A DNA stretch of 64,000 nt from Thermoanaerobaculia bacterium (GCA_048500275.1 JASNYI010000001.1:484341-548340); one strand, 5' to 3'. Positions 1 through 64,000 are shown, counted from the stretch's first letter. Translations and numbers: made by a program. Notes: a model not told the origin generated them from the sequence alone.

Positions 1-430
1 GCAGCGTCATCAGGTGGCGGCCGTACGAGCGAAAGCCCAGCCGGGCATAGAGGCGGGCGGCGTCGGCGTTCGAGTCCTCCGTCTCGAGGTGAAGGGCGTT
101 CACCCCGAGCCCCCTGCAGACTTCCGCGGCGTGCCGCACGAGGAGCGATCCGAGGCCCATCGACCGGGCGGCCGGCTGGAGGAACAGCTCGTCGACGAAC
201 GCCGTGCGCCCGTCGTACTCCAGGCTGAAGGAGAAGGCGACGACCGCGTAGCCGAGGGGAGCCCCGTCGAAGGAGACGACGAAGACGCGCCCGAGCGCCG
301 GATCCGCGATCAGCCGCCCGAGGGCGAGGCTCTTCCTCTCCTCGGAGAACGGGTAGCCGAAGAGGAGGTAGAACTCCCTCACGAGGGGAAGGAGGACCGC
401 GATGTCGGAGGGAGAGGCGTCCCGGATCAT
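1..430 (-). CDS. GNAT family N-acetyltransferase (partial; C-terminus lies beyond the window start)
   Basis: Reverse-complement translation from the ATG at 428-430 gives MIRDASPSDIAVLLPLVREFY...GYAVVAFSFSLEYDGRTAFVDELFLQPAARSMGLGSLLVRHAAEVCRGLGVNALHLETEDSNADAARLYARLGFRSYGRH. The Q/R-x-x-G-x-G/A acetyl-CoA-binding motif is present. The ORF track lists only the antisense frame 14..445. Confidence 0.7.
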   Translation of the reverse strand, partial: MIRDASPSDIAVLLPLVREFYLLFGYPFSEERKSLALGRLIADPALGRVFVVSFDGAPLGYAVVAFSFSLEYDGRTAFVDELFLQPAARSMGLGSLLVRHAAEVCRGLGVNALHLETEDSNADAARLYARLGFRSYGRHLMTL

Positions 431-458
431 GGGGTCAGGTCTTGATTTTATATTATAG
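431..458 (+). repeat. AT-rich 28-bp intergenic repeat, copy 1 (GGGGTCAGGTCTTGATTTTATATTATAG)
   Basis: It matches 24500-24527 almost exactly and matches the reverse complement of 30156-30183 and 33684-33711. It lies 16 bp downstream of the peptidase stop and abuts the GNAT start codon. Local GC is far below the roughly 70% genome background. Confidence 0.8.
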
Positions 459-473
459 CGGGCGCCGCGCCCG

Positions 474-2897
474 TCAATTCTTCTTCCCCTTCACCCAGGT
501 CTCGAGCCACTGGCCCGTCTCCCAGAGCATGTGGAGGATGTTCTCCCGCGCCGCGTAGCCGTGGCTCTCGTAGGGGAGGAGCACGAGGCGCGACCGGCCT
601 CCCAGGCCCTGGATCGCCTCGAAGAGGCGCTCGCTCTGGAGCGTGAAGGTCCCCGGGTTGTTGTCCGCCTCGCCGTGGATCATCAGCAGCGGTTCGTTGA
701 TGCGGTCGGCGTAGTCGAACGGCGACACGCGCGAGTAGGTCTCCCGGGCCTGCCAGTAGGTCCTCTCCTCGGCCTGGAAGCCGAAAGGGGTGAGGGAACG
801 GTTGTAGGCCCCCGACCGGGCGATCCCCGCGGCGAAGAGGTCCGAGTGGGCGAGGAGGTTGGCGGTCATGAACGCCCCGTAGGAATGCCCCGTGGCCGCG
901 CACCGCTTCGGGTCGACGATCCCCTCGGCGTCGAGGGCGTCGATCGCCGCCTTCGCGTTCGCGACGAGCTGCTCCACGAAGGTGTCGTTGGGTTCCCTGC
1001 TCCCCTCGCCGACGATCGGGAACTGCGCGTTCTGGAGCACGGCGTACCCGAGCAGCGTCCAGAAGACGGGCGAGCCCCAGGACGGCCGGACGAAGGCGTG
1101 CGGCGACGAGTCGACCATGCCCGCGGCCGACTTGTCCTTGTACTCGGTCGGGTACGCCTCGAGGAGGAGAGGCAGGCGGCCGTCCTTTGCGGCGTCGTAG
1201 CCGGGGGGGAGGTGCAGGTCGCCCGCGAGGTCGACCCCGTCGGCCCGCTTGTAGCGGACCTTGCGCGTCTGGACCGCCTCGAGAGCCTTGAAGGGGTTCT
1301 CGAACGACGTGACCGGCCGCGGTGCGATACGGGCCTTCACGTTGCGCACCTGGAAGTTCGGGAACTGCTTCGACCCCTCGACCCGCGTCAGGAGGACTCC
1401 GCGCTCGGCGTCGAGGACGCGGACGATCCGCTCGTACGTGGAGACCCCGTCCGCGCGCCAGAGGCGCGTCGTCTTCCCGGTGGCGATCTCCCAGGTATCG
1501 AGGAACGGGCGGTTCCCCTCCGGCGAGTAGCCCTCGCCCGCGAGCCAGAGCCGCTTGCCGTCGCGGCTGCGCTTGAGCACCTCTCGGCCCCGTGCGTCCG
1601 GACCCGTGACGAAGCCGCCCGGCTGGGCGTAGAGGTTCTCGGTCGACAGGTCGAACAGCACCTTCGGCTCGGCGTCGCCGGCCGCGGCGTTCGCGAGGTA
1701 GGTCTTCTGGTTGCGGTCCTTCCAGCGGAAGTCCGAGATCACGGCCATCCCGCCCTCGCCCCAGGTGACGTCCTGGAAGCGGTTGCGGGTCTTCGCGAAG
1801 GGTTTCGGGCTGCCGTCGAACGGGGCCTCCAGCAGGAACAGCCGATCGCGGAACGGGACGTCTCTCGCGGGGTCGCCGCCGTCCTCGGCCTCGGCGAAGA
1901 AGAGGGTCGCCGGGGCGTCGTCGCGCCAGTCGAAGCGCCTGCGGCCCGCTTCCGTCGAGTCGAACGCGACCGGGATCGCGTCCTGCACGGGCTTCTCGAC
2001 GAGCGTCGCGACGCTCTTCCCCGCGGCGTCGAAGACCTCGGTCCGGTAGGCGAACCGGCTGACCGGGAAGCGGTACGAGAAGGGCGGCAGGACCGTCGTC
2101 ACGAGGAGGAAGCTCCCGTCGGGGGACGGGCGCACGGCGCGGCGGATCGCGGGAGGGAGGACGGCCTTGCTCGTCCCGTCGAGCGCGAAGCGGCGGACCT
2201 CCGTCGTCGCGTAGTGGGAGAAGGTCCGCTCGTCGGCCTCGTTCTTCAGGAGATCCTGGTACGTCCGCGCGGGGGCCTTGCGGCCGGTCGCTTCCTTGAC
2301 GACGGGGCCCGTGGGGAGGACGACCGGCGGCACGAAGGGCCCGAGCGAGGGACGGACGTGGACGAGGAGACCCGATTCGTCAGGGAGCCACTGGTACGGG
2401 AAGTCGAGGACGGCCGAGACGCTCGGCGGCGTGACCTTCGAGGCCCGCGCCGCCGCGAGGTCGACGACCCAGACCGAGAGCCCGTCCGGGTCGCACTGGA
2501 CGAACGAGTAGTAGGTCCCCTTCGGCGAGAAGCGGGTCCACTGGATCTTCGGCGTCGCCGGCAATCCCTCGACCGCGACGCGCTTTCCGGACGCGATCTC
2601 CTGGACGGCGATCCCCGTCGTGAGGTTGACCCGTGCGCGATTGTGGTTCTTCGGGTTGATTCGCAGCCCCGCGAGCCTCAGCTCGGGCTCGGAGAGCTCC
2701 TCCAGCGACTTGTAGCCCGGGAGGTCGAGAAGAACGAGGCGGGTCCCCGCCGGGTCCACGACGACGGCCGGCGGCAGCGGTGCGTCGACGAGCTTGCGGA
2801 TCTCCTCCGGCGGCGTGCGGAACGGGACGTTCTCCTGGGCCGTGGCGGCGAGGGAGGCGACGACGAGGAGGATCAGGACGAGGCAGCGGCGCAGCAT
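474..2897 (-). CDS. S9 family serine peptidase (prolyl oligopeptidase / dipeptidyl-peptidase-like), secreted
   Basis: The C-terminal 807 aa of ORF 474..4844(-) start at MLRRCLVLILLVVASLAATAQ, a signal peptide. The catalytic serine lies in ATGHSYGAFM, with downstream MIHGEADNNP and LPYESHGYAARENILH (Asp/His). An N-terminal beta-propeller-like region is present. The upstream part of the long ORF is R/G/P-rich junk. Confidence 0.85.
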   Translation of the reverse strand: MLRRCLVLILLVVASLAATAQENVPFRTPPEEIRKLVDAPLPPAVVVDPAGTRLVLLDLPGYKSLEELSEPELRLAGLRINPKNHNRARVNLTTGIAVQEIASGKRVAVEGLPATPKIQWTRFSPKGTYYSFVQCDPDGLSVWVVDLAAARASKVTPPSVSAVLDFPYQWLPDESGLLVHVRPSLGPFVPPVVLPTGPVVKEATGRKAPARTYQDLLKNEADERTFSHYATTEVRRFALDGTSKAVLPPAIRRAVRPSPDGSFLLVTTVLPPFSYRFPVSRFAYRTEVFDAAGKSVATLVEKPVQDAIPVAFDSTEAGRRRFDWRDDAPATLFFAEAEDGGDPARDVPFRDRLFLLEAPFDGSPKPFAKTRNRFQDVTWGEGGMAVISDFRWKDRNQKTYLANAAAGDAEPKVLFDLSTENLYAQPGGFVTGPDARGREVLKRSRDGKRLWLAGEGYSPEGNRPFLDTWEIATGKTTRLWRADGVSTYERIVRVLDAERGVLLTRVEGSKQFPNFQVRNVKARIAPRPVTSFENPFKALEAVQTRKVRYKRADGVDLAGDLHLPPGYDAAKDGRLPLLLEAYPTEYKDKSAAGMVDSSPHAFVRPSWGSPVFWTLLGYAVLQNAQFPIVGEGSREPNDTFVEQLVANAKAAIDALDAEGIVDPKRCAATGHSYGAFMTANLLAHSDLFAAGIARSGAYNRSLTPFGFQAEERTYWQARETYSRVSPFDYADRINEPLLMIHGEADNNPGTFTLQSERLFEAIQGLGGRSRLVLLPYESHGYAARENILHMLWETGQWLETWVKGKKN

Positions 2898-2971
2898 GAC
2901 CGGGAGGCTACCGCATCCCGGCCCCGCGGTCGGGCGCGGCGGGGACCGCCGCACCGATCCCGCCGCGTCCC

Positions 2972-5900
2972 TCAGGCGTCTCCGAGGAGCCACCTTCCCA
3001 GCTCCGCCAGCCAAGCGCCTTCGGGGCTCCCGTCCGCCTCCAGCTCCGCCGCGCTCGTCGCCGCGAGGAGCCTCGCGACGTCCGGTCCCGGCGAGCCGAG
3101 CCCGGCCAGAACCTCGCGCAGCGTCGCGTGCTCGTGCGAGACGCCCCGCGCCTCCTGCCACGCGCCGACGCGGGCCGCGAGGACGGGGTCGCCGGGAAGC
3201 GGCTCCTCGCGCTCGTTCGGGACGCCGAGGCCGTTGATCGCCTCGAGGACCCGCTCCTTCCGCGCCCCGTAGTGAAGGCCCGAGAGGTCCCCGGGCAGAA
3301 AGGGGCGGCCGAGGTGGACGTCCTGCCGGCCGAGGCCGAGAGGGAACTCCAGGCGTTTCGCCGCAGGCTCGACGGGAAGGCCGCCGGTGAAGCGGACGGG
3401 GACGATCGGCGCGCCCGACTGGAGCGCCATGTCGATGAACGCGCCGCTCATCTTCTCGACCCGCGTTCGGCAGGAGAGGGAGCGCGTCCCCTCGACGTGG
3501 ACGAGGACCGACCGGCCCGGGCCGGCCATCTCGGCGGCAAGCTCCGAGATGACGCGCGGCAGGCTCGAGCGGTCCTCCCGGTCGAAGAAGGTCATCAGGA
3601 GCGGGTCGCGGACGCCGGGGTAGGAGAAGGAATGCCGGATGAGGCGGCCGAGCCAGGTCGTCCGATGCTCGATCTTGGCGAGCGTCACGGTGGGGACCTC
3701 GTTGAGCGCGGACGCCACGATCGAGAAGAGGAGCGACTCCACGCCGGTCTGGTGGTTCGCGAGGTAGACGACGCTCCTGCCGCGCAGCGCTTCGTGCGCT
3801 TCGGGCGCCTCGACGACGACACGGCGAAGGAACCGCTCGACGAGCCCGTAGTAGAGGTCCTCGACCGGCCACGGACCCCGGCCGAACCAGCGCGTCCAGA
3901 ACGCGCGGACGGGCGACGCGTCGACGCGTCCCCACGGGTCGCCCGAGACGCGCACCCCGGCGTCCTCGCGCGACACGGCGAGGTCGAAGCGGGTGAGGGG
4001 GAGCTGCGAGAGGACGCGGCCAGGGTGGAGCCCGTGCACGGCTGCGACGTGCTCGCGGAGAGCGACGTCCTCGGTGAGGCGGGAGCCGTAGATACGCTCG
4101 ACCGTCCCGGGGAGCCAGTCGCTGGCGGCGACCTCTCCGTCGGTGAGGAGGGTGTCGCCGCCCTCGACGCGCGAGAGGCGCAGGCCGGGAACCGGCGCGC
4201 GGTCCGCGAGGAACGCCCTCCGGAGCGACGGCGCGACGGAGCCGATCGGCCCCTTCGGGAAGCAGGCCTCGACGAGGCGCATCTGACACCAGGCGCCTTC
4301 TTCGCCGACAAGCTGGATGCGGAAGACCGGGTGGTCGGGAGTCGCGAGGAACGGGCGGAGGCGTACCTCGCACCGAACGGTGCCGGAGGCGGGCGCCGGG
4401 CCGAAGAAGTCGATCTCGGGGATGAGGGCCGGGTAGGCGACTTTGCCGGGGTCGTAGGCCGCATCCCACGTGTGGAGCGCGTCGTGCGGGATGCCGTGCG
4501 TGGCGCCGTCGAGGAGCGCGGGGTTGAGCAGCCCCGCCGGAACGCCCGACGCGGCCGAGAGAACGCTCGACGACGCGCCCGGGCCCGTCACCAGCCGCTC
4601 GAGGACCTGGAAGGCGGGGCCGTGGAAGAGCGCGCCGCTCTCGTACGGAAGGGGCGCGGTCTCGCCCTCGGCCGACGGCCAGGGCGCGGGCCGCTCCGGC
4701 CAGGCTCCGTGGAGAACGCGCGCGGTCGCGACGACCCGGTCCGCTCCCGCGGGCCCGCCGCCGCCGTCCGCGGGAGCGGAGAGGAGGCGCGTCGTCGGCC
4801 CCGCGCTCTCGGCCCGAAACCGCTGCGGCCCGTTCGCGAGGCACCAGCCGTTCACGCGCACGTCGCGCAGGCCGATCACCGGCCCGGCGCCGTCCGAACC
4901 GCGCGCGAGGAGGTCGACGAGGACCATCATCGGCAGGGCCGGAACCGTGTAGGTGGGGCAGTGGTCGCGCATCCAGGCCTCGCGCGAAGGGTCGAGGAGG
5001 AGGCCGGCGCCGCGCAGGTCCGCGTCGGCGGAAAAAGCGGGCGAGCCGGCAGCGGACTCACGGGGGTCGCGGCCAGACCGGGGCGCGCAGGAATCGTAAC
5101 GGTCCAGCGTCGCACCGCGCTCGCCGGCAGCCCCCGCGTCGGCCGGCGCCCCCGGGTCTCCCGCGACGATTCTCATCCCGAGCCCCTGCGCCTCGTAGAT
5201 CCGCTGCCCGTTGGCCCAGAGGCTCGCATTCGCGACGGCCCAGACGCCGCGGTCGTCGCGCCCCTGCCCCGTCAGCTCGAGCGTCGTGTGGACGGTGCGG
5301 TGGTGCGGCAGGACCTGGCCTCGGTACTTCCACTTCAGCTCGCGGCCGACCTCGAGCGGCTCGAAGCGGGGCCGCGGGATCCCGTCGTCCATCCGCGTCT
5401 CGAGCATGAAGGCCTGGAGTGTCTGGATCATCGCCTCGATGCCGAGCGAGCCGGGCTGGACGGGATCCTGGAAGAAGTGGGCCTTGAAGAACCACTCGCC
5501 CGGGTCGACGTCCTTCACGGCGCGTATCTGCCCGAGGCTGGCCGCGCCCGCGCCGGGCCAGAAGCCGTCGACGCGGTCGATCATCAGGAGCATCGGCCCA
5601 GCGAGCCGGGGGCGGTCCGAGGAGAAGAAGGCTGCGGGGCGGGAGGCGAAGTCGACGAGGGTGTTGCCCGGACGCGCGAGCAGGTCGCTCTCCGCCTCGC
5701 GCGCCGGCAGCCCCGCCTGGCTCGCGAGCGAGGCCGCGGCGAAGAAGCCGAAGACGGTCTCGAGCCGGTAGACCGGCCGGCCGTCCTGGGAGCATTCGAC
5801 CGCGAACGACACGATGATGGTGGAGCCGCTCGCGGCGATCGACTTCAGCTCGACGCGCGTGACGAGGGGGCCGCCCCCCGGCCTCACTTCGCCGAGGAGG

Positions 5901-8900
5901 GTTCCGGCCCCGTCGAGGTTCCGGAAGCCCAGCTCGCCCTCCACGCTGAGGGCGCAGCCGGCCCAGCTCGAGAGCCAGCCGCAAGGCTGTAGCGCGGCCT
6001 CGAGGAGGACGGCAAACGGCATCGTCCGCGCGCCGTTCTCGCCGAAGTACCAGGCGTCGTCGGGAACGTCGTACTCGACGACGGCGCGGGCGCCCGGCTT
6101 CATCCCCCCCATCTCGCCCTGCACCTCCACGACGCGCGACATGAAGAGGTACGGCGGGCCCGGCAGGCGGGCGACGCGCGTCGGCCCGTCGAAGCGCGCG
6201 TACATCGGGCCGAACGCGCGGGACGGCCGCCCCCAGGCGCAGGCGAGGAGGCTCGCCTCGTCGAACCGGACGCCGTCCGCCTCCGCGACCGGGCGAACGT
6301 CGGCCCTCGCCGCCGCGACGAGCGCCGGCATCGCCTCGAGGGGCCAGTCGGGGACGAGCTGCAGGGCGACGCGACGCGCGTGGAACGCCTTGAGGCCGTC
6401 CACGGTGCAGAGGAGGTCGGCGTAGAGCGTGGGGACGGGGCCGGCGACGACCTCCTCCACGAAGACCTCGGTCACGAGGAGGCGCGAGGCCGGCGTCACC
6501 TGGCCCCGGCACTGGAGCTGGTACGGCAGCTCGGGTTCCGGCTGGAACCGCCAGCCATCGCGCGCGAGGGTGAATCCCATCGCCGCGAGGTGGAACGCCA
6601 TGGCCTGGAGGCACCCCTCGAACATCAGCGTCCCCGGCATGCAGGGGTCGTTCTTGAAGTGCCCCTCGAAGAACCACCGGTCGGGGCGCACGTCCAGCTC
6701 GGCGCGGAGGTATCCCCGGCCCCAGGGGCCGCCCGCGGCCTCGAACGCGGTCACGCGGTCGAGGAGGAGCATCCTCCCTTCCTGGATGCGCGGGCTCTGC
6801 GTGTGGGTCTGAGCGAGCTCGAAGCCCGGCCCGAAGCAGCCGAACGCGTCGCCGCGCGCGAGGGCCTCGAGGTCGGCGCGCTCGAAGCGCGAGCGCGTGC
6901 ACGCGACGGCCGGAGGGTCGAGCCGGGGGCTCTCGACGATCGCCTGCTCCTCCGGGCGCCAGAGGCAGCCCGCCGACGCCGCGAGCTCGGCGTCGGTGAA
7001 GAAGCCGGCCTGCCCCTTCCTGACCGTGAGCTGGGGGCGGCCGCCCTTCAGGCAGTCGTAGTGGAAGAACATGAGCCTCACGTCGCCCTGCGCCGCGTGG
7101 CCGTCGAGGTGGATGTCGAACGCGATCGTCTCCCCCGCGCGCGGGAGGTCTCCGTGGTAGGTGAGCTCGCAGCCGAGGAGCCGGTAGACCCGCTCGCCCC
7201 GGTTGAGGAGGTCGACGCCGAGGTACGAGATGAGCATCAGGTCGGCCTGCCCCGCCTCGATGAGGACGCCCGGCGGCATCCGGCCCTGGTGGAGGTACCA
7301 GGAGTCCTCCCTCACGTCGGTCTCCGTCCGGATCGACCCCTTCCCCATGCTCGCGGGCTCCGCGTCGAGGCCCGTGACCCTGTCCGCGAGGAGGAGCGGC
7401 GGCAGCGGCATCCGCACCTGCCGCTCGTAGCCGTCCTGCGCGGCGAATCGGGGGCCGAAGATCTCGGAGATGCGGCCTCCGGCGTGGATCTCGAGCTCGC
7501 GCCTGTCGAAGGCCGGGCCGACGGGCGCGCGCGGGACCTCCTCGGGACGGGCGGGCGGTGCGTCGATCCGCTCCGTCGGAGCGGCGTCGCGCGCAGGCGT
7601 CGCGACCGGGATCGGCGCGGGCGGCGGCGTGGGCGCCGCCTGGGCCAACGCGGCGGAGACCGGCGCGGGAGGCGGATGAGGAGGCGCCGGGGCCGACACC
7701 GCGCCGCTCGTCGCCTGGAGGAGCGACCCCTCGGCGGCCTGCATCATCGACAGGAAGCGTTCGTGCAACGCCTGTTGCGAGAGGACGAAGTCCTGGTGAA
7801 GGCGCGCGACCTGGCCCACGTGCGCCTGGAAGCCCGCGAGGACGGGCGTCGCTTCGAGAGCCGTGCCTGCCGGAAGCGCGGGCGAGGCCGCGGGCGGCGC
7901 CACGAACGGGAACCCGGTCGCGACCGGCGGCGGCGGGAGAAACGGCCTCGCCGCGGCCGGGGACGCGGGGAAGAGGGCCGCCTCGAGCCGCCGGGGGCTC
8001 CAGTCCTCGTCGAGGACCGGCGGGAGCGGCGGCGCGGGCGCCATCCTGTGAGGCATCGCGAGTCCTTCCGTCGAAGCGCCCGGCTCCACGGGCGGAATCG
8101 CGACCGCCGGCAGGTGCGCCGGGAACGACAGGGCACGGGCGGGCCTCGGCGATCGCGCCGCCTCGGGCAGGAGGGCCGCGAGCGCCTCGTGGCGCACCGG
8201 GAGGCCCGCGGCAAGGAGCGCCGCGACCGCGTCGAGCGTGGCCTCGATTCCGCCCCCCTTCCGGTCGAGGCTCACGACGAGGGCCTCCCGGTCGCCGAGG
8301 ACGCCCCGGAGAAATCGGCCGCAGACGCCCCTGGGGCCGTGCTCCACGAAGACCCGCACCCCGTCCTCCCACGCGGCGAGGACGGCGGGGCGTACGTCGA
8401 GGGTCCGGTCGGCCTGGCCGAGGATCGCTTCCGCGCACGCCTCGCGCGACGGCTCGTACGCGCCGCCCAGCGCATTCGAGTAGAGGCGCGCCCCCGTCGG
8501 CGGTGTGGTGGCGCGCCGGTGGAGGGCGAGCCACTCCTCCCGGACCTCGCCCAGCTCGGGGACGTGGACGGCGAGCGGGTAGCCGAGAGGCAGGCACCGG
8601 TCCCTCCCGAGACGCTCGACGAGCGCGTCGCACGCCGCCGCGTCCCCCGCGACGACGCAATCCGCGTCACCGTGAACGGCCGCGAGGTGAACCCGCTCGA
8701 GCGACGAAAGCACGGCCTCGACCTCTGTCACCGGCGCGAGGACGGCCCAGCTCGCCCAGCGGACGGGTCGGCCCCAGCGCCGCGCGACGGCGTCGAAGGA
8801 GCCCCCCAGCTCGCGCGTGAAGAGTCCCGACGCCTCGCTCTCGTGAACGAGCGCGTCGACGTCGGTCCAGGTGCCGGAGGCGATGAGGGCGTTCGTCTCG

Positions 8901-11836
8901 CCGGAGGAGTAGCCCATCCAGGCGTCGGGAGCGAGGCCGAGGACGCCGCGGGTCAGCTCGACGTGGAGTTGGCAGAGCGCCGACGCGCCCCAGAGCTGCT
9001 CGAGGACGGTGGGATCGCGCTCCTCGTCCGAGTAGACCCACTCGAGGGCGTAAACGAGTGAGCGGCTCCTTCGGCCGAGCGCGCCGGCGAGCGAGGGAAT
9101 CCGCTGGACGAGGTCCCGTCCCATCCCCCGGTACGCGGCCCCGGCCCCCGTGAAGACGAACGCGAGGCCCCCGGACACGGGCCGTTCCGAGAAGTGGATG
9201 CCGGCGCCCGCGGGCGTCCCGCGCTCGAGGAATGCCAGCGCCCGCGCCTGCATCTCCTCGAAGGAGTCGTCGCGCGCGACGAGGACGAGGCGCGCGGGGC
9301 CGTCGAGCCCCTCGCGTCCCGCCTTCAGCGCCTCGGCGACGGCGCGCCGGTCGGCGCCCGCCCAGAAGCGGAGGCGCGGCGCGGGCTCCTCGGTCCAGGG
9401 CGCATGCCCGGCCGCCTCGACGAGGCGGATCGGGGGTGCGTCTCCGCTCACGCGGACCTCCGCCGCGCGAGACCCCTCGACGGGGAGCCAGGGCCGCCCG
9501 TCGGGGAGCCTGCGGAAGTGAAGACCGAGAGCCGCCGCGGCGACGTGGACGAGCGCCGAGGCGGCCGCCGCGTGCCCGAGGCGGGGGACGAGGCTCTCGT
9601 GGCCGTCCGCGAGACCCAGCTTCAAGTGCGTCCCGGCGTCGCCGCCGTCCGCTCCCTCCGCGGCGCTTCCGTCGAACACCGCGTAGATGCGCCTCCCCTG
9701 TCTCTCCGCGTCCTCCAGCCGCTCGAGGACGAGAACGACCGCGGCGTCGCCGGGCGTCCTTCGCCCGGAAGGCAGGAGCTCCTCCGCCGCGCTCCGGTGC
9801 ACCGGCTCGCAGCAGAGGTCGACCGCCCCGACGAGGGCCGCGTCGAGCTCCCCTGCGCGGAGGGCGCGCAGGGCGAGCCCGAGCGCCACCGTCCCCGACG
9901 CCTCTGCGGCCTGCACGGTGAACCCGGGGCCGGTCAGGTCGAGCTGCGAGCTGAGCCGGTTCGCGGGGATGTTCGGCATCGTGCCGACGACGGTCGCGGC
10001 CTCGAGCCGTGGCGCCACGGCGTCGCGGGCTTTCGCGAGCCAGCCGTCCGGCGCCGCCTTCTCGCGTGCCGTCCGCGCGAGACGCCAGCGCGTCCCCCAG
10101 CGTCCGATCTCCCCGTCGGGCTCCATCCCGACGAAGACACCCGTCGTCTCGCGCGGCAGAGGGCCGGTCTCGGCCACCGCCTCGAGGCCGGCGCGGAGCG
10201 CCGCCAGCTGCTGGGGCAGAGTCCGGTCGAGGTCGCGCGGCGGGAAGCGGAGGCCTTCGAGGTACAGCTCGATCGGGCCCATCCTCCCCTCGCCGTCGGC
10301 GTCGAGGAGCGGCTCCCCGGAAAGGAGCGCCGCGGAGAACGCCGCGCGGTCCGCGGCCCGCGCCACCGAGCACCCGAGACCGACGATCGCGACGGGGATC
10401 GGCCCCGGCTCGAGCGCTTCGCCCGACGAGGGAGTGCTCGTGCTGCGCCGCACCGCCGGTCTTCGCACGAACGCACCGGAGGCGCCCGACGCGTCGCCCG
10501 ACGCACCGGCCGCGCCGGTTCCGCCCGCAGCGTCCAGACCGGGGTCGTCCTCGGAGACGACGACGTGGGCGTTGTTCCCGCCGAAGCCGAACGCCGAGAC
10601 CGCGGCGATGCGCGGGCCGTCGGAGGTCCACGGCTCGAGAGCGTGGAGGAGGCGAAACGGCGAGCCGCCGAGCGCGCCCGTCGGGACGTCGGCGTGAAGC
10701 GTCGGCGGCCTCTTGCCCGCGCGCATCGCCTCCATCACCTTGATGAGGCCCGCGGCTCCCGCGACGGTGATGAGGTGCCCGAGGTTCGACTTCAGCGAAC
10801 CGATGGGGACGCCCTCGAGGCCCGCGAAGACGGCGCCCGTGCTTCTCAGCTCGGTCGCGTCGCCGACCGGCGTCCCGGTGGCGTGGCACTCGAGGAGCGA
10901 GACCCGCGAGGGGTCGAGACCCGCGCTCGCGTACGCGGCGCGGATCGCCCGCTCCTGCCCCTCCTCGCCCGGGGCGAGAATGCCCTTGCCGCGGCCGTCG
11001 TTCGAGAGGCCGACACCGCGGATCACGCCGTGGATCGTGTCGCCGTCGCGCCGCGCATCGGCGAGCCTCTTCAGGACGACGAAGGCCGCGCCCTCGGCGG
11101 GAAGGAGCCCGTCCGCGTCGCGGTGAAACGGCCGGGAGCGCCCGCTCCGGCTCAGGGCGGCGAGCGCCGAGAAGCCGACGTGGAGGAAGAGGTCGTCCGC
11201 CGCCTGCACCGCCCCCGCGAGCATCACGTCGGCCTCGCCGTCGTTCAGCCGGTCGCACGCGAGCTTGACGGCGTAGAGCGAGCTGGCGCAGGCGGCGTCG
11301 AGGCAGAAGCTCCCCGCGCCGAGGCCGAGGGCCCGCGCGAGGAGCGAGGCCGTGCCGCCGCTCATGAAGCGGTTCCGCGGGTCGCCGCCTCCCTCTCCCG
11401 TGAAGACGCCCTGCGCGTACGACGCGGCGCCGAGCGAGGGGAACCCGAGGTTCCCGAAGACAGCCCCGGCACGCGGGCGCGAGACGGCGCCCCGCTCCCG
11501 GTCTCCCGCGTCTCCCAGCGCCTCGCGCGCCGTGTGGAGCACCCAGAGGACGAGCGGGTCGAGGCCATCGAGCTCGGACGCGGGGACTCCGAAGCCGCCC
11601 GGCTCCCAGACCGCCTCGAACCCGCGGACGTAGCCGCCCCGGTCCGTCCACGTCCGGTCCGCGGACGGCGACGCCGGGGAGCAGAGGACCTCCTCGGGGT
11701 CGACACCCCACCGGCCGTCGGGCACCGGCCCGACGAGGTCGCGGCCTTCGGCGACGGCCTTCCAGAGCGCGGAAGGGTCCAGGGCGCCGGGCAGGACACA
11801 CGCCCGCCCGACGACGGCGATGGGACCGAACGGCAT
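2972..11836 (-). CDS. pfa3: PUFA-synthase-like megasynthase subunit with domain order KS-CLF-AT-DH(FabA-like)-DH(FabA-like)-AGPAT
   Basis: The 2954-aa protein carries these elements:
- KS active site DAACASSLYAVKLAC.
- A second KS-like domain lacking the catalytic Cys (QAAEASGTVALG), i.e. a chain-length factor.
- An AT domain with GYSSGE.
- Two FabA-type dehydratase regions (FEGHFKNDPCMPG; WFFKAHFFQDPVQPG), each with a pseudo-DH partner.
- A C-terminal PlsC/AGPAT domain with NHQTGVE and VEGTRS motifs.
The ATG at 11836 lies 3 nt after the upstream gene's stop. Confidence 0.9.
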   Translation of the reverse strand: MPFGPIAVVGRACVLPGALDPSALWKAVAEGRDLVGPVPDGRWGVDPEEVLCSPASPSADRTWTDRGGYVRGFEAVWEPGGFGVPASELDGLDPLVLWVLHTAREALGDAGDRERGAVSRPRAGAVFGNLGFPSLGAASYAQGVFTGEGGGDPRNRFMSGGTASLLARALGLGAGSFCLDAACASSLYAVKLACDRLNDGEADVMLAGAVQAADDLFLHVGFSALAALSRSGRSRPFHRDADGLLPAEGAAFVVLKRLADARRDGDTIHGVIRGVGLSNDGRGKGILAPGEEGQERAIRAAYASAGLDPSRVSLLECHATGTPVGDATELRSTGAVFAGLEGVPIGSLKSNLGHLITVAGAAGLIKVMEAMRAGKRPPTLHADVPTGALGGSPFRLLHALEPWTSDGPRIAAVSAFGFGGNNAHVVVSEDDPGLDAAGGTGAAGASGDASGASGAFVRRPAVRRSTSTPSSGEALEPGPIPVAIVGLGCSVARAADRAAFSAALLSGEPLLDADGEGRMGPIELYLEGLRFPPRDLDRTLPQQLAALRAGLEAVAETGPLPRETTGVFVGMEPDGEIGRWGTRWRLARTAREKAAPDGWLAKARDAVAPRLEAATVVGTMPNIPANRLSSQLDLTGPGFTVQAAEASGTVALGLALRALRAGELDAALVGAVDLCCEPVHRSAAEELLPSGRRTPGDAAVVLVLERLEDAERQGRRIYAVFDGSAAEGADGGDAGTHLKLGLADGHESLVPRLGHAAAASALVHVAAAALGLHFRRLPDGRPWLPVEGSRAAEVRVSGDAPPIRLVEAAGHAPWTEEPAPRLRFWAGADRRAVAEALKAGREGLDGPARLVLVARDDSFEEMQARALAFLERGTPAGAGIHFSERPVSGGLAFVFTGAGAAYRGMGRDLVQRIPSLAGALGRRSRSLVYALEWVYSDEERDPTVLEQLWGASALCQLHVELTRGVLGLAPDAWMGYSSGETNALIASGTWTDVDALVHESEASGLFTRELGGSFDAVARRWGRPVRWASWAVLAPVTEVEAVLSSLERVHLAAVHGDADCVVAGDAAACDALVERLGRDRCLPLGYPLAVHVPELGEVREEWLALHRRATTPPTGARLYSNALGGAYEPSREACAEAILGQADRTLDVRPAVLAAWEDGVRVFVEHGPRGVCGRFLRGVLGDREALVVSLDRKGGGIEATLDAVAALLAAGLPVRHEALAALLPEAARSPRPARALSFPAHLPAVAIPPVEPGASTEGLAMPHRMAPAPPLPPVLDEDWSPRRLEAALFPASPAAARPFLPPPPVATGFPFVAPPAASPALPAGTALEATPVLAGFQAHVGQVARLHQDFVLSQQALHERFLSMMQAAEGSLLQATSGAVSAPAPPHPPPAPVSAALAQAAPTPPPAPIPVATPARDAAPTERIDAPPARPEEVPRAPVGPAFDRRELEIHAGGRISEIFGPRFAAQDGYERQVRMPLPPLLLADRVTGLDAEPASMGKGSIRTETDVREDSWYLHQGRMPPGVLIEAGQADLMLISYLGVDLLNRGERVYRLLGCELTYHGDLPRAGETIAFDIHLDGHAAQGDVRLMFFHYDCLKGGRPQLTVRKGQAGFFTDAELAASAGCLWRPEEQAIVESPRLDPPAVACTRSRFERADLEALARGDAFGCFGPGFELAQTHTQSPRIQEGRMLLLDRVTAFEAAGGPWGRGYLRAELDVRPDRWFFEGHFKNDPCMPGTLMFEGCLQAMAFHLAAMGFTLARDGWRFQPEPELPYQLQCRGQVTPASRLLVTEVFVEEVVAGPVPTLYADLLCTVDGLKAFHARRVALQLVPDWPLEAMPALVAAARADVRPVAEADGVRFDEASLLACAWGRPSRAFGPMYARFDGPTRVARLPGPPYLFMSRVVEVQGEMGGMKPGARAVVEYDVPDDAWYFGENGARTMPFAVLLEAALQPCGWLSSWAGCALSVEGELGFRNLDGAGTLLGEVRPGGGPLVTRVELKSIAASGSTIIVSFAVECSQDGRPVYRLETVFGFFAAASLASQAGLPAREAESDLLARPGNTLVDFASRPAAFFSSDRPRLAGPMLLMIDRVDGFWPGAGAASLGQIRAVKDVDPGEWFFKAHFFQDPVQPGSLGIEAMIQTLQAFMLETRMDDGIPRPRFEPLEVGRELKWKYRGQVLPHHRTVHTTLELTGQGRDDRGVWAVANASLWANGQRIYEAQGLGMRIVAGDPGAPADAGAAGERGATLDRYDSCAPRSGRDPRESAAGSPAFSADADLRGAGLLLDPSREAWMRDHCPTYTVPALPMMVLVDLLARGSDGAGPVIGLRDVRVNGWCLANGPQRFRAESAGPTTRLLSAPADGGGGPAGADRVVATARVLHGAWPERPAPWPSAEGETAPLPYESGALFHGPAFQVLERLVTGPGASSSVLSAASGVPAGLLNPALLDGATHGIPHDALHTWDAAYDPGKVAYPALIPEIDFFGPAPASGTVRCEVRLRPFLATPDHPVFRIQLVGEEGAWCQMRLVEACFPKGPIGSVAPSLRRAFLADRAPVPGLRLSRVEGGDTLLTDGEVAASDWLPGTVERIYGSRLTEDVALREHVAAVHGLHPGRVLSQLPLTRFDLAVSREDAGVRVSGDPWGRVDASPVRAFWTRWFGRGPWPVEDLYYGLVERFLRRVVVEAPEAHEALRGRSVVYLANHQTGVESLLFSIVASALNEVPTVTLAKIEHRTTWLGRLIRHSFSYPGVRDPLLMTFFDREDRSSLPRVISELAAEMAGPGRSVLVHVEGTRSLSCRTRVEKMSGAFIDMALQSGAPIVPVRFTGGLPVEPAAKRLEFPLGLGRQDVHLGRPFLPGDLSGLHYGARKERVLEAINGLGVPNEREEPLPGDPVLAARVGAWQEARGVSHEHATLREVLAGLGSPGPDVARLLAATSAAELEADGSPEGAWLAELGRWLLGDA

Positions 11837-11839
11837 CGA

Positions 11840-14800
11840 TCAGGCCTTGCCGTTCGCGACCGGGTACGTGTGCGTCTCGACTCCCGTCAGCTCGGCCACC
11901 GGCCGCCCCTCGTCGTCGGAGAGGAGGACGTCGGTCGTGACCGAGAGGCTCCCGACCTTCCGCCTGTGGGCGGTCGCGGTGAGAAGCCCCTCGCCAGGCG
12001 CCCGGAAGGCGCGCAGGCGGCCGATCGTCGTCGGCAGGCTCGCTCCCCCGAGCATCCGGTGGCCGTAGAGGACGGCGACCTGGAGGCCGCCGTCGAGCGC
12101 CGCCGCGTCGAGCTGCCACGGGCCGTGCTCCCAGCCCGCGCTGGAGACGCCGCGCACGCGGCCGCCCGCGCCGTGGTCCGAGATTCCGTCCATCTCCTCG
12201 ATCAGCTCGAACGCGTCGCGGTGGAAGAGGAGGTCGTCGTAGATCTCCTCCCCCTCCCAGGCGTCGAGCGGCGGGTGCGGTGAGGCTTCTCCCGGCGTCG
12301 CGGGCTCTCTCGAGAGCTCCGCGCGGGCGCTGTAGTGGTGCGTCCCGCCCGCCCCGCGCATGTCGAGCTGCAGCTCCCGGCCGCCGTTCCCCGGGAGCGG
12401 GCGCGCCTCGATCACGAAGCGGTCGCCGCCGTTGTCGAAGCCGCCGAGCCGGATCCCCTTCAGCACCTTCAGGTCGTGGAGCGCGGCGAGGGAGTACCCG
12501 GGGCGCAGCCCGCGCGCGGCCCTTGCGAACCACTCGGCCGCGAGGACGACCGGGACGACCGGCGTGCCGTTGATGGCGTGCCCCGCGAGGTACCCGTGGC
12601 TCCGCCGCGCGACCTTCAGCTCCAGCGCGTCGACGCGCGCGTCGGCGCCCGCGACGAGGAGAGCCTCGGCTCGCGGCTCGCCTCCGAGGACGAGCTCGAC
12701 CACCGACCGGCTCGAACCGCGAACCTCGTCCGCGAACATCCGGGCGCCGTTCGCGAGGGGGATCATCGGGACGCCGAGAGAGGCGAAGCGCTCCTTCAGC
12801 TGCGGCGTCACCATCCCGGCCTCCCACGGCCCCCACCCGAGCGACTTCACGAGGAGGCCGGGACGACGCCGGGCCTCGGCCCACGCCACCTTCGCGAGGA
12901 CCTCGTTGGCCATCGCGTAGTCGGCCTGGCCCGTGTTGCCGCACCGGGCCGAGACCGAGGAGAAGACGCAGAGGAGCTTCAGCGGGTCGCCCTGGGTCGC
13001 CGCGAGGAGCGCGCGGAGCCCCTCGACCTTCGTGTCGAAGACGCGGTCGAACTGCTCGTCCGTCTTGCCGGAGATCTTCCGGTCCGCGAGCACCCCCGCC
13101 GCGTGGACGACGCCCGCGACCGGACCCCACTCCTCGCGCACGCGCTCGAGGACGAGAGAGAGCTCGCGCGCGCCTGCGACGTTCACCGCCTCGTACCGCG
13201 CCTCGCTCCCGGCCGCCTCGAGCGCGGCGAGCGTCGAACGGATCTCGCGGCAGGCGAGGACGTCGCGGACGCGCGCCCCGAGCTCGGCGGGAGCGGGACT
13301 CTCCCCCGCGGCCCGCGCGGCCGCGAGGAGCGCCTTCTTGAGCGCCGTCTCGTCGGCGGCCCCGCGGCAGCAGGCAGGTTCTTCCGCAAGCGCGGTTCGT
13401 CCCAGGAGGACGAAGCGCGCCTTCGAGTCGCGGGCCCACTCCACGAGGCACGCCGAGGTCACGCCGCGCGCGCCCCCCGAGACGACGACGACGTCGCCGG
13501 GACCGATCACGGGCTCTCCCGGCTCGACGTCCCGCTTCACGCTCCTGAGCGTGAACCGCCCACCCGCGGCCGGCAGGGCCACCTCGATCTCGCCTCCCCC
13601 GTGGAGGAGCTCGTCGGCGAGCGCGCGCGCGATCTCGTCCGCGCCGCGCCCCTTCCGCTCGACGTCGATCGCCTTCACCGACGCCCGCGGCCACTCCTGG
13701 CTCGCCGTCTTGACGAGGGCCGGGAGGCCCGAGAGCCATGCGCGGCCCTCGTCCATCGCTCCCATCCCGAACGCCGCGCCCGTGTCCTGCGCGGTCACGA
13801 AGAGGCCCTTTCCGCCTTCGAGCGTGGGGGCAAGGCTGCGCGCCACGCGGAACGCCTCGCGGTTCACGGCGATCGCCTCGTCGAGCCCGCGCACCTCGCA
13901 GAGGCCTCCGAGGTAGACGACCGCCGTCGCGCCGTCCGGGACGGCGGCCGTCGCCCGCGCGTTCACGCCGCGCCGCGCGAGCTCGACCGCGAGCGCTTCG
14001 TCGAGCGCGCCGCCGCCCGTGACCCAGACCTCGCCTCCGCCCAGGAGGCCGGGCTGCGCGAGGCCCGCGGCCGGCGCCTCGATCCGCTCGAGGACGTAGC
14101 GGCCGAGCAGGGCCGGCGCCGGGTGAGAGGCCGAGCCGTCCTCCTCGCGCGGCGGTTCAACCGCTGCGGCCGCCGCGCCGGGGCTCGCGTCGATCGCGGC
14201 CCGCGCCGGGGCCGCCACCTGCACGGGAGCGACCGGCGCCTGGCCCGCGGGGCCGCGCATGTAGTCCACGATCGCACCGAGCGTCCGGAGCGCCGCCATG
14301 TGCGCCATGTCCACCTCCGGCAGCCCCGGCGCCTGCTCCTGCACCGCCGAGAGGATCTCGACCCGCTTGATCGAGTCGATGCCGAGGTCTCCCTCGAGGT
14401 CCATTCCGAGGTTCAGCATGTCGGCCGGGTAGCCCGTCTTCTCGGCCACCACGGCGAGAATCAGCGCCTGGAGGTCCACGGGCGTGGAGGTCGGCGCGTC
14501 CGGCGCCGTCACGCTCGCGCCCGCGGCGTCGGCCGGGGCGGCGAGGCCCCGCATGTAGTCCACGATCGCACCGAGGGTCCGGAGCGCTGCCATGTGCGCC
14601 ATGTCCAACTTCGGCAGCCCCGGCGCCTGCTCCTGCAACGCCGAGAGAATCTCGACCCGCTTGATCGAGTCGACGCCGAGGTCTCCCTCGAGGTCCATCC
14701 CGAGGTTCAGCATGTCGGCCGGGTAGCCCGTCTTCTCGGCCACCACCGACAGCATCAGCGCGTGGAGGTCCACCGCCGCGGCGGGGCGCTCGGGCACGGG

Positions 14801-17800
14801 CGACGCGACGGCGGAGACGGTGGTCGCGGACGGCACGACATACGCCGCGATCGTCCTGGACGCGATGACGGGCTCGGGGCGAGGGGCGACGGGTTCGGGC
14901 CGATGGGCCGCGAGCGCGGGAACCGACGTCATCGCCACCGGTGCGGGTGGGATGGCTGCCTCCGGAACGGCCCGCAGCGGGGTTTCGACGGCCAGGGGCG
15001 CGACCGGCCGCGCGAGCGTCGGCTGGACGTGCGGCAGGCCGGCCGGCAGCGCGTACCCCATCGCCGAGAGCCCTGCGAAACCCGCCTCGGCAACGCGGAG
15101 GTAGGCCGCGTGGCTCTCGGCCATCGCCCGCTGGAACACGGAGTGCGCTTCAGCCGTCTGGCGCTGGCTCTCCTGGAAGGCGAGGACCCAGGCGGAGGGG
15201 CCGGCGGCGGGAGCTGGTGCAGCGAACGGCACGGGTGCAGGCAGAGGCGTCGATGCCGCTGCCGGCGGCGGCGCCGAGGCTGGCGCCGGTGCCTGGGCCG
15301 CAGCCGAAAGGGAAGCGTTCAGCGGATTCACGGTCTCGGCCTTCGACGTCACGGGCTCCTCCACGGGGGCGGCTGCCGGCCGCGGCGGGTTGGGGGCGGG
15401 CAGGTCCCGGGCGCCTCCCGGCGGGGGGTAGACCTTGCCGTAGTTGCTTCCGCAGATCGCGACGGCGAGCTTCGGCGCGGGCGCGCCCGCGGCCGTCGCG
15501 CTCTCGCGGTACTCCTCGAAGAGGCGGGCGGGTTCCATCGGGACACCCGCCGCCGCGAGGCGCACGAGGCCGAGGAGGAGCGACTCGACGCCCCCCTTCC
15601 CCTTGCGGTCGAGGCTCACGGCGGCGTGGGGCCTCCCGTCGAGGATCGCGCCCACGAGGCCCGTGAGGACCGACGCCGGGCCGACCTCCACGAACGTCCG
15701 GGCTCCCGCCTCGTACATCGCCTCGACCATCTCGACGAAGCGGACGGGTCTGGCGATCTGGGCGGCGAGGGCCGCGCGCAGCGAGCCGGGCTCCTCCGCG
15801 TGGGGGGCGGCGGTGGAGTTGGAGTAGACCGGGATCCGGGGCGGCTCGAACGCGACGCCTTCGAGGAACCGCGCGAACGGCTCGCACGAGGCCGAGACGA
15901 CCCCGGAGTGGAAGGCGGTCGCCACCGGGAGGCGCCGCGCGGTGATCCCCTCGGCCGCGAGCCTGCCCTCGAGCTCCTCGACGGCGTCGGAGGGTCCCGA
16001 CACGACGACCTGCGCGGGGCCGTTGTGGTTCGCCACGACGACGCGAGGCGCGAGGCGCGCGAGAAGCTCTCGCGCCCTTTCGACCGGGAGCGTCAGGGCG
16101 GACATCGCCCCGGGAATCGAGGCTGCCTCGGCCATCAGCTCGCCGCGGCGCCGCGCCACCGCGAGGACGTCGTCCGCGCCGAGGACGCCCGCGGCGTGGA
16201 GGGCCACGACCTCGCCGAAGCTGTGCCCGCCCACGAGGTCGGGGGTGATCCCGAGGCGCTCGAGGAGCGAGAGCAGAGAGAGAGACGCGCAGCCGATCGC
16301 CGGCTGCGCCCAGGACGTCTTCGTCAGGCGCTCGCTGTCGCGGCGCCCCTTCCCGGAACCGAACCCCGGCCGGGGGAAGACGACCTCGTGGAGCGGCGTC
16401 CCTTCCTCGAACGCGACGTCCGCCGCGCGGTCCCACGGCTCCCGCGCCGCCTCGAAGGCCATCGCGAGCTCCGCGCCCATCCCGAGGTACTGACTTCCCT
16501 GCCCCGGGAAGAGGAAGGCGACCTTGCCCGCCGATTCGCCGAGACCGAAGGCGCTCCCGTCGGGAAGCGCGAAGGGGCGGGACGGCGCCTCCTCGATCCG
16601 CTTCGCGGCCGCTTCGAGCTTCGCTGCGAGGTCGGCCCCGCTCGTCGCGACGAGGGCGAGGCGCGCCGCCGCGCGGGCGTCGTACGCCCTCAGGCTCGCG
16701 CGGGCGAGGACGTCGAAGGACGCGCCCGAACGCGCCCCGGCCGCGAGGTCGCGCGCCTTTCGGGCGACGTCGGCTGCGTCGGCGCCACAGGCGATGACGA
16801 GCTGCCGGCCGAGGGTCGGAAGCCGCTCCGCGCGCGGGGCCGGACCCCGGTACTCCTCGAGCGCCACGTGGAAGTTGGAGCCCCCGAAGCCGAAGGCGCT
16901 GACGGAGGCGCGGCGCGGGTGGTCTCCCCCGCGAATCCAGGGGCGCGCCTCGGTGCTCAGGTAGAACGGGCTCTCCTCGAGGTTCAGCTTCGGGTTCGGG
17001 GCGTCGATCTTGATGCTCGGCGGGAGGACCCGGTGGTGGAGCGCCATGACGGCCTTGAAGAGGCCAGCGGCCCCGGCGGCGGCCTTGGCGTGGCCGATCT
17101 GGCTCTTGACCGAGCCGAGCGCGCACCACTGCCGATCGCTCCTCCCGCTCTCCGCGAAGACGCTCCGGAGCCCCTCGAACTCGGCCACGTCGCCGGCCTT
17201 CGTCCCGGTCCCGTGCGCTTCCACGAGCTCGACGGTCTCGGGGCCGTAGCCCCCGAGCGCGTAGGCCCGGCGGAGCGCCTTCGCCTGCCCCTCCGGGACG
17301 GGCGCGTAGACGCTCTTCGAGCGGCCGTCCGAGGAGGTGCCGACGCCGCGGATCACGGCGTAGATCCGGTCCCCGTCGCGCTCGGCGTCCGCGAGCCGGC
17401 GGAGGGCGACCATCCCCAGCCCCTCGCCCAGCATCGTGCCGTCGGCCCTGTCGCTGAAGGGGCGGCAGTCGCCGCTCGGCGAGAGCGCCGGGGTCTTGGA
17501 GAAGCACATGAACATGAAGATGTCGTTCAGCGTGTCGACGCCCCCCGAGATCACGAGGTCGCTGTGCCCGAGCTGCAGCTCGGCCACGGCCATCGAGAGC
17601 GCGCTGAACGTCGAGGCGCAGGCGGCGTCGGTGACGCAGTTCGTCCCGCCGAGGTCGAGGCGGTTCGCGATGCGCCCGGCGACGACGTTGCCGAGGAGGC
17701 CGGGAAACGTCGCCTCCTGCCACGGGACGTAGTGCGAGGCGATCCGGTCGCAGATCCCCTTCACCTCGTCCTCGGGCACGCCGGCCTCGCGCAGCGCCTT

Positions 17801-18250
17801 CACCCAGACGGGGCGCTGGAGGCGGCCGATCATCGTGGAGAGAAGCTCCTGGGCGCTCGTGACGCCGAGGATCACCGAGACGCGCGAGCGGTCGAGCGTG
17901 CCGATCCGCTCGCGGGCGGCGTCCTCGAGGACCTTCTGCGCCAGGATGAGCGCGAGGAGCTGCGAGGTGTCCGTCGCCGGGATCGTCGAGGGGGGAACGC
18001 CCCACCCGAGCGCGTCGAAGTCGACCGGGTCGAGGAAGGCGCCGCGGCGCGCGTAGGTCTTGTCGGGGGCCGAAGGGTCCGGGTCGTAGTAGTCCTCGAC
18101 GAGCCAGTGGCTCGCGGGGACGTCCCGGATCAGGTCGGCGCCTGCGAGGATGTCGCGCCAGAAGCCGGTGGCGTCGATCGAGCCGGGGAAGAGGGCGCTG
18201 ACGCCCACGACGGCGATCGGCTGGCGGTTCGGGGAGTCGTCTCGGGTCAT
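11840..18250 (-). CDS. pfa2: PUFA-synthase-like megasynthase subunit with domain order KS-AT(malonyl)-ACP-ACP-KR-DH
   Basis: The 2136-aa protein carries these elements:
- KS active site TDAACASTFSALS.
- AT domain with GHSFGE and AFHS motifs.
- Two nearly identical ACP domains (LGMDLEGDLG[VI]DSIKRVEIL).
- KR domain (Ser...YAMAN).
- PKS-type DH (HGYLAGHAINGTPVVP). Confidence 0.9.
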   Translation of the reverse strand: MTRDDSPNRQPIAVVGVSALFPGSIDATGFWRDILAGADLIRDVPASHWLVEDYYDPDPSAPDKTYARRGAFLDPVDFDALGWGVPPSTIPATDTSQLLALILAQKVLEDAARERIGTLDRSRVSVILGVTSAQELLSTMIGRLQRPVWVKALREAGVPEDEVKGICDRIASHYVPWQEATFPGLLGNVVAGRIANRLDLGGTNCVTDAACASTFSALSMAVAELQLGHSDLVISGGVDTLNDIFMFMCFSKTPALSPSGDCRPFSDRADGTMLGEGLGMVALRRLADAERDGDRIYAVIRGVGTSSDGRSKSVYAPVPEGQAKALRRAYALGGYGPETVELVEAHGTGTKAGDVAEFEGLRSVFAESGRSDRQWCALGSVKSQIGHAKAAAGAAGLFKAVMALHHRVLPPSIKIDAPNPKLNLEESPFYLSTEARPWIRGGDHPRRASVSAFGFGGSNFHVALEEYRGPAPRAERLPTLGRQLVIACGADAADVARKARDLAAGARSGASFDVLARASLRAYDARAAARLALVATSGADLAAKLEAAAKRIEEAPSRPFALPDGSAFGLGESAGKVAFLFPGQGSQYLGMGAELAMAFEAAREPWDRAADVAFEEGTPLHEVVFPRPGFGSGKGRRDSERLTKTSWAQPAIGCASLSLLSLLERLGITPDLVGGHSFGEVVALHAAGVLGADDVLAVARRRGELMAEAASIPGAMSALTLPVERARELLARLAPRVVVANHNGPAQVVVSGPSDAVEELEGRLAAEGITARRLPVATAFHSGVVSASCEPFARFLEGVAFEPPRIPVYSNSTAAPHAEEPGSLRAALAAQIARPVRFVEMVEAMYEAGARTFVEVGPASVLTGLVGAILDGRPHAAVSLDRKGKGGVESLLLGLVRLAAAGVPMEPARLFEEYRESATAAGAPAPKLAVAICGSNYGKVYPPPGGARDLPAPNPPRPAAAPVEEPVTSKAETVNPLNASLSAAAQAPAPASAPPPAAASTPLPAPVPFAAPAPAAGPSAWVLAFQESQRQTAEAHSVFQRAMAESHAAYLRVAEAGFAGLSAMGYALPAGLPHVQPTLARPVAPLAVETPLRAVPEAAIPPAPVAMTSVPALAAHRPEPVAPRPEPVIASRTIAAYVVPSATTVSAVASPVPERPAAAVDLHALMLSVVAEKTGYPADMLNLGMDLEGDLGVDSIKRVEILSALQEQAPGLPKLDMAHMAALRTLGAIVDYMRGLAAPADAAGASVTAPDAPTSTPVDLQALILAVVAEKTGYPADMLNLGMDLEGDLGIDSIKRVEILSAVQEQAPGLPEVDMAHMAALRTLGAIVDYMRGPAGQAPVAPVQVAAPARAAIDASPGAAAAAVEPPREEDGSASHPAPALLGRYVLERIEAPAAGLAQPGLLGGGEVWVTGGGALDEALAVELARRGVNARATAAVPDGATAVVYLGGLCEVRGLDEAIAVNREAFRVARSLAPTLEGGKGLFVTAQDTGAAFGMGAMDEGRAWLSGLPALVKTASQEWPRASVKAIDVERKGRGADEIARALADELLHGGGEIEVALPAAGGRFTLRSVKRDVEPGEPVIGPGDVVVVSGGARGVTSACLVEWARDSKARFVLLGRTALAEEPACCRGAADETALKKALLAAARAAGESPAPAELGARVRDVLACREIRSTLAALEAAGSEARYEAVNVAGARELSLVLERVREEWGPVAGVVHAAGVLADRKISGKTDEQFDRVFDTKVEGLRALLAATQGDPLKLLCVFSSVSARCGNTGQADYAMANEVLAKVAWAEARRRPGLLVKSLGWGPWEAGMVTPQLKERFASLGVPMIPLANGARMFADEVRGSSRSVVELVLGGEPRAEALLVAGADARVDALELKVARRSHGYLAGHAINGTPVVPVVLAAEWFARAARGLRPGYSLAALHDLKVLKGIRLGGFDNGGDRFVIEARPLPGNGGRELQLDMRGAGGTHHYSARAELSREPATPGEASPHPPLDAWEGEEIYDDLLFHRDAFELIEEMDGISDHGAGGRVRGVSSAGWEHGPWQLDAAALDGGLQVAVLYGHRMLGGASLPTTIGRLRAFRAPGEGLLTATAHRRKVGSLSVTTDVLLSDDEGRPVAELTGVETHTYPVANGKA
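14256..14775 (-). repeat. Intragenic tandem duplication (period about 295 bp) encoding the two ACP domains of pfa2
   Basis: Roughly 14256-14478 and 14551-14773 are about 90% identical at the DNA level. Both begin gcatgtagtccacgatcgcaccgag. They encode ACP repeats that differ at only a few residues. Confidence 0.8.
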
Positions 18251-18284
18251 GCGGGCCTCGCTCGGTACGGAGTGCGGGCGCGGC

Positions 18285-19904
18285 TCAGGCGAGCGGGCGC
18301 GGGCGGTAGTCGAAGGCGGAAGGGGGGACGGCGAGGCCGAACGTGCGCAGCTGCTGCGCGCGGGTCACCGCCGCGGCCCCTTCCACGAGGTTGCGTGCGA
18401 CCTGGACGGCGCTCCGGCTCGGGGGCTCCTCGAGGAAGCTCCCCCGTACCCACGAGTTGAACGCGCCCATCGCCGGGCCGCACCAGATCTGGTAGTCGTT
18501 CCGGCGGTCGTCCTGGCCGGCGATCGCCCAGCGGCTCGAGAGGCCGAGGTAGGAGCGGAAGACGAGCGCCATCCGGTGCTTCGGGTCGGCGTCGCCTCTC
18601 TCCGCCTGCCGGGGCTCCCGCTCGGCCCAGAAGGACCGCGTCGAGGCCCAGGCCTCCTCGAACGTCGCGCGAAGGAGCTCCCTCTCGACGCGCGCGCGCT
18701 CTTCGGCCGGGACGCTCTCGAACGAGGCGTTGTCGCGGTAGAGCTCGTAGAGCTTCCGCGCGCGGACGGCGAACATCGTCCCGCGCCGGAGCACCTGCAC
18801 GGTGACCCCCATCTCGAACATGTCGGCGGCGGGCGCCATGATCACGTCCGCCATCCCCGCTCTCGCGAGGAGGTCGCGTCCCGTCGCCGAGAGCCCGCTC
18901 TCGACGCAGGCCTGGTTCACCGAGCCCGTCACCACGTAGGCGGCGCCGAGGGCGAAGGCCGCCGCGACCGAGGAGGGCGTCCCCAGGCCGCCCGCCGCCC
19001 CGATGCGGACGGGGCGCGCGTAGCCTCGATCGGCGGCGATCCGATCCCTCAGGCCGAGGAGCGTCGGCAGGAGCGCCGTCAGCGGGCGGTTGTCGGTGTG
19101 CCCGCCCGAGTCCGCCTCGGCCGTGACGTCCTCGGCCAGCGGCAGCCGGGCCGCGAGACCCGCTTCGGCAGGCGTGAGCCGGCCGTTCTCGACGAGCGCG
19201 CGGAGGATCTCTCCCGGCGGGGGCTCGAGGAAGCGGACGGCGACCTCCTCGCGCGAGACCTTCGCGAAGAGGTGGTTGCGGCGCCGGATCCGCCCCGAGG
19301 GCTCCTCGACGAGCCCGCTCGCGGCGTAACGGACCACGGCCGGCGTGAGGGCCATGTAGGCGGAGGCCTCGACCCGCCGCACCCCGCGCTCGAGGTAGAG
19401 GCCCGCCACGGCCTCCTCGAGGGCCGGCTCGTGCGGGCTGTGAATCAGGTTCGCGCCCCAGGGGAGGCCCGCGGGGTCGAGCTCGCTCCGCAGCTCCTCG
19501 AGCGCGGATTCCACGCGCCCGAGGGAGAGCCCGGCGGCGCCGAAGAAACCGAGGAACCCGTTCCTCGCCATCTCGGTCACGAGGCGGACGGAGGCGATGC
19601 CGTTCGCCATCGACCCGGTCACGTAGGGGAAGCGGGTGCCGTGGGCCTCGCAGAACGAACGGTCGCCGAGCCACTCGGGGTAGAGCGGCGGGAGCGAGGC
19701 GAGCAGCGCCCAGGTCTCCCCGTGGCCGTTCCGGGAGGCATCCAGGACCTCCCCGCCGACGCCGAGCCCGAGCCGGCCGGCGGGGTCCCGCACCACGTGG
19801 CTCGTCGTCCGGACCTCGAGGACGGCCTCGCCGAGCTCGCCCGGGCTGAAGGCGGGAGCCTGTTCCGCCGGACGCCAGCGGTGCGGGAGGGAGTCAGCGG
19901 TCAT
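18285..19904 (-). CDS. pfa1: PfaD-type enoyl reductase (FMN-dependent, 2-nitropropane-dioxygenase-like)
   Basis: The translation carries conserved PfaD-family blocks (VTGSMANGIASVRLVTEMARNGFLGFFGAAG...; GGHTDNRPL; TGSVNQACVESG). The ORF track starts it at 19934, but codons 19905-19934 are AT-rich (atgccaaattttgag), unlike the rest of the gene. The ATG at 19904 (MTADSL...) is preferred. Confidence 0.8.
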   Translation of the reverse strand: MTADSLPHRWRPAEQAPAFSPGELGEAVLEVRTTSHVVRDPAGRLGLGVGGEVLDASRNGHGETWALLASLPPLYPEWLGDRSFCEAHGTRFPYVTGSMANGIASVRLVTEMARNGFLGFFGAAGLSLGRVESALEELRSELDPAGLPWGANLIHSPHEPALEEAVAGLYLERGVRRVEASAYMALTPAVVRYAASGLVEEPSGRIRRRNHLFAKVSREEVAVRFLEPPPGEILRALVENGRLTPAEAGLAARLPLAEDVTAEADSGGHTDNRPLTALLPTLLGLRDRIAADRGYARPVRIGAAGGLGTPSSVAAAFALGAAYVVTGSVNQACVESGLSATGRDLLARAGMADVIMAPAADMFEMGVTVQVLRRGTMFAVRARKLYELYRDNASFESVPAEERARVERELLRATFEEAWASTRSFWAEREPRQAERGDADPKHRMALVFRSYLGLSSRWAIAGQDDRRNDYQIWCGPAMGAFNSWVRGSFLEEPPSRSAVQVARNLVEGAAAVTRAQQLRTFGLAVPPSAFDYRPRPLA

Positions 19905-19924
19905 TCGATTTCGTCCGATCTCAA

Positions 19925-19965
19925 AATTTGGCACTGAGTGGCATTTTGCACTGAGTGGCGGTTAT
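19925..19965. promoter_or_regulatory. Candidate TetR operator / divergent promoter region: direct repeat of GCACTGAGTGGC with a 6-bp spacer
   Basis: The sequence tttGGCACTGAGTGGCattttGCACTGAGTGGCggttatatcc sits between the start of pfa1 (-) and the TetR gene (+). Each repeat contains the near-palindrome CACTGAGTG. The region is AT-rich and includes a TTATAT -10-like box. Confidence 0.4.
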
Positions 19966-19977
19966 ATCCTCGTGGAA

Positions 19978-20577
19978 ATGAAAAGGCCACCTCCCCTTCG
20001 AGAGAGGAAGAAGGAGGCCACGCGGCGAGCCCTCCTCGCCACGGCCAACCGGCTCTTTCACGCGAAAGGGTTCGAGGCGACGACGATCGACGAAATCTGC
20101 GAGGAGGTCGGCGTCAGCCGGCGGACGTTCTTCCGCTATTTCGCCAACAAGGAGGCGCTCGTCTTCCCGCACCGGAACGAACGGCTCGAGCACTTCCTGG
20201 GATACCTGCGAAGCGCCCCGCCGGACGAGAAGCCCCTCGAGACGCTCCGCCGCGCGGCGCGCGCCATCGCCCCCCTGTACATGGAGAACCGGGCCCAGCT
20301 CGTCGCGCAGCAGAAGCTGATCCACACCTCCGCGGCGCTGATGGCGCGGGAACGGGAGATCGACCGCGACTGGGAGGCGGCGATGTCGCGCGCGTTCCGC
20401 GAGCGCGCCGGCCCGGGCTACGCGTCCGAGCTGCGCGCCCGCGTCCTTGCGGGCGCGGCCATCGGGGTCATCCGGGCCACCATGCGCCACTGGTTCGCGA
20501 CGGACGGCAGGGACGACCTGGACCGGCTCGGGCGCGAGGCCCTCGACTGCCTCGAGCGCGGCTTCCCGCTCGAGTAG
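19978..20577 (+). CDS. TetR/AcrR family transcriptional regulator
   Basis: The N-terminal HTH region (ATTIDEICEEVGVSRRTFFRYFANKEAL) is typical of TetR. The gene is transcribed divergently from the pfa-like cluster. The ORF track starts it at GTG 19972, and the ATG at 19978 is in frame. Confidence 0.85.
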   Translation: MKRPPPLRERKKEATRRALLATANRLFHAKGFEATTIDEICEEVGVSRRTFFRYFANKEALVFPHRNERLEHFLGYLRSAPPDEKPLETLRRAARAIAPLYMENRAQLVAQQKLIHTSAALMAREREIDRDWEAAMSRAFRERAGPGYASELRARVLAGAAIGVIRATMRHWFATDGRDDLDRLGREALDCLERGFPLE

Positions 20578-20604
20578 ACCGCGCCTGGCCGCGCGGGCGG
20601 CGCC

Positions 20605-21102
20605 TCAGCCCCTGCCCGGCGGGTAGACTTTCTTGTACAGCGACCCGTCGTTGAAGTAGTGCATGCCGATCTCCGACGTCATGTCCCGGAGGGCCCCGCA
20701 CGTGATGGCGCCGGTGAGCCTCGCGATCTCGCGCAGCAGGTTGTCGCCCGCCGTGCCGCGGCCCACGTTGCACGAATTGAGCACCACCACTCCGACCGGC
20801 GCCATGAACTTCCGCAGCGAGAGCCAGAAGGACCGGACCCCCGGGTCGTGCACGATGAGACCCGTCGAGGAGGCGATGCTCGAGGGTCCGGGCGACTCGC
20901 CCGTCCCGCCGAACGACATCATTCCCTCCGACCCGTGTCCCATGATCTCGATGCGGCCCAGTGCGTCGTCTGGCCCCAGGCGCTGCGACACCTTCCCCAG
21001 GATCTCCTCCACCGTGAAGTAGCTCTCGCCGCCGCTGCACCGTGCCGTGAGCCTGGTGGGCCACCCCGAATCCGAGCAGTAGAACAGCATGACCTGGTTC
21101 AT
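20605..21102 (-). CDS. Hypothetical protein (about 165 aa) with a His-Gly...Cys arrangement
   Basis: The ORF is 20605..21111(-). Notable stretches are GRIEIMGHGSEGMMSFGG and VVVLNSCNVGRG. I recognise no confident family. The ATG at 21102 has a better-placed AGAAGGG Shine-Dalgarno than the GTG at 21111. Confidence 0.45.
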   Translation of the reverse strand: MNQVMLFYCSDSGWPTRLTARCSGGESYFTVEEILGKVSQRLGPDDALGRIEIMGHGSEGMMSFGGTGESPGPSSIASSTGLIVHDPGVRSFWLSLRKFMAPVGVVVLNSCNVGRGTAGDNLLREIARLTGAITCGALRDMTSEIGMHYFNDGSLYKKVYPPGRG

Positions 21103-21452
21103 CGCTGCCACCCTTCTCTCACGACCCGAAGGACGCGAGCCGCTGAAGCGAGCCTGACGACCACGGCGGCCGCTACGGCCGCCCGCGAGGGAACACGAGT
21201 GGATTCGTCGCCGCTTATACGGCCCGGCCCCGCGCGGTTCAACTGAAAATGCGTCGCAGCAGGCGCGCAGCCTTCCCTCGAAGGGTCACCGCCCCCGGTC
21301 GCGACGCGATCCTCGACGAACGCCGGGCGCTCCGGGAGGACTTGCCAGCGGAGACCTCGGCGGCAGCCTCCCGACTCGCCTCTGAGACCAGCGAAGCCGA
21401 TCCTTCAGTATGTAGCCAAGACCTGCCCCGCCCCTCCCGGGGGTCGGGGCCC

Positions 21453-24425
21453 TCAGAAGCTCAGCCGGGCGCCGACCTGGTAACGGCGGGGTTCGAGGAG
21501 GAGCCGGCTCTCCAGGTAGTTCGTGAACTCCGGGTGGTTGTGGGCCTCCTCGACGCGGATCGTCTCCTGGTCGTCGAGGACGTTCAGGACGTCGAGGAAG
21601 AGGTCGAGCGAGAGGCCCTTCCCGAGCCTCACAACCTGCCGCACCCGCAGGTCGAGCTGGTCGTACGAAGGGTGCCTCTCGTCCCCGGTCCGGGCGTAGC
21701 TCCCGCCCGCGGGCCGGTGGTTGTAGTAGATCGCGTGCGAAGCGGGCCGGAAGATCGTCGACTCGGTGAAGGCCGCGCCGCTGTTCCAGTGCCAGAGCCA
21801 GCCGAGCTCGGGCCCGATCGGCGACTGCCAGGAGCCGAAGACCTTGACCTGGTGCCGGATCGTCCCCGGCAGCGTTCCGTACATGTACGGCTGTCGCGGG
21901 TCGAGGTCGAGGAAGTCTCCCTGCAGGTCCGCCGCGCTGTTCGTGTTCGAGTTGCCCTTCGCGCGCCGGTACGAGTACTGGACCGCCCCTCCCCACGAGC
22001 CCCGGAAGCGCCGCTGCACGGAGAGGTCGAGGCCCCACGTCTCCCTCTTCCCGCCGACCAGGTTCCCGAGGAAGTAGTTCACGTCGGTGGGGCCGCCCGG
22101 GCCGTACCCGAACTGGCCGGGCGAAAGGACGAGGTCCCCCGCGACGGCCGGGTTGAAGTAGACGGCCGGGTCGTAGTCCTCGATCAGGTTCGAGTCGCGC
22201 CGGTACCACCCCTGGCCGAGGAAGCTCAGCGAGCGGCCGAGGTCCGCCGCGTACGCCAGCTGCAGCTCCGTCTCCTTCTCGTTCTCGAGGTTCGGCGCGA
22301 AGCCCGCGTCGCGGCGCACCACGGACGAGCCCCGGGTCCGGTAGGTGAACCAGTCGGAGCCGATGAAGACCTGGTCCCCGTAGATGCTTCCCGAGAGGTT
22401 CCCCGCGAACCGGATCATCGGCGTGAGGAGCGGGTCCGAGTACTCGCCGTACGCCAGGGAAAGCCGCTGCCTCCCGTCGCCCGCAGGGTCGAACGTGAGA
22501 CCCAGCCGCGGGTAGAACGCCGGGTCCATGGAGAGGATCGTCGAGCCGTCGGACGCGACGTAGGTGACCTGCTCGACGCGCACGCCGGCCGTGGCCGTGA
22601 AGCGCCCTTTCCGCCACTCGTCCTGGAGGTACAGGCTGAATCGCTCGGAGGCGACGTTGTTGACGCCGGCCAGGACGAGCTCGTTCCCGAGGAAGTTGAC
22701 CCCGCCGCCGTTGCCCGCCGTCGAGGAGAACCTCAGGGCTCCCAGCTCGGCCGCCGTGACGACGCCGTCCCCGTTCGTGTCGGCCGCGGCGAACGCCGCG
22801 GACCCCGGGTTCTCCTGCAGCGCGCGGAGGATGGCGTCGAACTCGCTCGCCGGAAGGAAGGAGAGGCCGCGCGCCTCGTCGAACGTGATCCCGAGAAGGT
22901 GCGGGGCGAGCGAGTTCAGCGTGCCGGGGAAGAGCGGCTTCGGCGCGTTCTCCTCCTCCCAGCGCGCGAACCCGACGCCCGCCTTCAGCTGGTGGCTCCC
23001 CTGTCCGCCGACGAGGAGCGACCCGGAGAGGTCCGCCTGCAGCTTGCGGTTCGTCTGCCGGCTTCCTCCGCCCGAGGAGCCGAGGTCCCTCTGCCACGCG
23101 GGAACGACGACCCCCGGCTCGAAGAGGAGGGTGTTGGTCGGTCCTTCCTCCGGGTACTGCGGAACGTCGCTCCGGACCTCGCGGAAGCCGCCGAGCCGGG
23201 CCTCGAGCGTCCCCGTCGCGCCCAGCATCCGGACGTAGCCGAGGCTGGCGAGGAGGCTCTCGTTGTCGCTCCGGCCGTACCGGTTCGGCGGGACGTTCAC
23301 GTCGCGGCTGTTGCGCGTGTCGAACGTCTCGCCGAAGACGGAGACGACCAGCGAGTCACGCTCGCTCGGCCGCCCGGTGACCTTCAGGAACGCGTTGCGG
23401 CGCTTGAGCCCGTACTCCGTCGTCATCGGCGTGGGCGTGGCGGACGGCGAGAGCTCGACGTCCTCGGAGGCGGAACGCTCCTGGCCCGAGACGAAGAACC
23501 AGAGGTTCTCCCGGAGGATCGGCCCGCCGAGCGTCAGCCCGGCGTCGTACCGGTCGTCCTCTACGATCGCGAGCCGCGGGTCGTCGGAGTCCACGCCCTC
23601 CACCATCCACGGCTCGCGGAGGAAGAGGCTCAGGGACCCCGAGAACGAGGCTCCCCCGGACTTCGTCACGACGTTGGCCACGAGCCCGGCGCCCCCCGGC
23701 AGCTCCGGCGGGACGCCCGACGTCACGACGCCCTCCTCGAGGATGATCTCGTTCGAGAAGGTGTAGTCCCCGGTCCCGCTGCCCATGCCGGTGATGTCGA
23801 AGCCGTCGAGGAGCCAGGTGTTGTCGCGGGAGCCGATCGCGGCGCCCCGGTCGTGGTAGTTGTTGCCGGCCTTCGAGGCCGGCTCGTAGCGCGTCTCGAG
23901 GCCGCCCGAGTTGGGAGAGACCGTCACGCCCGGGACGAGCTGGACGTAGGCCCGGTAGTCGCGCCCGACGGGGACGCGGTCGACCTCGCCGAGGGTCACC
24001 GTCGCCGCTGTGATCGCCCCGGACGGAACGGCCGCGGACGTCTCCACGACGTCGACCCGTTCCTCCACTCGCAGCGTGGCGACGTCCTCGAGCCGGACCT
24101 CGGTGCCCTGGGAAAGGGAAGCGGAGTACCGGCTCTCCGAGCCGTCCGGCCGCATCACCCTCACCGTGAAGGCCCCCGGCGGCAGCGGCCCGAGCACGGC
24201 CACGCCCGAGGCGCCCGTCACGCTCGAGGCCTTGCCCGGCATCGACGGCGCGGACGCCTCGACCCGAACGCCCGGGACCGGGTTTCCCCCGGCGTCCAGA
24301 CTCCGTACGACGATCGACCCGGTGCCGGCGGCCAGGACGGCCGAAGACCACAAGAGCGCCGCGCCGAGGGAGAACCACGCACACAACCCGCGACGGGCCA
24401 CCGGACTCCGCTGCCTATCCGTCAC
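21453..24425 (-). CDS. TonB-dependent-receptor-like outer-membrane protein with carboxypeptidase-regulatory-like N-terminal domain
   Basis: The 990-aa protein has a GTG start, a signal peptide, and an N-terminal region of the type seen in CarboxypepD_reg-TonB receptors (SIVVRSLDAGGNPVPGVRVEA...GAFTVRV). A long beta-rich body ends in a C-terminal aromatic residue (...YQVGARLSF). Confidence 0.75.
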   Translation of the reverse strand: MTDRQRSPVARRGLCAWFSLGAALLWSSAVLAAGTGSIVVRSLDAGGNPVPGVRVEASAPSMPGKASSVTGASGVAVLGPLPPGAFTVRVMRPDGSESRYSASLSQGTEVRLEDVATLRVEERVDVVETSAAVPSGAITAATVTLGEVDRVPVGRDYRAYVQLVPGVTVSPNSGGLETRYEPASKAGNNYHDRGAAIGSRDNTWLLDGFDITGMGSGTGDYTFSNEIILEEGVVTSGVPPELPGGAGLVANVVTKSGGASFSGSLSLFLREPWMVEGVDSDDPRLAIVEDDRYDAGLTLGGPILRENLWFFVSGQERSASEDVELSPSATPTPMTTEYGLKRRNAFLKVTGRPSERDSLVVSVFGETFDTRNSRDVNVPPNRYGRSDNESLLASLGYVRMLGATGTLEARLGGFREVRSDVPQYPEEGPTNTLLFEPGVVVPAWQRDLGSSGGGSRQTNRKLQADLSGSLLVGGQGSHQLKAGVGFARWEEENAPKPLFPGTLNSLAPHLLGITFDEARGLSFLPASEFDAILRALQENPGSAAFAAADTNGDGVVTAAELGALRFSSTAGNGGGVNFLGNELVLAGVNNVASERFSLYLQDEWRKGRFTATAGVRVEQVTYVASDGSTILSMDPAFYPRLGLTFDPAGDGRQRLSLAYGEYSDPLLTPMIRFAGNLSGSIYGDQVFIGSDWFTYRTRGSSVVRRDAGFAPNLENEKETELQLAYAADLGRSLSFLGQGWYRRDSNLIEDYDPAVYFNPAVAGDLVLSPGQFGYGPGGPTDVNYFLGNLVGGKRETWGLDLSVQRRFRGSWGGAVQYSYRRAKGNSNTNSAADLQGDFLDLDPRQPYMYGTLPGTIRHQVKVFGSWQSPIGPELGWLWHWNSGAAFTESTIFRPASHAIYYNHRPAGGSYARTGDERHPSYDQLDLRVRQVVRLGKGLSLDLFLDVLNVLDDQETIRVEEAHNHPEFTNYLESRLLLEPRRYQVGARLSF

Positions 24426-24499
24426 TCTTCCCCCGATTCCCCCGATCCGCCGCCGGGAGCTGCACCCTCATTCTACCGGGAACCCCGGGGAAAGGGACC

Positions 24500-24527
24500 G
24501 GGGTCAGGTCTTGATTTTCTATTATAG
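24500..24527 (+). repeat. AT-rich 28-bp intergenic repeat, copy 2 (GGGGTCAGGTCTTGATTTTCTATTATAG)
   Basis: It is near-identical to copy 1. It lies between the TonB-receptor-like gene start (24425) and the dmsC-like gene stop (24564). Confidence 0.8.
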
Positions 24528-24563
24528 AACGGCGTTCCGCTCCGCGCGCCCCGAGGCTTCGAC

Positions 24564-25454
24564 TCACACGCCGATGCGGTAGTACGAGGCGTAGAACGAC
24601 AACCGGTCGATCGATTCGGCGACGACGAAGCCGGCGAGCGCGATCCAGGCGAGGACGGCCCGCCAGCGTCCCTCCGGCCTCGCACGCAGGGAGAGGATCA
24701 TCGCCAGGAGGCCCACGGCCGCGGCGCCCCACGCGAGGGCCGCGAGCCGCGGCGCGGGGAGCGGACCGGGAAATGCGACCGGCTCGGCGGTCGTCGCGGG
24801 CGTAAGGAGCAGCGCGGCCAGGAGCTTGACGGCGAGCGCCGCCCCCACCGCGCCGGGCAGGATCCCGTCGCGCCACCTCGACCATGCGCCGTCGACGTCC
24901 CGGGACGACGGGCCGGCCCCGACCGCGTAAGCGCCCGCGACGCCGAGGAGCACCGTGCTCACCGCGAAGGCCAGCGGCGTGCGCGGGCCGCTCCAGGCCG
25001 GCACCGTCGGCAGCAGGTAGACGCCCGCCATCGCGGCCACCAGAAGCACTCCGGAGAGCGCCGCGGGAACGAGGACGAGGGCCAGGGTGCGCGGCCGCGC
25101 GTGCGCCCGGGAGGCGACCACCGCCGCCCCGGCCACGAGGCCGAGGAACGCGACGGCGAGGACGACCTCGCGGCTCAGCCACGAGGCGCGCCAGTGGCGG
25201 GCTGCGTGAAACGCGCGGCCGGGATCGCCGAGGTGGAGGAACGACACGACGAGCGCGGTGCCCATCGCCGCGAGCGCCACGAGAAGCGCGTGGCGGAACG
25301 CACGCGGCGGTTTCGTTCCCACGCCGGTACCGCCGGGGGCAGCGGCCGTCCCGGGCCTTCGGAGAACCGCCAGCACGGAGAGGGCGAGCGTCATCCCCAC
25401 CGCCGCCTGGGCGAGGAGCGTGAAGGCGGCCAGGGGCCACTCGCCGCTACCCAC
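24564..25454 (-). CDS. DmsC-like membrane anchor subunit of a molybdopterin oxidoreductase
   Basis: The 296-aa polytopic membrane protein has about 8 hydrophobic helices. Its start overlaps the stop of the upstream ferredoxin subunit by 8 nt. The gene order anchor/FeS/Mo-subunit matches the DmsABC type. Confidence 0.65.
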   Translation of the reverse strand: MGSGEWPLAAFTLLAQAAVGMTLALSVLAVLRRPGTAAAPGGTGVGTKPPRAFRHALLVALAAMGTALVVSFLHLGDPGRAFHAARHWRASWLSREVVLAVAFLGLVAGAAVVASRAHARPRTLALVLVPAALSGVLLVAAMAGVYLLPTVPAWSGPRTPLAFAVSTVLLGVAGAYAVGAGPSSRDVDGAWSRWRDGILPGAVGAALAVKLLAALLLTPATTAEPVAFPGPLPAPRLAALAWGAAAVGLLAMILSLRARPEGRWRAVLAWIALAGFVVAESIDRLSFYASYYRIGV

Positions 25455-26076
25455 GCCGCACCTCCTCGCGGTTGATCACCTTCCACTCGACCGTTGCGCT
25501 GGCGTCGGCGTGGGCGCGCACCACGAGCGCGGGCCGGGTATGGGCTGCCGAAGGGAGCGGAAAGACGACCGCCCCCGGCCCGTGGCGCGCGGTGAGATCG
25601 GCCAGGTCGCCCACCTCGAGGACGCGCATCGGGCAGGCCGACACGCAGGCCGGCGGCTCCCCCGCGGCCAGCTCCTCGGCGCAGAGAGTGCACTTCCCCA
25701 TCCGGCCGGTCGCGGGGTCGAGCTGCGGCGCGCCGTAGGGGCAGGCCCACTCGCAGTAGCGGCAACCCATGCACCGGTCGTCGTCGATGAGGACGAGACC
25801 GTCGGCGCTCTTCGTGATGGCGCCGGCCGGGCACTGCGTGAGGCAGACCGGCTCCTCGCAGTGGTTGCAGGCGAGGGAGAGGTGATAGGAGCGAACGCCG
25901 GAAACCCACGCCGCGCCCTCGCGCCGCCAGGTGCCGCCCGCCACCTCGTAGACGCGCCGCCAGCGGACTCCCGGCCCCAGGTCGTTGCGGTCCTTGCAGG
26001 CCACCTGGCAGGCCTTGCAGCCGGAGCAGCGGCTCGAGTCGACGAAGAAGGCCCACTGGCGCGTCTTCGCCGTCAC
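25447..26076 (-). CDS. 4Fe-4S ferredoxin-type electron-transfer subunit (DmsB-like)
   Basis: The 209-aa protein has four Cys clusters (CSGCKACQVAC; CNHCEEPVC; CMGCRYCEWACP; CTLCAE...CVSACP). Its start overlaps the Mo-subunit stop (ATGA). Confidence 0.85.
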   Translation of the reverse strand: MTAKTRQWAFFVDSSRCSGCKACQVACKDRNDLGPGVRWRRVYEVAGGTWRREGAAWVSGVRSYHLSLACNHCEEPVCLTQCPAGAITKSADGLVLIDDDRCMGCRYCEWACPYGAPQLDPATGRMGKCTLCAEELAAGEPPACVSACPMRVLEVGDLADLTARHGPGAVVFPLPSAAHTRPALVVRAHADASATVEWKVINREEVRRG

Positions 26077-34246: not shown

Positions 34247-34558
34247 ATGCCGACCTACGTGCTGATGACGAAGCTGACCCCCGCGGCGCTCCAGGGGACC
34301 TCGGGCCGCAGGGCCGCCGGGCACGACTGGAAGAAGAGAGTGGACGAGGTCTGCCCCGGGATCCGCTGGATCGCCCACTACGCCCTCCTCGGCCCGTACG
34401 ACTTCATGGACGTCTACGAGGCCCCGGATGGCGAGACCGCGTTCCGCGTCTCGCTCCTCTCTCGCGAGAACGGGGCGCTCTCGGCCGAGAGCTGGCCCGC
34501 CGTCGCGTACCCCGACTTCCTCGGGATCGCCGACGCCGTCGAGGGCAGGAAGGGCTGA
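34247..34558 (+). CDS. GYD domain protein
   Basis: The 103-aa protein has the HYALLGPYDFMDVYEAPD (GYD) signature. A strong Shine-Dalgarno (gaggagg) sits 7 nt upstream. Confidence 0.75.
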   Translation: MPTYVLMTKLTPAALQGTSGRRAAGHDWKKRVDEVCPGIRWIAHYALLGPYDFMDVYEAPDGETAFRVSLLSRENGALSAESWPAVAYPDFLGIADAVEGRKG

Positions 34559-34577
34559 CGGGGCGGCGGGAGCCGCC

Positions 34578-35045
34578 TCAGCCCGGCCCGAGCGGCGGCG
34601 CGCCGCCGGCCGCCGGCTGCTCGCGCAGCCGGAACCAGCGGAGCCCTCTCGGGACGATGCCGAGGACGATGACGGCGATCGCCAGCCCCGCCAGGACGAG
34701 GAAGTCGCCGAGGTTCCGGCCGAGGAAGAAGAGGACGAGGCCCAGGATCGCCGAGGCCTCCGCGAGGGCGAGCGCGAAGATCGTCCGCCGGAGGAACGCC
34801 TCGAACCCCAGCGCCTTCTCGGGGTCCGTCCCGACGCGCGGCGCGACGCGCAGGGCGGCCCAGGAGGCGAGGAAGGCGGACCCGTAGAACACGAAGCGCA
34901 GGGTCGTCGGAGGCGGGTCGGCGGGGGTCGCGGAGGTCGAGAGGACGAAGAAGGCGACGACGGCGTAGAAGGGGATCGACGCGGTCAGCCCCGCGACGAG
35001 GATCATCCAGCGGACCTTCTCGGGAAGGGGCAGCGGTCGGGCCAT
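34578..35045 (-). CDS. Hypothetical membrane protein (4 predicted TM helices)
   Basis: This is the C-terminal 155 aa of ORF 34578..36638(-), starting MARPLPLPEKVRWMILVAGLTASIPFYAVVAFFVL. The rest of the long ORF is antisense to the alkA-like gene. Confidence 0.5.
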   Translation of the reverse strand: MARPLPLPEKVRWMILVAGLTASIPFYAVVAFFVLSTSATPADPPPTTLRFVFYGSAFLASWAALRVAPRVGTDPEKALGFEAFLRRTIFALALAEASAILGLVLFFLGRNLGDFLVLAGLAIAVIVLGIVPRGLRWFRLREQPAAGGAPPLGPG

Positions 35046-35151
35046 GGCGCTCTCCCCGCCCACCATACTCCGCAGCCGGCGCTTCGGCACGCCCTGCAAG
35101 CCACGTCCGAATTCCGCCAGACGGGAACGCCCGGCTGGGATATCACTCGCA

Positions 35152-36617
35152 CCGTGGAGATCGACCGGGATTCCTGCCTCGCCGCCTTCCTCGGCCGGGA
35201 CCGCCGTTTCGCGGGGCGGTTCTACGCGGGCGTGACGACGACCGGCGTCTACTGCCGGCCCGGCTGCCCGGCGCCGCTTCCGAAGCCGCGCAACGTCCGT
35301 TTCTTCGCGTGCGCCGCCGCCGCCGAGGACGCCGGCTTCCGGGCCTGCCGGCGGTGCCGCCCCGAAACGGCCCCCGGGACCCCCGCCTGGACCGGAACCT
35401 CGGCGACCGTGGCGCGGGCCCTCCGGCAGATCGAGGCGGGCCACGCCGACGGAGCGCCCGTCGGCGCGCTCGCGTCCCGGCTCGGCGTCGGGGAGCGGCA
35501 GCTGCGTCGCCTCTTTGCCGGTCACCTCGGGGCCTCCCCCGTCGCCGTCGCGCGCACGCGGCGGCTTCACTTCGCACGTCGGCTCCTCGACGACACGTCG
35601 CTCCGGATGTCCGACGTGGCGCTGGCGGCCGGCTTCTCGAGCGTGAGGCGATTCAACGAGGCGATGCGGGCCGCGTTCGGCCAGGCTCCGAGCGCGCTGC
35701 GCCGCTCTGCCGCTCACGCTCCCGGCGCCCCCGGCATCGCGCTCCGGCTCTCCTTCCGCACCCCGTTCGACGGCCGCGCCCTCTTCTCGTTCCTCTCCGC
35801 GCGCGCCCTGCCGGGCGTCGAGGAGGTCCTGGACGGTCGCTACCGTCGGACGGCGGAGCTCGGGGGCTCGGCCGGCCTCGTGGAGGCGGTCGTGGACGAA
35901 GGACGCGGCGCCCTCCTCCTGCGGCTGACGGGCTTCCCGCCGACCGCGGCCCTCGAGGCGACGCGGCGCGCCGGCCGCCTCTTCGACCTCGACGCCGACC
36001 CGGCCGCGATCGCCGCGCACCTCTCGTCCGACCCGCTCCTCGCGCCTCTTCTCGCCCGCCGCCCCGGGCTGCGCGCCCCCGGCGCGTGGGACCCTTTCGA
36101 GACCTCGGTGAGGACGATCCTCGGGCAGCAGGTCTCCGTCCGGGCCGCGCGGACCCTGGCCGCCCGGCTCGTGTCGCGGTTCGGCCGGCCGCTCCCTCCG
36201 GCCCTCGCGAAAGAGGGGCTCTCGCACCTCTTCCCGTCCGCGGCCGACCTCGCCGAGGCCGACGTCGCCTCGATCGGCCTGCCCTCCCGGCGCGGAGAAG
36301 CCATCCGTTCCTTCGCGCGCGCCGTGGCCCGGGGACAGGTCGACCTCGGACCGGCCGCGTCCCTCGACGACGCCGTCTCGCGGCTCGCCGGGATGCCGGG
36401 CATCGGCCCCTGGACCGCCCAGCTGATCGCCCTGCGCGCCCTCGGCGAGCCCGACGCCCTGCCGGCGGGCGACCTCGGGCTGCGCCAGGCGCTGGCCCGG
36501 GGCGGCCCGCTTCCTTCCGCGACGACCGTGGAGTCCCGGGCCCGTGCGTGGCGCCCGTGGCGCTCCTACGCCCTGATCCACCTCTGGACCGAGCTCGCCA
36601 GCCAGGAGGCCCCATGA
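35152..36617 (+). CDS. alkA: Ada N-terminal (Zn, Cys4 methylphosphotriester-repair / AraC HTH) fused to AlkA-like DNA-3-methyladenine glycosylase II
   Basis: The Cys4 cluster GVYCRPGCPAP...FFAC...CRRC belongs to the Ada Zn domain. An AraC-type HTH follows (GALASRLGVGERQLRRLF). An HhH-GPD glycosylase domain is present (GMPGIGPWTAQLIALRALGEPDALPAGDLGL). The start is uncertain. The GTG at 35152 is in frame, and no upstream ATG precedes the Ada domain. Confidence 0.7.
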
Positions 36618-37123
36618 CCACGCCGCTCGAGACCGCAACCGTCGCGACCCCTTCCGGGGACTTCTTCCTCGCGGCCCGGAACGGGGCGCTCGTCGCCGCC
36701 GGGTTCGCCGACTTCGCCGGCCGCCTCCTCTCCCGCCTCGAGGCGCGGCTCGGCCCGCTCGAGCTCCGCGAGTCGCCCGACCCCGCGGGCGCCGTCTCGG
36801 CGCTGGGCCGCTATCTCGACGGAGAGCTGGCGGCTCTCGACGGCGTCGCGGTGGACCTCGGCGGGACCGCGTTCCAGCGGGACGTCTGGGCGGCGCTCCG
36901 CGGGATTCCCCCGGGCGTCTCGATCACCTACGCCGAGCTGGCCCGCCGCGTCGGCCGGCCCCGGGCCGTGAGGGCGGTCGGCGGCGCGAACGCCGCGAAC
37001 CCGGTGTCTCTCTTCGTGCCCTGCCACAGGGTCGTCGGCAGCGACGGCCTGCGCGGCTACGGCGGAGGGGTGCCGCGCAAGGAGTGGCTCCTCGCGCACG
37101 AGGGGGCGGCGGCGCCCGCCTGA
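36614..37123 (+). CDS. ogt: O6-methylguanine-DNA-protein-cysteine methyltransferase
   Basis: The PCHRVV active-site motif is present, and the ATG overlaps the alkA stop (ATGA). The protein is 169 aa. Confidence 0.85.
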   Translation: MTTPLETATVATPSGDFFLAARNGALVAAGFADFAGRLLSRLEARLGPLELRESPDPAGAVSALGRYLDGELAALDGVAVDLGGTAFQRDVWAALRGIPPGVSITYAELARRVGRPRAVRAVGGANAANPVSLFVPCHRVVGSDGLRGYGGGVPRKEWLLAHEGAAAPA

Positions 37124-37154
37124 GGACGGGCGCGGGGCGCGCCGCCCGGGCGCG

Positions 37155-37688
37155 TCAGCCGGGGCAGCCGGAGGCGCTCCAGATCCGCCTGAGCTGCGCG
37201 TCGTGGTGCCGCGCGTGCTCGTCGAGGAAGGTGAGCGTCCCCGCGGCGTCGAGCGGACCGCCGATCGGGTGACGGAAGAAGAGGGCGTCGAGGCGCTCGT
37301 CGGGCAGGCCGGCGAGCGTCTCCCGAAGGCCCCCGCGCACGGCTCGCCAGCGCGTCTCGAGCTCGGGGAGCGGGAACGTCTCCGCGGGGACGACCTGCGG
37401 CGCCGGGGCCCCGAAGCGCGCCGGGGACCTCAGGACGAGGACGAGGAAGGCGAGCTTGGCGCGGTCGAGGAGGCCGACGGGCTGCGGCGGACCCTGCAGC
37501 TTCTTTCGCGCGTAGCCGAGGACCCCCTCCTCCACGAGGACGAGGTGCTGGACCACGTCCAGCGCGCACCAGCCCTTCCCTTCCGGGCGGAAAGCGAGCC
37601 GCTCGGCGCTCTCGATGGCGAGGGCGCCCAGGAGGGCGTCCTTCCAGTCGTCCATGTCGTCGAGACGCCGTTCGAGTCCCTTCTGCAT
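37155..37688 (-). CDS. DinB/YfiT-family (DinB_2) metal-dependent hydrolase-like protein
   Basis: The 177-aa protein starts at MQKGLE and carries His motifs (VVQHLVLVEE; DEHARHHDAQL) typical of the DinB_2 four-helix bundle. The upstream part of ORF 37155..38195 is junk. Confidence 0.6.
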   Translation of the reverse strand: MQKGLERRLDDMDDWKDALLGALAIESAERLAFRPEGKGWCALDVVQHLVLVEEGVLGYARKKLQGPPQPVGLLDRAKLAFLVLVLRSPARFGAPAPQVVPAETFPLPELETRWRAVRGGLRETLAGLPDERLDALFFRHPIGGPLDAAGTLTFLDEHARHHDAQLRRIWSASGCPG

Positions 37689-37726
37689 GGCGCGGAGTCT
37701 CCCACGGAAGCCCCGCGCCCTGCCCG

Positions 37727-40237
37727 TCAGTGCGCCGCCGGCGTCTCCTTCCCGCCGCTCGGGGCCTCTTCGCCGAAGAGGAGCTGCCCCCTCTCGATGC
37801 GGCCCCGGAGCGAGACGGCGAGGGCTTCGCCCAGGTCCTGCACCGCGACGACCTCGAGGCTCTCGCGGACCTCCTGGGGCAGGTCGTCGAGGTCGGGGAC
37901 GTTGTCCTTCGGGAGGACGATGGTCCGGATCCCCGCGCGGACCGCGCCGAGGAGCTTCTCCTTCACGCCGCCGATCGGCAGGACCCGCCCCGAGAGCGTC
38001 ACCTCGCCCGTCATCGCCACGTCGCGCCGGCAGGGGCGCTTCGAGAGGGCCGAGACGAGCGCCGAGGCCATCGCGACGCCCGCCGAGGGGCCGTCCTTCG
38101 GGATCGCCCCCGCGGGGACGTGGATGTGCAGGTCGCGCTCGAAGGCCGTGTCGTCGATCCCGAGGAGCGGGGCGTGCGAGCGGGCGAACGTCCACGCCGC
38201 GCGGGCCGATTCCTTCATGACGTCGCCGAGCTGGCCGGTCAGGAGGACCTCCCCCTTCCCTCGCATCAGCGCCGCCTCGATGAACATGATGTCGCCCCCC
38301 GCGGGGGTGTAGTACATCCCGGTCGCGAGCCCGACCTGGTCCTCGAGGACCATCTTCTCGGGCTGGATCTTCTTCTTCCCGAGGAGCGCGGCGACGTCGG
38401 GGGCGTCGACGACGAGCGTCTCGACCTCGCCCGCGGCGATCCGCCGCGCGACCTTGCGGCCCAGCTTGCCGAGCTCGCGCTCGAGCTGCCTCACGCCCGC
38501 CTCGCGGGTGTAGGAAGAGATGACCTCGGCGAGCGCGGCGTCGGTCACCTCGAGCTGCCCGGCGGTGAGGCCGTTCTCGGCGACCTGCCTCGGGAGGAGG
38601 TAGTTCCGCGCGATCAGCGTCTTCTCGCGCTCCGTGTAGCCCGAGAACTCGATCACCTCGAGGCGGTCGAGGAGCGGGCCGGGAATCGACTGTACGAAGT
38701 TCGCCGTCGCGATGAAGAGGACCTCCGAGAGGTCGTAGGGGACGTTGAGGTAGTGGTCGGTGAAGCTGTCGTTCTGGGCCGGGTCGAGGACCTCGAGGAG
38801 CGCCGAGGCCGGATCGCCCTGGAACGACACGCCGAGCTTGTCGACCTCGTCGAGGAGGAAGACCGGGTTCTTCGTCCCCGCCTGCCGCATCCCCTGGACG
38901 ATCCGGCCGGGCATCGCGCCGACGTACGTCCTCCTGTGGCCGCGGATATCGGCCTCGTCGCGGGCGCCCCCGAGCGAGATCCGCACGTACTTTCGCCCGA
39001 GGGCGCGCGCGATCGACTTGGCGATCGAGGTCTTGCCAACGCCTGGAGGCCCGGCGAAAAGGAGGATTCGGCCCCGGTTCGGCTGCTTCTTCTCCGCAGC
39101 CTCCTTCGACGGAGCCTCCGGCGACGCTCCGGGAGACGCCGTCTCTCCCGCCGCGACCTCGCCCTTCTCCCCGCCCTCGGCGGGCACCGCGGCTTCCGCC
39201 GGCTTGCGGCCGAGGAGCTGGCGGACCGCAAGGAACTCGAGGATCCGGTCCTTCACGTCCTTCAGCGCGTAGTGGTCCTCGTCCAGGATCCGCTCGGCCT
39301 CGACGACGTCGAGGTGCTCCTCGCTACGGGCCGACCAGGGGAGCTCGGCGACGAGCTCGAGGTAGTTGCGGAGGACCTGTGCCTCCATCGACTCGCGGGA
39401 GAGGCGGTGGAGCTTCTTCCACTCGCGGTCGATCTCCTTGCGGACCTCCTCCGTCAGCACGAGCGCGTCGAGCTTCTCCTTGAGCCCCTTCAGGTCGTCG
39501 CCCTCGTCCTCCCCCTCTCCCAGCTCCTTCTGGATCGCCTTGAGCTGCTGCCGGAGGAACATCTCGCGCTGCCGGTCGCCCAGCTCCTCCTGGACCTTCG
39601 ACTTGATCTCCTCCTGCGCGTCGAGGACGTCGATCTGCCGCTGGACGTGGACCAGCGTCCGCCGCACGCGGTCCTCGACGGAGAGCGTCTCGAGGAGGAG
39701 CTGCCGTTCGGCGGTCGGGATGTCGATGTAGCCGGCGACGAGATCGGCGAGCCGGCCGGGGTCGTCGGCCTCGGAGAGGACGTTCGCGACGGCCTCGTCG
39801 GGGAGGCCGAGCTTCCTCGCCAGCTCCGCCGACCGTTCCTTCAGCTCCTTCAGGAGCGCGACGAACGCCGTGTTCGCCACGTCGAGCGGCGCCATCTCCG
39901 ACGCCTCGACGACGACCGCCTCGAGGCGGCCGTCCTTCTCCTGGATCCGCATCGCGATCCCGCGTGACTTCCCCTGGAGGAGGAGCCGCGCGCCTCCTAC
40001 GCCGCGCTGGATCGGCCCGATCGAGGCGATCGTCCCCACCGTGTGGAGGAGCTCGGGAGTCACGGCCTCGACGTCCTGCCGCTGCGTGAGCGCAAAGACG
40101 AGCTGCTCCGGGCTCTTCATCGCCGTCTCGATGGCGTGAAGGGTGCCGGGGCGGCCGGCGGCAATCGGGAAGCTGACCCCCGGAAAGAGGACGGCGTTAC
40201 GAAGAGGGATGACCGGGAGAGTCTGGGACGGCTGCAT
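37727..40237 (-). CDS. lon: ATP-dependent Lon protease
   Basis: The protein is 836 aa. Walker A is GPPGVGKTS. The catalytic Ser is in the PKDGPSAGVAMASAL block, and the catalytic Lys is in KEKLLGA. An N-terminal LON domain is present. Confidence 0.95.
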   Translation of the reverse strand: MQPSQTLPVIPLRNAVLFPGVSFPIAAGRPGTLHAIETAMKSPEQLVFALTQRQDVEAVTPELLHTVGTIASIGPIQRGVGGARLLLQGKSRGIAMRIQEKDGRLEAVVVEASEMAPLDVANTAFVALLKELKERSAELARKLGLPDEAVANVLSEADDPGRLADLVAGYIDIPTAERQLLLETLSVEDRVRRTLVHVQRQIDVLDAQEEIKSKVQEELGDRQREMFLRQQLKAIQKELGEGEDEGDDLKGLKEKLDALVLTEEVRKEIDREWKKLHRLSRESMEAQVLRNYLELVAELPWSARSEEHLDVVEAERILDEDHYALKDVKDRILEFLAVRQLLGRKPAEAAVPAEGGEKGEVAAGETASPGASPEAPSKEAAEKKQPNRGRILLFAGPPGVGKTSIAKSIARALGRKYVRISLGGARDEADIRGHRRTYVGAMPGRIVQGMRQAGTKNPVFLLDEVDKLGVSFQGDPASALLEVLDPAQNDSFTDHYLNVPYDLSEVLFIATANFVQSIPGPLLDRLEVIEFSGYTEREKTLIARNYLLPRQVAENGLTAGQLEVTDAALAEVISSYTREAGVRQLERELGKLGRKVARRIAAGEVETLVVDAPDVAALLGKKKIQPEKMVLEDQVGLATGMYYTPAGGDIMFIEAALMRGKGEVLLTGQLGDVMKESARAAWTFARSHAPLLGIDDTAFERDLHIHVPAGAIPKDGPSAGVAMASALVSALSKRPCRRDVAMTGEVTLSGRVLPIGGVKEKLLGAVRAGIRTIVLPKDNVPDLDDLPQEVRESLEVVAVQDLGEALAVSLRGRIERGQLLFGEEAPSGGKETPAAH

Positions 40238-40330
40238 CTTGACCTTTCGAACCGATCTAACGCATCGGACTAAAGCTTGAAGATTAGCGCAAGTGGCTTA
40301 GATTTTCAAAGGACGGGGAAACTCGGACCG
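40238..40330 (-). promoter_or_regulatory. AT-rich lon upstream region with a sigma-32-like promoter candidate
   Basis: The minus-strand sequence is ccccgtcCTTTGAAAAtctaagccacttgcGCTAATCTtc...aaaggtcaagATG. The -35 element resembles the heat-shock CCCTTGAA box, the spacer is 14 nt, and the -10 element is degenerate. A CCGAT-N7-ATCGG palindrome lies in the leader. Confidence 0.3.
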
Positions 40331-40398
40331 TCTCCCGCGAAGTCGGTGGTGTTTCTCGGAACCCCTCCGGCTTCGTCGGGCCCCTCGTACAACCTCTT

Positions 40399-40785
40399 CT
40401 ACGGCTCGCGGGATTCCCTGGAGGTGGCAAGGGCCCCCTCCGCAGCCTCGCGAAAGGCCCGGGAGACCCCGCCGACACCCAGCTTGACGCCGCCGAAGAC
40501 GCGGGAGACGAGGAGCCCCCCCTCCAGATCCTCCCGCCGGAGGAGCTCGAGGAGGAGCCGGCCCGGGTGCCCCACCTCTCCGTCGTCCTTCGACTTCTCG
40601 ACGAGTGCACCGGAGGCGTCGCGCCCGCGGAAGGCCCAGCAGTGGTGGTTCGCCTTCCGGTGCTCCCCCTTCGCGGCCTTCACCGCGGCGAGGACGTCTT
40701 CCTCGCTCCCGGCCGGGAAGACGACGGCGAAGAAGCGCGACCGCTCGACGGTGGCCTTGAAGGACGCGACGCGGTGGACCCTCAC
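40399..40785 (-). CDS. YigZ/IMPACT-family N-terminal domain protein (UPF0029), short form
   Basis: The 128-aa protein has the blocks VERSRFFAVV, HRKANHHCWAFRG and VSRVFGGVKLGVGGVSRAF. These match the conserved YigZ N-terminal domain. The C-terminal domain found in full-length YigZ is absent. Confidence 0.65.
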   Translation of the reverse strand: MRVHRVASFKATVERSRFFAVVFPAGSEEDVLAAVKAAKGEHRKANHHCWAFRGRDASGALVEKSKDDGEVGHPGRLLLELLRREDLEGGLLVSRVFGGVKLGVGGVSRAFREAAEGALATSRESREP

Positions 40786-40840
40786 GCTCCGACGTTAGCA
40801 GGCACACCCCGTCTGGTGTAATCGCGGCCAGGAGGCCGAC

Positions 40841-41470
40841 CTGAGCACGAACCCCGCTTCCCCTCGGCGCGAGCCGCTCCTGCTTCTCGCCCTGGCGCTC
40901 GCCGCGCTCGTCGTTTCGGGCGTCGGCCCGAAGGACCGACTCACCTGGCTCCTCGAGGTGGCGCCGGTCCTGATCGGCGCACCGCTCCTCGTCGTCACCG
41001 CGCGGCGCTTCCCGATGACGCCGCTTCTCTACCGGCTGCTGTTCGTCCACGCCCTGATCCTCGTCCTCGGCGGCCACTACACCTACGCCGAGGTCCCGCT
41101 CGGCGAGTGGGCGAAGGAGACGTTCGGCTTCGCGAGGAACCACTACGACCGCCTCGGGCACCTGGCGCAAGGGTTCGTGCCCGCCATCCTGGCCCGCGAG
41201 ATCCTCCTGAGGAAGAGCCCCCTGCGCCAGGGGGGCTGGCTCTTCTGCCTGACGACGTCCGTCTGCCTCGCCTTCAGCGCGTTCTACGAGCTGATCGAGT
41301 GGGCGACGGCGCTCCTCTCGGGCGAGGCGGCCACCGCGTTCCTCGGAACGCAGGGAGACGTGTGGGACACGCAGTGGGACATGTTCCTCGCCCTCTGCGG
41401 CGCCCTGCTCGCCCAGGCCCTCCTCGCCCGCGTCCACGACCGTCAGCTCGCGCGACACGCCCTGCGCTGA
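40841..41470 (+). CDS. YjdF-like inner-membrane protein (DUF2238)
   Basis: The sequence TWLLEVAPVLIGAPLLVVTARRFPMTPLLYRLLFVHALILVLGGHYTYAEVPLGEW matches the conserved core of the YjdF family. The start is uncertain and probably a non-ATG (CTG or GTG) upstream of the tracked ATG at 40958. Confidence 0.55.
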   Translation: MSTNPASPRREPLLLLALALAALVVSGVGPKDRLTWLLEVAPVLIGAPLLVVTARRFPMTPLLYRLLFVHALILVLGGHYTYAEVPLGEWAKETFGFARNHYDRLGHLAQGFVPAILAREILLRKSPLRQGGWLFCLTTSVCLAFSAFYELIEWATALLSGEAATAFLGTQGDVWDTQWDMFLALCGALLAQALLARVHDRQLARHALR

Positions 41471-41571
41471 CGGCCCGAATCGAGATCCTCCTCCTGGCCG
41501 GGACCCGTCGCCCCGCGCCCGGTGCGACTCCCGGTTCCGGAATCGTCGCGAACCGTCCACCGGCGGTCCCA

Positions 41572-41605
41572 CGTGAAACGGCCCGGCTTCGCGAGAAGCC
41601 GGGCC
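41572..41605 (-). terminator. Rho-independent terminator downstream of groEL
   Basis: A perfect 12-bp GC-rich stem (cggcccggcttc / gaagccgggccg) with a GCGA loop is followed on the minus strand by TTTCAC. Confidence 0.55.
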
Positions 41606-41689
41606 GTCGGGTCTGCCTGTGAATCCTGGGCTTTCCTCCCGAGGAGGGGGTCCGGGGGAATCCCGCTCGGCGGGTTCCCCCGGTTCACT

Positions 41690-43339
<1,650 letters not shown>

Positions 43340-43633
43340 TTACTTCTCGTCGACGATGGCCAGGACCTCGTCCTCGCGGAGGATGAGGAGCTCCTGGTCG
43401 TCGATCTTGATCTCGGTGCCGGCGTACTTGCCGATGAGAATCCGGTCGCCCGCCTTGACGGTGAGGGCCACGCGCTTGCCGTTGTCGTCGAACTTGCCGT
43501 CGCCGACGGCCTCGACCGTGGCCTCCATCGGCTTCTCCTTGGCGGTGTCGGGGATGATGATCCCGCCGCGGACCTGCTCCTTGGCTTCGACCCTCTTGAC
43601 GAGGATCCGGTCGTAAAGGGGACGGATCTTCAT
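43340..43633 (-). CDS. groES: Co-chaperonin GroES (Cpn10)
   Basis: The 97-aa protein reads [35 protein letters not shown]... and lies 15 nt upstream of groEL. Confidence 0.95.
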
Positions 43634-43701
43634 TGCGATCTCCTTCTCGGGTTTTGGTTTATCGGGGCGTTTCGCCCCTGTTGGGGTCCTAGCGACGCTC
43701 G

Positions 43702-43728
43702 TTGGCACTCGCGGGCGGCGAGTGCCAA
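43702..43728 (-). promoter_or_regulatory. CIRCE (HrcA operator) inverted repeat TTGGCACTC-N9-GAGTGCCAA
   Basis: A perfect 9-bp inverted repeat with a 9-bp spacer matches the CIRCE consensus TTAGCACTC-N9-GAGTGCTAA with an A-to-G variant. It is positioned between the putative promoter and the groES start. Confidence 0.8.
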
Positions 43729-43731
43729 GAA

Positions 43732-43759
43732 CTTATAACCTGCGTGCGTCCTTGTCAAG
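43732..43759 (-). promoter_or_regulatory. Putative sigma-70-type groESL promoter
   Basis: The minus strand reads cCTTGACAaggacgcacgcaggtTATAAGttc. The -35 element is TTGACA or CTTGAC, the spacer is 15-16 nt, and the -10 element is TATAAG. The promoter lies immediately upstream of CIRCE. Confidence 0.45.
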
Positions 43760-43803
43760 GGCGGAAGAATCGGCCCTCGGAAGGCCCGCCAGGATCCGGG
43801 CCC

Positions 43804-44961
43804 CTACTCTCTCGAGAACTGGGCCAGGTGATAGGCGAGAAACGCCTTCTGGGACGCCGCGAGCTCCGGAAACACCGGCAAGGCAAGGGTTTCCATCGCC
43901 GCCCGCTCGGCCTCCGGGAAATCCCCGGGCTTCCCGCCGAGGTCCGCGAAGCACTCCTGAAGGTGGAGCGGAACCGGGTAGTAGACGGCGTGCCCTATCT
44001 TCAGCTGCGCGAGGCGCTCTTTCAGCTCGTCCCGACGGCCGCGGGCCACCCGGACGACGAACTGGTTGTAGACGTGATGCCGGCCGGGCACCTCGCGGGG
44101 GAACTCGATGCCCCCTTCGCCGAAGGTCCGGCCGCCGTGCTCGAGGTAGCGCCGCTCGATCTCGGCGGCGTTCTGCCTCCGCCCCTCGGCCCACGAGTCG
44201 AGGTGCGGCAGCTTCACGTGGAGGACGACCGCCTGGAGCGCGTCGAGGCGGAAGTTCCCGCCGACGAGCTTGTGGTGGTAGCGGCTCGTCTCGCCGTGCA
44301 TCCGGAGTGCCCGCAGCGTCGCGGCGTGCCCGTCGTCGTTCGTCGTCACCATGCCGCCGTCGCCGAAGCCGCCGAGGTTCTTCGACGGGAAGAACGAGAA
44401 CGCGCCGAAGTCGCCGAGGGCACCCGCCTTCTTCCCTTTGTACGCCGCGCCGAGCGACTGGCAGGCGTCCTCGATGACCGGGATCCCCTTCGCCTTCGCG
44501 ACGCCGAGGATCGGGTCCATGTCGGCGCACTGCCCGTAGAGGTGGACCGGCTGGATCGCCTTCGTCCGAGGCGTGATCACCGCGGCGAGCTTCTCGGGAT
44601 CGACGTTGCAGGTGACCGGGTCGATGTCGCAGAAGACGGGCCGCGCCCCGAGCCTCACGACGGCGCCCGCGCTCGCGAAGAACGTGTAGGGCGAGGTGAC
44701 GACGTCGTCTCCGGGCCCGATGCCGAGCGCCATCATCGCGGCGAGCTGGGCGTCGGTGCCGGACGACATGCCGATCGCGTGCTTCACGCCGACGTAGTCC
44801 GCGATCGCCTTCTCGAACGCCTCGACTTTCGGGCCGAGGATGAAGCCCTGGCTCTCGAAGAGCTCGTCCGTCGCCGCGCGAATGTCGTCGCGGAGGGTGG
44901 CGTACTGCTTCTTCAGGTCGAGGAGGGGGACGGGGACGGCGAGCGGCATCGTCGGTTCCAT
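43804..44961 (-). CDS. DegT/DnrJ/EryC1/StrS-family PLP-dependent sugar aminotransferase
   Basis: The sequence MEPTMPLAVPVPLLDLKKQYATLRDDIRAATDELFESQGFILGPKVEAFEKAIADYVGVKHAIGMSSGTDAQ...FSFFPSKNLG (the PLP-lysine region FFPSKNLG) identifies the family. It is the C-terminal 386 aa of ORF 43804..45792. Confidence 0.85.
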   Translation of the reverse strand: MEPTMPLAVPVPLLDLKKQYATLRDDIRAATDELFESQGFILGPKVEAFEKAIADYVGVKHAIGMSSGTDAQLAAMMALGIGPGDDVVTSPYTFFASAGAVVRLGARPVFCDIDPVTCNVDPEKLAAVITPRTKAIQPVHLYGQCADMDPILGVAKAKGIPVIEDACQSLGAAYKGKKAGALGDFGAFSFFPSKNLGGFGDGGMVTTNDDGHAATLRALRMHGETSRYHHKLVGGNFRLDALQAVVLHVKLPHLDSWAEGRRQNAAEIERRYLEHGGRTFGEGGIEFPREVPGRHHVYNQFVVRVARGRRDELKERLAQLKIGHAVYYPVPLHLQECFADLGGKPGDFPEAERAAMETLALPVFPELAASQKAFLAYHLAQFSRE

Positions 44962-45023
44962 AACGGCCGCGAAGCATACGACGGCCCCCGTCGCCCCGCC
45001 TACGGCGGACTGCCCCCGAAGCT

Positions 45024-45734
45024 TCAGCGGATCCAGTGCCGGGCCACGGGGCGGCGGCGGGGCTTCAGGATCAGGAGCAGGGCGATTCCGGCCGCGAAGC
45101 CCCCGACGTGGGCCCACCAGGCTACCCCTCCAGCAGCCGCCCCCGCCTCCCCGGAGACGGACAGAGACAGCGTCCCCTGCCAGAACTGGAGGAGGAACCA
45201 GAGGAGGAGGAAGAGGAAGGCCGGGACCTCGACGAGGGGAAAGAGGAAGAAGAGCGGCAGGAGCGTGACGACACGGGCGTGCGGGTAGAGGACGAAGTAG
45301 GCGCCGAGGACGCCGGCGATCGCGCCGGAGGCGCCCACCATCGGGACGAGCGACGTCGGGGCGAGGAGCCCCTGCAGGAGCGCCGCGAGGGCTCCGCTCC
45401 CGGCGTAGAAGACGAGATAGCGGCCGTGCCCGAGCGCGTCCTCGACGTTGTCGCCGAAGACCCAGAGGAAGAGCATGTTCCCGGCGAGGTGCAGGAATCC
45501 GCCGTGGAGGAACATCGAGCTCACGAGGCCGGTCAGGCCGAGCGAGAAGCTCCCCGGCCCGAGCTCGGCCGGGTGGAAGAGGCGGGCCGGGACGAAACCG
45601 AAAGCCTGCACGAGCGCCTCGCCCCGGTTCCCCGCGAGGAGCTGGAGGACGAAGGCGCCGACGCAGGCGGCGATGAGGGCGCCGTTGACGATGGGAACGG
45701 AGCGGCTCGGGATCGTGTCGCGAAGGGGGATCAA
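45024..45734 (-). CDS. Rhomboid-family intramembrane serine protease
   Basis: The sequence has GASGAIAGVLGAYF (catalytic Ser in the GxSG motif) and AHVGGFAAGIAL (catalytic His). The probable TTG start at 45734 gives TLIPLRD..., the conserved rhomboid N-terminus. The ORF track extends to 45854. Confidence 0.7.
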   Translation of the reverse strand: MIPLRDTIPSRSVPIVNGALIAACVGAFVLQLLAGNRGEALVQAFGFVPARLFHPAELGPGSFSLGLTGLVSSMFLHGGFLHLAGNMLFLWVFGDNVEDALGHGRYLVFYAGSGALAALLQGLLAPTSLVPMVGASGAIAGVLGAYFVLYPHARVVTLLPLFFLFPLVEVPAFLFLLLWFLLQFWQGTLSLSVSGEAGAAAGGVAWWAHVGGFAAGIALLLILKPRRRPVARHWIR

Positions 45735-45790
45735 GGTGCGCGGATGATACGGGCGGAAGCGACGGGCCCTCGCCGGCCGGACTGTGCGCC

Positions 45791-45820
45791 AAACGAAACG
45801 CCCCGGGGAGACCCGGGGCG
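45791..45820 (-). terminator. Rho-independent terminator downstream of the HU gene
   Basis: A 9-bp GC stem (cgccccggg / cccggggcg) with a GAGA loop is followed on the minus strand by TTTCGTTTGG. Confidence 0.55.
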
Positions 45821-45884
45821 CCGCGGAGAACTCGCCTCCGCGCAGTGGGGCCATGGGGGCCCCTCGCGTCGGTCGTCGGGGACC

Positions 45885-46172
45885 CTACTTCCGCTTCTTG
45901 TTGAGAAGGGTCTTGAGGTCCTTGCCGGCCTTGAACTTGGCGACCTTCGACGCGGCGATCTTGATCTTCGCCTTCGTCTGCGGGTTGATGCCGACGCGGG
46001 CCTTGCGATCGGCCACGCTGAAGATCCCGAGGCCCGGGACGGCGACGCGCTCGCCCTTCTTCAGGTTGTCGCTGATCGAGTCCACGAAGGCCTCGAACGC
46101 GGACGTCGCGTCCTTCTTCGACAGCTCCGTCTGCTTGGAAATCGCCTCGACGATCTCGGCTTTGCCTGCCAT
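45885..46172 (-). CDS. HU/IHF-family nucleoid-associated DNA-binding protein with Lys-rich C-terminal tail
   Basis: The 95-aa protein reads MAGKAEIVEAISKQTELSKKDATSAFEAFVDSISDNLKKGERVAVPGLGIFSVADRKARVGINPQTKAKIKI... This is the HU fold plus a C-terminal KDLKTLLNKKRK tail. Confidence 0.9.
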   Translation of the reverse strand: MAGKAEIVEAISKQTELSKKDATSAFEAFVDSISDNLKKGERVAVPGLGIFSVADRKARVGINPQTKAKIKIAASKVAKFKAGKDLKTLLNKKRK

Positions 46173-46255
46173 GTGCGGATTCCTCCTCTTTCTTCTGTTC
46201 CGTGCTGTTCCCGGGTTTTCGCCCCGGAAAGCGTCACGATTCGCTGATCGGCGGA

Positions 46256-46284
46256 AATGTAGGATTCCGCCCGGACCTTGTCAA
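46256..46284 (-). promoter_or_regulatory. Sigma-70-type promoter of the HU gene (TTGACA - 17 nt - TACATT)
   Basis: The minus strand reads cgTTGACAaggtccgggcggaatccTACATTtcc. It has a consensus -35 element, an exact 17-nt spacer, and lies about 80 nt upstream of the HU ATG. Confidence 0.55.
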
Positions 46285-46300
46285 CGAAAAACCCGCTTGT

Positions 46301-47647
46301 TCAGCGGCTCGGAATGCCCTTCCGGAGGACGACGGCCGAAAAGCCGTCGTTCGCGGGACCCGGAGCGACCCGGAAGATCCCGTCCGGACGGAGCGCAGAC
46401 AGGAGCGGCGCCGGGAGAAGGGGCTCCTCCGGGCGCTCGACGGCCGCGTCGTCGCGCCCGGCGAGAACTGCGGCGACGACCCCCTCGTTTTCCTCCGGTT
46501 CGAGAGAGCAGGTGACGTAGACGACGCTCCCGCCGGGGGCGCAGAGGTCGAGGGCGGCCGCGAGGAGCAAGGCCTGGGCGCGGGCGAAGGCCGGAAGGTC
46601 GGACTGCAAGAGGCGCCAGCGGATCTCCGGGTTCTTCCGGAGCGTCCCGGTTCCCGAGCAGGGGGCGTCGAGGAGAACGGAACGGAAGGAGGCGCGCGGC
46701 AGCGGCGGGAACGCCGAGTCGGCGCGGACGACGAGGACCTCGTCCCGGCGCCCGGCCGCGGCGAGGCCGGCGGCGAGCCGGCGCGAGCGCGTCGGGTTGC
46801 GCTCGAGGGCGACGACACGCCGCGCCTTCCCTCGAGCGAGGAGGGTCCTCGTCTTCCCGCCGGGAGCGGCCGCCAGGTCGACGACGACGTCCGCCGGCTC
46901 GACGAGCTCGCACATCGCCTGAGCCGCCACGTCCACCACCGCGAGGCGCCCCGAGGCGATCGCCGGGTGGCTCCCGGCCGAGGCCGTCGAGAGCGTGAGC
47001 GCGAGGGGCGCCCAGGGCGACGGTTCTCCGTCGAGCCCCTCCCGACGCAGGCTCTCGCGCAGCTCCTCGACACCCCCGCCTCGCGGGTCGAGGAGGACGT
47101 CGACCGGCGCGTCGACGTCGTCGGCGCGGAGCGCGGCCTCCGCCGCCTCCTCCCCGAGGTCCTCCGCCCAGCGCCGCACGAGCCACTCCGGGTGCGACGT
47201 CTCGAGCGCGAGGCGCACGAGGCGGTCGGTTCCCGCGGGGAGGAGGACCCTCGCGGGCCGTCCCCCGGACGCGACGCGGCGGAGCACCGCGTTGACGAGC
47301 CCCGCGGCACGCGGCGTGCGTGTCCGCACGACCTCCACCGTCTCGCCGACGGCCGCGTGCGCCGGGATCCTCTCGAGGAGGAGGAGCTGGGCCGCGCCGG
47401 CCCGCAGCGCGCCCCTCACGTCCGGGTCTAGGGACTCGAGAGGACGGGAGAGGCTCCGCGAGAGGACGTGGTCGAGGAGGGAGCGGTTCCTGAGGACCGA
47501 CCTGACGATCGTCCGGAGCAGCGGCCTGTCGCGCGGCGGAAGGACCCCCTCCCGCGCCGCAAGGAGGGGCGCGGCGAATGCGCGGTCCCTCTCGACGCGC
47601 ACGAGGACCTCGACGGCGAGGGCGCGGACGGAGACGGGGGCCGTCAC
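46301..47647 (-). CDS. rsmB: 16S rRNA (cytosine967-C5)-methyltransferase RsmB/Sun
   Basis: An N-terminal NusB-like region is followed by an MTase core (DLAAAPGGKT; LDAPCSGTG). The GTG start overlaps the fmt stop (GTGA). It is the downstream part of ORF 46301..47884. Confidence 0.85.
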   Translation of the reverse strand: MTAPVSVRALAVEVLVRVERDRAFAAPLLAAREGVLPPRDRPLLRTIVRSVLRNRSLLDHVLSRSLSRPLESLDPDVRGALRAGAAQLLLLERIPAHAAVGETVEVVRTRTPRAAGLVNAVLRRVASGGRPARVLLPAGTDRLVRLALETSHPEWLVRRWAEDLGEEAAEAALRADDVDAPVDVLLDPRGGGVEELRESLRREGLDGEPSPWAPLALTLSTASAGSHPAIASGRLAVVDVAAQAMCELVEPADVVVDLAAAPGGKTRTLLARGKARRVVALERNPTRSRRLAAGLAAAGRRDEVLVVRADSAFPPLPRASFRSVLLDAPCSGTGTLRKNPEIRWRLLQSDLPAFARAQALLLAAALDLCAPGGSVVYVTCSLEPEENEGVVAAVLAGRDDAAVERPEEPLLPAPLLSALRPDGIFRVAPGPANDGFSAVVLRKGIPSR

Positions 47648-48570
47648 GACCAGGTCTCGCCCGGGGCGACCCGTTCGCCCCGCGCGAACGACGCGGCATC
47701 CAGGGGCTTGCGGCCCTCGGCCTGCAGGCGCGTCAGGGAGAGCGCCCCTCGGCCGCAGGCGACGACGATCTCGTCCGAGGCCGCGAGGACCTCGCCCGGG
47801 GCGGCGCCCTCCCGTCCGTCCGACTCTCTCGCCTGGAGGAGCTTGACCCGCTTCCCCGCGCGGAACGCGAAGAGCCCGGGCCACGGGGTGAACGCGCGGA
47901 GGCGGCGGACGAGCTCGACGGCGGGACGCGAGAAGTCGGCCTGGCCGTCCTCGCGCCGGATCTTCGGGCAGAGCGTGGCGAGCGCGTCGTCCTGCGCCAC
48001 GGGAACGGCGGTGCCGTCCGCGATCCGCGGGAGCGTCGCGACGAGGAGCGCCGCGCCCTCCCGCGCGAGCCGCCCCGAGAGGACGCCGGCGTCCTCGCCA
48101 CCGCCGATCGGCGTCCGGGCGACGGCGAAGACCGGGCCGGTGTCCATCCCCGCCTCCATCCTCATGATCGACACGCCCGTCTCCGCGTCCCCCGAAAGGA
48201 GCGCCGCCTGGACGGGCGAGGCGCCGCGCCAGCGCGGCAGGACCGACCCGTGGACGTTCACGCAGCCGAGCCGCGGCAGGTCGAGTACGCGCTGGGCGAG
48301 GATCTTCCCGTAGGCGACGACGACGAAGAGGTCGGCCTCCGTGCCGGCGAGGCGCGCGAAGGCGCCTTCGTCTTTCAGCGTCGGCGGCTGGAAGACGGCG
48401 AGGCCGAGCTCGCGGGCACGCCGCGCGACGGGCGGGTCGGCGGGAACCCCCGAGCGGCCGACGGGCTTCGCCGGCTGCGAGACGGCGAGGACGACCTCGT
48501 GCCCCGCGGCGACGACCGCCTCGAGCGACGGGAGGGCGAAGTCGGGGGAGCCGAAGAAGCCGACGCGCAT
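47644..48570 (-). CDS. fmt: Methionyl-tRNA formyltransferase
   Basis: The sequence MRVGFFGSPDFALPSLEAVVAAGHEVVLAVSQPAKPVGR...CVNVHGSVLPRWRGASPVQAALLSGDAETGVSIM carries the SLLP and HxSLLPxxRG motifs. It is the C-terminal 308 aa of ORF 47644..49998. Confidence 0.9.
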   Translation of the reverse strand: MRVGFFGSPDFALPSLEAVVAAGHEVVLAVSQPAKPVGRSGVPADPPVARRARELGLAVFQPPTLKDEGAFARLAGTEADLFVVVAYGKILAQRVLDLPRLGCVNVHGSVLPRWRGASPVQAALLSGDAETGVSIMRMEAGMDTGPVFAVARTPIGGGEDAGVLSGRLAREGAALLVATLPRIADGTAVPVAQDDALATLCPKIRREDGQADFSRPAVELVRRLRAFTPWPGLFAFRAGKRVKLLQARESDGREGAAPGEVLAASDEIVVACGRGALSLTRLQAEGRKPLDAASFARGERVAPGETWS

Positions 48571-48590
48571 CCGGGCCTGGTCGGTTCTCG

Positions 48591-51056
48591 TCAGCGCGGC
48601 TGCCGGTCGACGTCGTCGTAGTAGTCGGGCGGGACGAGGACGTCGCGGCTCTTGGCGCCGCCGGAGGGCGGGCCGACGATCCCGTCGCGCTGCATCATGT
48701 CGATGAGCTTGCCGGCGCGGGAGAAGCCGATCTCGAGCCGGCGCTGGAGGAACGAGATCGAGGCCATCCTCTCCCTCACGACGAGGCGCGCCGCCTGGTC
48801 GTACATCGGGTCGGCGTCGTCGGCGCCCGCCTTCCCGCCGCGGCCGTTCCCCTCCATCACCGGGTCGCGGTCGGCCGTGACCGACTCGTCGTAGATCGGC
48901 TTGGCCTGCTTCTTCAGGAAGCGGCAGATCTCCTTGATCTCCTCGCCCGAGACGTACCCGCCGTGGACCCGCTGCAGGTACGACGTCCCGGGCGGCAGGA
49001 AGAGCATGTCCCCCTGCCCGAGAAGCGCCTCGGCCCCGGTGGCGTCGAGGATCGTCCTCGCGTCGATCTTGGTCCGCGTCGTGTACGAGATGCGGCAGGG
49101 CAGGTTCGCCTTGATCGTCCCGGTGATGACGTCGACGGACGGGCGCTGGGTCGCCAGGATCAGGTGGATGCCCACGGCGCGCGCCTTCTGCGCGAGGCGG
49201 GCGACCGATTCCTCGATGTCCTTCGGGGCGGTCATCATCAGGTCGGCCAGCTCGTCGATGACGACGACGATGTAGGGCATCGGCGAGATCGTCCCGTCGG
49301 GCCCGTCGGCCTTCAGCTTCTCGCCCAGCTTCTCCCTCACCTCGGCGAGCGCCTCGGGGTCCCGGATCGCCGCGTTGTACTGCTCGATGTTGCGGACGCC
49401 GGGCCACTCGGAGAGGAGCTTGTAGCGCCCCTCCATCTCGTCCACGGCCCACTTCAGGGCGTTCGCCGCCTTTTTCGGGTCGACGACGACCGGCACGAGG
49501 AGGTGCGGCAGGTCGTCGTAGTCCTTCATGTCGTTCATCTTCGGGTCGACGAAGATGAACTTCACCTCGTCGGGGCGCGCCTTGTAGAGGATCGACGTGA
49601 TCATCCCGTTCACGCCGACGCTCTTGCCCGCGCCCGTCATCCCCGCGACGAGGAGGTGCGGCATCCGCGCGAGGTCCGCGACGACGGGCGTCCCCTCGAC
49701 GTCGATGCCGAGGGCGATCGTCAGGAGCGACGGGGAGCGCTTGAACTTCTCGCTCTCGACGATCTCCCGGAGCGAGATGAGGTCTCGGTTCCTGTTCGGC
49801 ACCTCGATGCCGATCGCGGCCCGCCCCGGGATCCGCTCGATGCGGACCTTCTCCGCCGCCAGCGCGAGGGCCAGGTCGTTCTCGAGGCCGGAGACCTGCG
49901 CGACCTTGACGCCGGCCGAGGGCTTGAACTCGTAGGTCGTGACGACCGGCCCGGGCCGGTAGCTGTCGACGACCCCTTCCACGCCGAACTCGAGGCACTT
50001 GGCCGCGATGAGCTCCATCGTCTGCTGGAACTCCTCGCGCGTCTTGTCCCGGTCCCGCTTCGGCGCGGGCCGGAGGAGCTTCTCGGGCGGGAAGATCCAG
50101 CCGTTCGACTCCTTGGGGGAGGGGAACGGGAGGACCCTCTGCGGGGGCGCCTCCACCCTCTTCAGCTGCGCGGGACGCGCGACGGGAGACGGGCGGGAGG
50201 GAGACGCCGGCGACGGAGCGCCCCCCGCCGAGACCTCCGCCCCGGAGACGCCCGGCCCCGCCGCCGCACGCCGGACCGAAAACTGCCCGGAGCCGCTCCT
50301 CTCCCTCACACGGAGAGCCGCCAGGGACGGGATGGGGACGACCTCGCCCCCCTCCTCTTCCTCCTCGGCCTCGGCGGGAGGCGTCTCGCGCGCCCGCTCG
50401 AGGTGCTTCTGCACGACCGCGCGCCGGGTCCGCTCCTTCTCCTCCGTCTGCCTCCTCCGTTCCCTCTCGACCTTCCAGACCGCCCAGGACGCCGAGGCCC
50501 TGAGGAACGTGCGCCTCAGCGCATCGCCCAGGGAGAGCGAGGCGACGAGGAGGACGCCGATGAGAAGGCCGGCGGAGAGGGCGATCGCGGCGCCGGGAGG
50601 GTTCAGGGCCGCCACGAACGCCCCTGCGACGAGGTCCCCCACGAACCCCCCCGCCCCGAGGCTCCCGCCGAGGAGCTGCGGGCGCCCGAAGGCGAGGTGG
50701 CAGAGGGGGGAGGCCGTGAGGAGGACGACCGAGAGGCCGAGGGCCTTCGTCCCCCAGGCCCCGAGGGCTCGCGAACGGAATCGGGCGGCGCCGAGCGCGA
50801 GGACGACGAGCGGCAGGACGAACGCGGCGAACCCGAAGAACTGCAGGGCGCCGTCGGCGAAGGATGCGCCGACGCGTCCCGCCCAGTTGCCCGGTCTGGC
50901 GTCGGGGTCCGCGACGGAGGAGAAGAGCGACGGATCGACGGGATCGTAGGAGAAGAGGGCCGCCAGAAGGAGCAGACCGGCCGCGAGGACGAGGATGCCG
51001 AGAAACTCGTCTCGCCGGCGGTGGGGGACTTCGGGCTTGCGGGAGGTTTCGGCCAT
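48591..51056 (-). CDS. ftsK: DNA translocase FtsK
   Basis: The protein has N-terminal TM helices, a linker and a motor domain (LLVAGMTGAGKSVGVNGMI; VVVIDELADLMM; ATQRPSVDVITGTIKANL), plus a gamma domain (SISFLQRRLEIGFSRAGKLID). The ATG start at 51056 lies inside the longer ORF. Confidence 0.92.
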   Translation of the reverse strand: MAETSRKPEVPHRRRDEFLGILVLAAGLLLLAALFSYDPVDPSLFSSVADPDARPGNWAGRVGASFADGALQFFGFAAFVLPLVVLALGAARFRSRALGAWGTKALGLSVVLLTASPLCHLAFGRPQLLGGSLGAGGFVGDLVAGAFVAALNPPGAAIALSAGLLIGVLLVASLSLGDALRRTFLRASASWAVWKVERERRRQTEEKERTRRAVVQKHLERARETPPAEAEEEEEGGEVVPIPSLAALRVRERSGSGQFSVRRAAAGPGVSGAEVSAGGAPSPASPSRPSPVARPAQLKRVEAPPQRVLPFPSPKESNGWIFPPEKLLRPAPKRDRDKTREEFQQTMELIAAKCLEFGVEGVVDSYRPGPVVTTYEFKPSAGVKVAQVSGLENDLALALAAEKVRIERIPGRAAIGIEVPNRNRDLISLREIVESEKFKRSPSLLTIALGIDVEGTPVVADLARMPHLLVAGMTGAGKSVGVNGMITSILYKARPDEVKFIFVDPKMNDMKDYDDLPHLLVPVVVDPKKAANALKWAVDEMEGRYKLLSEWPGVRNIEQYNAAIRDPEALAEVREKLGEKLKADGPDGTISPMPYIVVVIDELADLMMTAPKDIEESVARLAQKARAVGIHLILATQRPSVDVITGTIKANLPCRISYTTRTKIDARTILDATGAEALLGQGDMLFLPPGTSYLQRVHGGYVSGEEIKEICRFLKKQAKPIYDESVTADRDPVMEGNGRGGKAGADDADPMYDQAARLVVRERMASISFLQRRLEIGFSRAGKLIDMMQRDGIVGPPSGGAKSRDVLVPPDYYDDVDRQPR

Positions 51057-51061
51057 CGGCG

Positions 51062-51898
51062 TCAGAGGAGGCCCGCGACGAGGACCGCGGTGCCGAGGAG
51101 CGCGCAGTAGAGGACGAAGGGCTGGAGCTTCATGGAGACGACGACGCGGAGGAGGGTGGCGACGGCCGCATAGCCGACGACGGCCGCGGTCGCCATCCCG
51201 GCGAAGTAGACGCCGGCGTGGCTCCCGTCCAGGACGAGGTGCCCCGTCGCGCGGTACTCGCTGACGTTCTCGACGAGGGCCGCGGCGAGGATGGTGGGGA
51301 CCGAGAGGAGAAAGGCGTACTCGGCCGCCGCGCGGCGCGAGAGGCCGGCGAAGAGACCCATCGAGATCGTGTTGCCCGAGCGCGAGAGGCCGCGGAAGAG
51401 AGCCGAGAGGGTCTGGAAGGCTCCGATCAGGAGGGCGTCGGACAACCTCATCTCCTCGAGCGTCCTCCCGCCTTCGCCCCGCCTCGCGCCGACGGCCTGC
51501 GCGGCCGCGAGGAGCACTGCCGTCGTGAGGAGGCCGAGCCCCATCCGGGGGAGGTCGTCCATCCCGTCCAGGGCGAACTGCTTGAGCGGCAGCGTGAACG
51601 CGCCCGTGGCGGCGACCGAGACGGCGAGGAGGCCCGCGACCTTCCACGCGGCGCGGCGGGCCGCGGCGTCGCGGGAGACCGAATCCCGGAGGAGGCCGCC
51701 GATCTTCTCCCGGAAGTAGACGACGACGGCGACGAGGGTCCCGACGTGCAGCATGACGTCGAAGAGGATCCCGGGCTGCGAGAAGCCGGGCAGCAGCCTC
51801 TGGGCGAGGATGAGGTGGGCGCTCGAGGAGACCGGCAGAAACTCGGTCAGACCCTGCAAGGCCCCCAGCAGGATCGCCTGCCAGAACGTGACCGACAT
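51062..51898 (-). CDS. uppP: Undecaprenyl-diphosphate phosphatase UppP/BacA
   Basis: The 278-aa protein has LGALQGLTEFLPVSSSAHL and LSRSGNTISMGLFAGLSRRAAAEYAFLLSVP, the conserved BacA motifs. Confidence 0.9.
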   Translation of the reverse strand: MSVTFWQAILLGALQGLTEFLPVSSSAHLILAQRLLPGFSQPGILFDVMLHVGTLVAVVVYFREKIGGLLRDSVSRDAAARRAAWKVAGLLAVSVAATGAFTLPLKQFALDGMDDLPRMGLGLLTTAVLLAAAQAVGARRGEGGRTLEEMRLSDALLIGAFQTLSALFRGLSRSGNTISMGLFAGLSRRAAAEYAFLLSVPTILAAALVENVSEYRATGHLVLDGSHAGVYFAGMATAAVVGYAAVATLLRVVVSMKLQPFVLYCALLGTAVLVAGLL

Positions 51899-51937
51899 CG
51901 ATGGAGTTTAGCAGGCCGCGGGCTGCGCCCCGCGCCG

Positions 51938-52745
51938 TCAGCGGCCCGGAGCGGCTCCCGGGCGGGGGCCGAGGAGGCTGGCGAGCCCGAGGAAGGCCTC
52001 CGGCTCCAGCTCTTCCGCCCGGGCCGTCGGCGGTAGCCCGGCGCCGGCCACGGCCGCCGCCGCCGGCTCCCTCCCCCAGGCCGCGCCCAGCGCGTTCGTC
52101 AGCGTCTTGCGGCGGACCGCGAAACCCGCCGAGGCGACGGAGATCGCGGCCGCGGCCCCCTCGACGGGAGCGAAGGGAACGAGCTCGACGACGGTCGAGA
52201 CGACCTTCGGGCGCGGGGAGAAGTCCCCCGGGGGGACGTCGAAGAGCCGGCGCGCCTTCGCGTGGAACGCGACGTCGACCGAGAGGAAACCGTATCCCTC
52301 GCCGCCCGGGCGGCCGCAGAGGCGCTCGGCCACCTCGCGCTGGACCATGACGACGAGACGCGAGAAGAGGTCGGCGCGGCGCGCGAAGGCGCGGACCATG
52401 GGGGTGGCCGATTCGTACGGCAGGTTCGCCACGAGGGGCACGGGCGGCGCGGCGCCGACCTCGGCGAGGGGCTCCGCAGGGTCGAGGGCGAGGGCGTCGG
52501 CCTGGACGACCCGGAGCGACTCGCCCCCGAGCTCCTCCGAAAGGCGCGAGGCGAGGCGCGCGTCGACCTCGATCGCGACGACCCGGACGCCCCGGGCCAG
52601 GAGCGGGCGGGTCAGGGCGCCGCGGCCCGGGCCCACCTCCACGACCCAGCTCTCCGCGGCGGCGCCGAGCGCGTCGACGATCCGCGCCGCCGTCCGGGGG
52701 CTCGAGAGGAAGTTCTGCCCGAGCCGGGGCCTCCTTGACGCTCTC
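51938..52745 (-). CDS. rsmA: 16S rRNA (adenine1518/1519-N6)-dimethyltransferase RsmA/KsgA
   Basis: The GTG start gives VRASRRPRLGQNFLSSPRTAARIV..., and EVGPGRGALTRPLL and ANLPYESATP are present. It is the downstream part of ORF 51938..53014. Confidence 0.85.
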
Positions 52746-52822
52746 ACGAGCCCCAACCTACCATGCCCGGCGGTCTCTGCCCCCCAGGCGGCGACGCGCT
52801 TTGCGGATAGAAAGGAACCCGT

Positions 52823-53152
52823 ATGGCAGGAAACGTCCAGGAGTTCACCGCCTCGAGCTTCGACGAGGTGGTGCTCAAGAGCGACAAGCCCGTCCTCGTC
52901 GATTTCTGGGCCGTCTGGTGCGGCCCGTGCCGCCAGGTGGCCCCCGTCGTCGAGGCCCTGGCAGGGAAGTGGGGAGAGACGGTCAAGGTCGGCAAGGTCA
53001 ACGTCGACGACCATCCGTCCATCGCCGAGAAGTACAACATCATGTCGATCCCGACGCTGATGCTCTTCAAGGACGGAGTCGTCGTCGAGCGCGTCATCGG
53101 GTTCGCGTCCCAGGCCGCCCTCGAGCAGAAGTTCCAGCAGTACGTCGCCTGA
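52823..53152 (+). CDS. trxA: Thioredoxin
   Basis: The 109-aa protein has the WCGPC active site (VLVDFWAVWCGPCRQVAP). Confidence 0.95.
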   Translation: MAGNVQEFTASSFDEVVLKSDKPVLVDFWAVWCGPCRQVAPVVEALAGKWGETVKVGKVNVDDHPSIAEKYNIMSIPTLMLFKDGVVVERVIGFASQAALEQKFQQYVA

Positions 53153-53191
53153 GCCCCCGCGCGGGCTCGTCCCCGGGGCGGGCCCGTCGGG

Positions 53192-53599
53192 TCAGGGCGG
53201 CGGCGTCGACTTCGGCGACGCCACCGGGCCCGGCAGGATCCGGCGCGCGACCGGCCCTTCGGGCGTGTCGACGTAGAGGACCCTCAGCCGGACGCCCCTC
53301 TTGACGTCGGTCTCGATCCGGGTCTCCCCGTCGACCCGGAAGACCCGTCCCGTCGACCCCACCTCCGCGACGACGAGGTGCTGGCCGGGCGTGAACTCCA
53401 TGCACGAGCCGGCCGCCCGGAGATAGCGGGTCGGAGTCGGAGTCGGAGCCGGCGTCGGAGCCGGCGTCGGAGTCGGCCTGGCGGAGCGGCTCTTCTTCGT
53501 GCTTTTCGTGGCCTTCGCACCTTCGGCCGCGGGCGCGGGCAGCAGGAGCACGAGGCCGAGGAGCGCCACGGGGGCGAGGGAGAAGAAGGGCCTTCGCAT
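53192..53599 (-). CDS. Hypothetical secreted protein with Pro-Thr repeat linker
   Basis: The 136-aa protein has a signal peptide (MRRPFFSLAPVALLGLVLLLPAPAAEGA), a repeat PTPTPAPTPAPTPTPT, and a C-terminal beta-rich domain. It is the C-terminal part of ORF 53192..54670. Confidence 0.55.
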   Translation of the reverse strand: MRRPFFSLAPVALLGLVLLLPAPAAEGAKATKSTKKSRSARPTPTPAPTPAPTPTPTRYLRAAGSCMEFTPGQHLVVAEVGSTGRVFRVDGETRIETDVKRGVRLRVLYVDTPEGPVARRILPGPVASPKSTPPP

Positions 53600-53749
53600 C
53601 GGCCTCGGCAGGATAGCCGAGGCGCGCCGCCGGGGTACGGCACCGGCGTTGCTCGTAAGGCGGCACGGACCCGCCAGAGCGCCAGAACGGCAGCGGCCCG
53701 CCCGTGAAACGTCCGCCGCGCGCACCATTTTGACGCGCACCGAGGAACG

Positions 53750-54760
<1,011 letters not shown>

Positions 54761-54774
54761 GGGGTCCCTTCGCC

Positions 54775-55659
54775 ATGCTGCCGCGCGAGGTCGTCCGGAA
54801 GATCCAGCGGATCCGGATCACGACGAACCGGATGGTCGACGCCGGTCTCGGCGGGGAGTACCACTCCGTCTTCCGCGGGCGGGGCATGGAGTTCTCCGAG
54901 GTCCGCGCCTACGTCCCGGGCGACGACGTGAGGTCCATCGACTGGAACGTCACGGCGAGGACGGGCGTCCCCCACGTGAAGAAGTTCGTCGAGGAGCGCG
55001 ACCTGACCGCCCTCCTCGTCCTCGACCTCTCGCGTTCCCTCGAGTTCGGCTCGCGCTTCCTGACGAAGCGCTCGCTGATGGCCGAGCTGGCCGGCCTCCT
55101 CGCGTTCGCGGCGGTGAAGAACAACGACCGGGTCGGCGCACTCCTCTTCACCGACCGGCTCGAGCGCTTCGTCCCCCCGCGCAAGGGCTTCGACCACGCT
55201 CTCTCCATCCTCCGCGACGTCCTCGTCCAGCCGATGCAGGGAACGCGCACCGACCTCGCCCTCGCCCTCCGGACCGCCGCCTCGCTCCTCAAGCAGCGAT
55301 CCGTCGTCTTCGTCCTCTCCGACTTCCACGCCCCCGACTACGAGAAGCCGCTGAAGGTCCTCCGCCGGCGGCACGACGTCGTCGCCATGCCGATCGCCGA
55401 CCCGCTCGAGTCGGCCCTCCCCGACCGCGGGCTCGTGAGGCTCCGCGACTCCGAGACGGGGACGACGCGCGTCTTCGACGCCGGGGACCCGGCGTTCCGG
55501 GCGGCGTGGCAGAAGCGCGGGCGGCCGTTCCCCGACCCCGTCGAGCTCTTCCGCGCCTCGGGCATCGACTCGATCCCGCTCTCGACCGACGCGCCCTACG
55601 AGCGCGCCCTCGTCCGCTTCTTCAAGGAGCGCGAGCGGAGGAGGTCGGCCGGCCGGTGA
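54775..55659 (+). CDS. DUF58-domain protein (vWA-like, MoxR partner)
   Basis: The 294-aa protein has GEYHSVFRGRGMEFSEVRAYVPGDDVRSIDWNVTAR, the DUF58 signature. Confidence 0.85.
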   Translation: MLPREVVRKIQRIRITTNRMVDAGLGGEYHSVFRGRGMEFSEVRAYVPGDDVRSIDWNVTARTGVPHVKKFVEERDLTALLVLDLSRSLEFGSRFLTKRSLMAELAGLLAFAAVKNNDRVGALLFTDRLERFVPPRKGFDHALSILRDVLVQPMQGTRTDLALALRTAASLLKQRSVVFVLSDFHAPDYEKPLKVLRRRHDVVAMPIADPLESALPDRGLVRLRDSETGTTRVFDAGDPAFRAAWQKRGRPFPDPVELFRASGIDSIPLSTDAPYERALVRFFKERERRRSAGR

Positions 55660-56804
55660 GACGGGTCCTTCTCGTCGCGGCCTTCGGGGCCCCGGCTCTC
55701 GCCGCCCCGCTCGCGGCGCAGCCCGCGCGCCCCGCGCTCCCCCCCGCCACGGTCCCGCCGCCGGTCGTCGTCACGTCGACGGCCGACCGGACGACGGCGG
55801 CCGTCGGCGATCGGGTGACGGTCGTCTACGCCGCGAGGATCCCGGTGGGGGCCACGCTGAAGCTGACGACGCTCGTCTCTCCCGCCCGGCCGGAAGGGCA
55901 GCCCGCGACGGCGGGCTTCGTCCTCGACTTCGAGCCGGTCGGGCCGCCCGCCGTCGAGAAGGAGCGAGGCGGAACCGGCCTCGTCGACGTCCGGCAGGCG
56001 GTGGCGCTCGCCCCCTTCGTGCCGGGGGAGACGCGCATCCCGGGCCCGGTCTTCTCCTACGAGGCTCCCGACGGCTCGAAGGCCGTCGTCCGGGCGCCCG
56101 ACGTCGCGCTCACGGTCTCCTCGCGCCTCCCCGAAGGTGAGGACCCCGGGAAGCTCGCGCCGAAGCCGGAGCGCCCGGTCAGGATCCCCGCGCGGAGCCC
56201 GTGGTTCTGGGTTTCCATCGCCGCCGCTCTCGCCGCCGCCGCCGGCCTCGTCGCCTGGCTCGTGAGGAGGCGGAAGCGGAAGGAGGCGGTCGCCGGGGAG
56301 GCCGCTCCGCCGCCGCTGCCGCCCGACGTCGAGCTGGAGACGGCCCTCGCCGCCCTCGCCGCGCGCGCCGCCGCGCTGGACGGCGACCCGCGGCCCTTCT
56401 ACTCCGACCTGACACACGCGGCGAAGAGGTTCCTCGAGCGCCACCTCGGGGAACCGGTCCTCGAGTGGACGACGGTCGAGACGCTCCGCCGCCTGCGCGA
56501 GAAGGGGGCCGAGCCTCCGCGCGAGGTCGCGCTGTCCGACCTCCTCGCGGGAGCCGACCGGGTGAAGTTCGGGCGCGCCGGGTCGACGCCCGGCGACGCC
56601 GTCCGCGCGCTGGACGGCGCCCGCCACCTCCTCGCCTGGGGGCGCGTGAGGATCGCCGCGCAGGCCGCCGCGGACGCAGCCGCGGAAAGGGCGCCGGCGA
56701 AGGGGACGCGTGCGAAGGTCGGAAAGCTCGCGGTGGTCGCGAAGGGAAGGGCCCCCGCGACCCCGGCCACGCCCGCCGCGCCGCAGACGGGGAGGGGCCG
56801 ATGA
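55656..56804 (+). CDS. Hypothetical protein with signal peptide and central TM segment, in the moxR/bat operon (DUF4381-like position)
   Basis: The GTG overlaps the upstream stop (GTGA). The protein has an N-terminal signal sequence and a TM segment (WFWVSIAAALAAAAGLVAWLV) followed by RRRKRK. Confidence 0.5.
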   Translation: MRRVLLVAAFGAPALAAPLAAQPARPALPPATVPPPVVVTSTADRTTAAVGDRVTVVYAARIPVGATLKLTTLVSPARPEGQPATAGFVLDFEPVGPPAVEKERGGTGLVDVRQAVALAPFVPGETRIPGPVFSYEAPDGSKAVVRAPDVALTVSSRLPEGEDPGKLAPKPERPVRIPARSPWFWVSIAAALAAAAGLVAWLVRRRKRKEAVAGEAAPPPLPPDVELETALAALAARAAALDGDPRPFYSDLTHAAKRFLERHLGEPVLEWTTVETLRRLREKGAEPPREVALSDLLAGADRVKFGRAGSTPGDAVRALDGARHLLAWGRVRIAAQAAADAAAERAPAKGTRAKVGKLAVVAKGRAPATPATPAAPQTGRGR

Positions 56805-57844
56805 GCTTCCTCGCGTCGCTCCTCCCGTCGGGCCTGACCTTCCGCGACCCGGTCTTCCTCCTCCTCCTCCTCGTGGTCCCGGTCGCGATCGCCCTCAGGG
56901 TCGCCCGGGAGCGGAGGGGGGACGGCGCTCTCGTCGTCCCGACGCTCGCCTTCGTGTCGCGCGTGCGCCCGGGCTGGCGCGTGAGGTACCGGCACCTCCC
57001 GTTCGTCCTCGCGTGCGTCGGCTTCGCGGGCCTCGTCGTCGCCCTCGCCCGCCCCCGGGTCGGCCTCGAGCGGACCGAGTCGTGGACGGAGGGGGTCGAC
57101 ATCGTCGTCGCCCTCGACGCCTCGGGCTCCATGGCCGCCGAGGACTTCAAGCCGAAGAACCGCTTCTTCGTCGCGAAGGCGGCGACACGGACCTTCGTCG
57201 AGGGTCGCCCGCAGGACCGGCTCGGGCTCATCGCGTTCGCCGGCCGCTCGCGCACCGTCGTCCCGCTCACGACCGACCGCGCCATGCTGCTCCAGCGACT
57301 CTCGGAGATGAAGCTCGGGGACCAGGGCGACGGCACGGCCATCGGCATGGCGCTCGGCAACTCGCTGGCCCGCCTGGGCGCTTCGAAGGCGAAGTCGAAG
57401 GTCGTCGTCCTCGTCACCGACGGCGGGAACAACGCCGGGGAGATCGACCCCGACACCGCGGCGAACGTCGCGAAGGGCCTCGGCATCCGGGTCTACACGA
57501 TCGGCGTCGGGACCGCCGGGGGGCCGGTCGAGATCCCGGTCCCGGTCCGCGACCCCGACACGGGGCGCGTCGTCGAGAGGCGCGTGATGGCGCAGGTCGA
57601 CGTCGACGAGAAGCTCCTCGGCCGGATCGCCGAGGCGACGGGCGGCCGCTTCTTCCGCGCGACCGACCCCGCCGGACTCGCCGAGACCTATGCCGAGATC
57701 GACCGCCTCGAGAAGACCGAGGTGAAGACGACGACGTTCACGCGCTGGCGGGAGGTCTTCCCCCGGGTCGCCGTCCCTTCGGCCGGCGTCCTGGCCGCGG
57801 CCGCCCTCCTCGCCCTCCTCGCCTTCCCGGTGGCGCCGCGATGA
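56801..57844 (+). CDS. batA: vWA-domain protein BatA-like
   Basis: Two N-terminal TM helices are followed by the vWA MIDAS motif VVALDASGSM...VVVLVTDGGNN. The ATG overlaps the upstream stop (ATGA). Confidence 0.85.
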   Translation: MSFLASLLPSGLTFRDPVFLLLLLVVPVAIALRVARERRGDGALVVPTLAFVSRVRPGWRVRYRHLPFVLACVGFAGLVVALARPRVGLERTESWTEGVDIVVALDASGSMAAEDFKPKNRFFVAKAATRTFVEGRPQDRLGLIAFAGRSRTVVPLTTDRAMLLQRLSEMKLGDQGDGTAIGMALGNSLARLGASKAKSKVVVLVTDGGNNAGEIDPDTAANVAKGLGIRVYTIGVGTAGGPVEIPVPVRDPDTGRVVERRVMAQVDVDEKLLGRIAEATGGRFFRATDPAGLAETYAEIDRLEKTEVKTTTFTRWREVFPRVAVPSAGVLAAAALLALLAFPVAPR

Positions 57845-59637
57845 AGGAGCTCTTCCTCTCCCCGTCCTGGCTCGCCGCGGGCGCCGGCGTCGCGCTCCTC
57901 GCGGTCGTCGCCGCGTGGCTGGCGGCCCGCCGCGCGCGTCGGCGCCGCACGGCCTTCGTCTCCCCGGCGCTCGCCGAAAAGGCCGGCCTCCCGGTTCGCG
58001 ACCGCTGGACCCCGTTCGCCGCGCTCCTCGCGGTCGTCGCCGTCCTCGGAACGGGGATCGCGCTCGCGCGCCCCCGCTGGGGGGTCGTCACGGAGACGGT
58101 CGAGCGCCGGGGCGCCGACCTCGTCTTCGTCCTCGACACCTCCGCCTCGATGCGCGCCACCGACGTCACCCCTTCGCGCTTCGTCCTGGCGCGGCAGGCC
58201 GCGCTCTCCCTCGTCGAGAGGCTCCCCGGCGACCGGCTCGCCCTCGTCGGCTTCGAGGGGGAGGCGCAGGTCCTCGTCCCCCTCACTCTCGACGCCGCCG
58301 CGGTCGCCCTCTTCCTCGAGTCGCTCGAGCCCGGGATCGGCACCCTCCCGGGAACGTCCGTCGCCGCCGGCCTCGCGGCCGCCGCCGAGCTGATGCCCCC
58401 CGGGACGTCGGCCGGCCGGCAAGCGGTCGTCCTCTCCGACGGGGAGGACCTCGAGGGAGGCCTCGAGGACGCGATCGCGAAGGCCAGGACCGAGGGGATC
58501 GTCGTCCACACGGTCTTCGTCGGCCTCGAAGGGCGCGGCGCCCCGGTCCCGGAGGTCGATCTCTCCGGGCGTTCGGCCGGGTTCAAGACACAGGACGGCA
58601 CGCCGGTCCTCTCGCGCCCCGACCCCGCGGTCCTGCGTCGCCTCGCGGCCGAGACGGGGGGCAGCTTCAGCGTCGTCCAGCCGGGGAAGACCGACCTCGA
58701 CGGCGTCGCCCGCGAGGTCGACAAGGCCGCGCGCCGGCCGCTCTCCGGCTCCGTCGGAACGAACCGGCAGGAGCGCTTCCAGGTCCCGCTCGGCGCCGCG
58801 GTCGCCGCCCTCGCGCTCCTCCTCTTCGGCCCGGTCGGGTTCCTCTTTCGCCGGCCCGCGAAGGGAGCCGTCGGAACGCTCGCGCTGGCGCTCTTCGTCA
58901 GCGGCGCCCCCCTTCTCGCCCAGTCCGCGCCAACGGGGTCCGGCCCGGCCCCGGGGACCGCCCCGGGGCTCGCGGCCCCTGCGCCCCCGGCTTCCGGCGC
59001 GACGGCCGGGCCGCCCCCCGCTCCCGGCGGCCTCAAGGAGAGGGTCCTCTCGCGCCCCCCCTTCACGACCGCCCGCGGCGAGGCCCTCGCCGGAAAGAAG
59101 GCGCTCGAGGAGAAGAGGGTGGAGGAGGCCGTTTCTCACTTCGCCCGGGAGGCCGCGCTCGCCCCGAAGGACCCCGCCGGGCCCTACAACCTCGGGACCG
59201 CCCTGGCGGCGGCGGGACGCGGAGAGGAAGCCCTGGCGGCTCTGAAGAAGGCGAAGGGGTCGTCGAGGGGCGACCTCGCCGCCGACGCCGCCTTCAACTC
59301 GGGCAACGTCCTCCTGACCGCGCAGCAGTGGGAGGCGGCCGCGGCCTCCTACCGCGACGCGCTCCGGGCGCGACCGGGGGACGCCGACGCGGCGTACAAC
59401 TACGAGCTCGCGCTGAGGCGCCTCGAGCAGCAGAAGCAGGACCAGCAGAGACAGCAACAGCAGCAGAAGCCGGGCGAACCGCCGCCTCCCAAAGAGGACG
59501 ACTTCGAGAAGAAGGCGAAGATGAGCCGCGACAAAGCCGAGCAGCTCCTCCAGGCGATCGAGAGGAACGACCTCGAAGAGCAGCGAAAGAAGGTCGCCGA
59601 GCAGAAGAAGCAGCGGCGCCCCGGGAGGGACTGGTGA
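57841..59637 (+). CDS. batB: vWA plus TPR-domain protein BatB/BatC-like
   Basis: The vWA region (VFVLDTSASM) is followed by TPR repeats and a C-terminal Q/K/E-rich coiled region. The ATG overlaps the upstream stop. Confidence 0.8.
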   Translation: MKELFLSPSWLAAGAGVALLAVVAAWLAARRARRRRTAFVSPALAEKAGLPVRDRWTPFAALLAVVAVLGTGIALARPRWGVVTETVERRGADLVFVLDTSASMRATDVTPSRFVLARQAALSLVERLPGDRLALVGFEGEAQVLVPLTLDAAAVALFLESLEPGIGTLPGTSVAAGLAAAAELMPPGTSAGRQAVVLSDGEDLEGGLEDAIAKARTEGIVVHTVFVGLEGRGAPVPEVDLSGRSAGFKTQDGTPVLSRPDPAVLRRLAAETGGSFSVVQPGKTDLDGVAREVDKAARRPLSGSVGTNRQERFQVPLGAAVAALALLLFGPVGFLFRRPAKGAVGTLALALFVSGAPLLAQSAPTGSGPAPGTAPGLAAPAPPASGATAGPPPAPGGLKERVLSRPPFTTARGEALAGKKALEEKRVEEAVSHFAREAALAPKDPAGPYNLGTALAAAGRGEEALAALKKAKGSSRGDLAADAAFNSGNVLLTAQQWEAAAASYRDALRARPGDADAAYNYELALRRLEQQKQDQQRQQQQQKPGEPPPPKEDDFEKKAKMSRDKAEQLLQAIERNDLEEQRKKVAEQKKQRRPGRDW

Positions 59638-61490
59638 GGCGCCGTCCGGTCACGGCCCTCGCGCTCCTCGCGGCGGTCCTCTTCCTTCCCGCCGCCCTCC
59701 CGCTCGCCGCCGCGCAGGAGGAGCCGGAGGTCCAGGTCCTCGTCGACAACCCCCGCCCCGCCGCCGACGACGTGGTGCGGCTCACCTACGCCTTCACCGG
59801 GCCCGGGGTGGGAGGGAGCCTGAGGGCCCCCGCCGAGCTCCCCTTGAAGAACCTCGTCGTCGTCGGCGGCCCGAACAGCTCGACGCAGATCAGCTTCATC
59901 AACGGGCAGCTCTCCCGCTCCTCGAGCCTGACCTACTTCCTGCGTCCCACGGCGACCGGCCCGGCCGAGATCGGTGAGGCGACGTTCCGGATCGGCGAGA
60001 AGGAGCTGAAGGCGGGCGCCTATCTCCTCGAGGTCGGAACGGCCCGGCGCGCCCCGGGCGCCGGACCCGCCCCGCGGGCGGAGGAGGAAGACCCCTTCGG
60101 ACGGATGACGTCCCGTCCCGGGACCCGGCGCGCCGCCGTCGAGCGCGACTTCCCGGTCGGCGAGCCCCTCCTCGCGTTCGTCGCCGTCCCGAGCCGCGAG
60201 ACGGCGTACGTCGGAGAGGAGATCACCGTCTCCTACGAGCTGATGACGGAGGCCGAGGTCCAGGGGATCGAGTACGTCGAGGCACCCCAGTTCCCCGGCC
60301 TCTGGGCAGAGGACCTCGAACGCCCCGAACGGCCCCAGGGGCGCCGCGACACGTGGGAGGGGCGGGCCGTCGCCCGCTTCACCCTTCTGAAGAAGGCCGT
60401 GTCGGGCCTGACCCCGGGGACGGTGACGATCCCGCCCGCGAAGATCCGGCTCGGCATCCGCGTCGCCCTCGACCCGTTCGGCGACCCGTTCGCCATGCTG
60501 CGGCCCCGCGTCGTGGAGCGGGAGACGAAGCCCGTCACGCTGAAGGTCCTCCCGATCCCCGGGCGTCCCGACTTCCGGGGGCCGGTCGGGCAGTTCGGCG
60601 TCACCGCGAGCGTCGACCGGAAGAGCGTCCCCGCGGGCGAGGCGGTGACGCTCAAGGTCCGTCTCGCCGGCACGGGGAACCTCAGGACCGCGACCGAGAT
60701 CCCCCGGCTGTCGATCCCCGGGGTGAAGGTCTATCCCCCGTCCACGCGCACGCTCCCCGCGCGGGGCGCTTCGAAGGGGGGAACGAGCGCGGAGTGGGAC
60801 TTCGTCCTCGTCCCCACGGAACCGGGGCCCCTCGTCCTGCCCCCGGTCGCCTTCGAGGTCTTCGACACGGCCGAAAAGCGGGTCGTCTCGAGGAAGAGCG
60901 GACCGATCACGCTCGAGGTCGAGGCCGCTCCCGCGTCGGCGGTGGCGGCGGCAGACGGGCCCGCCCCCCCCGGGCCGGCCGCCGCCGAGAACGCCTCCGG
61001 GGCGACGACGACCCTCCCGGGCCTCCCGCCGACGCCGACGCCCGCCCCTTCCGCGCGGGAGCTGGCCCAGCGCACCGTCGCCATCCCGCTCTGGGCGCTC
61101 CTCGCCGTTCCCGGCGTCCTCGTCGTCGCCGGCGGGGCCGCGCTGGCCCTGCGCCGGCGGGCCCACTCCCTCGGGCCGGCGGGCGCCCTCCTCGTGCCCG
61201 AGCCGGAAGAGACGAAGGAGCGCGCCGTGGCGCGGGTGGAGCGGGCCGTCCGCGAGCACCTCGCCCGGAGGACGGGCGTGAGCGAGACGATTCCGACAGG
61301 CGCCCTCCTCGACGAGCTCGCCGCGCGAGGGGTGCCGCCGGCGCTCAGGGAGGAGCTGCGGCAGCTCCTCTCCCAGGCCGACTTCCTCCGGTTCGCACCC
61401 CAGCTCGGCGACTACACCGAGGAGATCGCCCGCCTCCGCGGAAAGGCCCGGGACGTGCTGGGACGCGTCCGCAGGGGCCGGCACGCCTAG
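59634..61490 (+). CDS. batD: BatD-like (oxygen-tolerance) protein
   Basis: The GTG overlaps the batB stop. A signal peptide is followed by a large extracytoplasmic beta-rich region and a C-terminal TM segment (AIPLWALLAVPGVLVVAGGAAL). Confidence 0.7.
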   Translation: MRRRPVTALALLAAVLFLPAALPLAAAQEEPEVQVLVDNPRPAADDVVRLTYAFTGPGVGGSLRAPAELPLKNLVVVGGPNSSTQISFINGQLSRSSSLTYFLRPTATGPAEIGEATFRIGEKELKAGAYLLEVGTARRAPGAGPAPRAEEEDPFGRMTSRPGTRRAAVERDFPVGEPLLAFVAVPSRETAYVGEEITVSYELMTEAEVQGIEYVEAPQFPGLWAEDLERPERPQGRRDTWEGRAVARFTLLKKAVSGLTPGTVTIPPAKIRLGIRVALDPFGDPFAMLRPRVVERETKPVTLKVLPIPGRPDFRGPVGQFGVTASVDRKSVPAGEAVTLKVRLAGTGNLRTATEIPRLSIPGVKVYPPSTRTLPARGASKGGTSAEWDFVLVPTEPGPLVLPPVAFEVFDTAEKRVVSRKSGPITLEVEAAPASAVAAADGPAPPGPAAAENASGATTTLPGLPPTPTPAPSARELAQRTVAIPLWALLAVPGVLVVAGGAALALRRRAHSLGPAGALLVPEPEETKERAVARVERAVREHLARRTGVSETIPTGALLDELAARGVPPALREELRQLLSQADFLRFAPQLGDYTEEIARLRGKARDVLGRVRRGRHA

Positions 61491-61499
61491 AATCGGACC

Positions 61500-62654
61500 G
61501 TGACCGTCCCATCGCGGGTCCTGCCGCCGTCGAAGCTCGCGCGCTTCATGGAGAGGCACCGCCTCCTCGACGAGACGAGCGGCACCGCCCCCGAGCGCTT
61601 CCTCCTGACGCTCGTCAAGAAGGCGCTCGACTTCGTCCCGGCGGAGGCGGCGGTCCTCCTCCTGGACGACCCGATCGCCAAGGAGGACGACCGGTCGCGC
61701 AACGAGCTGACCGTCGTCGCAACCGCCGGGGAGTTCCGCGAGACCGTCGTCGGCAACCGCGTGAGGCCCGTGGACGGGATCGCCGGCTTCACCTACGCGC
61801 GCGGCGAGCGGACGGCGGTGAACGAGATCAAGGGGGCGCACGCCCTTTCGCGCGAGGCCGACGACTCGTTCGCCGGCCCGGTCCGCAACGTCCTCGGGGT
61901 CCCGGTCGTCATCGAGGCGCACGTCTGTGGCTCCCTCGTGATCGTCAACCGCACCGACCCGGACGGCTTCGACCCTCGCGACGAGAGGCTCATGGCCCTC
62001 TTCGGCGACACCCTCTCGCTTGCCCTCCAGAACCTTCTGGACGAGCGGCGCGCGCGCGAGGTCGCCCGGCGGGACTCGCTGACCGCCCTCTACAACGACC
62101 GCTACTTCCACAAGAAGCTCCAGCAGGAGATCGACCGCCTGTCGGCCGGGGCCGACGGAGACCTCACGCTTCTCTTCCTCGACTGCGACCACCTGAAGGC
62201 GGTGAACGACGAGCACGGTCACCTCGCGGGCAGCCAGATCCTCCGCGAGGTCGCGTTCGTCCTGCAGCGGCAGCTCGCCACGACGACCTCCCTCCCCTGC
62301 CGGTACGGCGGCGACGAGTTCACCGTCATCCTCCTCGACTGCGACCTCTCCGGCGGCATGCAGATCGCCGAGCGGATCCGGCAGGCCATCCAGGAGTGGA
62401 CCTTCCTTCCGATCTCCATCGGCCCGGGGGAGCCGGCGCTGAGCCTCAAGGGCGTCATCACGATGTCCCTCGGCGTCGCCTCCTACCGCCGGCACTGCAC
62501 GCCGGGACGTCCCCCCAGCGAGCAGAAGAACGAGATCCTGAAGAAGGCCGACGCCGCGCTCTACCGGGCGAAGGACCGGGGCAAGAACTGCGTCGTGGAG
62601 GCCCGCCTCGAGTCGGGCCCTCCCTCCTTCTCGAGCATCCTCCTGAAGACCTGA
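61500..62654 (+). CDS. GAF-GGDEF diguanylate cyclase
   Basis: The protein is 384 aa with a GTG start. An N-terminal GAF-like domain is followed by a GGDEF domain with an intact active site (RYGGDEFTVIL). Confidence 0.85.
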   Translation: MTVPSRVLPPSKLARFMERHRLLDETSGTAPERFLLTLVKKALDFVPAEAAVLLLDDPIAKEDDRSRNELTVVATAGEFRETVVGNRVRPVDGIAGFTYARGERTAVNEIKGAHALSREADDSFAGPVRNVLGVPVVIEAHVCGSLVIVNRTDPDGFDPRDERLMALFGDTLSLALQNLLDERRAREVARRDSLTALYNDRYFHKKLQQEIDRLSAGADGDLTLLFLDCDHLKAVNDEHGHLAGSQILREVAFVLQRQLATTTSLPCRYGGDEFTVILLDCDLSGGMQIAERIRQAIQEWTFLPISIGPGEPALSLKGVITMSLGVASYRRHCTPGRPPSEQKNEILKKADAALYRAKDRGKNCVVEARLESGPPSFSSILLKT

Positions 62655-62902
62655 CCGGGCCCGGTGGGACCCCCGGCCCCTGCGCTCTCCAGGGGGCGCG
62701 CTCTCCGGGGGGCGCTGTTCGCGGCCCCCCGGACCCCCAGGTCCAGTGAGGCGGTGATCGTTCTCGGACCCGGTCTGCGCCCATTCGAGACGCGGCCGCC
62801 CGGACCCCCCAGGTCCGTAGAGGGACGAGCACTTACTCGACAGGTTCCAAGTAGAATGTGGCTTTGCGCCGCCTCGCGAGGGTGGCCCGAGGCGGAGGAA
62901 CC

Positions 62903-64000
62903 ATGCCGACCGTCACTACCGGGATCAACCCGAAGAACGTCCTCGACACGCTCGGCCGGCACATGCTCGTCGACGGCTACCACGTCGTCATGGACCTCGA
63001 CCGCTCCCGGGGGAGCGTCATCTACGACAGTCTCCACGACGTCGAGGTGCTCGACCTCTTCTCGCACTTCGCGACGATACCGGTCGGGTACAACCACCCG
63101 AAGCTCACGGACCCCGCCTTCCTCGACGAGCTTCGCCGGGCCGCCCTCACCAAGCCCGCCAACAGCGACATCTACACCCGGGAGATGGCCCGGTTCGTCG
63201 AGACGTTCGCGCGCGTCGCCGTCCCCCCGAGCCACTCCTCCCACCTGTTCTTCGTCGAGGGCGGGGCAGTGGGCGTCGAGAACGCCCTCAAGACCGCCTT
63301 CGACTGGAAGGTGAGGAAGAACTTCCGGAAGGGGTACCGCCGGGAGGTGGGTCACCAGGTCATCCACTTCGAGCAGGCCTTCCACGGACGGACCGGCTAC
63401 ACCCTCTCGCTGACGAACACCGCCGACCCGCGCAAGACGATGTACTTCCCGAAGTTCCCGTGGCCGCGGATCGTGAACCCGAAGCTCCGCTTCCCCGTCG
63501 ACGAAGCCGAGGTCGAGCGGGTGAGGAAGGTCGAGGACCTCGCGCTCGCGCAGGTGAAGCAGGCGCTCGTCGACCACCGCGACGACGTGGCGGCCCTCAT
63601 CATCGAGCCGATCCAGGCCGAGGGGGGCGACAACCACTTCCGCCCCGAATTCCTCGCCGCGCTGAGGCAGCTCTGCGACGAGAACGAGATGCTCTTCATC
63701 CTCGACGAGGTCCAGACCGGCATCGGCCTCACCGGCCGCATGTGGGGGTTCCAGACGGTCGGAGTCGTCCCCGACCTCTTCGCGTTCGGCAAGAAGATGC
63801 AGGTCTGCGGCTTCGCGTCGAACGAGCGCATCTTCGACGAGCCCGAGAACGTCTTCACGGTCTCCTCGCGCATCAACTCGACGTGGGGCGGCAACCTCGT
63901 CGACATGGTACGGGCCCGCAGGTACCTCGAGATCATCGACGAGGAGAACCTCGTCGAGAACGCCCGGGTCGTCGGCGGGTACCTGAAGGAGAAGCTCGAG
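62903..64000 (+). CDS. lat: L-lysine 6-aminotransferase (class III aminotransferase), 3'-truncated at window end
   Basis: The open frame starts at ATG 62903, with a Shine-Dalgarno ggaggaa 4 nt upstream. The translation reads MPTVTTGINPKNVLDTLGRHMLVDGYHVVMDLDRSRGSVIYDSLHDVEVLDLFSHFATIPVGYNHP...LFILDEVQTGIGLTGRMWGFQ...FGKKMQVCGF. The PLP-lysine region and the overall match identify the Lat family. The frame is absent from the ORF track because no stop codon lies inside the window. Confidence 0.8.
   Translation, partial: MPTVTTGINPKNVLDTLGRHMLVDGYHVVMDLDRSRGSVIYDSLHDVEVLDLFSHFATIPVGYNHPKLTDPAFLDELRRAALTKPANSDIYTREMARFVETFARVAVPPSHSSHLFFVEGGAVGVENALKTAFDWKVRKNFRKGYRREVGHQVIHFEQAFHGRTGYTLSLTNTADPRKTMYFPKFPWPRIVNPKLRFPVDEAEVERVRKVEDLALAQVKQALVDHRDDVAALIIEPIQAEGGDNHFRPEFLAALRQLCDENEMLFILDEVQTGIGLTGRMWGFQTVGVVPDLFAFGKKMQVCGFASNERIFDEPENVFTVSSRINSTWGGNLVDMVRARRYLEIIDEENLVENARVVGGYLKEKLE

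Follow-up and report, generated by a model that had tools for sequence, protein, structure and literature searches.

Three long, tightly spaced and co-directional ORFs were found on the minus strand of the analysed window, a 64-kb stretch of DNA, at the coordinates, on the strand and in the order (enoyl reductase gene, pfa2, pfa3) of the original prediction (Table 1). The gaps between them, expected to be 3–35 nt, measured 34 nt between pfa1 and pfa2 (18251–18284) and 3 nt between pfa2 and pfa3 (11837–11839). The codon-position pattern was typical of coding DNA, GC3 being 0.93–0.94 across the three ORFs. The enoyl reductase gene comes first, the pfaA homologue next and a fused pfaBC homologue last, which is the type L gene order. 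The assignment to a PUFA-synthase cluster with the myxobacterial Pfa1–3 organisation was borne out by matches to family models, by catalytic motifs, by profile comparison and by two structure models of high confidence. The cluster is an intact type L ('myxobacterial') PUFA synthase, an already described design, with an acidobacterial host.

Table 1. Coordinates of the pfa genes, their domains and the upstream elements within the window.
Feature	Position	Strand	Basis
pfa1, PfaD-family enoyl reductase, 539 aa	18285-19904	minus	TIGR02814; NMO and FabD_helical_ins matches
pfa2, KS1-AT1-ACP-ACP-KR-DH1, 2136 aa	11840-18250	minus	TIGR02813, Pfam domain order, motifs
KS1 of Pfa2, aa 10-515	16706-18223	minus	PF00109, PF02801, PF16197
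AT1 of Pfa2, malonyl-type, aa 579-866	15653-16516	minus	PF00698 171.8 bits; GHSFGE, xAFH
ACP1 coding repeat	14500-14784	minus	PP-binding, LGVDSIKRVEI; direct repeat family D1
ACP2 coding repeat	14206-14490	minus	PP-binding, LGIDSIKRVEI
KR of Pfa2, aa 1588-1810	12821-13489	minus	PF08659 110 bits
DH1 of Pfa2, PKS-type dehydratase (PS-DH), aa 1879-2132	11855-12616	minus	PF14765 31 bits; PF21089 match
pfa3, KS2-CLF-AT2-DH'/DH2-DH'/DH3-DH4-acyltransferase, 2954 aa	2972-11836	minus	Pfam and NCBIfam
KS2, aa 5-430	10547-11824	minus	PF00109, PF02801; DAACASS
CLF, KS-like without active-site Cys, aa 480-840	9317-10399	minus	second PF00109 stretch
AT2, PfaB-type acyltransferase, aa 893-1168	8333-9160	minus	PF00698 35.6 bits; TIGR02816 PfaB match
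Two FabA-type dehydratase/isomerase units, each with pseudo-DH	5162-7519	minus	PF07977 297.8 bits, four stretches
DH2 core	6362-6898	minus	FabA-type unit
DH3 core	5189-5602	minus	FabA-type unit
DH4, extra PKS-type dehydratase, aa ~2275-2530	4247-5014	minus	PF14765 22 bits
C-terminal module: linker, PlsC/GPAT-family acyltransferase, helical tail	2975-4249	minus	PF01553 46 bits, cut-off 23
Acyltransferase Pfam core	3389-3784	minus	NHQTGVE at 3737-3757
Divergent TetR-family regulator	19972-20577	plus	TetR_N, TetR_C_14
Candidate operator, two exact copies of GCCACTCAGTGC	19931-19959	none	tetR-pfa1 intergenic region

Pfa1 scored 614 bits against TIGR02814 (PfaD family; cut-off 449), and its 90% cluster includes a protein from a Thermoanaerobaculia MAG with the name PfaD family. 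Translation starts at the ATG at 19904, the resulting product being already recorded in NCBI assemblies; the pfa3 product also has an exact match in NCBI (P0001). Pfa2 reached 1442 bits against TIGR02813 (PfaA; cut-off 1010) and carries the motifs DAACAS, GHSFGE, TAFH and HAINGTPVVP, as well as H-x3-G-x4-P in DH1. Residue conservation was scored over 88 Pfa2 and 57 Pfa3 homologues, and Cys211 of KS1 was invariant among the former. The predicted count of two ACPs was correct, as two GxDS sites are found in Pfa2, encoded in repeats with 87% nucleotide identity and a spacing of 294 nt; the view that so few are unusual was not upheld. Two is the commonest number (35/88 aligned Pfa2 proteins), one to three are the rule among these closest 88 proteins, and all 12 of the 12 full-length relatives at ~70% identity possess two. 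The number of ACPs alters yield, not the product profile (PMC5067506).

In Pfa3, the invariant Cys183 of KS2 (DAACAS) aligns with Glu645 (QAAEAS) of the second KS-like domain, where none of the 57 homologues has a cysteine, and both domain search and motif agree with the CLF proposed previously. The AT2 motifs GYSSGE (aa 975–980, nt 8897–8914) and LAVH, which contains His1091, are conserved. GYSSGE had been correctly noticed, but its departure from GHSxG is no oddity, since 54 of the 55 aligned Pfa3 proteins with an AT carry it and it is the published signature of PfaB-type acyltransferases, the tyrosine of GYSxG being their defining and essential residue; PfaB works as a terminal acyltransferase (PMC12895367). 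The pairs His1726/Asp1730 and His2120/Asp2124 of the FabA-type units are invariant, and the catalytic residues of KS, AT1, AT2, DH2, DH3, DH4 and the C-terminal acyltransferase are invariant or nearly so.

The domain string originally given for Pfa3, KS-CLF-AT-DH-DH-AGPAT, was right as far as it went but incomplete, having missed DH4, which follows the FabA-type dehydratases and precedes the acyltransferase. Comparison by hhalign with the Pfa2 DH1 profile (98.6% probability, E = 9e-16) identifies DH4 as a DH1 homologue at the level of sequence. The fold predicted by AlphaFold (pLDDT 93.3) is that of a PKS dehydratase, the best Foldseek matches being the DH domains of CurH, CurJ and GphF (E ~1e-12). 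His2292, FHGPAF and D2443xxxH2447 are conserved, His2292 in at least 90% of the homologues. DH4 and Pfa3 have been reported to control the product (PMC6731297).

The C-terminal 'AGPAT' was recovered by domain search as a PlsC-family acyltransferase above the PF01553 cut-off, yet below the curated AGPAT cut-off of TIGR00530 (37.7 versus 103 bits) and that of PRK15018 (18.5 versus 501 bits). Judged by these scores, the domain is inside the PlsC superfamily, but it is not a PlsC equivalog. The domain has His2695 and EGTR, but its acidic residue is a glutamate, Glu2700 (NHQTGVE), in place of the aspartate of PlsC H-x4-D, and glutamate occupies this position in all 53 of the 53 aligned domain-bearing homologues, including that of Sorangium cellulosum So ce56. 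So ce56 shares the motifs NHQxGxES and EGTR, as does Sulfidibacter, which produces EPA. The predicted structure (pLDDT 95) has a GPAT-like fold, with glycerol-3-phosphate acyltransferases as its only significant PDB matches. These best structural matches are sn-1 enzymes, and an LPA acceptor would mean sn-2 acylation. Because of the sub-cut-off AGPAT score, the Glu for Asp replacement and a modelled fold nearest to GPATs, the acceptor may be either LPA or glycerol-3-phosphate; transfer of the chain to 1-acylglycerol-3-phosphate has been presumed (PMC6731297). The C-terminal module was found in 415 clusters at 50% identity (E <= 1e-30), its conserved linker and helical tail only with Pfa3-like proteins. 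No plsC gene was found within the 64-kb window.

The host is an uncultured acidobacterium of the class Thermoanaerobaculia, not a myxobacterium, since Pfa3 is identical at 1980 of 1981 residues to the Thermoanaerobaculia MAG protein MCL4807184.1, and the only matches of GroEL and other neighbouring housekeeping proteins are in Acidobacteriota MAGs. Uncultured Thermoanaerobaculia are widespread in sediments and soils; no paper with published lipid data for the class was found. Characterised synthases are no more than ~50–56% identical, and among cultured organisms the closest are Nannocystineae that produce arachidonate/EPA. The type L layout was listed in 2011 for Actinobacteria, Delta- and Gammaproteobacteria (PMC3098273), and a pfaD-pfaA-pfaB/C cluster with a far-away pfaE has been reported from Acanthopleuribacter and Sulfidibacter, acidobacteria that produce EPA (PMC8841776). 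The Sulfidibacter system has five ACPs and no AT2, and its Pfa3 lies on another tree branch, nearer to Sorangium; Acidobacteriota therefore contain at least two separate lineages of the type L system.

Beside pfa1 lies a divergent tetR gene, found at the same position in three relatives (L006, L007 and L008), and the TetR-pfa1-pfa2-pfa3 unit is kept in Thermoanaerobaculia MAGs at ~70% identity. The candidate operator box GCCACTCAGTGC, with the core palindrome CACT-C-AGTG, has only two matches in the whole 64 kb, both in this intergenic region and with starts 17 nt apart; at the four loci compared, AGGATATAAC and CACTCAGTGCCA show no variation. The conserved divergent TetR gene with its duplicated palindromic box is a new feature, as is a sister clade in which DH4-AGPAT is lacking and a PPTase gene is found instead. 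As the original prediction had it, no PPTase gene lies in the window: none of the ORFs scanned across the 64 kb matched PF01648, and tblastn with the cluster-linked PPTase of the sister clade gave a best E of 1.2. The PPTase is unlinked in Aetherobacter and Sorangium genomes (PMC8436480).

The lack of a nearby PPTase might point to a silent or decaying, horizontally acquired cassette without a product in this host, and mobility is suggested because the genomic context of the cassette differs among genomes with 98% identical GroEL. Such decay is nevertheless most improbable, considering the uninterrupted 17-kb reading frame with normal codon-position GC, the intact catalytic residues, the identical or near-identical Pfa proteins recovered from several independent assemblies, and the conserved regulator and candidate operator. 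The acyl product could also be the starting material for a specialised lipid or hydrocarbon (an OleABCD polyolefin or other secondary lipid) instead of a membrane phospholipid chain. A possible role of type L clusters in olefin synthesis was proposed for some hosts by Shulse and Allen, who pointed to the ole genes of Nakamurella and Plesiocystis (PMC3098273). Such a product is improbable here: the ORFs scanned across the 64 kb included no ole, AMP-ligase, thiolase or NRPS gene (linkage is not obligatory), the unit conserved in relatives comprises TetR and pfa1–3 only, and an acyltransferase of glycerolipid type, fused to Pfa3, speaks for incorporation of the chain into glycerolipid. The refuting conditions set beforehand were not borne out: CLF and AGPAT were confirmed, and the cluster possesses neither linked ole genes, as in olefin systems, nor the layout of heterocyst-glycolipid clusters.

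The locus probably encodes a functional type L PUFA synthase, iterative and of the type I FAS/PKS-like kind, in an uncultured member of the Thermoanaerobaculia. By homology, the two Pfa2 ACPs would be activated by a PPTase, assumed to be encoded elsewhere since the window holds none, and AT1 (GHSFG, xAFH) would load malonyl units. The chain would be extended by KS1 and the KS2/CLF pair, each beta-keto group being reduced by KR, with dehydration and cis double bonds set by DH1, the two FabA-type dehydratase/isomerases and DH4, and selected cycles saturated by the Pfa1 enoyl reductase. Release may proceed via AT2 (PfaB-type), via the PlsC/GPAT-family acyltransferase at the C-terminus, or via both, and the latter enzyme would transfer the chain straight to a glycerol-phosphate lipid precursor. 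The operon would probably be repressed by the divergent TetR through the duplicated palindrome.

Because of the Minicystis rosea-like domain set and the Nannocystineae as nearest cultured relatives, a C20–C22 polyunsaturated product is our best guess, though only a guess. Belonging to this family does not by itself imply a long-chain PUFA, because the Sorangium members are described as being of the oleic/linoleic-acid type (PMC6163206, PMC4882568). The synthase may be active but make a short or weakly unsaturated chain (C16–C18 mono-/di-enoic): Sorangium cellulosum Pfa belongs to the same family and shares the DH4-like and acyltransferase domains, and two ACPs suggest modest flux (PMC5067506). 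We consider this unlikely, as Sorangium and Sulfidibacter Pfa3 lack AT2 and branch apart from the clade of the window, while the characterised AT2-bearing myxobacterial synthases (Aetherobacter, Minicystis) yield C20–C22 PUFAs (PMC6731297, PMC4882568). It is conceivable, if rather doubtful, that uncultured Thermoanaerobaculia are an unrecognised oxygen-independent source of long-chain PUFAs, whose fused acyltransferase is a soluble GPAT-like enzyme, not a PlsC-like AGPAT, that accepts the chain straight from the ACPs of Pfa2 and may pass it to glycerol-3-phosphate. If so, the accepted release step of type L systems would change, and so would the practice of taking PUFAs as biomarkers of eukaryotes or marine Gammaproteobacteria.

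Compared with the PlsC/GPAT superfamily (E. coli PlsC; squash and human GPAT, PDB 1k30 and 8e4y), the Pfa3 acyltransferase has PF01553, the histidine of H-x4-D/E, EGTR and the GPAT-like predicted fold in common, but differs in its fusion to a megasynthase, Glu for Asp, and its own linker and helical tail. Gammaproteobacterial PfaABCD(E) systems of types A and B (Shewanella, Moritella) have the same catalytic domain repertoire, and their AT2 shares GYSxG and the xAxH histidine (PMC12895367); however, PfaB is a separate protein, PfaD comes last, four to six ACPs are present, the fused acyltransferase and DH4 are absent, and pfaE is usually linked. The acidobacterial Sulfidibacter corallicola and Acanthopleuribacter pedis clusters (L005) agree in gene order, DH4, acyltransferase and distant pfaE (PMC8841776), and differ in tree branch, absence of AT2 and five ACPs. 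Sorangium cellulosum So ce56 (L004) likewise has the same gene order, NHQxGxES with EGTR and a DH4-like domain, but five ACPs, no AT2 and a Pfa3 identity of ~50–53%. The DPA/DHA-type type L cluster of Aetherobacter fasciculatus matches in pfa1-pfa2-pfa3 order, AT2 in Pfa3, C-terminal AGPAT and a PPTase at a separate locus (PMC4882568, PMC6731297); its Pfa3 lacks DH4, unlike that of the window, and insertion of an active DH4 changed its product spectrum (PMC6731297). The AA/DTA-type Pfa1–3 of Minicystis rosea has the same gene order and the same domain set, with AT2, DH4 and C-terminal AGPAT in Pfa3 (PMC6731297, PMC8436480), a likeness seen in the published domain set, its sequences lying outside the best 120 matches, and one that joins a member of the Myxococcota with one of the Acidobacteriota.

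Three long open reading frames on the minus strand make up the cluster, with intergenic gaps of 34 nt (pfa1–pfa2) and 3 nt (pfa2–pfa3), and the coordinates and spacing of the original prediction are correct. Their GC3 of 0.93–0.94 is the codon-position GC pattern of real genes in this genome of 73–75% GC, and the Pfa1 product is recorded in NCBI assemblies at the same length, its 90% cluster including a MAG protein named PfaD family. Pfa1 scores above the curated PfaD-family model TIGR02814 (614 bits, cut-off 449) and Pfa2 above the PfaA model TIGR02813 (1442 bits, cut-off 1010). The Pfam domain order of Pfa2 is KS, AT, two PP-binding, KR and PS-DH; its AT carries the malonyl-type motifs GHSFGE and TAFH, and its PS-DH bears H-x3-G-x4-P. 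Pfa3 contains a KS with DAACASS, a second KS-like domain, Acyl_transf_1, four FabA stretches forming two pseudo-DH + DH pairs, and an acyltransferase that matches PF01553 (46 bits, cut-off 23). In the alignment, Cys183 of the KS pairs with Glu645 of the second KS-like domain, and cysteine occupies this site in none of 57 Pfa3 homologues; judged from these residues, the second domain is the chain-length factor (CLF). The CLF and AGPAT assignments are thus upheld.

Coordinates of the features discussed, in the window unless a relative's locus is named
Feature	Position	Strand	Remarks
pfa cluster	2972–19904	−	three genes
pfa1	18285–19904	−	ATG start; product 539 aa
pfa2	11840–18250	−	product 2136 aa
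pfa3	2972–11836	−	product 2954 aa
C-terminal acyltransferase module	2975–4249		Pfa3 aa 2530–2954; core motifs NHQTGVES (His2695, Glu2700) and VEGTR
DH4	Pfa3 aa ~2275–2530		PKS-type dehydratase, ~255 residues
tetR–pfa1 intergenic region	19905–19971		67 bp
GCCACTCAGTGC, two copies	19931–19942; 19948–19959		starts 17 nt apart; core palindrome CACT-C-AGTG
tetR	19972–20577		divergent, beside pfa1
Cassette flanks	1–2900; 20600–24500		S9 peptidase and GNAT on one side, outer-membrane barrel on the other
DMSO-reductase-family set	24564–28547	−	molybdopterin, 4Fe-4S and DmsC-like anchor genes
MoxR-DUF58-BatA-VWA/TPR-BatD row	53750–61490		resembles Bacteroides aerotolerance operon
GAF-GGDEF protein	61500–62654		after MoxR-BatD row
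Small or medium ORFs	20605–21111; 32679–33770; 34578–35099		coding GC3; weak DUF4347 match in one, none in two
L006 intergenic region	8268–8337		corresponds to tetR–pfa1 region
L007 intergenic region	1983–2025		corresponds to tetR–pfa1 region
L008 intergenic region	about 8240–8330		corresponds to tetR–pfa1 region
L007 pfa3 and the gene after it	10001–17068		Pfa3 2129 aa; next gene 224 aa

The domain string KS, CLF, AT, DH, DH, AGPAT proposed for Pfa3 was confirmed as far as it went, but it had overlooked a PKS-type dehydratase located between the FabA-type dehydratases and the acyltransferase. The Pfam match to this domain is marginal (PF14765, 22 bits against 23.7). A PDB search with the single sequence gave no match, and profile comparison and structure prediction took its place. 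A profile of 53 homologues matched that of DH1, the Pfa2 dehydratase, over 231 columns (probability 98.6%, E = 9e-16), and in the profile alignment the catalytic positions are occupied by His2292, an FHGPAF motif and D2443xxxH2447. An AlphaFold model of aa 2260–2954, built from 51 sequences (mean pLDDT 93.3, pTM 0.90), found the solved PKS dehydratases CurH, CurJ, GphF DH1 and MlnB as best PDB matches (E about 1e-12, target TM 0.64–0.70). The domain is the "DH4" described for Minicystis rosea Pfa3; Aetherobacter is without it, and the active-site His of an inserted DH4 alters the product spectrum (PMC6731297). Weak PS-DH matches occur at the same position in Pfa3 of Sorangium cellulosum So ce56 and Sulfidibacter.

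The C-terminal acyltransferase clearly belongs to the PlsC/GPAT superfamily. Both core motifs reach at least 90% conservation in the aligned domain-bearing Pfa3 proteins, those of So ce56 and Sulfidibacter included, and the catalytic motif is family-wide H-x4-E, not H-x4-D. The domain falls below the curated AGPAT model TIGR00530 (37.7 against 103 bits). A single-sequence PDB search with this region gave no match; a model of aa 2530–2954 (pLDDT 95, pTM 0.92) yielded four significant PDB matches, all of them glycerol-3-phosphate acyltransferases (human GPAT1, squash and algal plastid GPATs), and PlsC was not among them. With this low AGPAT score and GPAT-only fold matches the superfamily is clear and the acceptor is not readable from sequence; the acceptor lipid may be other than lysophosphatidic acid. 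Transfer to 1-acylglycerol-3-phosphate is itself worded with "presumably" or "seems to" in the literature (PMC6731297, PMC6163206). The 425-residue module, consisting of linker, core and helical tail, occurs in 415 clusters formed at 50% identity (E ≤ 1e-30), and among the full-length proteins listed it forms the C-terminus of 2000–3000-aa products. Its occurrence in a new acidobacterial class and these 415 clusters show that a Pfa3 tipped with a predicted acyltransferase occurs outside the myxobacteria as well, although reviews call it a "unique characteristic of myxobacteria".

The features flagged as oddities are ordinary in this family. ACPs were counted as GxDS sites in the ACP region of 88 aligned Pfa2 proteins, the query included, and one to seven ACPs were present in 13, 35, 22, 8, 8, 1 and 1 proteins, respectively; the two ACPs are real and represent the commonest count. 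Among 16 relatives at least 68% identical, 12 have two ACPs and four have one, and two is also the number in each of the 12 full-length relatives that are about 70% identical and come from independent assemblies; So ce56 and Sulfidibacter have five each. Collapse of a longer ACP array during assembly was rejected, because 13% of nucleotides differ between the coding repeats, the contig spans 2.36 Mb and 12 relatives also carry two. The ACP repeat was not reported by Tandem Repeats Finder and was found by a second repeat search. Experimentally, ACP number scales yield and leaves the product profile unchanged (PMC5067506). Similarly, GYSSGE in place of GHSxG is present in AT2, the PfaB-type acyltransferase of Pfa3, but is not unusual, being shared by 54 of 55 AT2-bearing aligned Pfa3 proteins (the exception has GCSSGE). 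According to a crystal-structure paper, bacterial PfaB acyltransferases have an essential Tyr for the His of GHSxG, retain a Ser-His dyad (xAxH) and are without the malonyl-binding Arg (PMC12895367); AT2 of the window has LAVH with His1091. An inactive AT was thus rejected as the meaning of this near-universal, functional PfaB motif. The predicted lack of a PPTase gene in the 64-kb window was borne out by ORF domain scans and tblastn, and the PPTase is at a separate locus also in Aetherobacter, Sorangium, Acanthopleuribacter and Sulfidibacter (PMC8436480, PMC8841776).

While the architecture is myxobacterial-type, as had been claimed, the organism is an acidobacterium. Pfa3 was found in NCBI on the 2.36-Mb contig and is identical at 1980 of 1981 positions to MCL4807184.1 from a "Thermoanaerobaculia bacterium" MAG; Lon, UppP, MoxR, S9 peptidase and molybdopterin oxidoreductase of the window share 90% clusters with Thermoanaerobaculia MAG proteins. 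A myxobacterial host or a mislabelled MAG was rejected, since the named GroEL matches at 86–98% identity all come from MAGs labelled Thermoanaerobaculia, "Holophagales" or Acidobacteria. Identity to the Pfa3 proteins of myxobacteria (Nannocystaceae, Enhygromyxa) is only about 53–56%.

A neighbour-joining tree was built from 57 Pfa3 proteins, which do not include the characterised Aetherobacter and Minicystis sequences, as these were not among the top matches. In it, the window falls in a tight clade (87–90% alignment identity), sister to a Thermoanaerobaculia clade at about 70%. The next sister clade has Pfa3 proteins of about 2130–2170 aa without DH4 and acyltransferase. In L007, one of the relatives' loci, Pfa3 stops after the second FabA-type DH, and 3 nt downstream lies a gene for 224 aa that matches ACPS (PPTase) faintly. 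Sulfidibacter and Sorangium Pfa3 proteins lack AT2 and lie on another branch, and the system therefore has at least two lineages in Acidobacteriota. An out-of-frame translation of the pfa3 3' end gave 47–48% tblastn matches in two Sandaracinaceae MAGs (L002, L003), which are artefacts of high-GC alternative frames; such frames can yield spurious "homologues".

The divergent TetR gene beside pfa1 recurs in the relatives' loci L006, L007 (upstream) and L008. GCCACTCAGTGC occurs only twice in the 64 kb, as two exact copies in the tetR–pfa1 intergenic region, and all four loci carry AGGATATAAC and CACTCAGTGCCA unchanged, the Pfa proteins there being only 63–70% identical. From these sequence features, the region is likely the promoter with an overlapping candidate TetR operator. 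Despite 98% identical GroEL, the cassette has other flanks than in L006/L008, where sucCD, ndk and an M24 peptidase gene border it on one side and Band_7 genes on the opposite side; the Pfa proteins are only about 70% identical. This suggests that the TetR–pfa cassette was relocated or separately acquired. The other scanned ORFs have housekeeping, DMSO-reductase-type or Bat aerotolerance functions; neither ole nor plsC genes are among them. The three-gene DMSO-reductase-family set, a few kb from pfa, would fit a lifestyle of anaerobic respiration.

The product cannot be deduced from the sequence. The synthase is probably active and would deliver an unsaturated acyl chain to a glycerolipid; that it is active and makes a C20–C22 PUFA is less assured, at slightly under an even chance. 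If active, the cluster would mean that environmental Thermoanaerobaculia make polyenoic lipids without oxygen, affecting lipid-biomarker interpretation, and would add natural AT2, DH4 and acyltransferase variants for engineering. The conserved candidate operator and the sister clade swapping DH4-AGPAT for a putative PPTase offer small usable handles on regulation and chain release.

The layout is type L of Shulse and Allen, with pfaD first and a fused pfaBC ending in "AT", recorded in 2011 from Actinobacteria, Delta- and Gammaproteobacteria (PMC3098273). Systems from Sorangium, Aetherobacter and Minicystis were characterised later (PMC4882568, PMC6731297, PMC8436480). The EPA-producing acidobacteria Acanthopleuribacter and Sulfidibacter are reported to have a cluster in this gene order (PMC8841776). 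No paper linking Thermoanaerobaculia with PUFA synthesis was found; the system is therefore known and the host new. Type L PUFA synthases thereby gain hosts in a second class of acidobacteria, and nothing in current understanding is overturned. The nearest cultured relatives, Enhygromyxa/Nannocystaceae, belong to a group that makes arachidonate and EPA (PMC6163206). The domain set equals that of the Minicystis AA/DTA type, and the Sorangium oleic/linoleic-acid type is a member of the family too.
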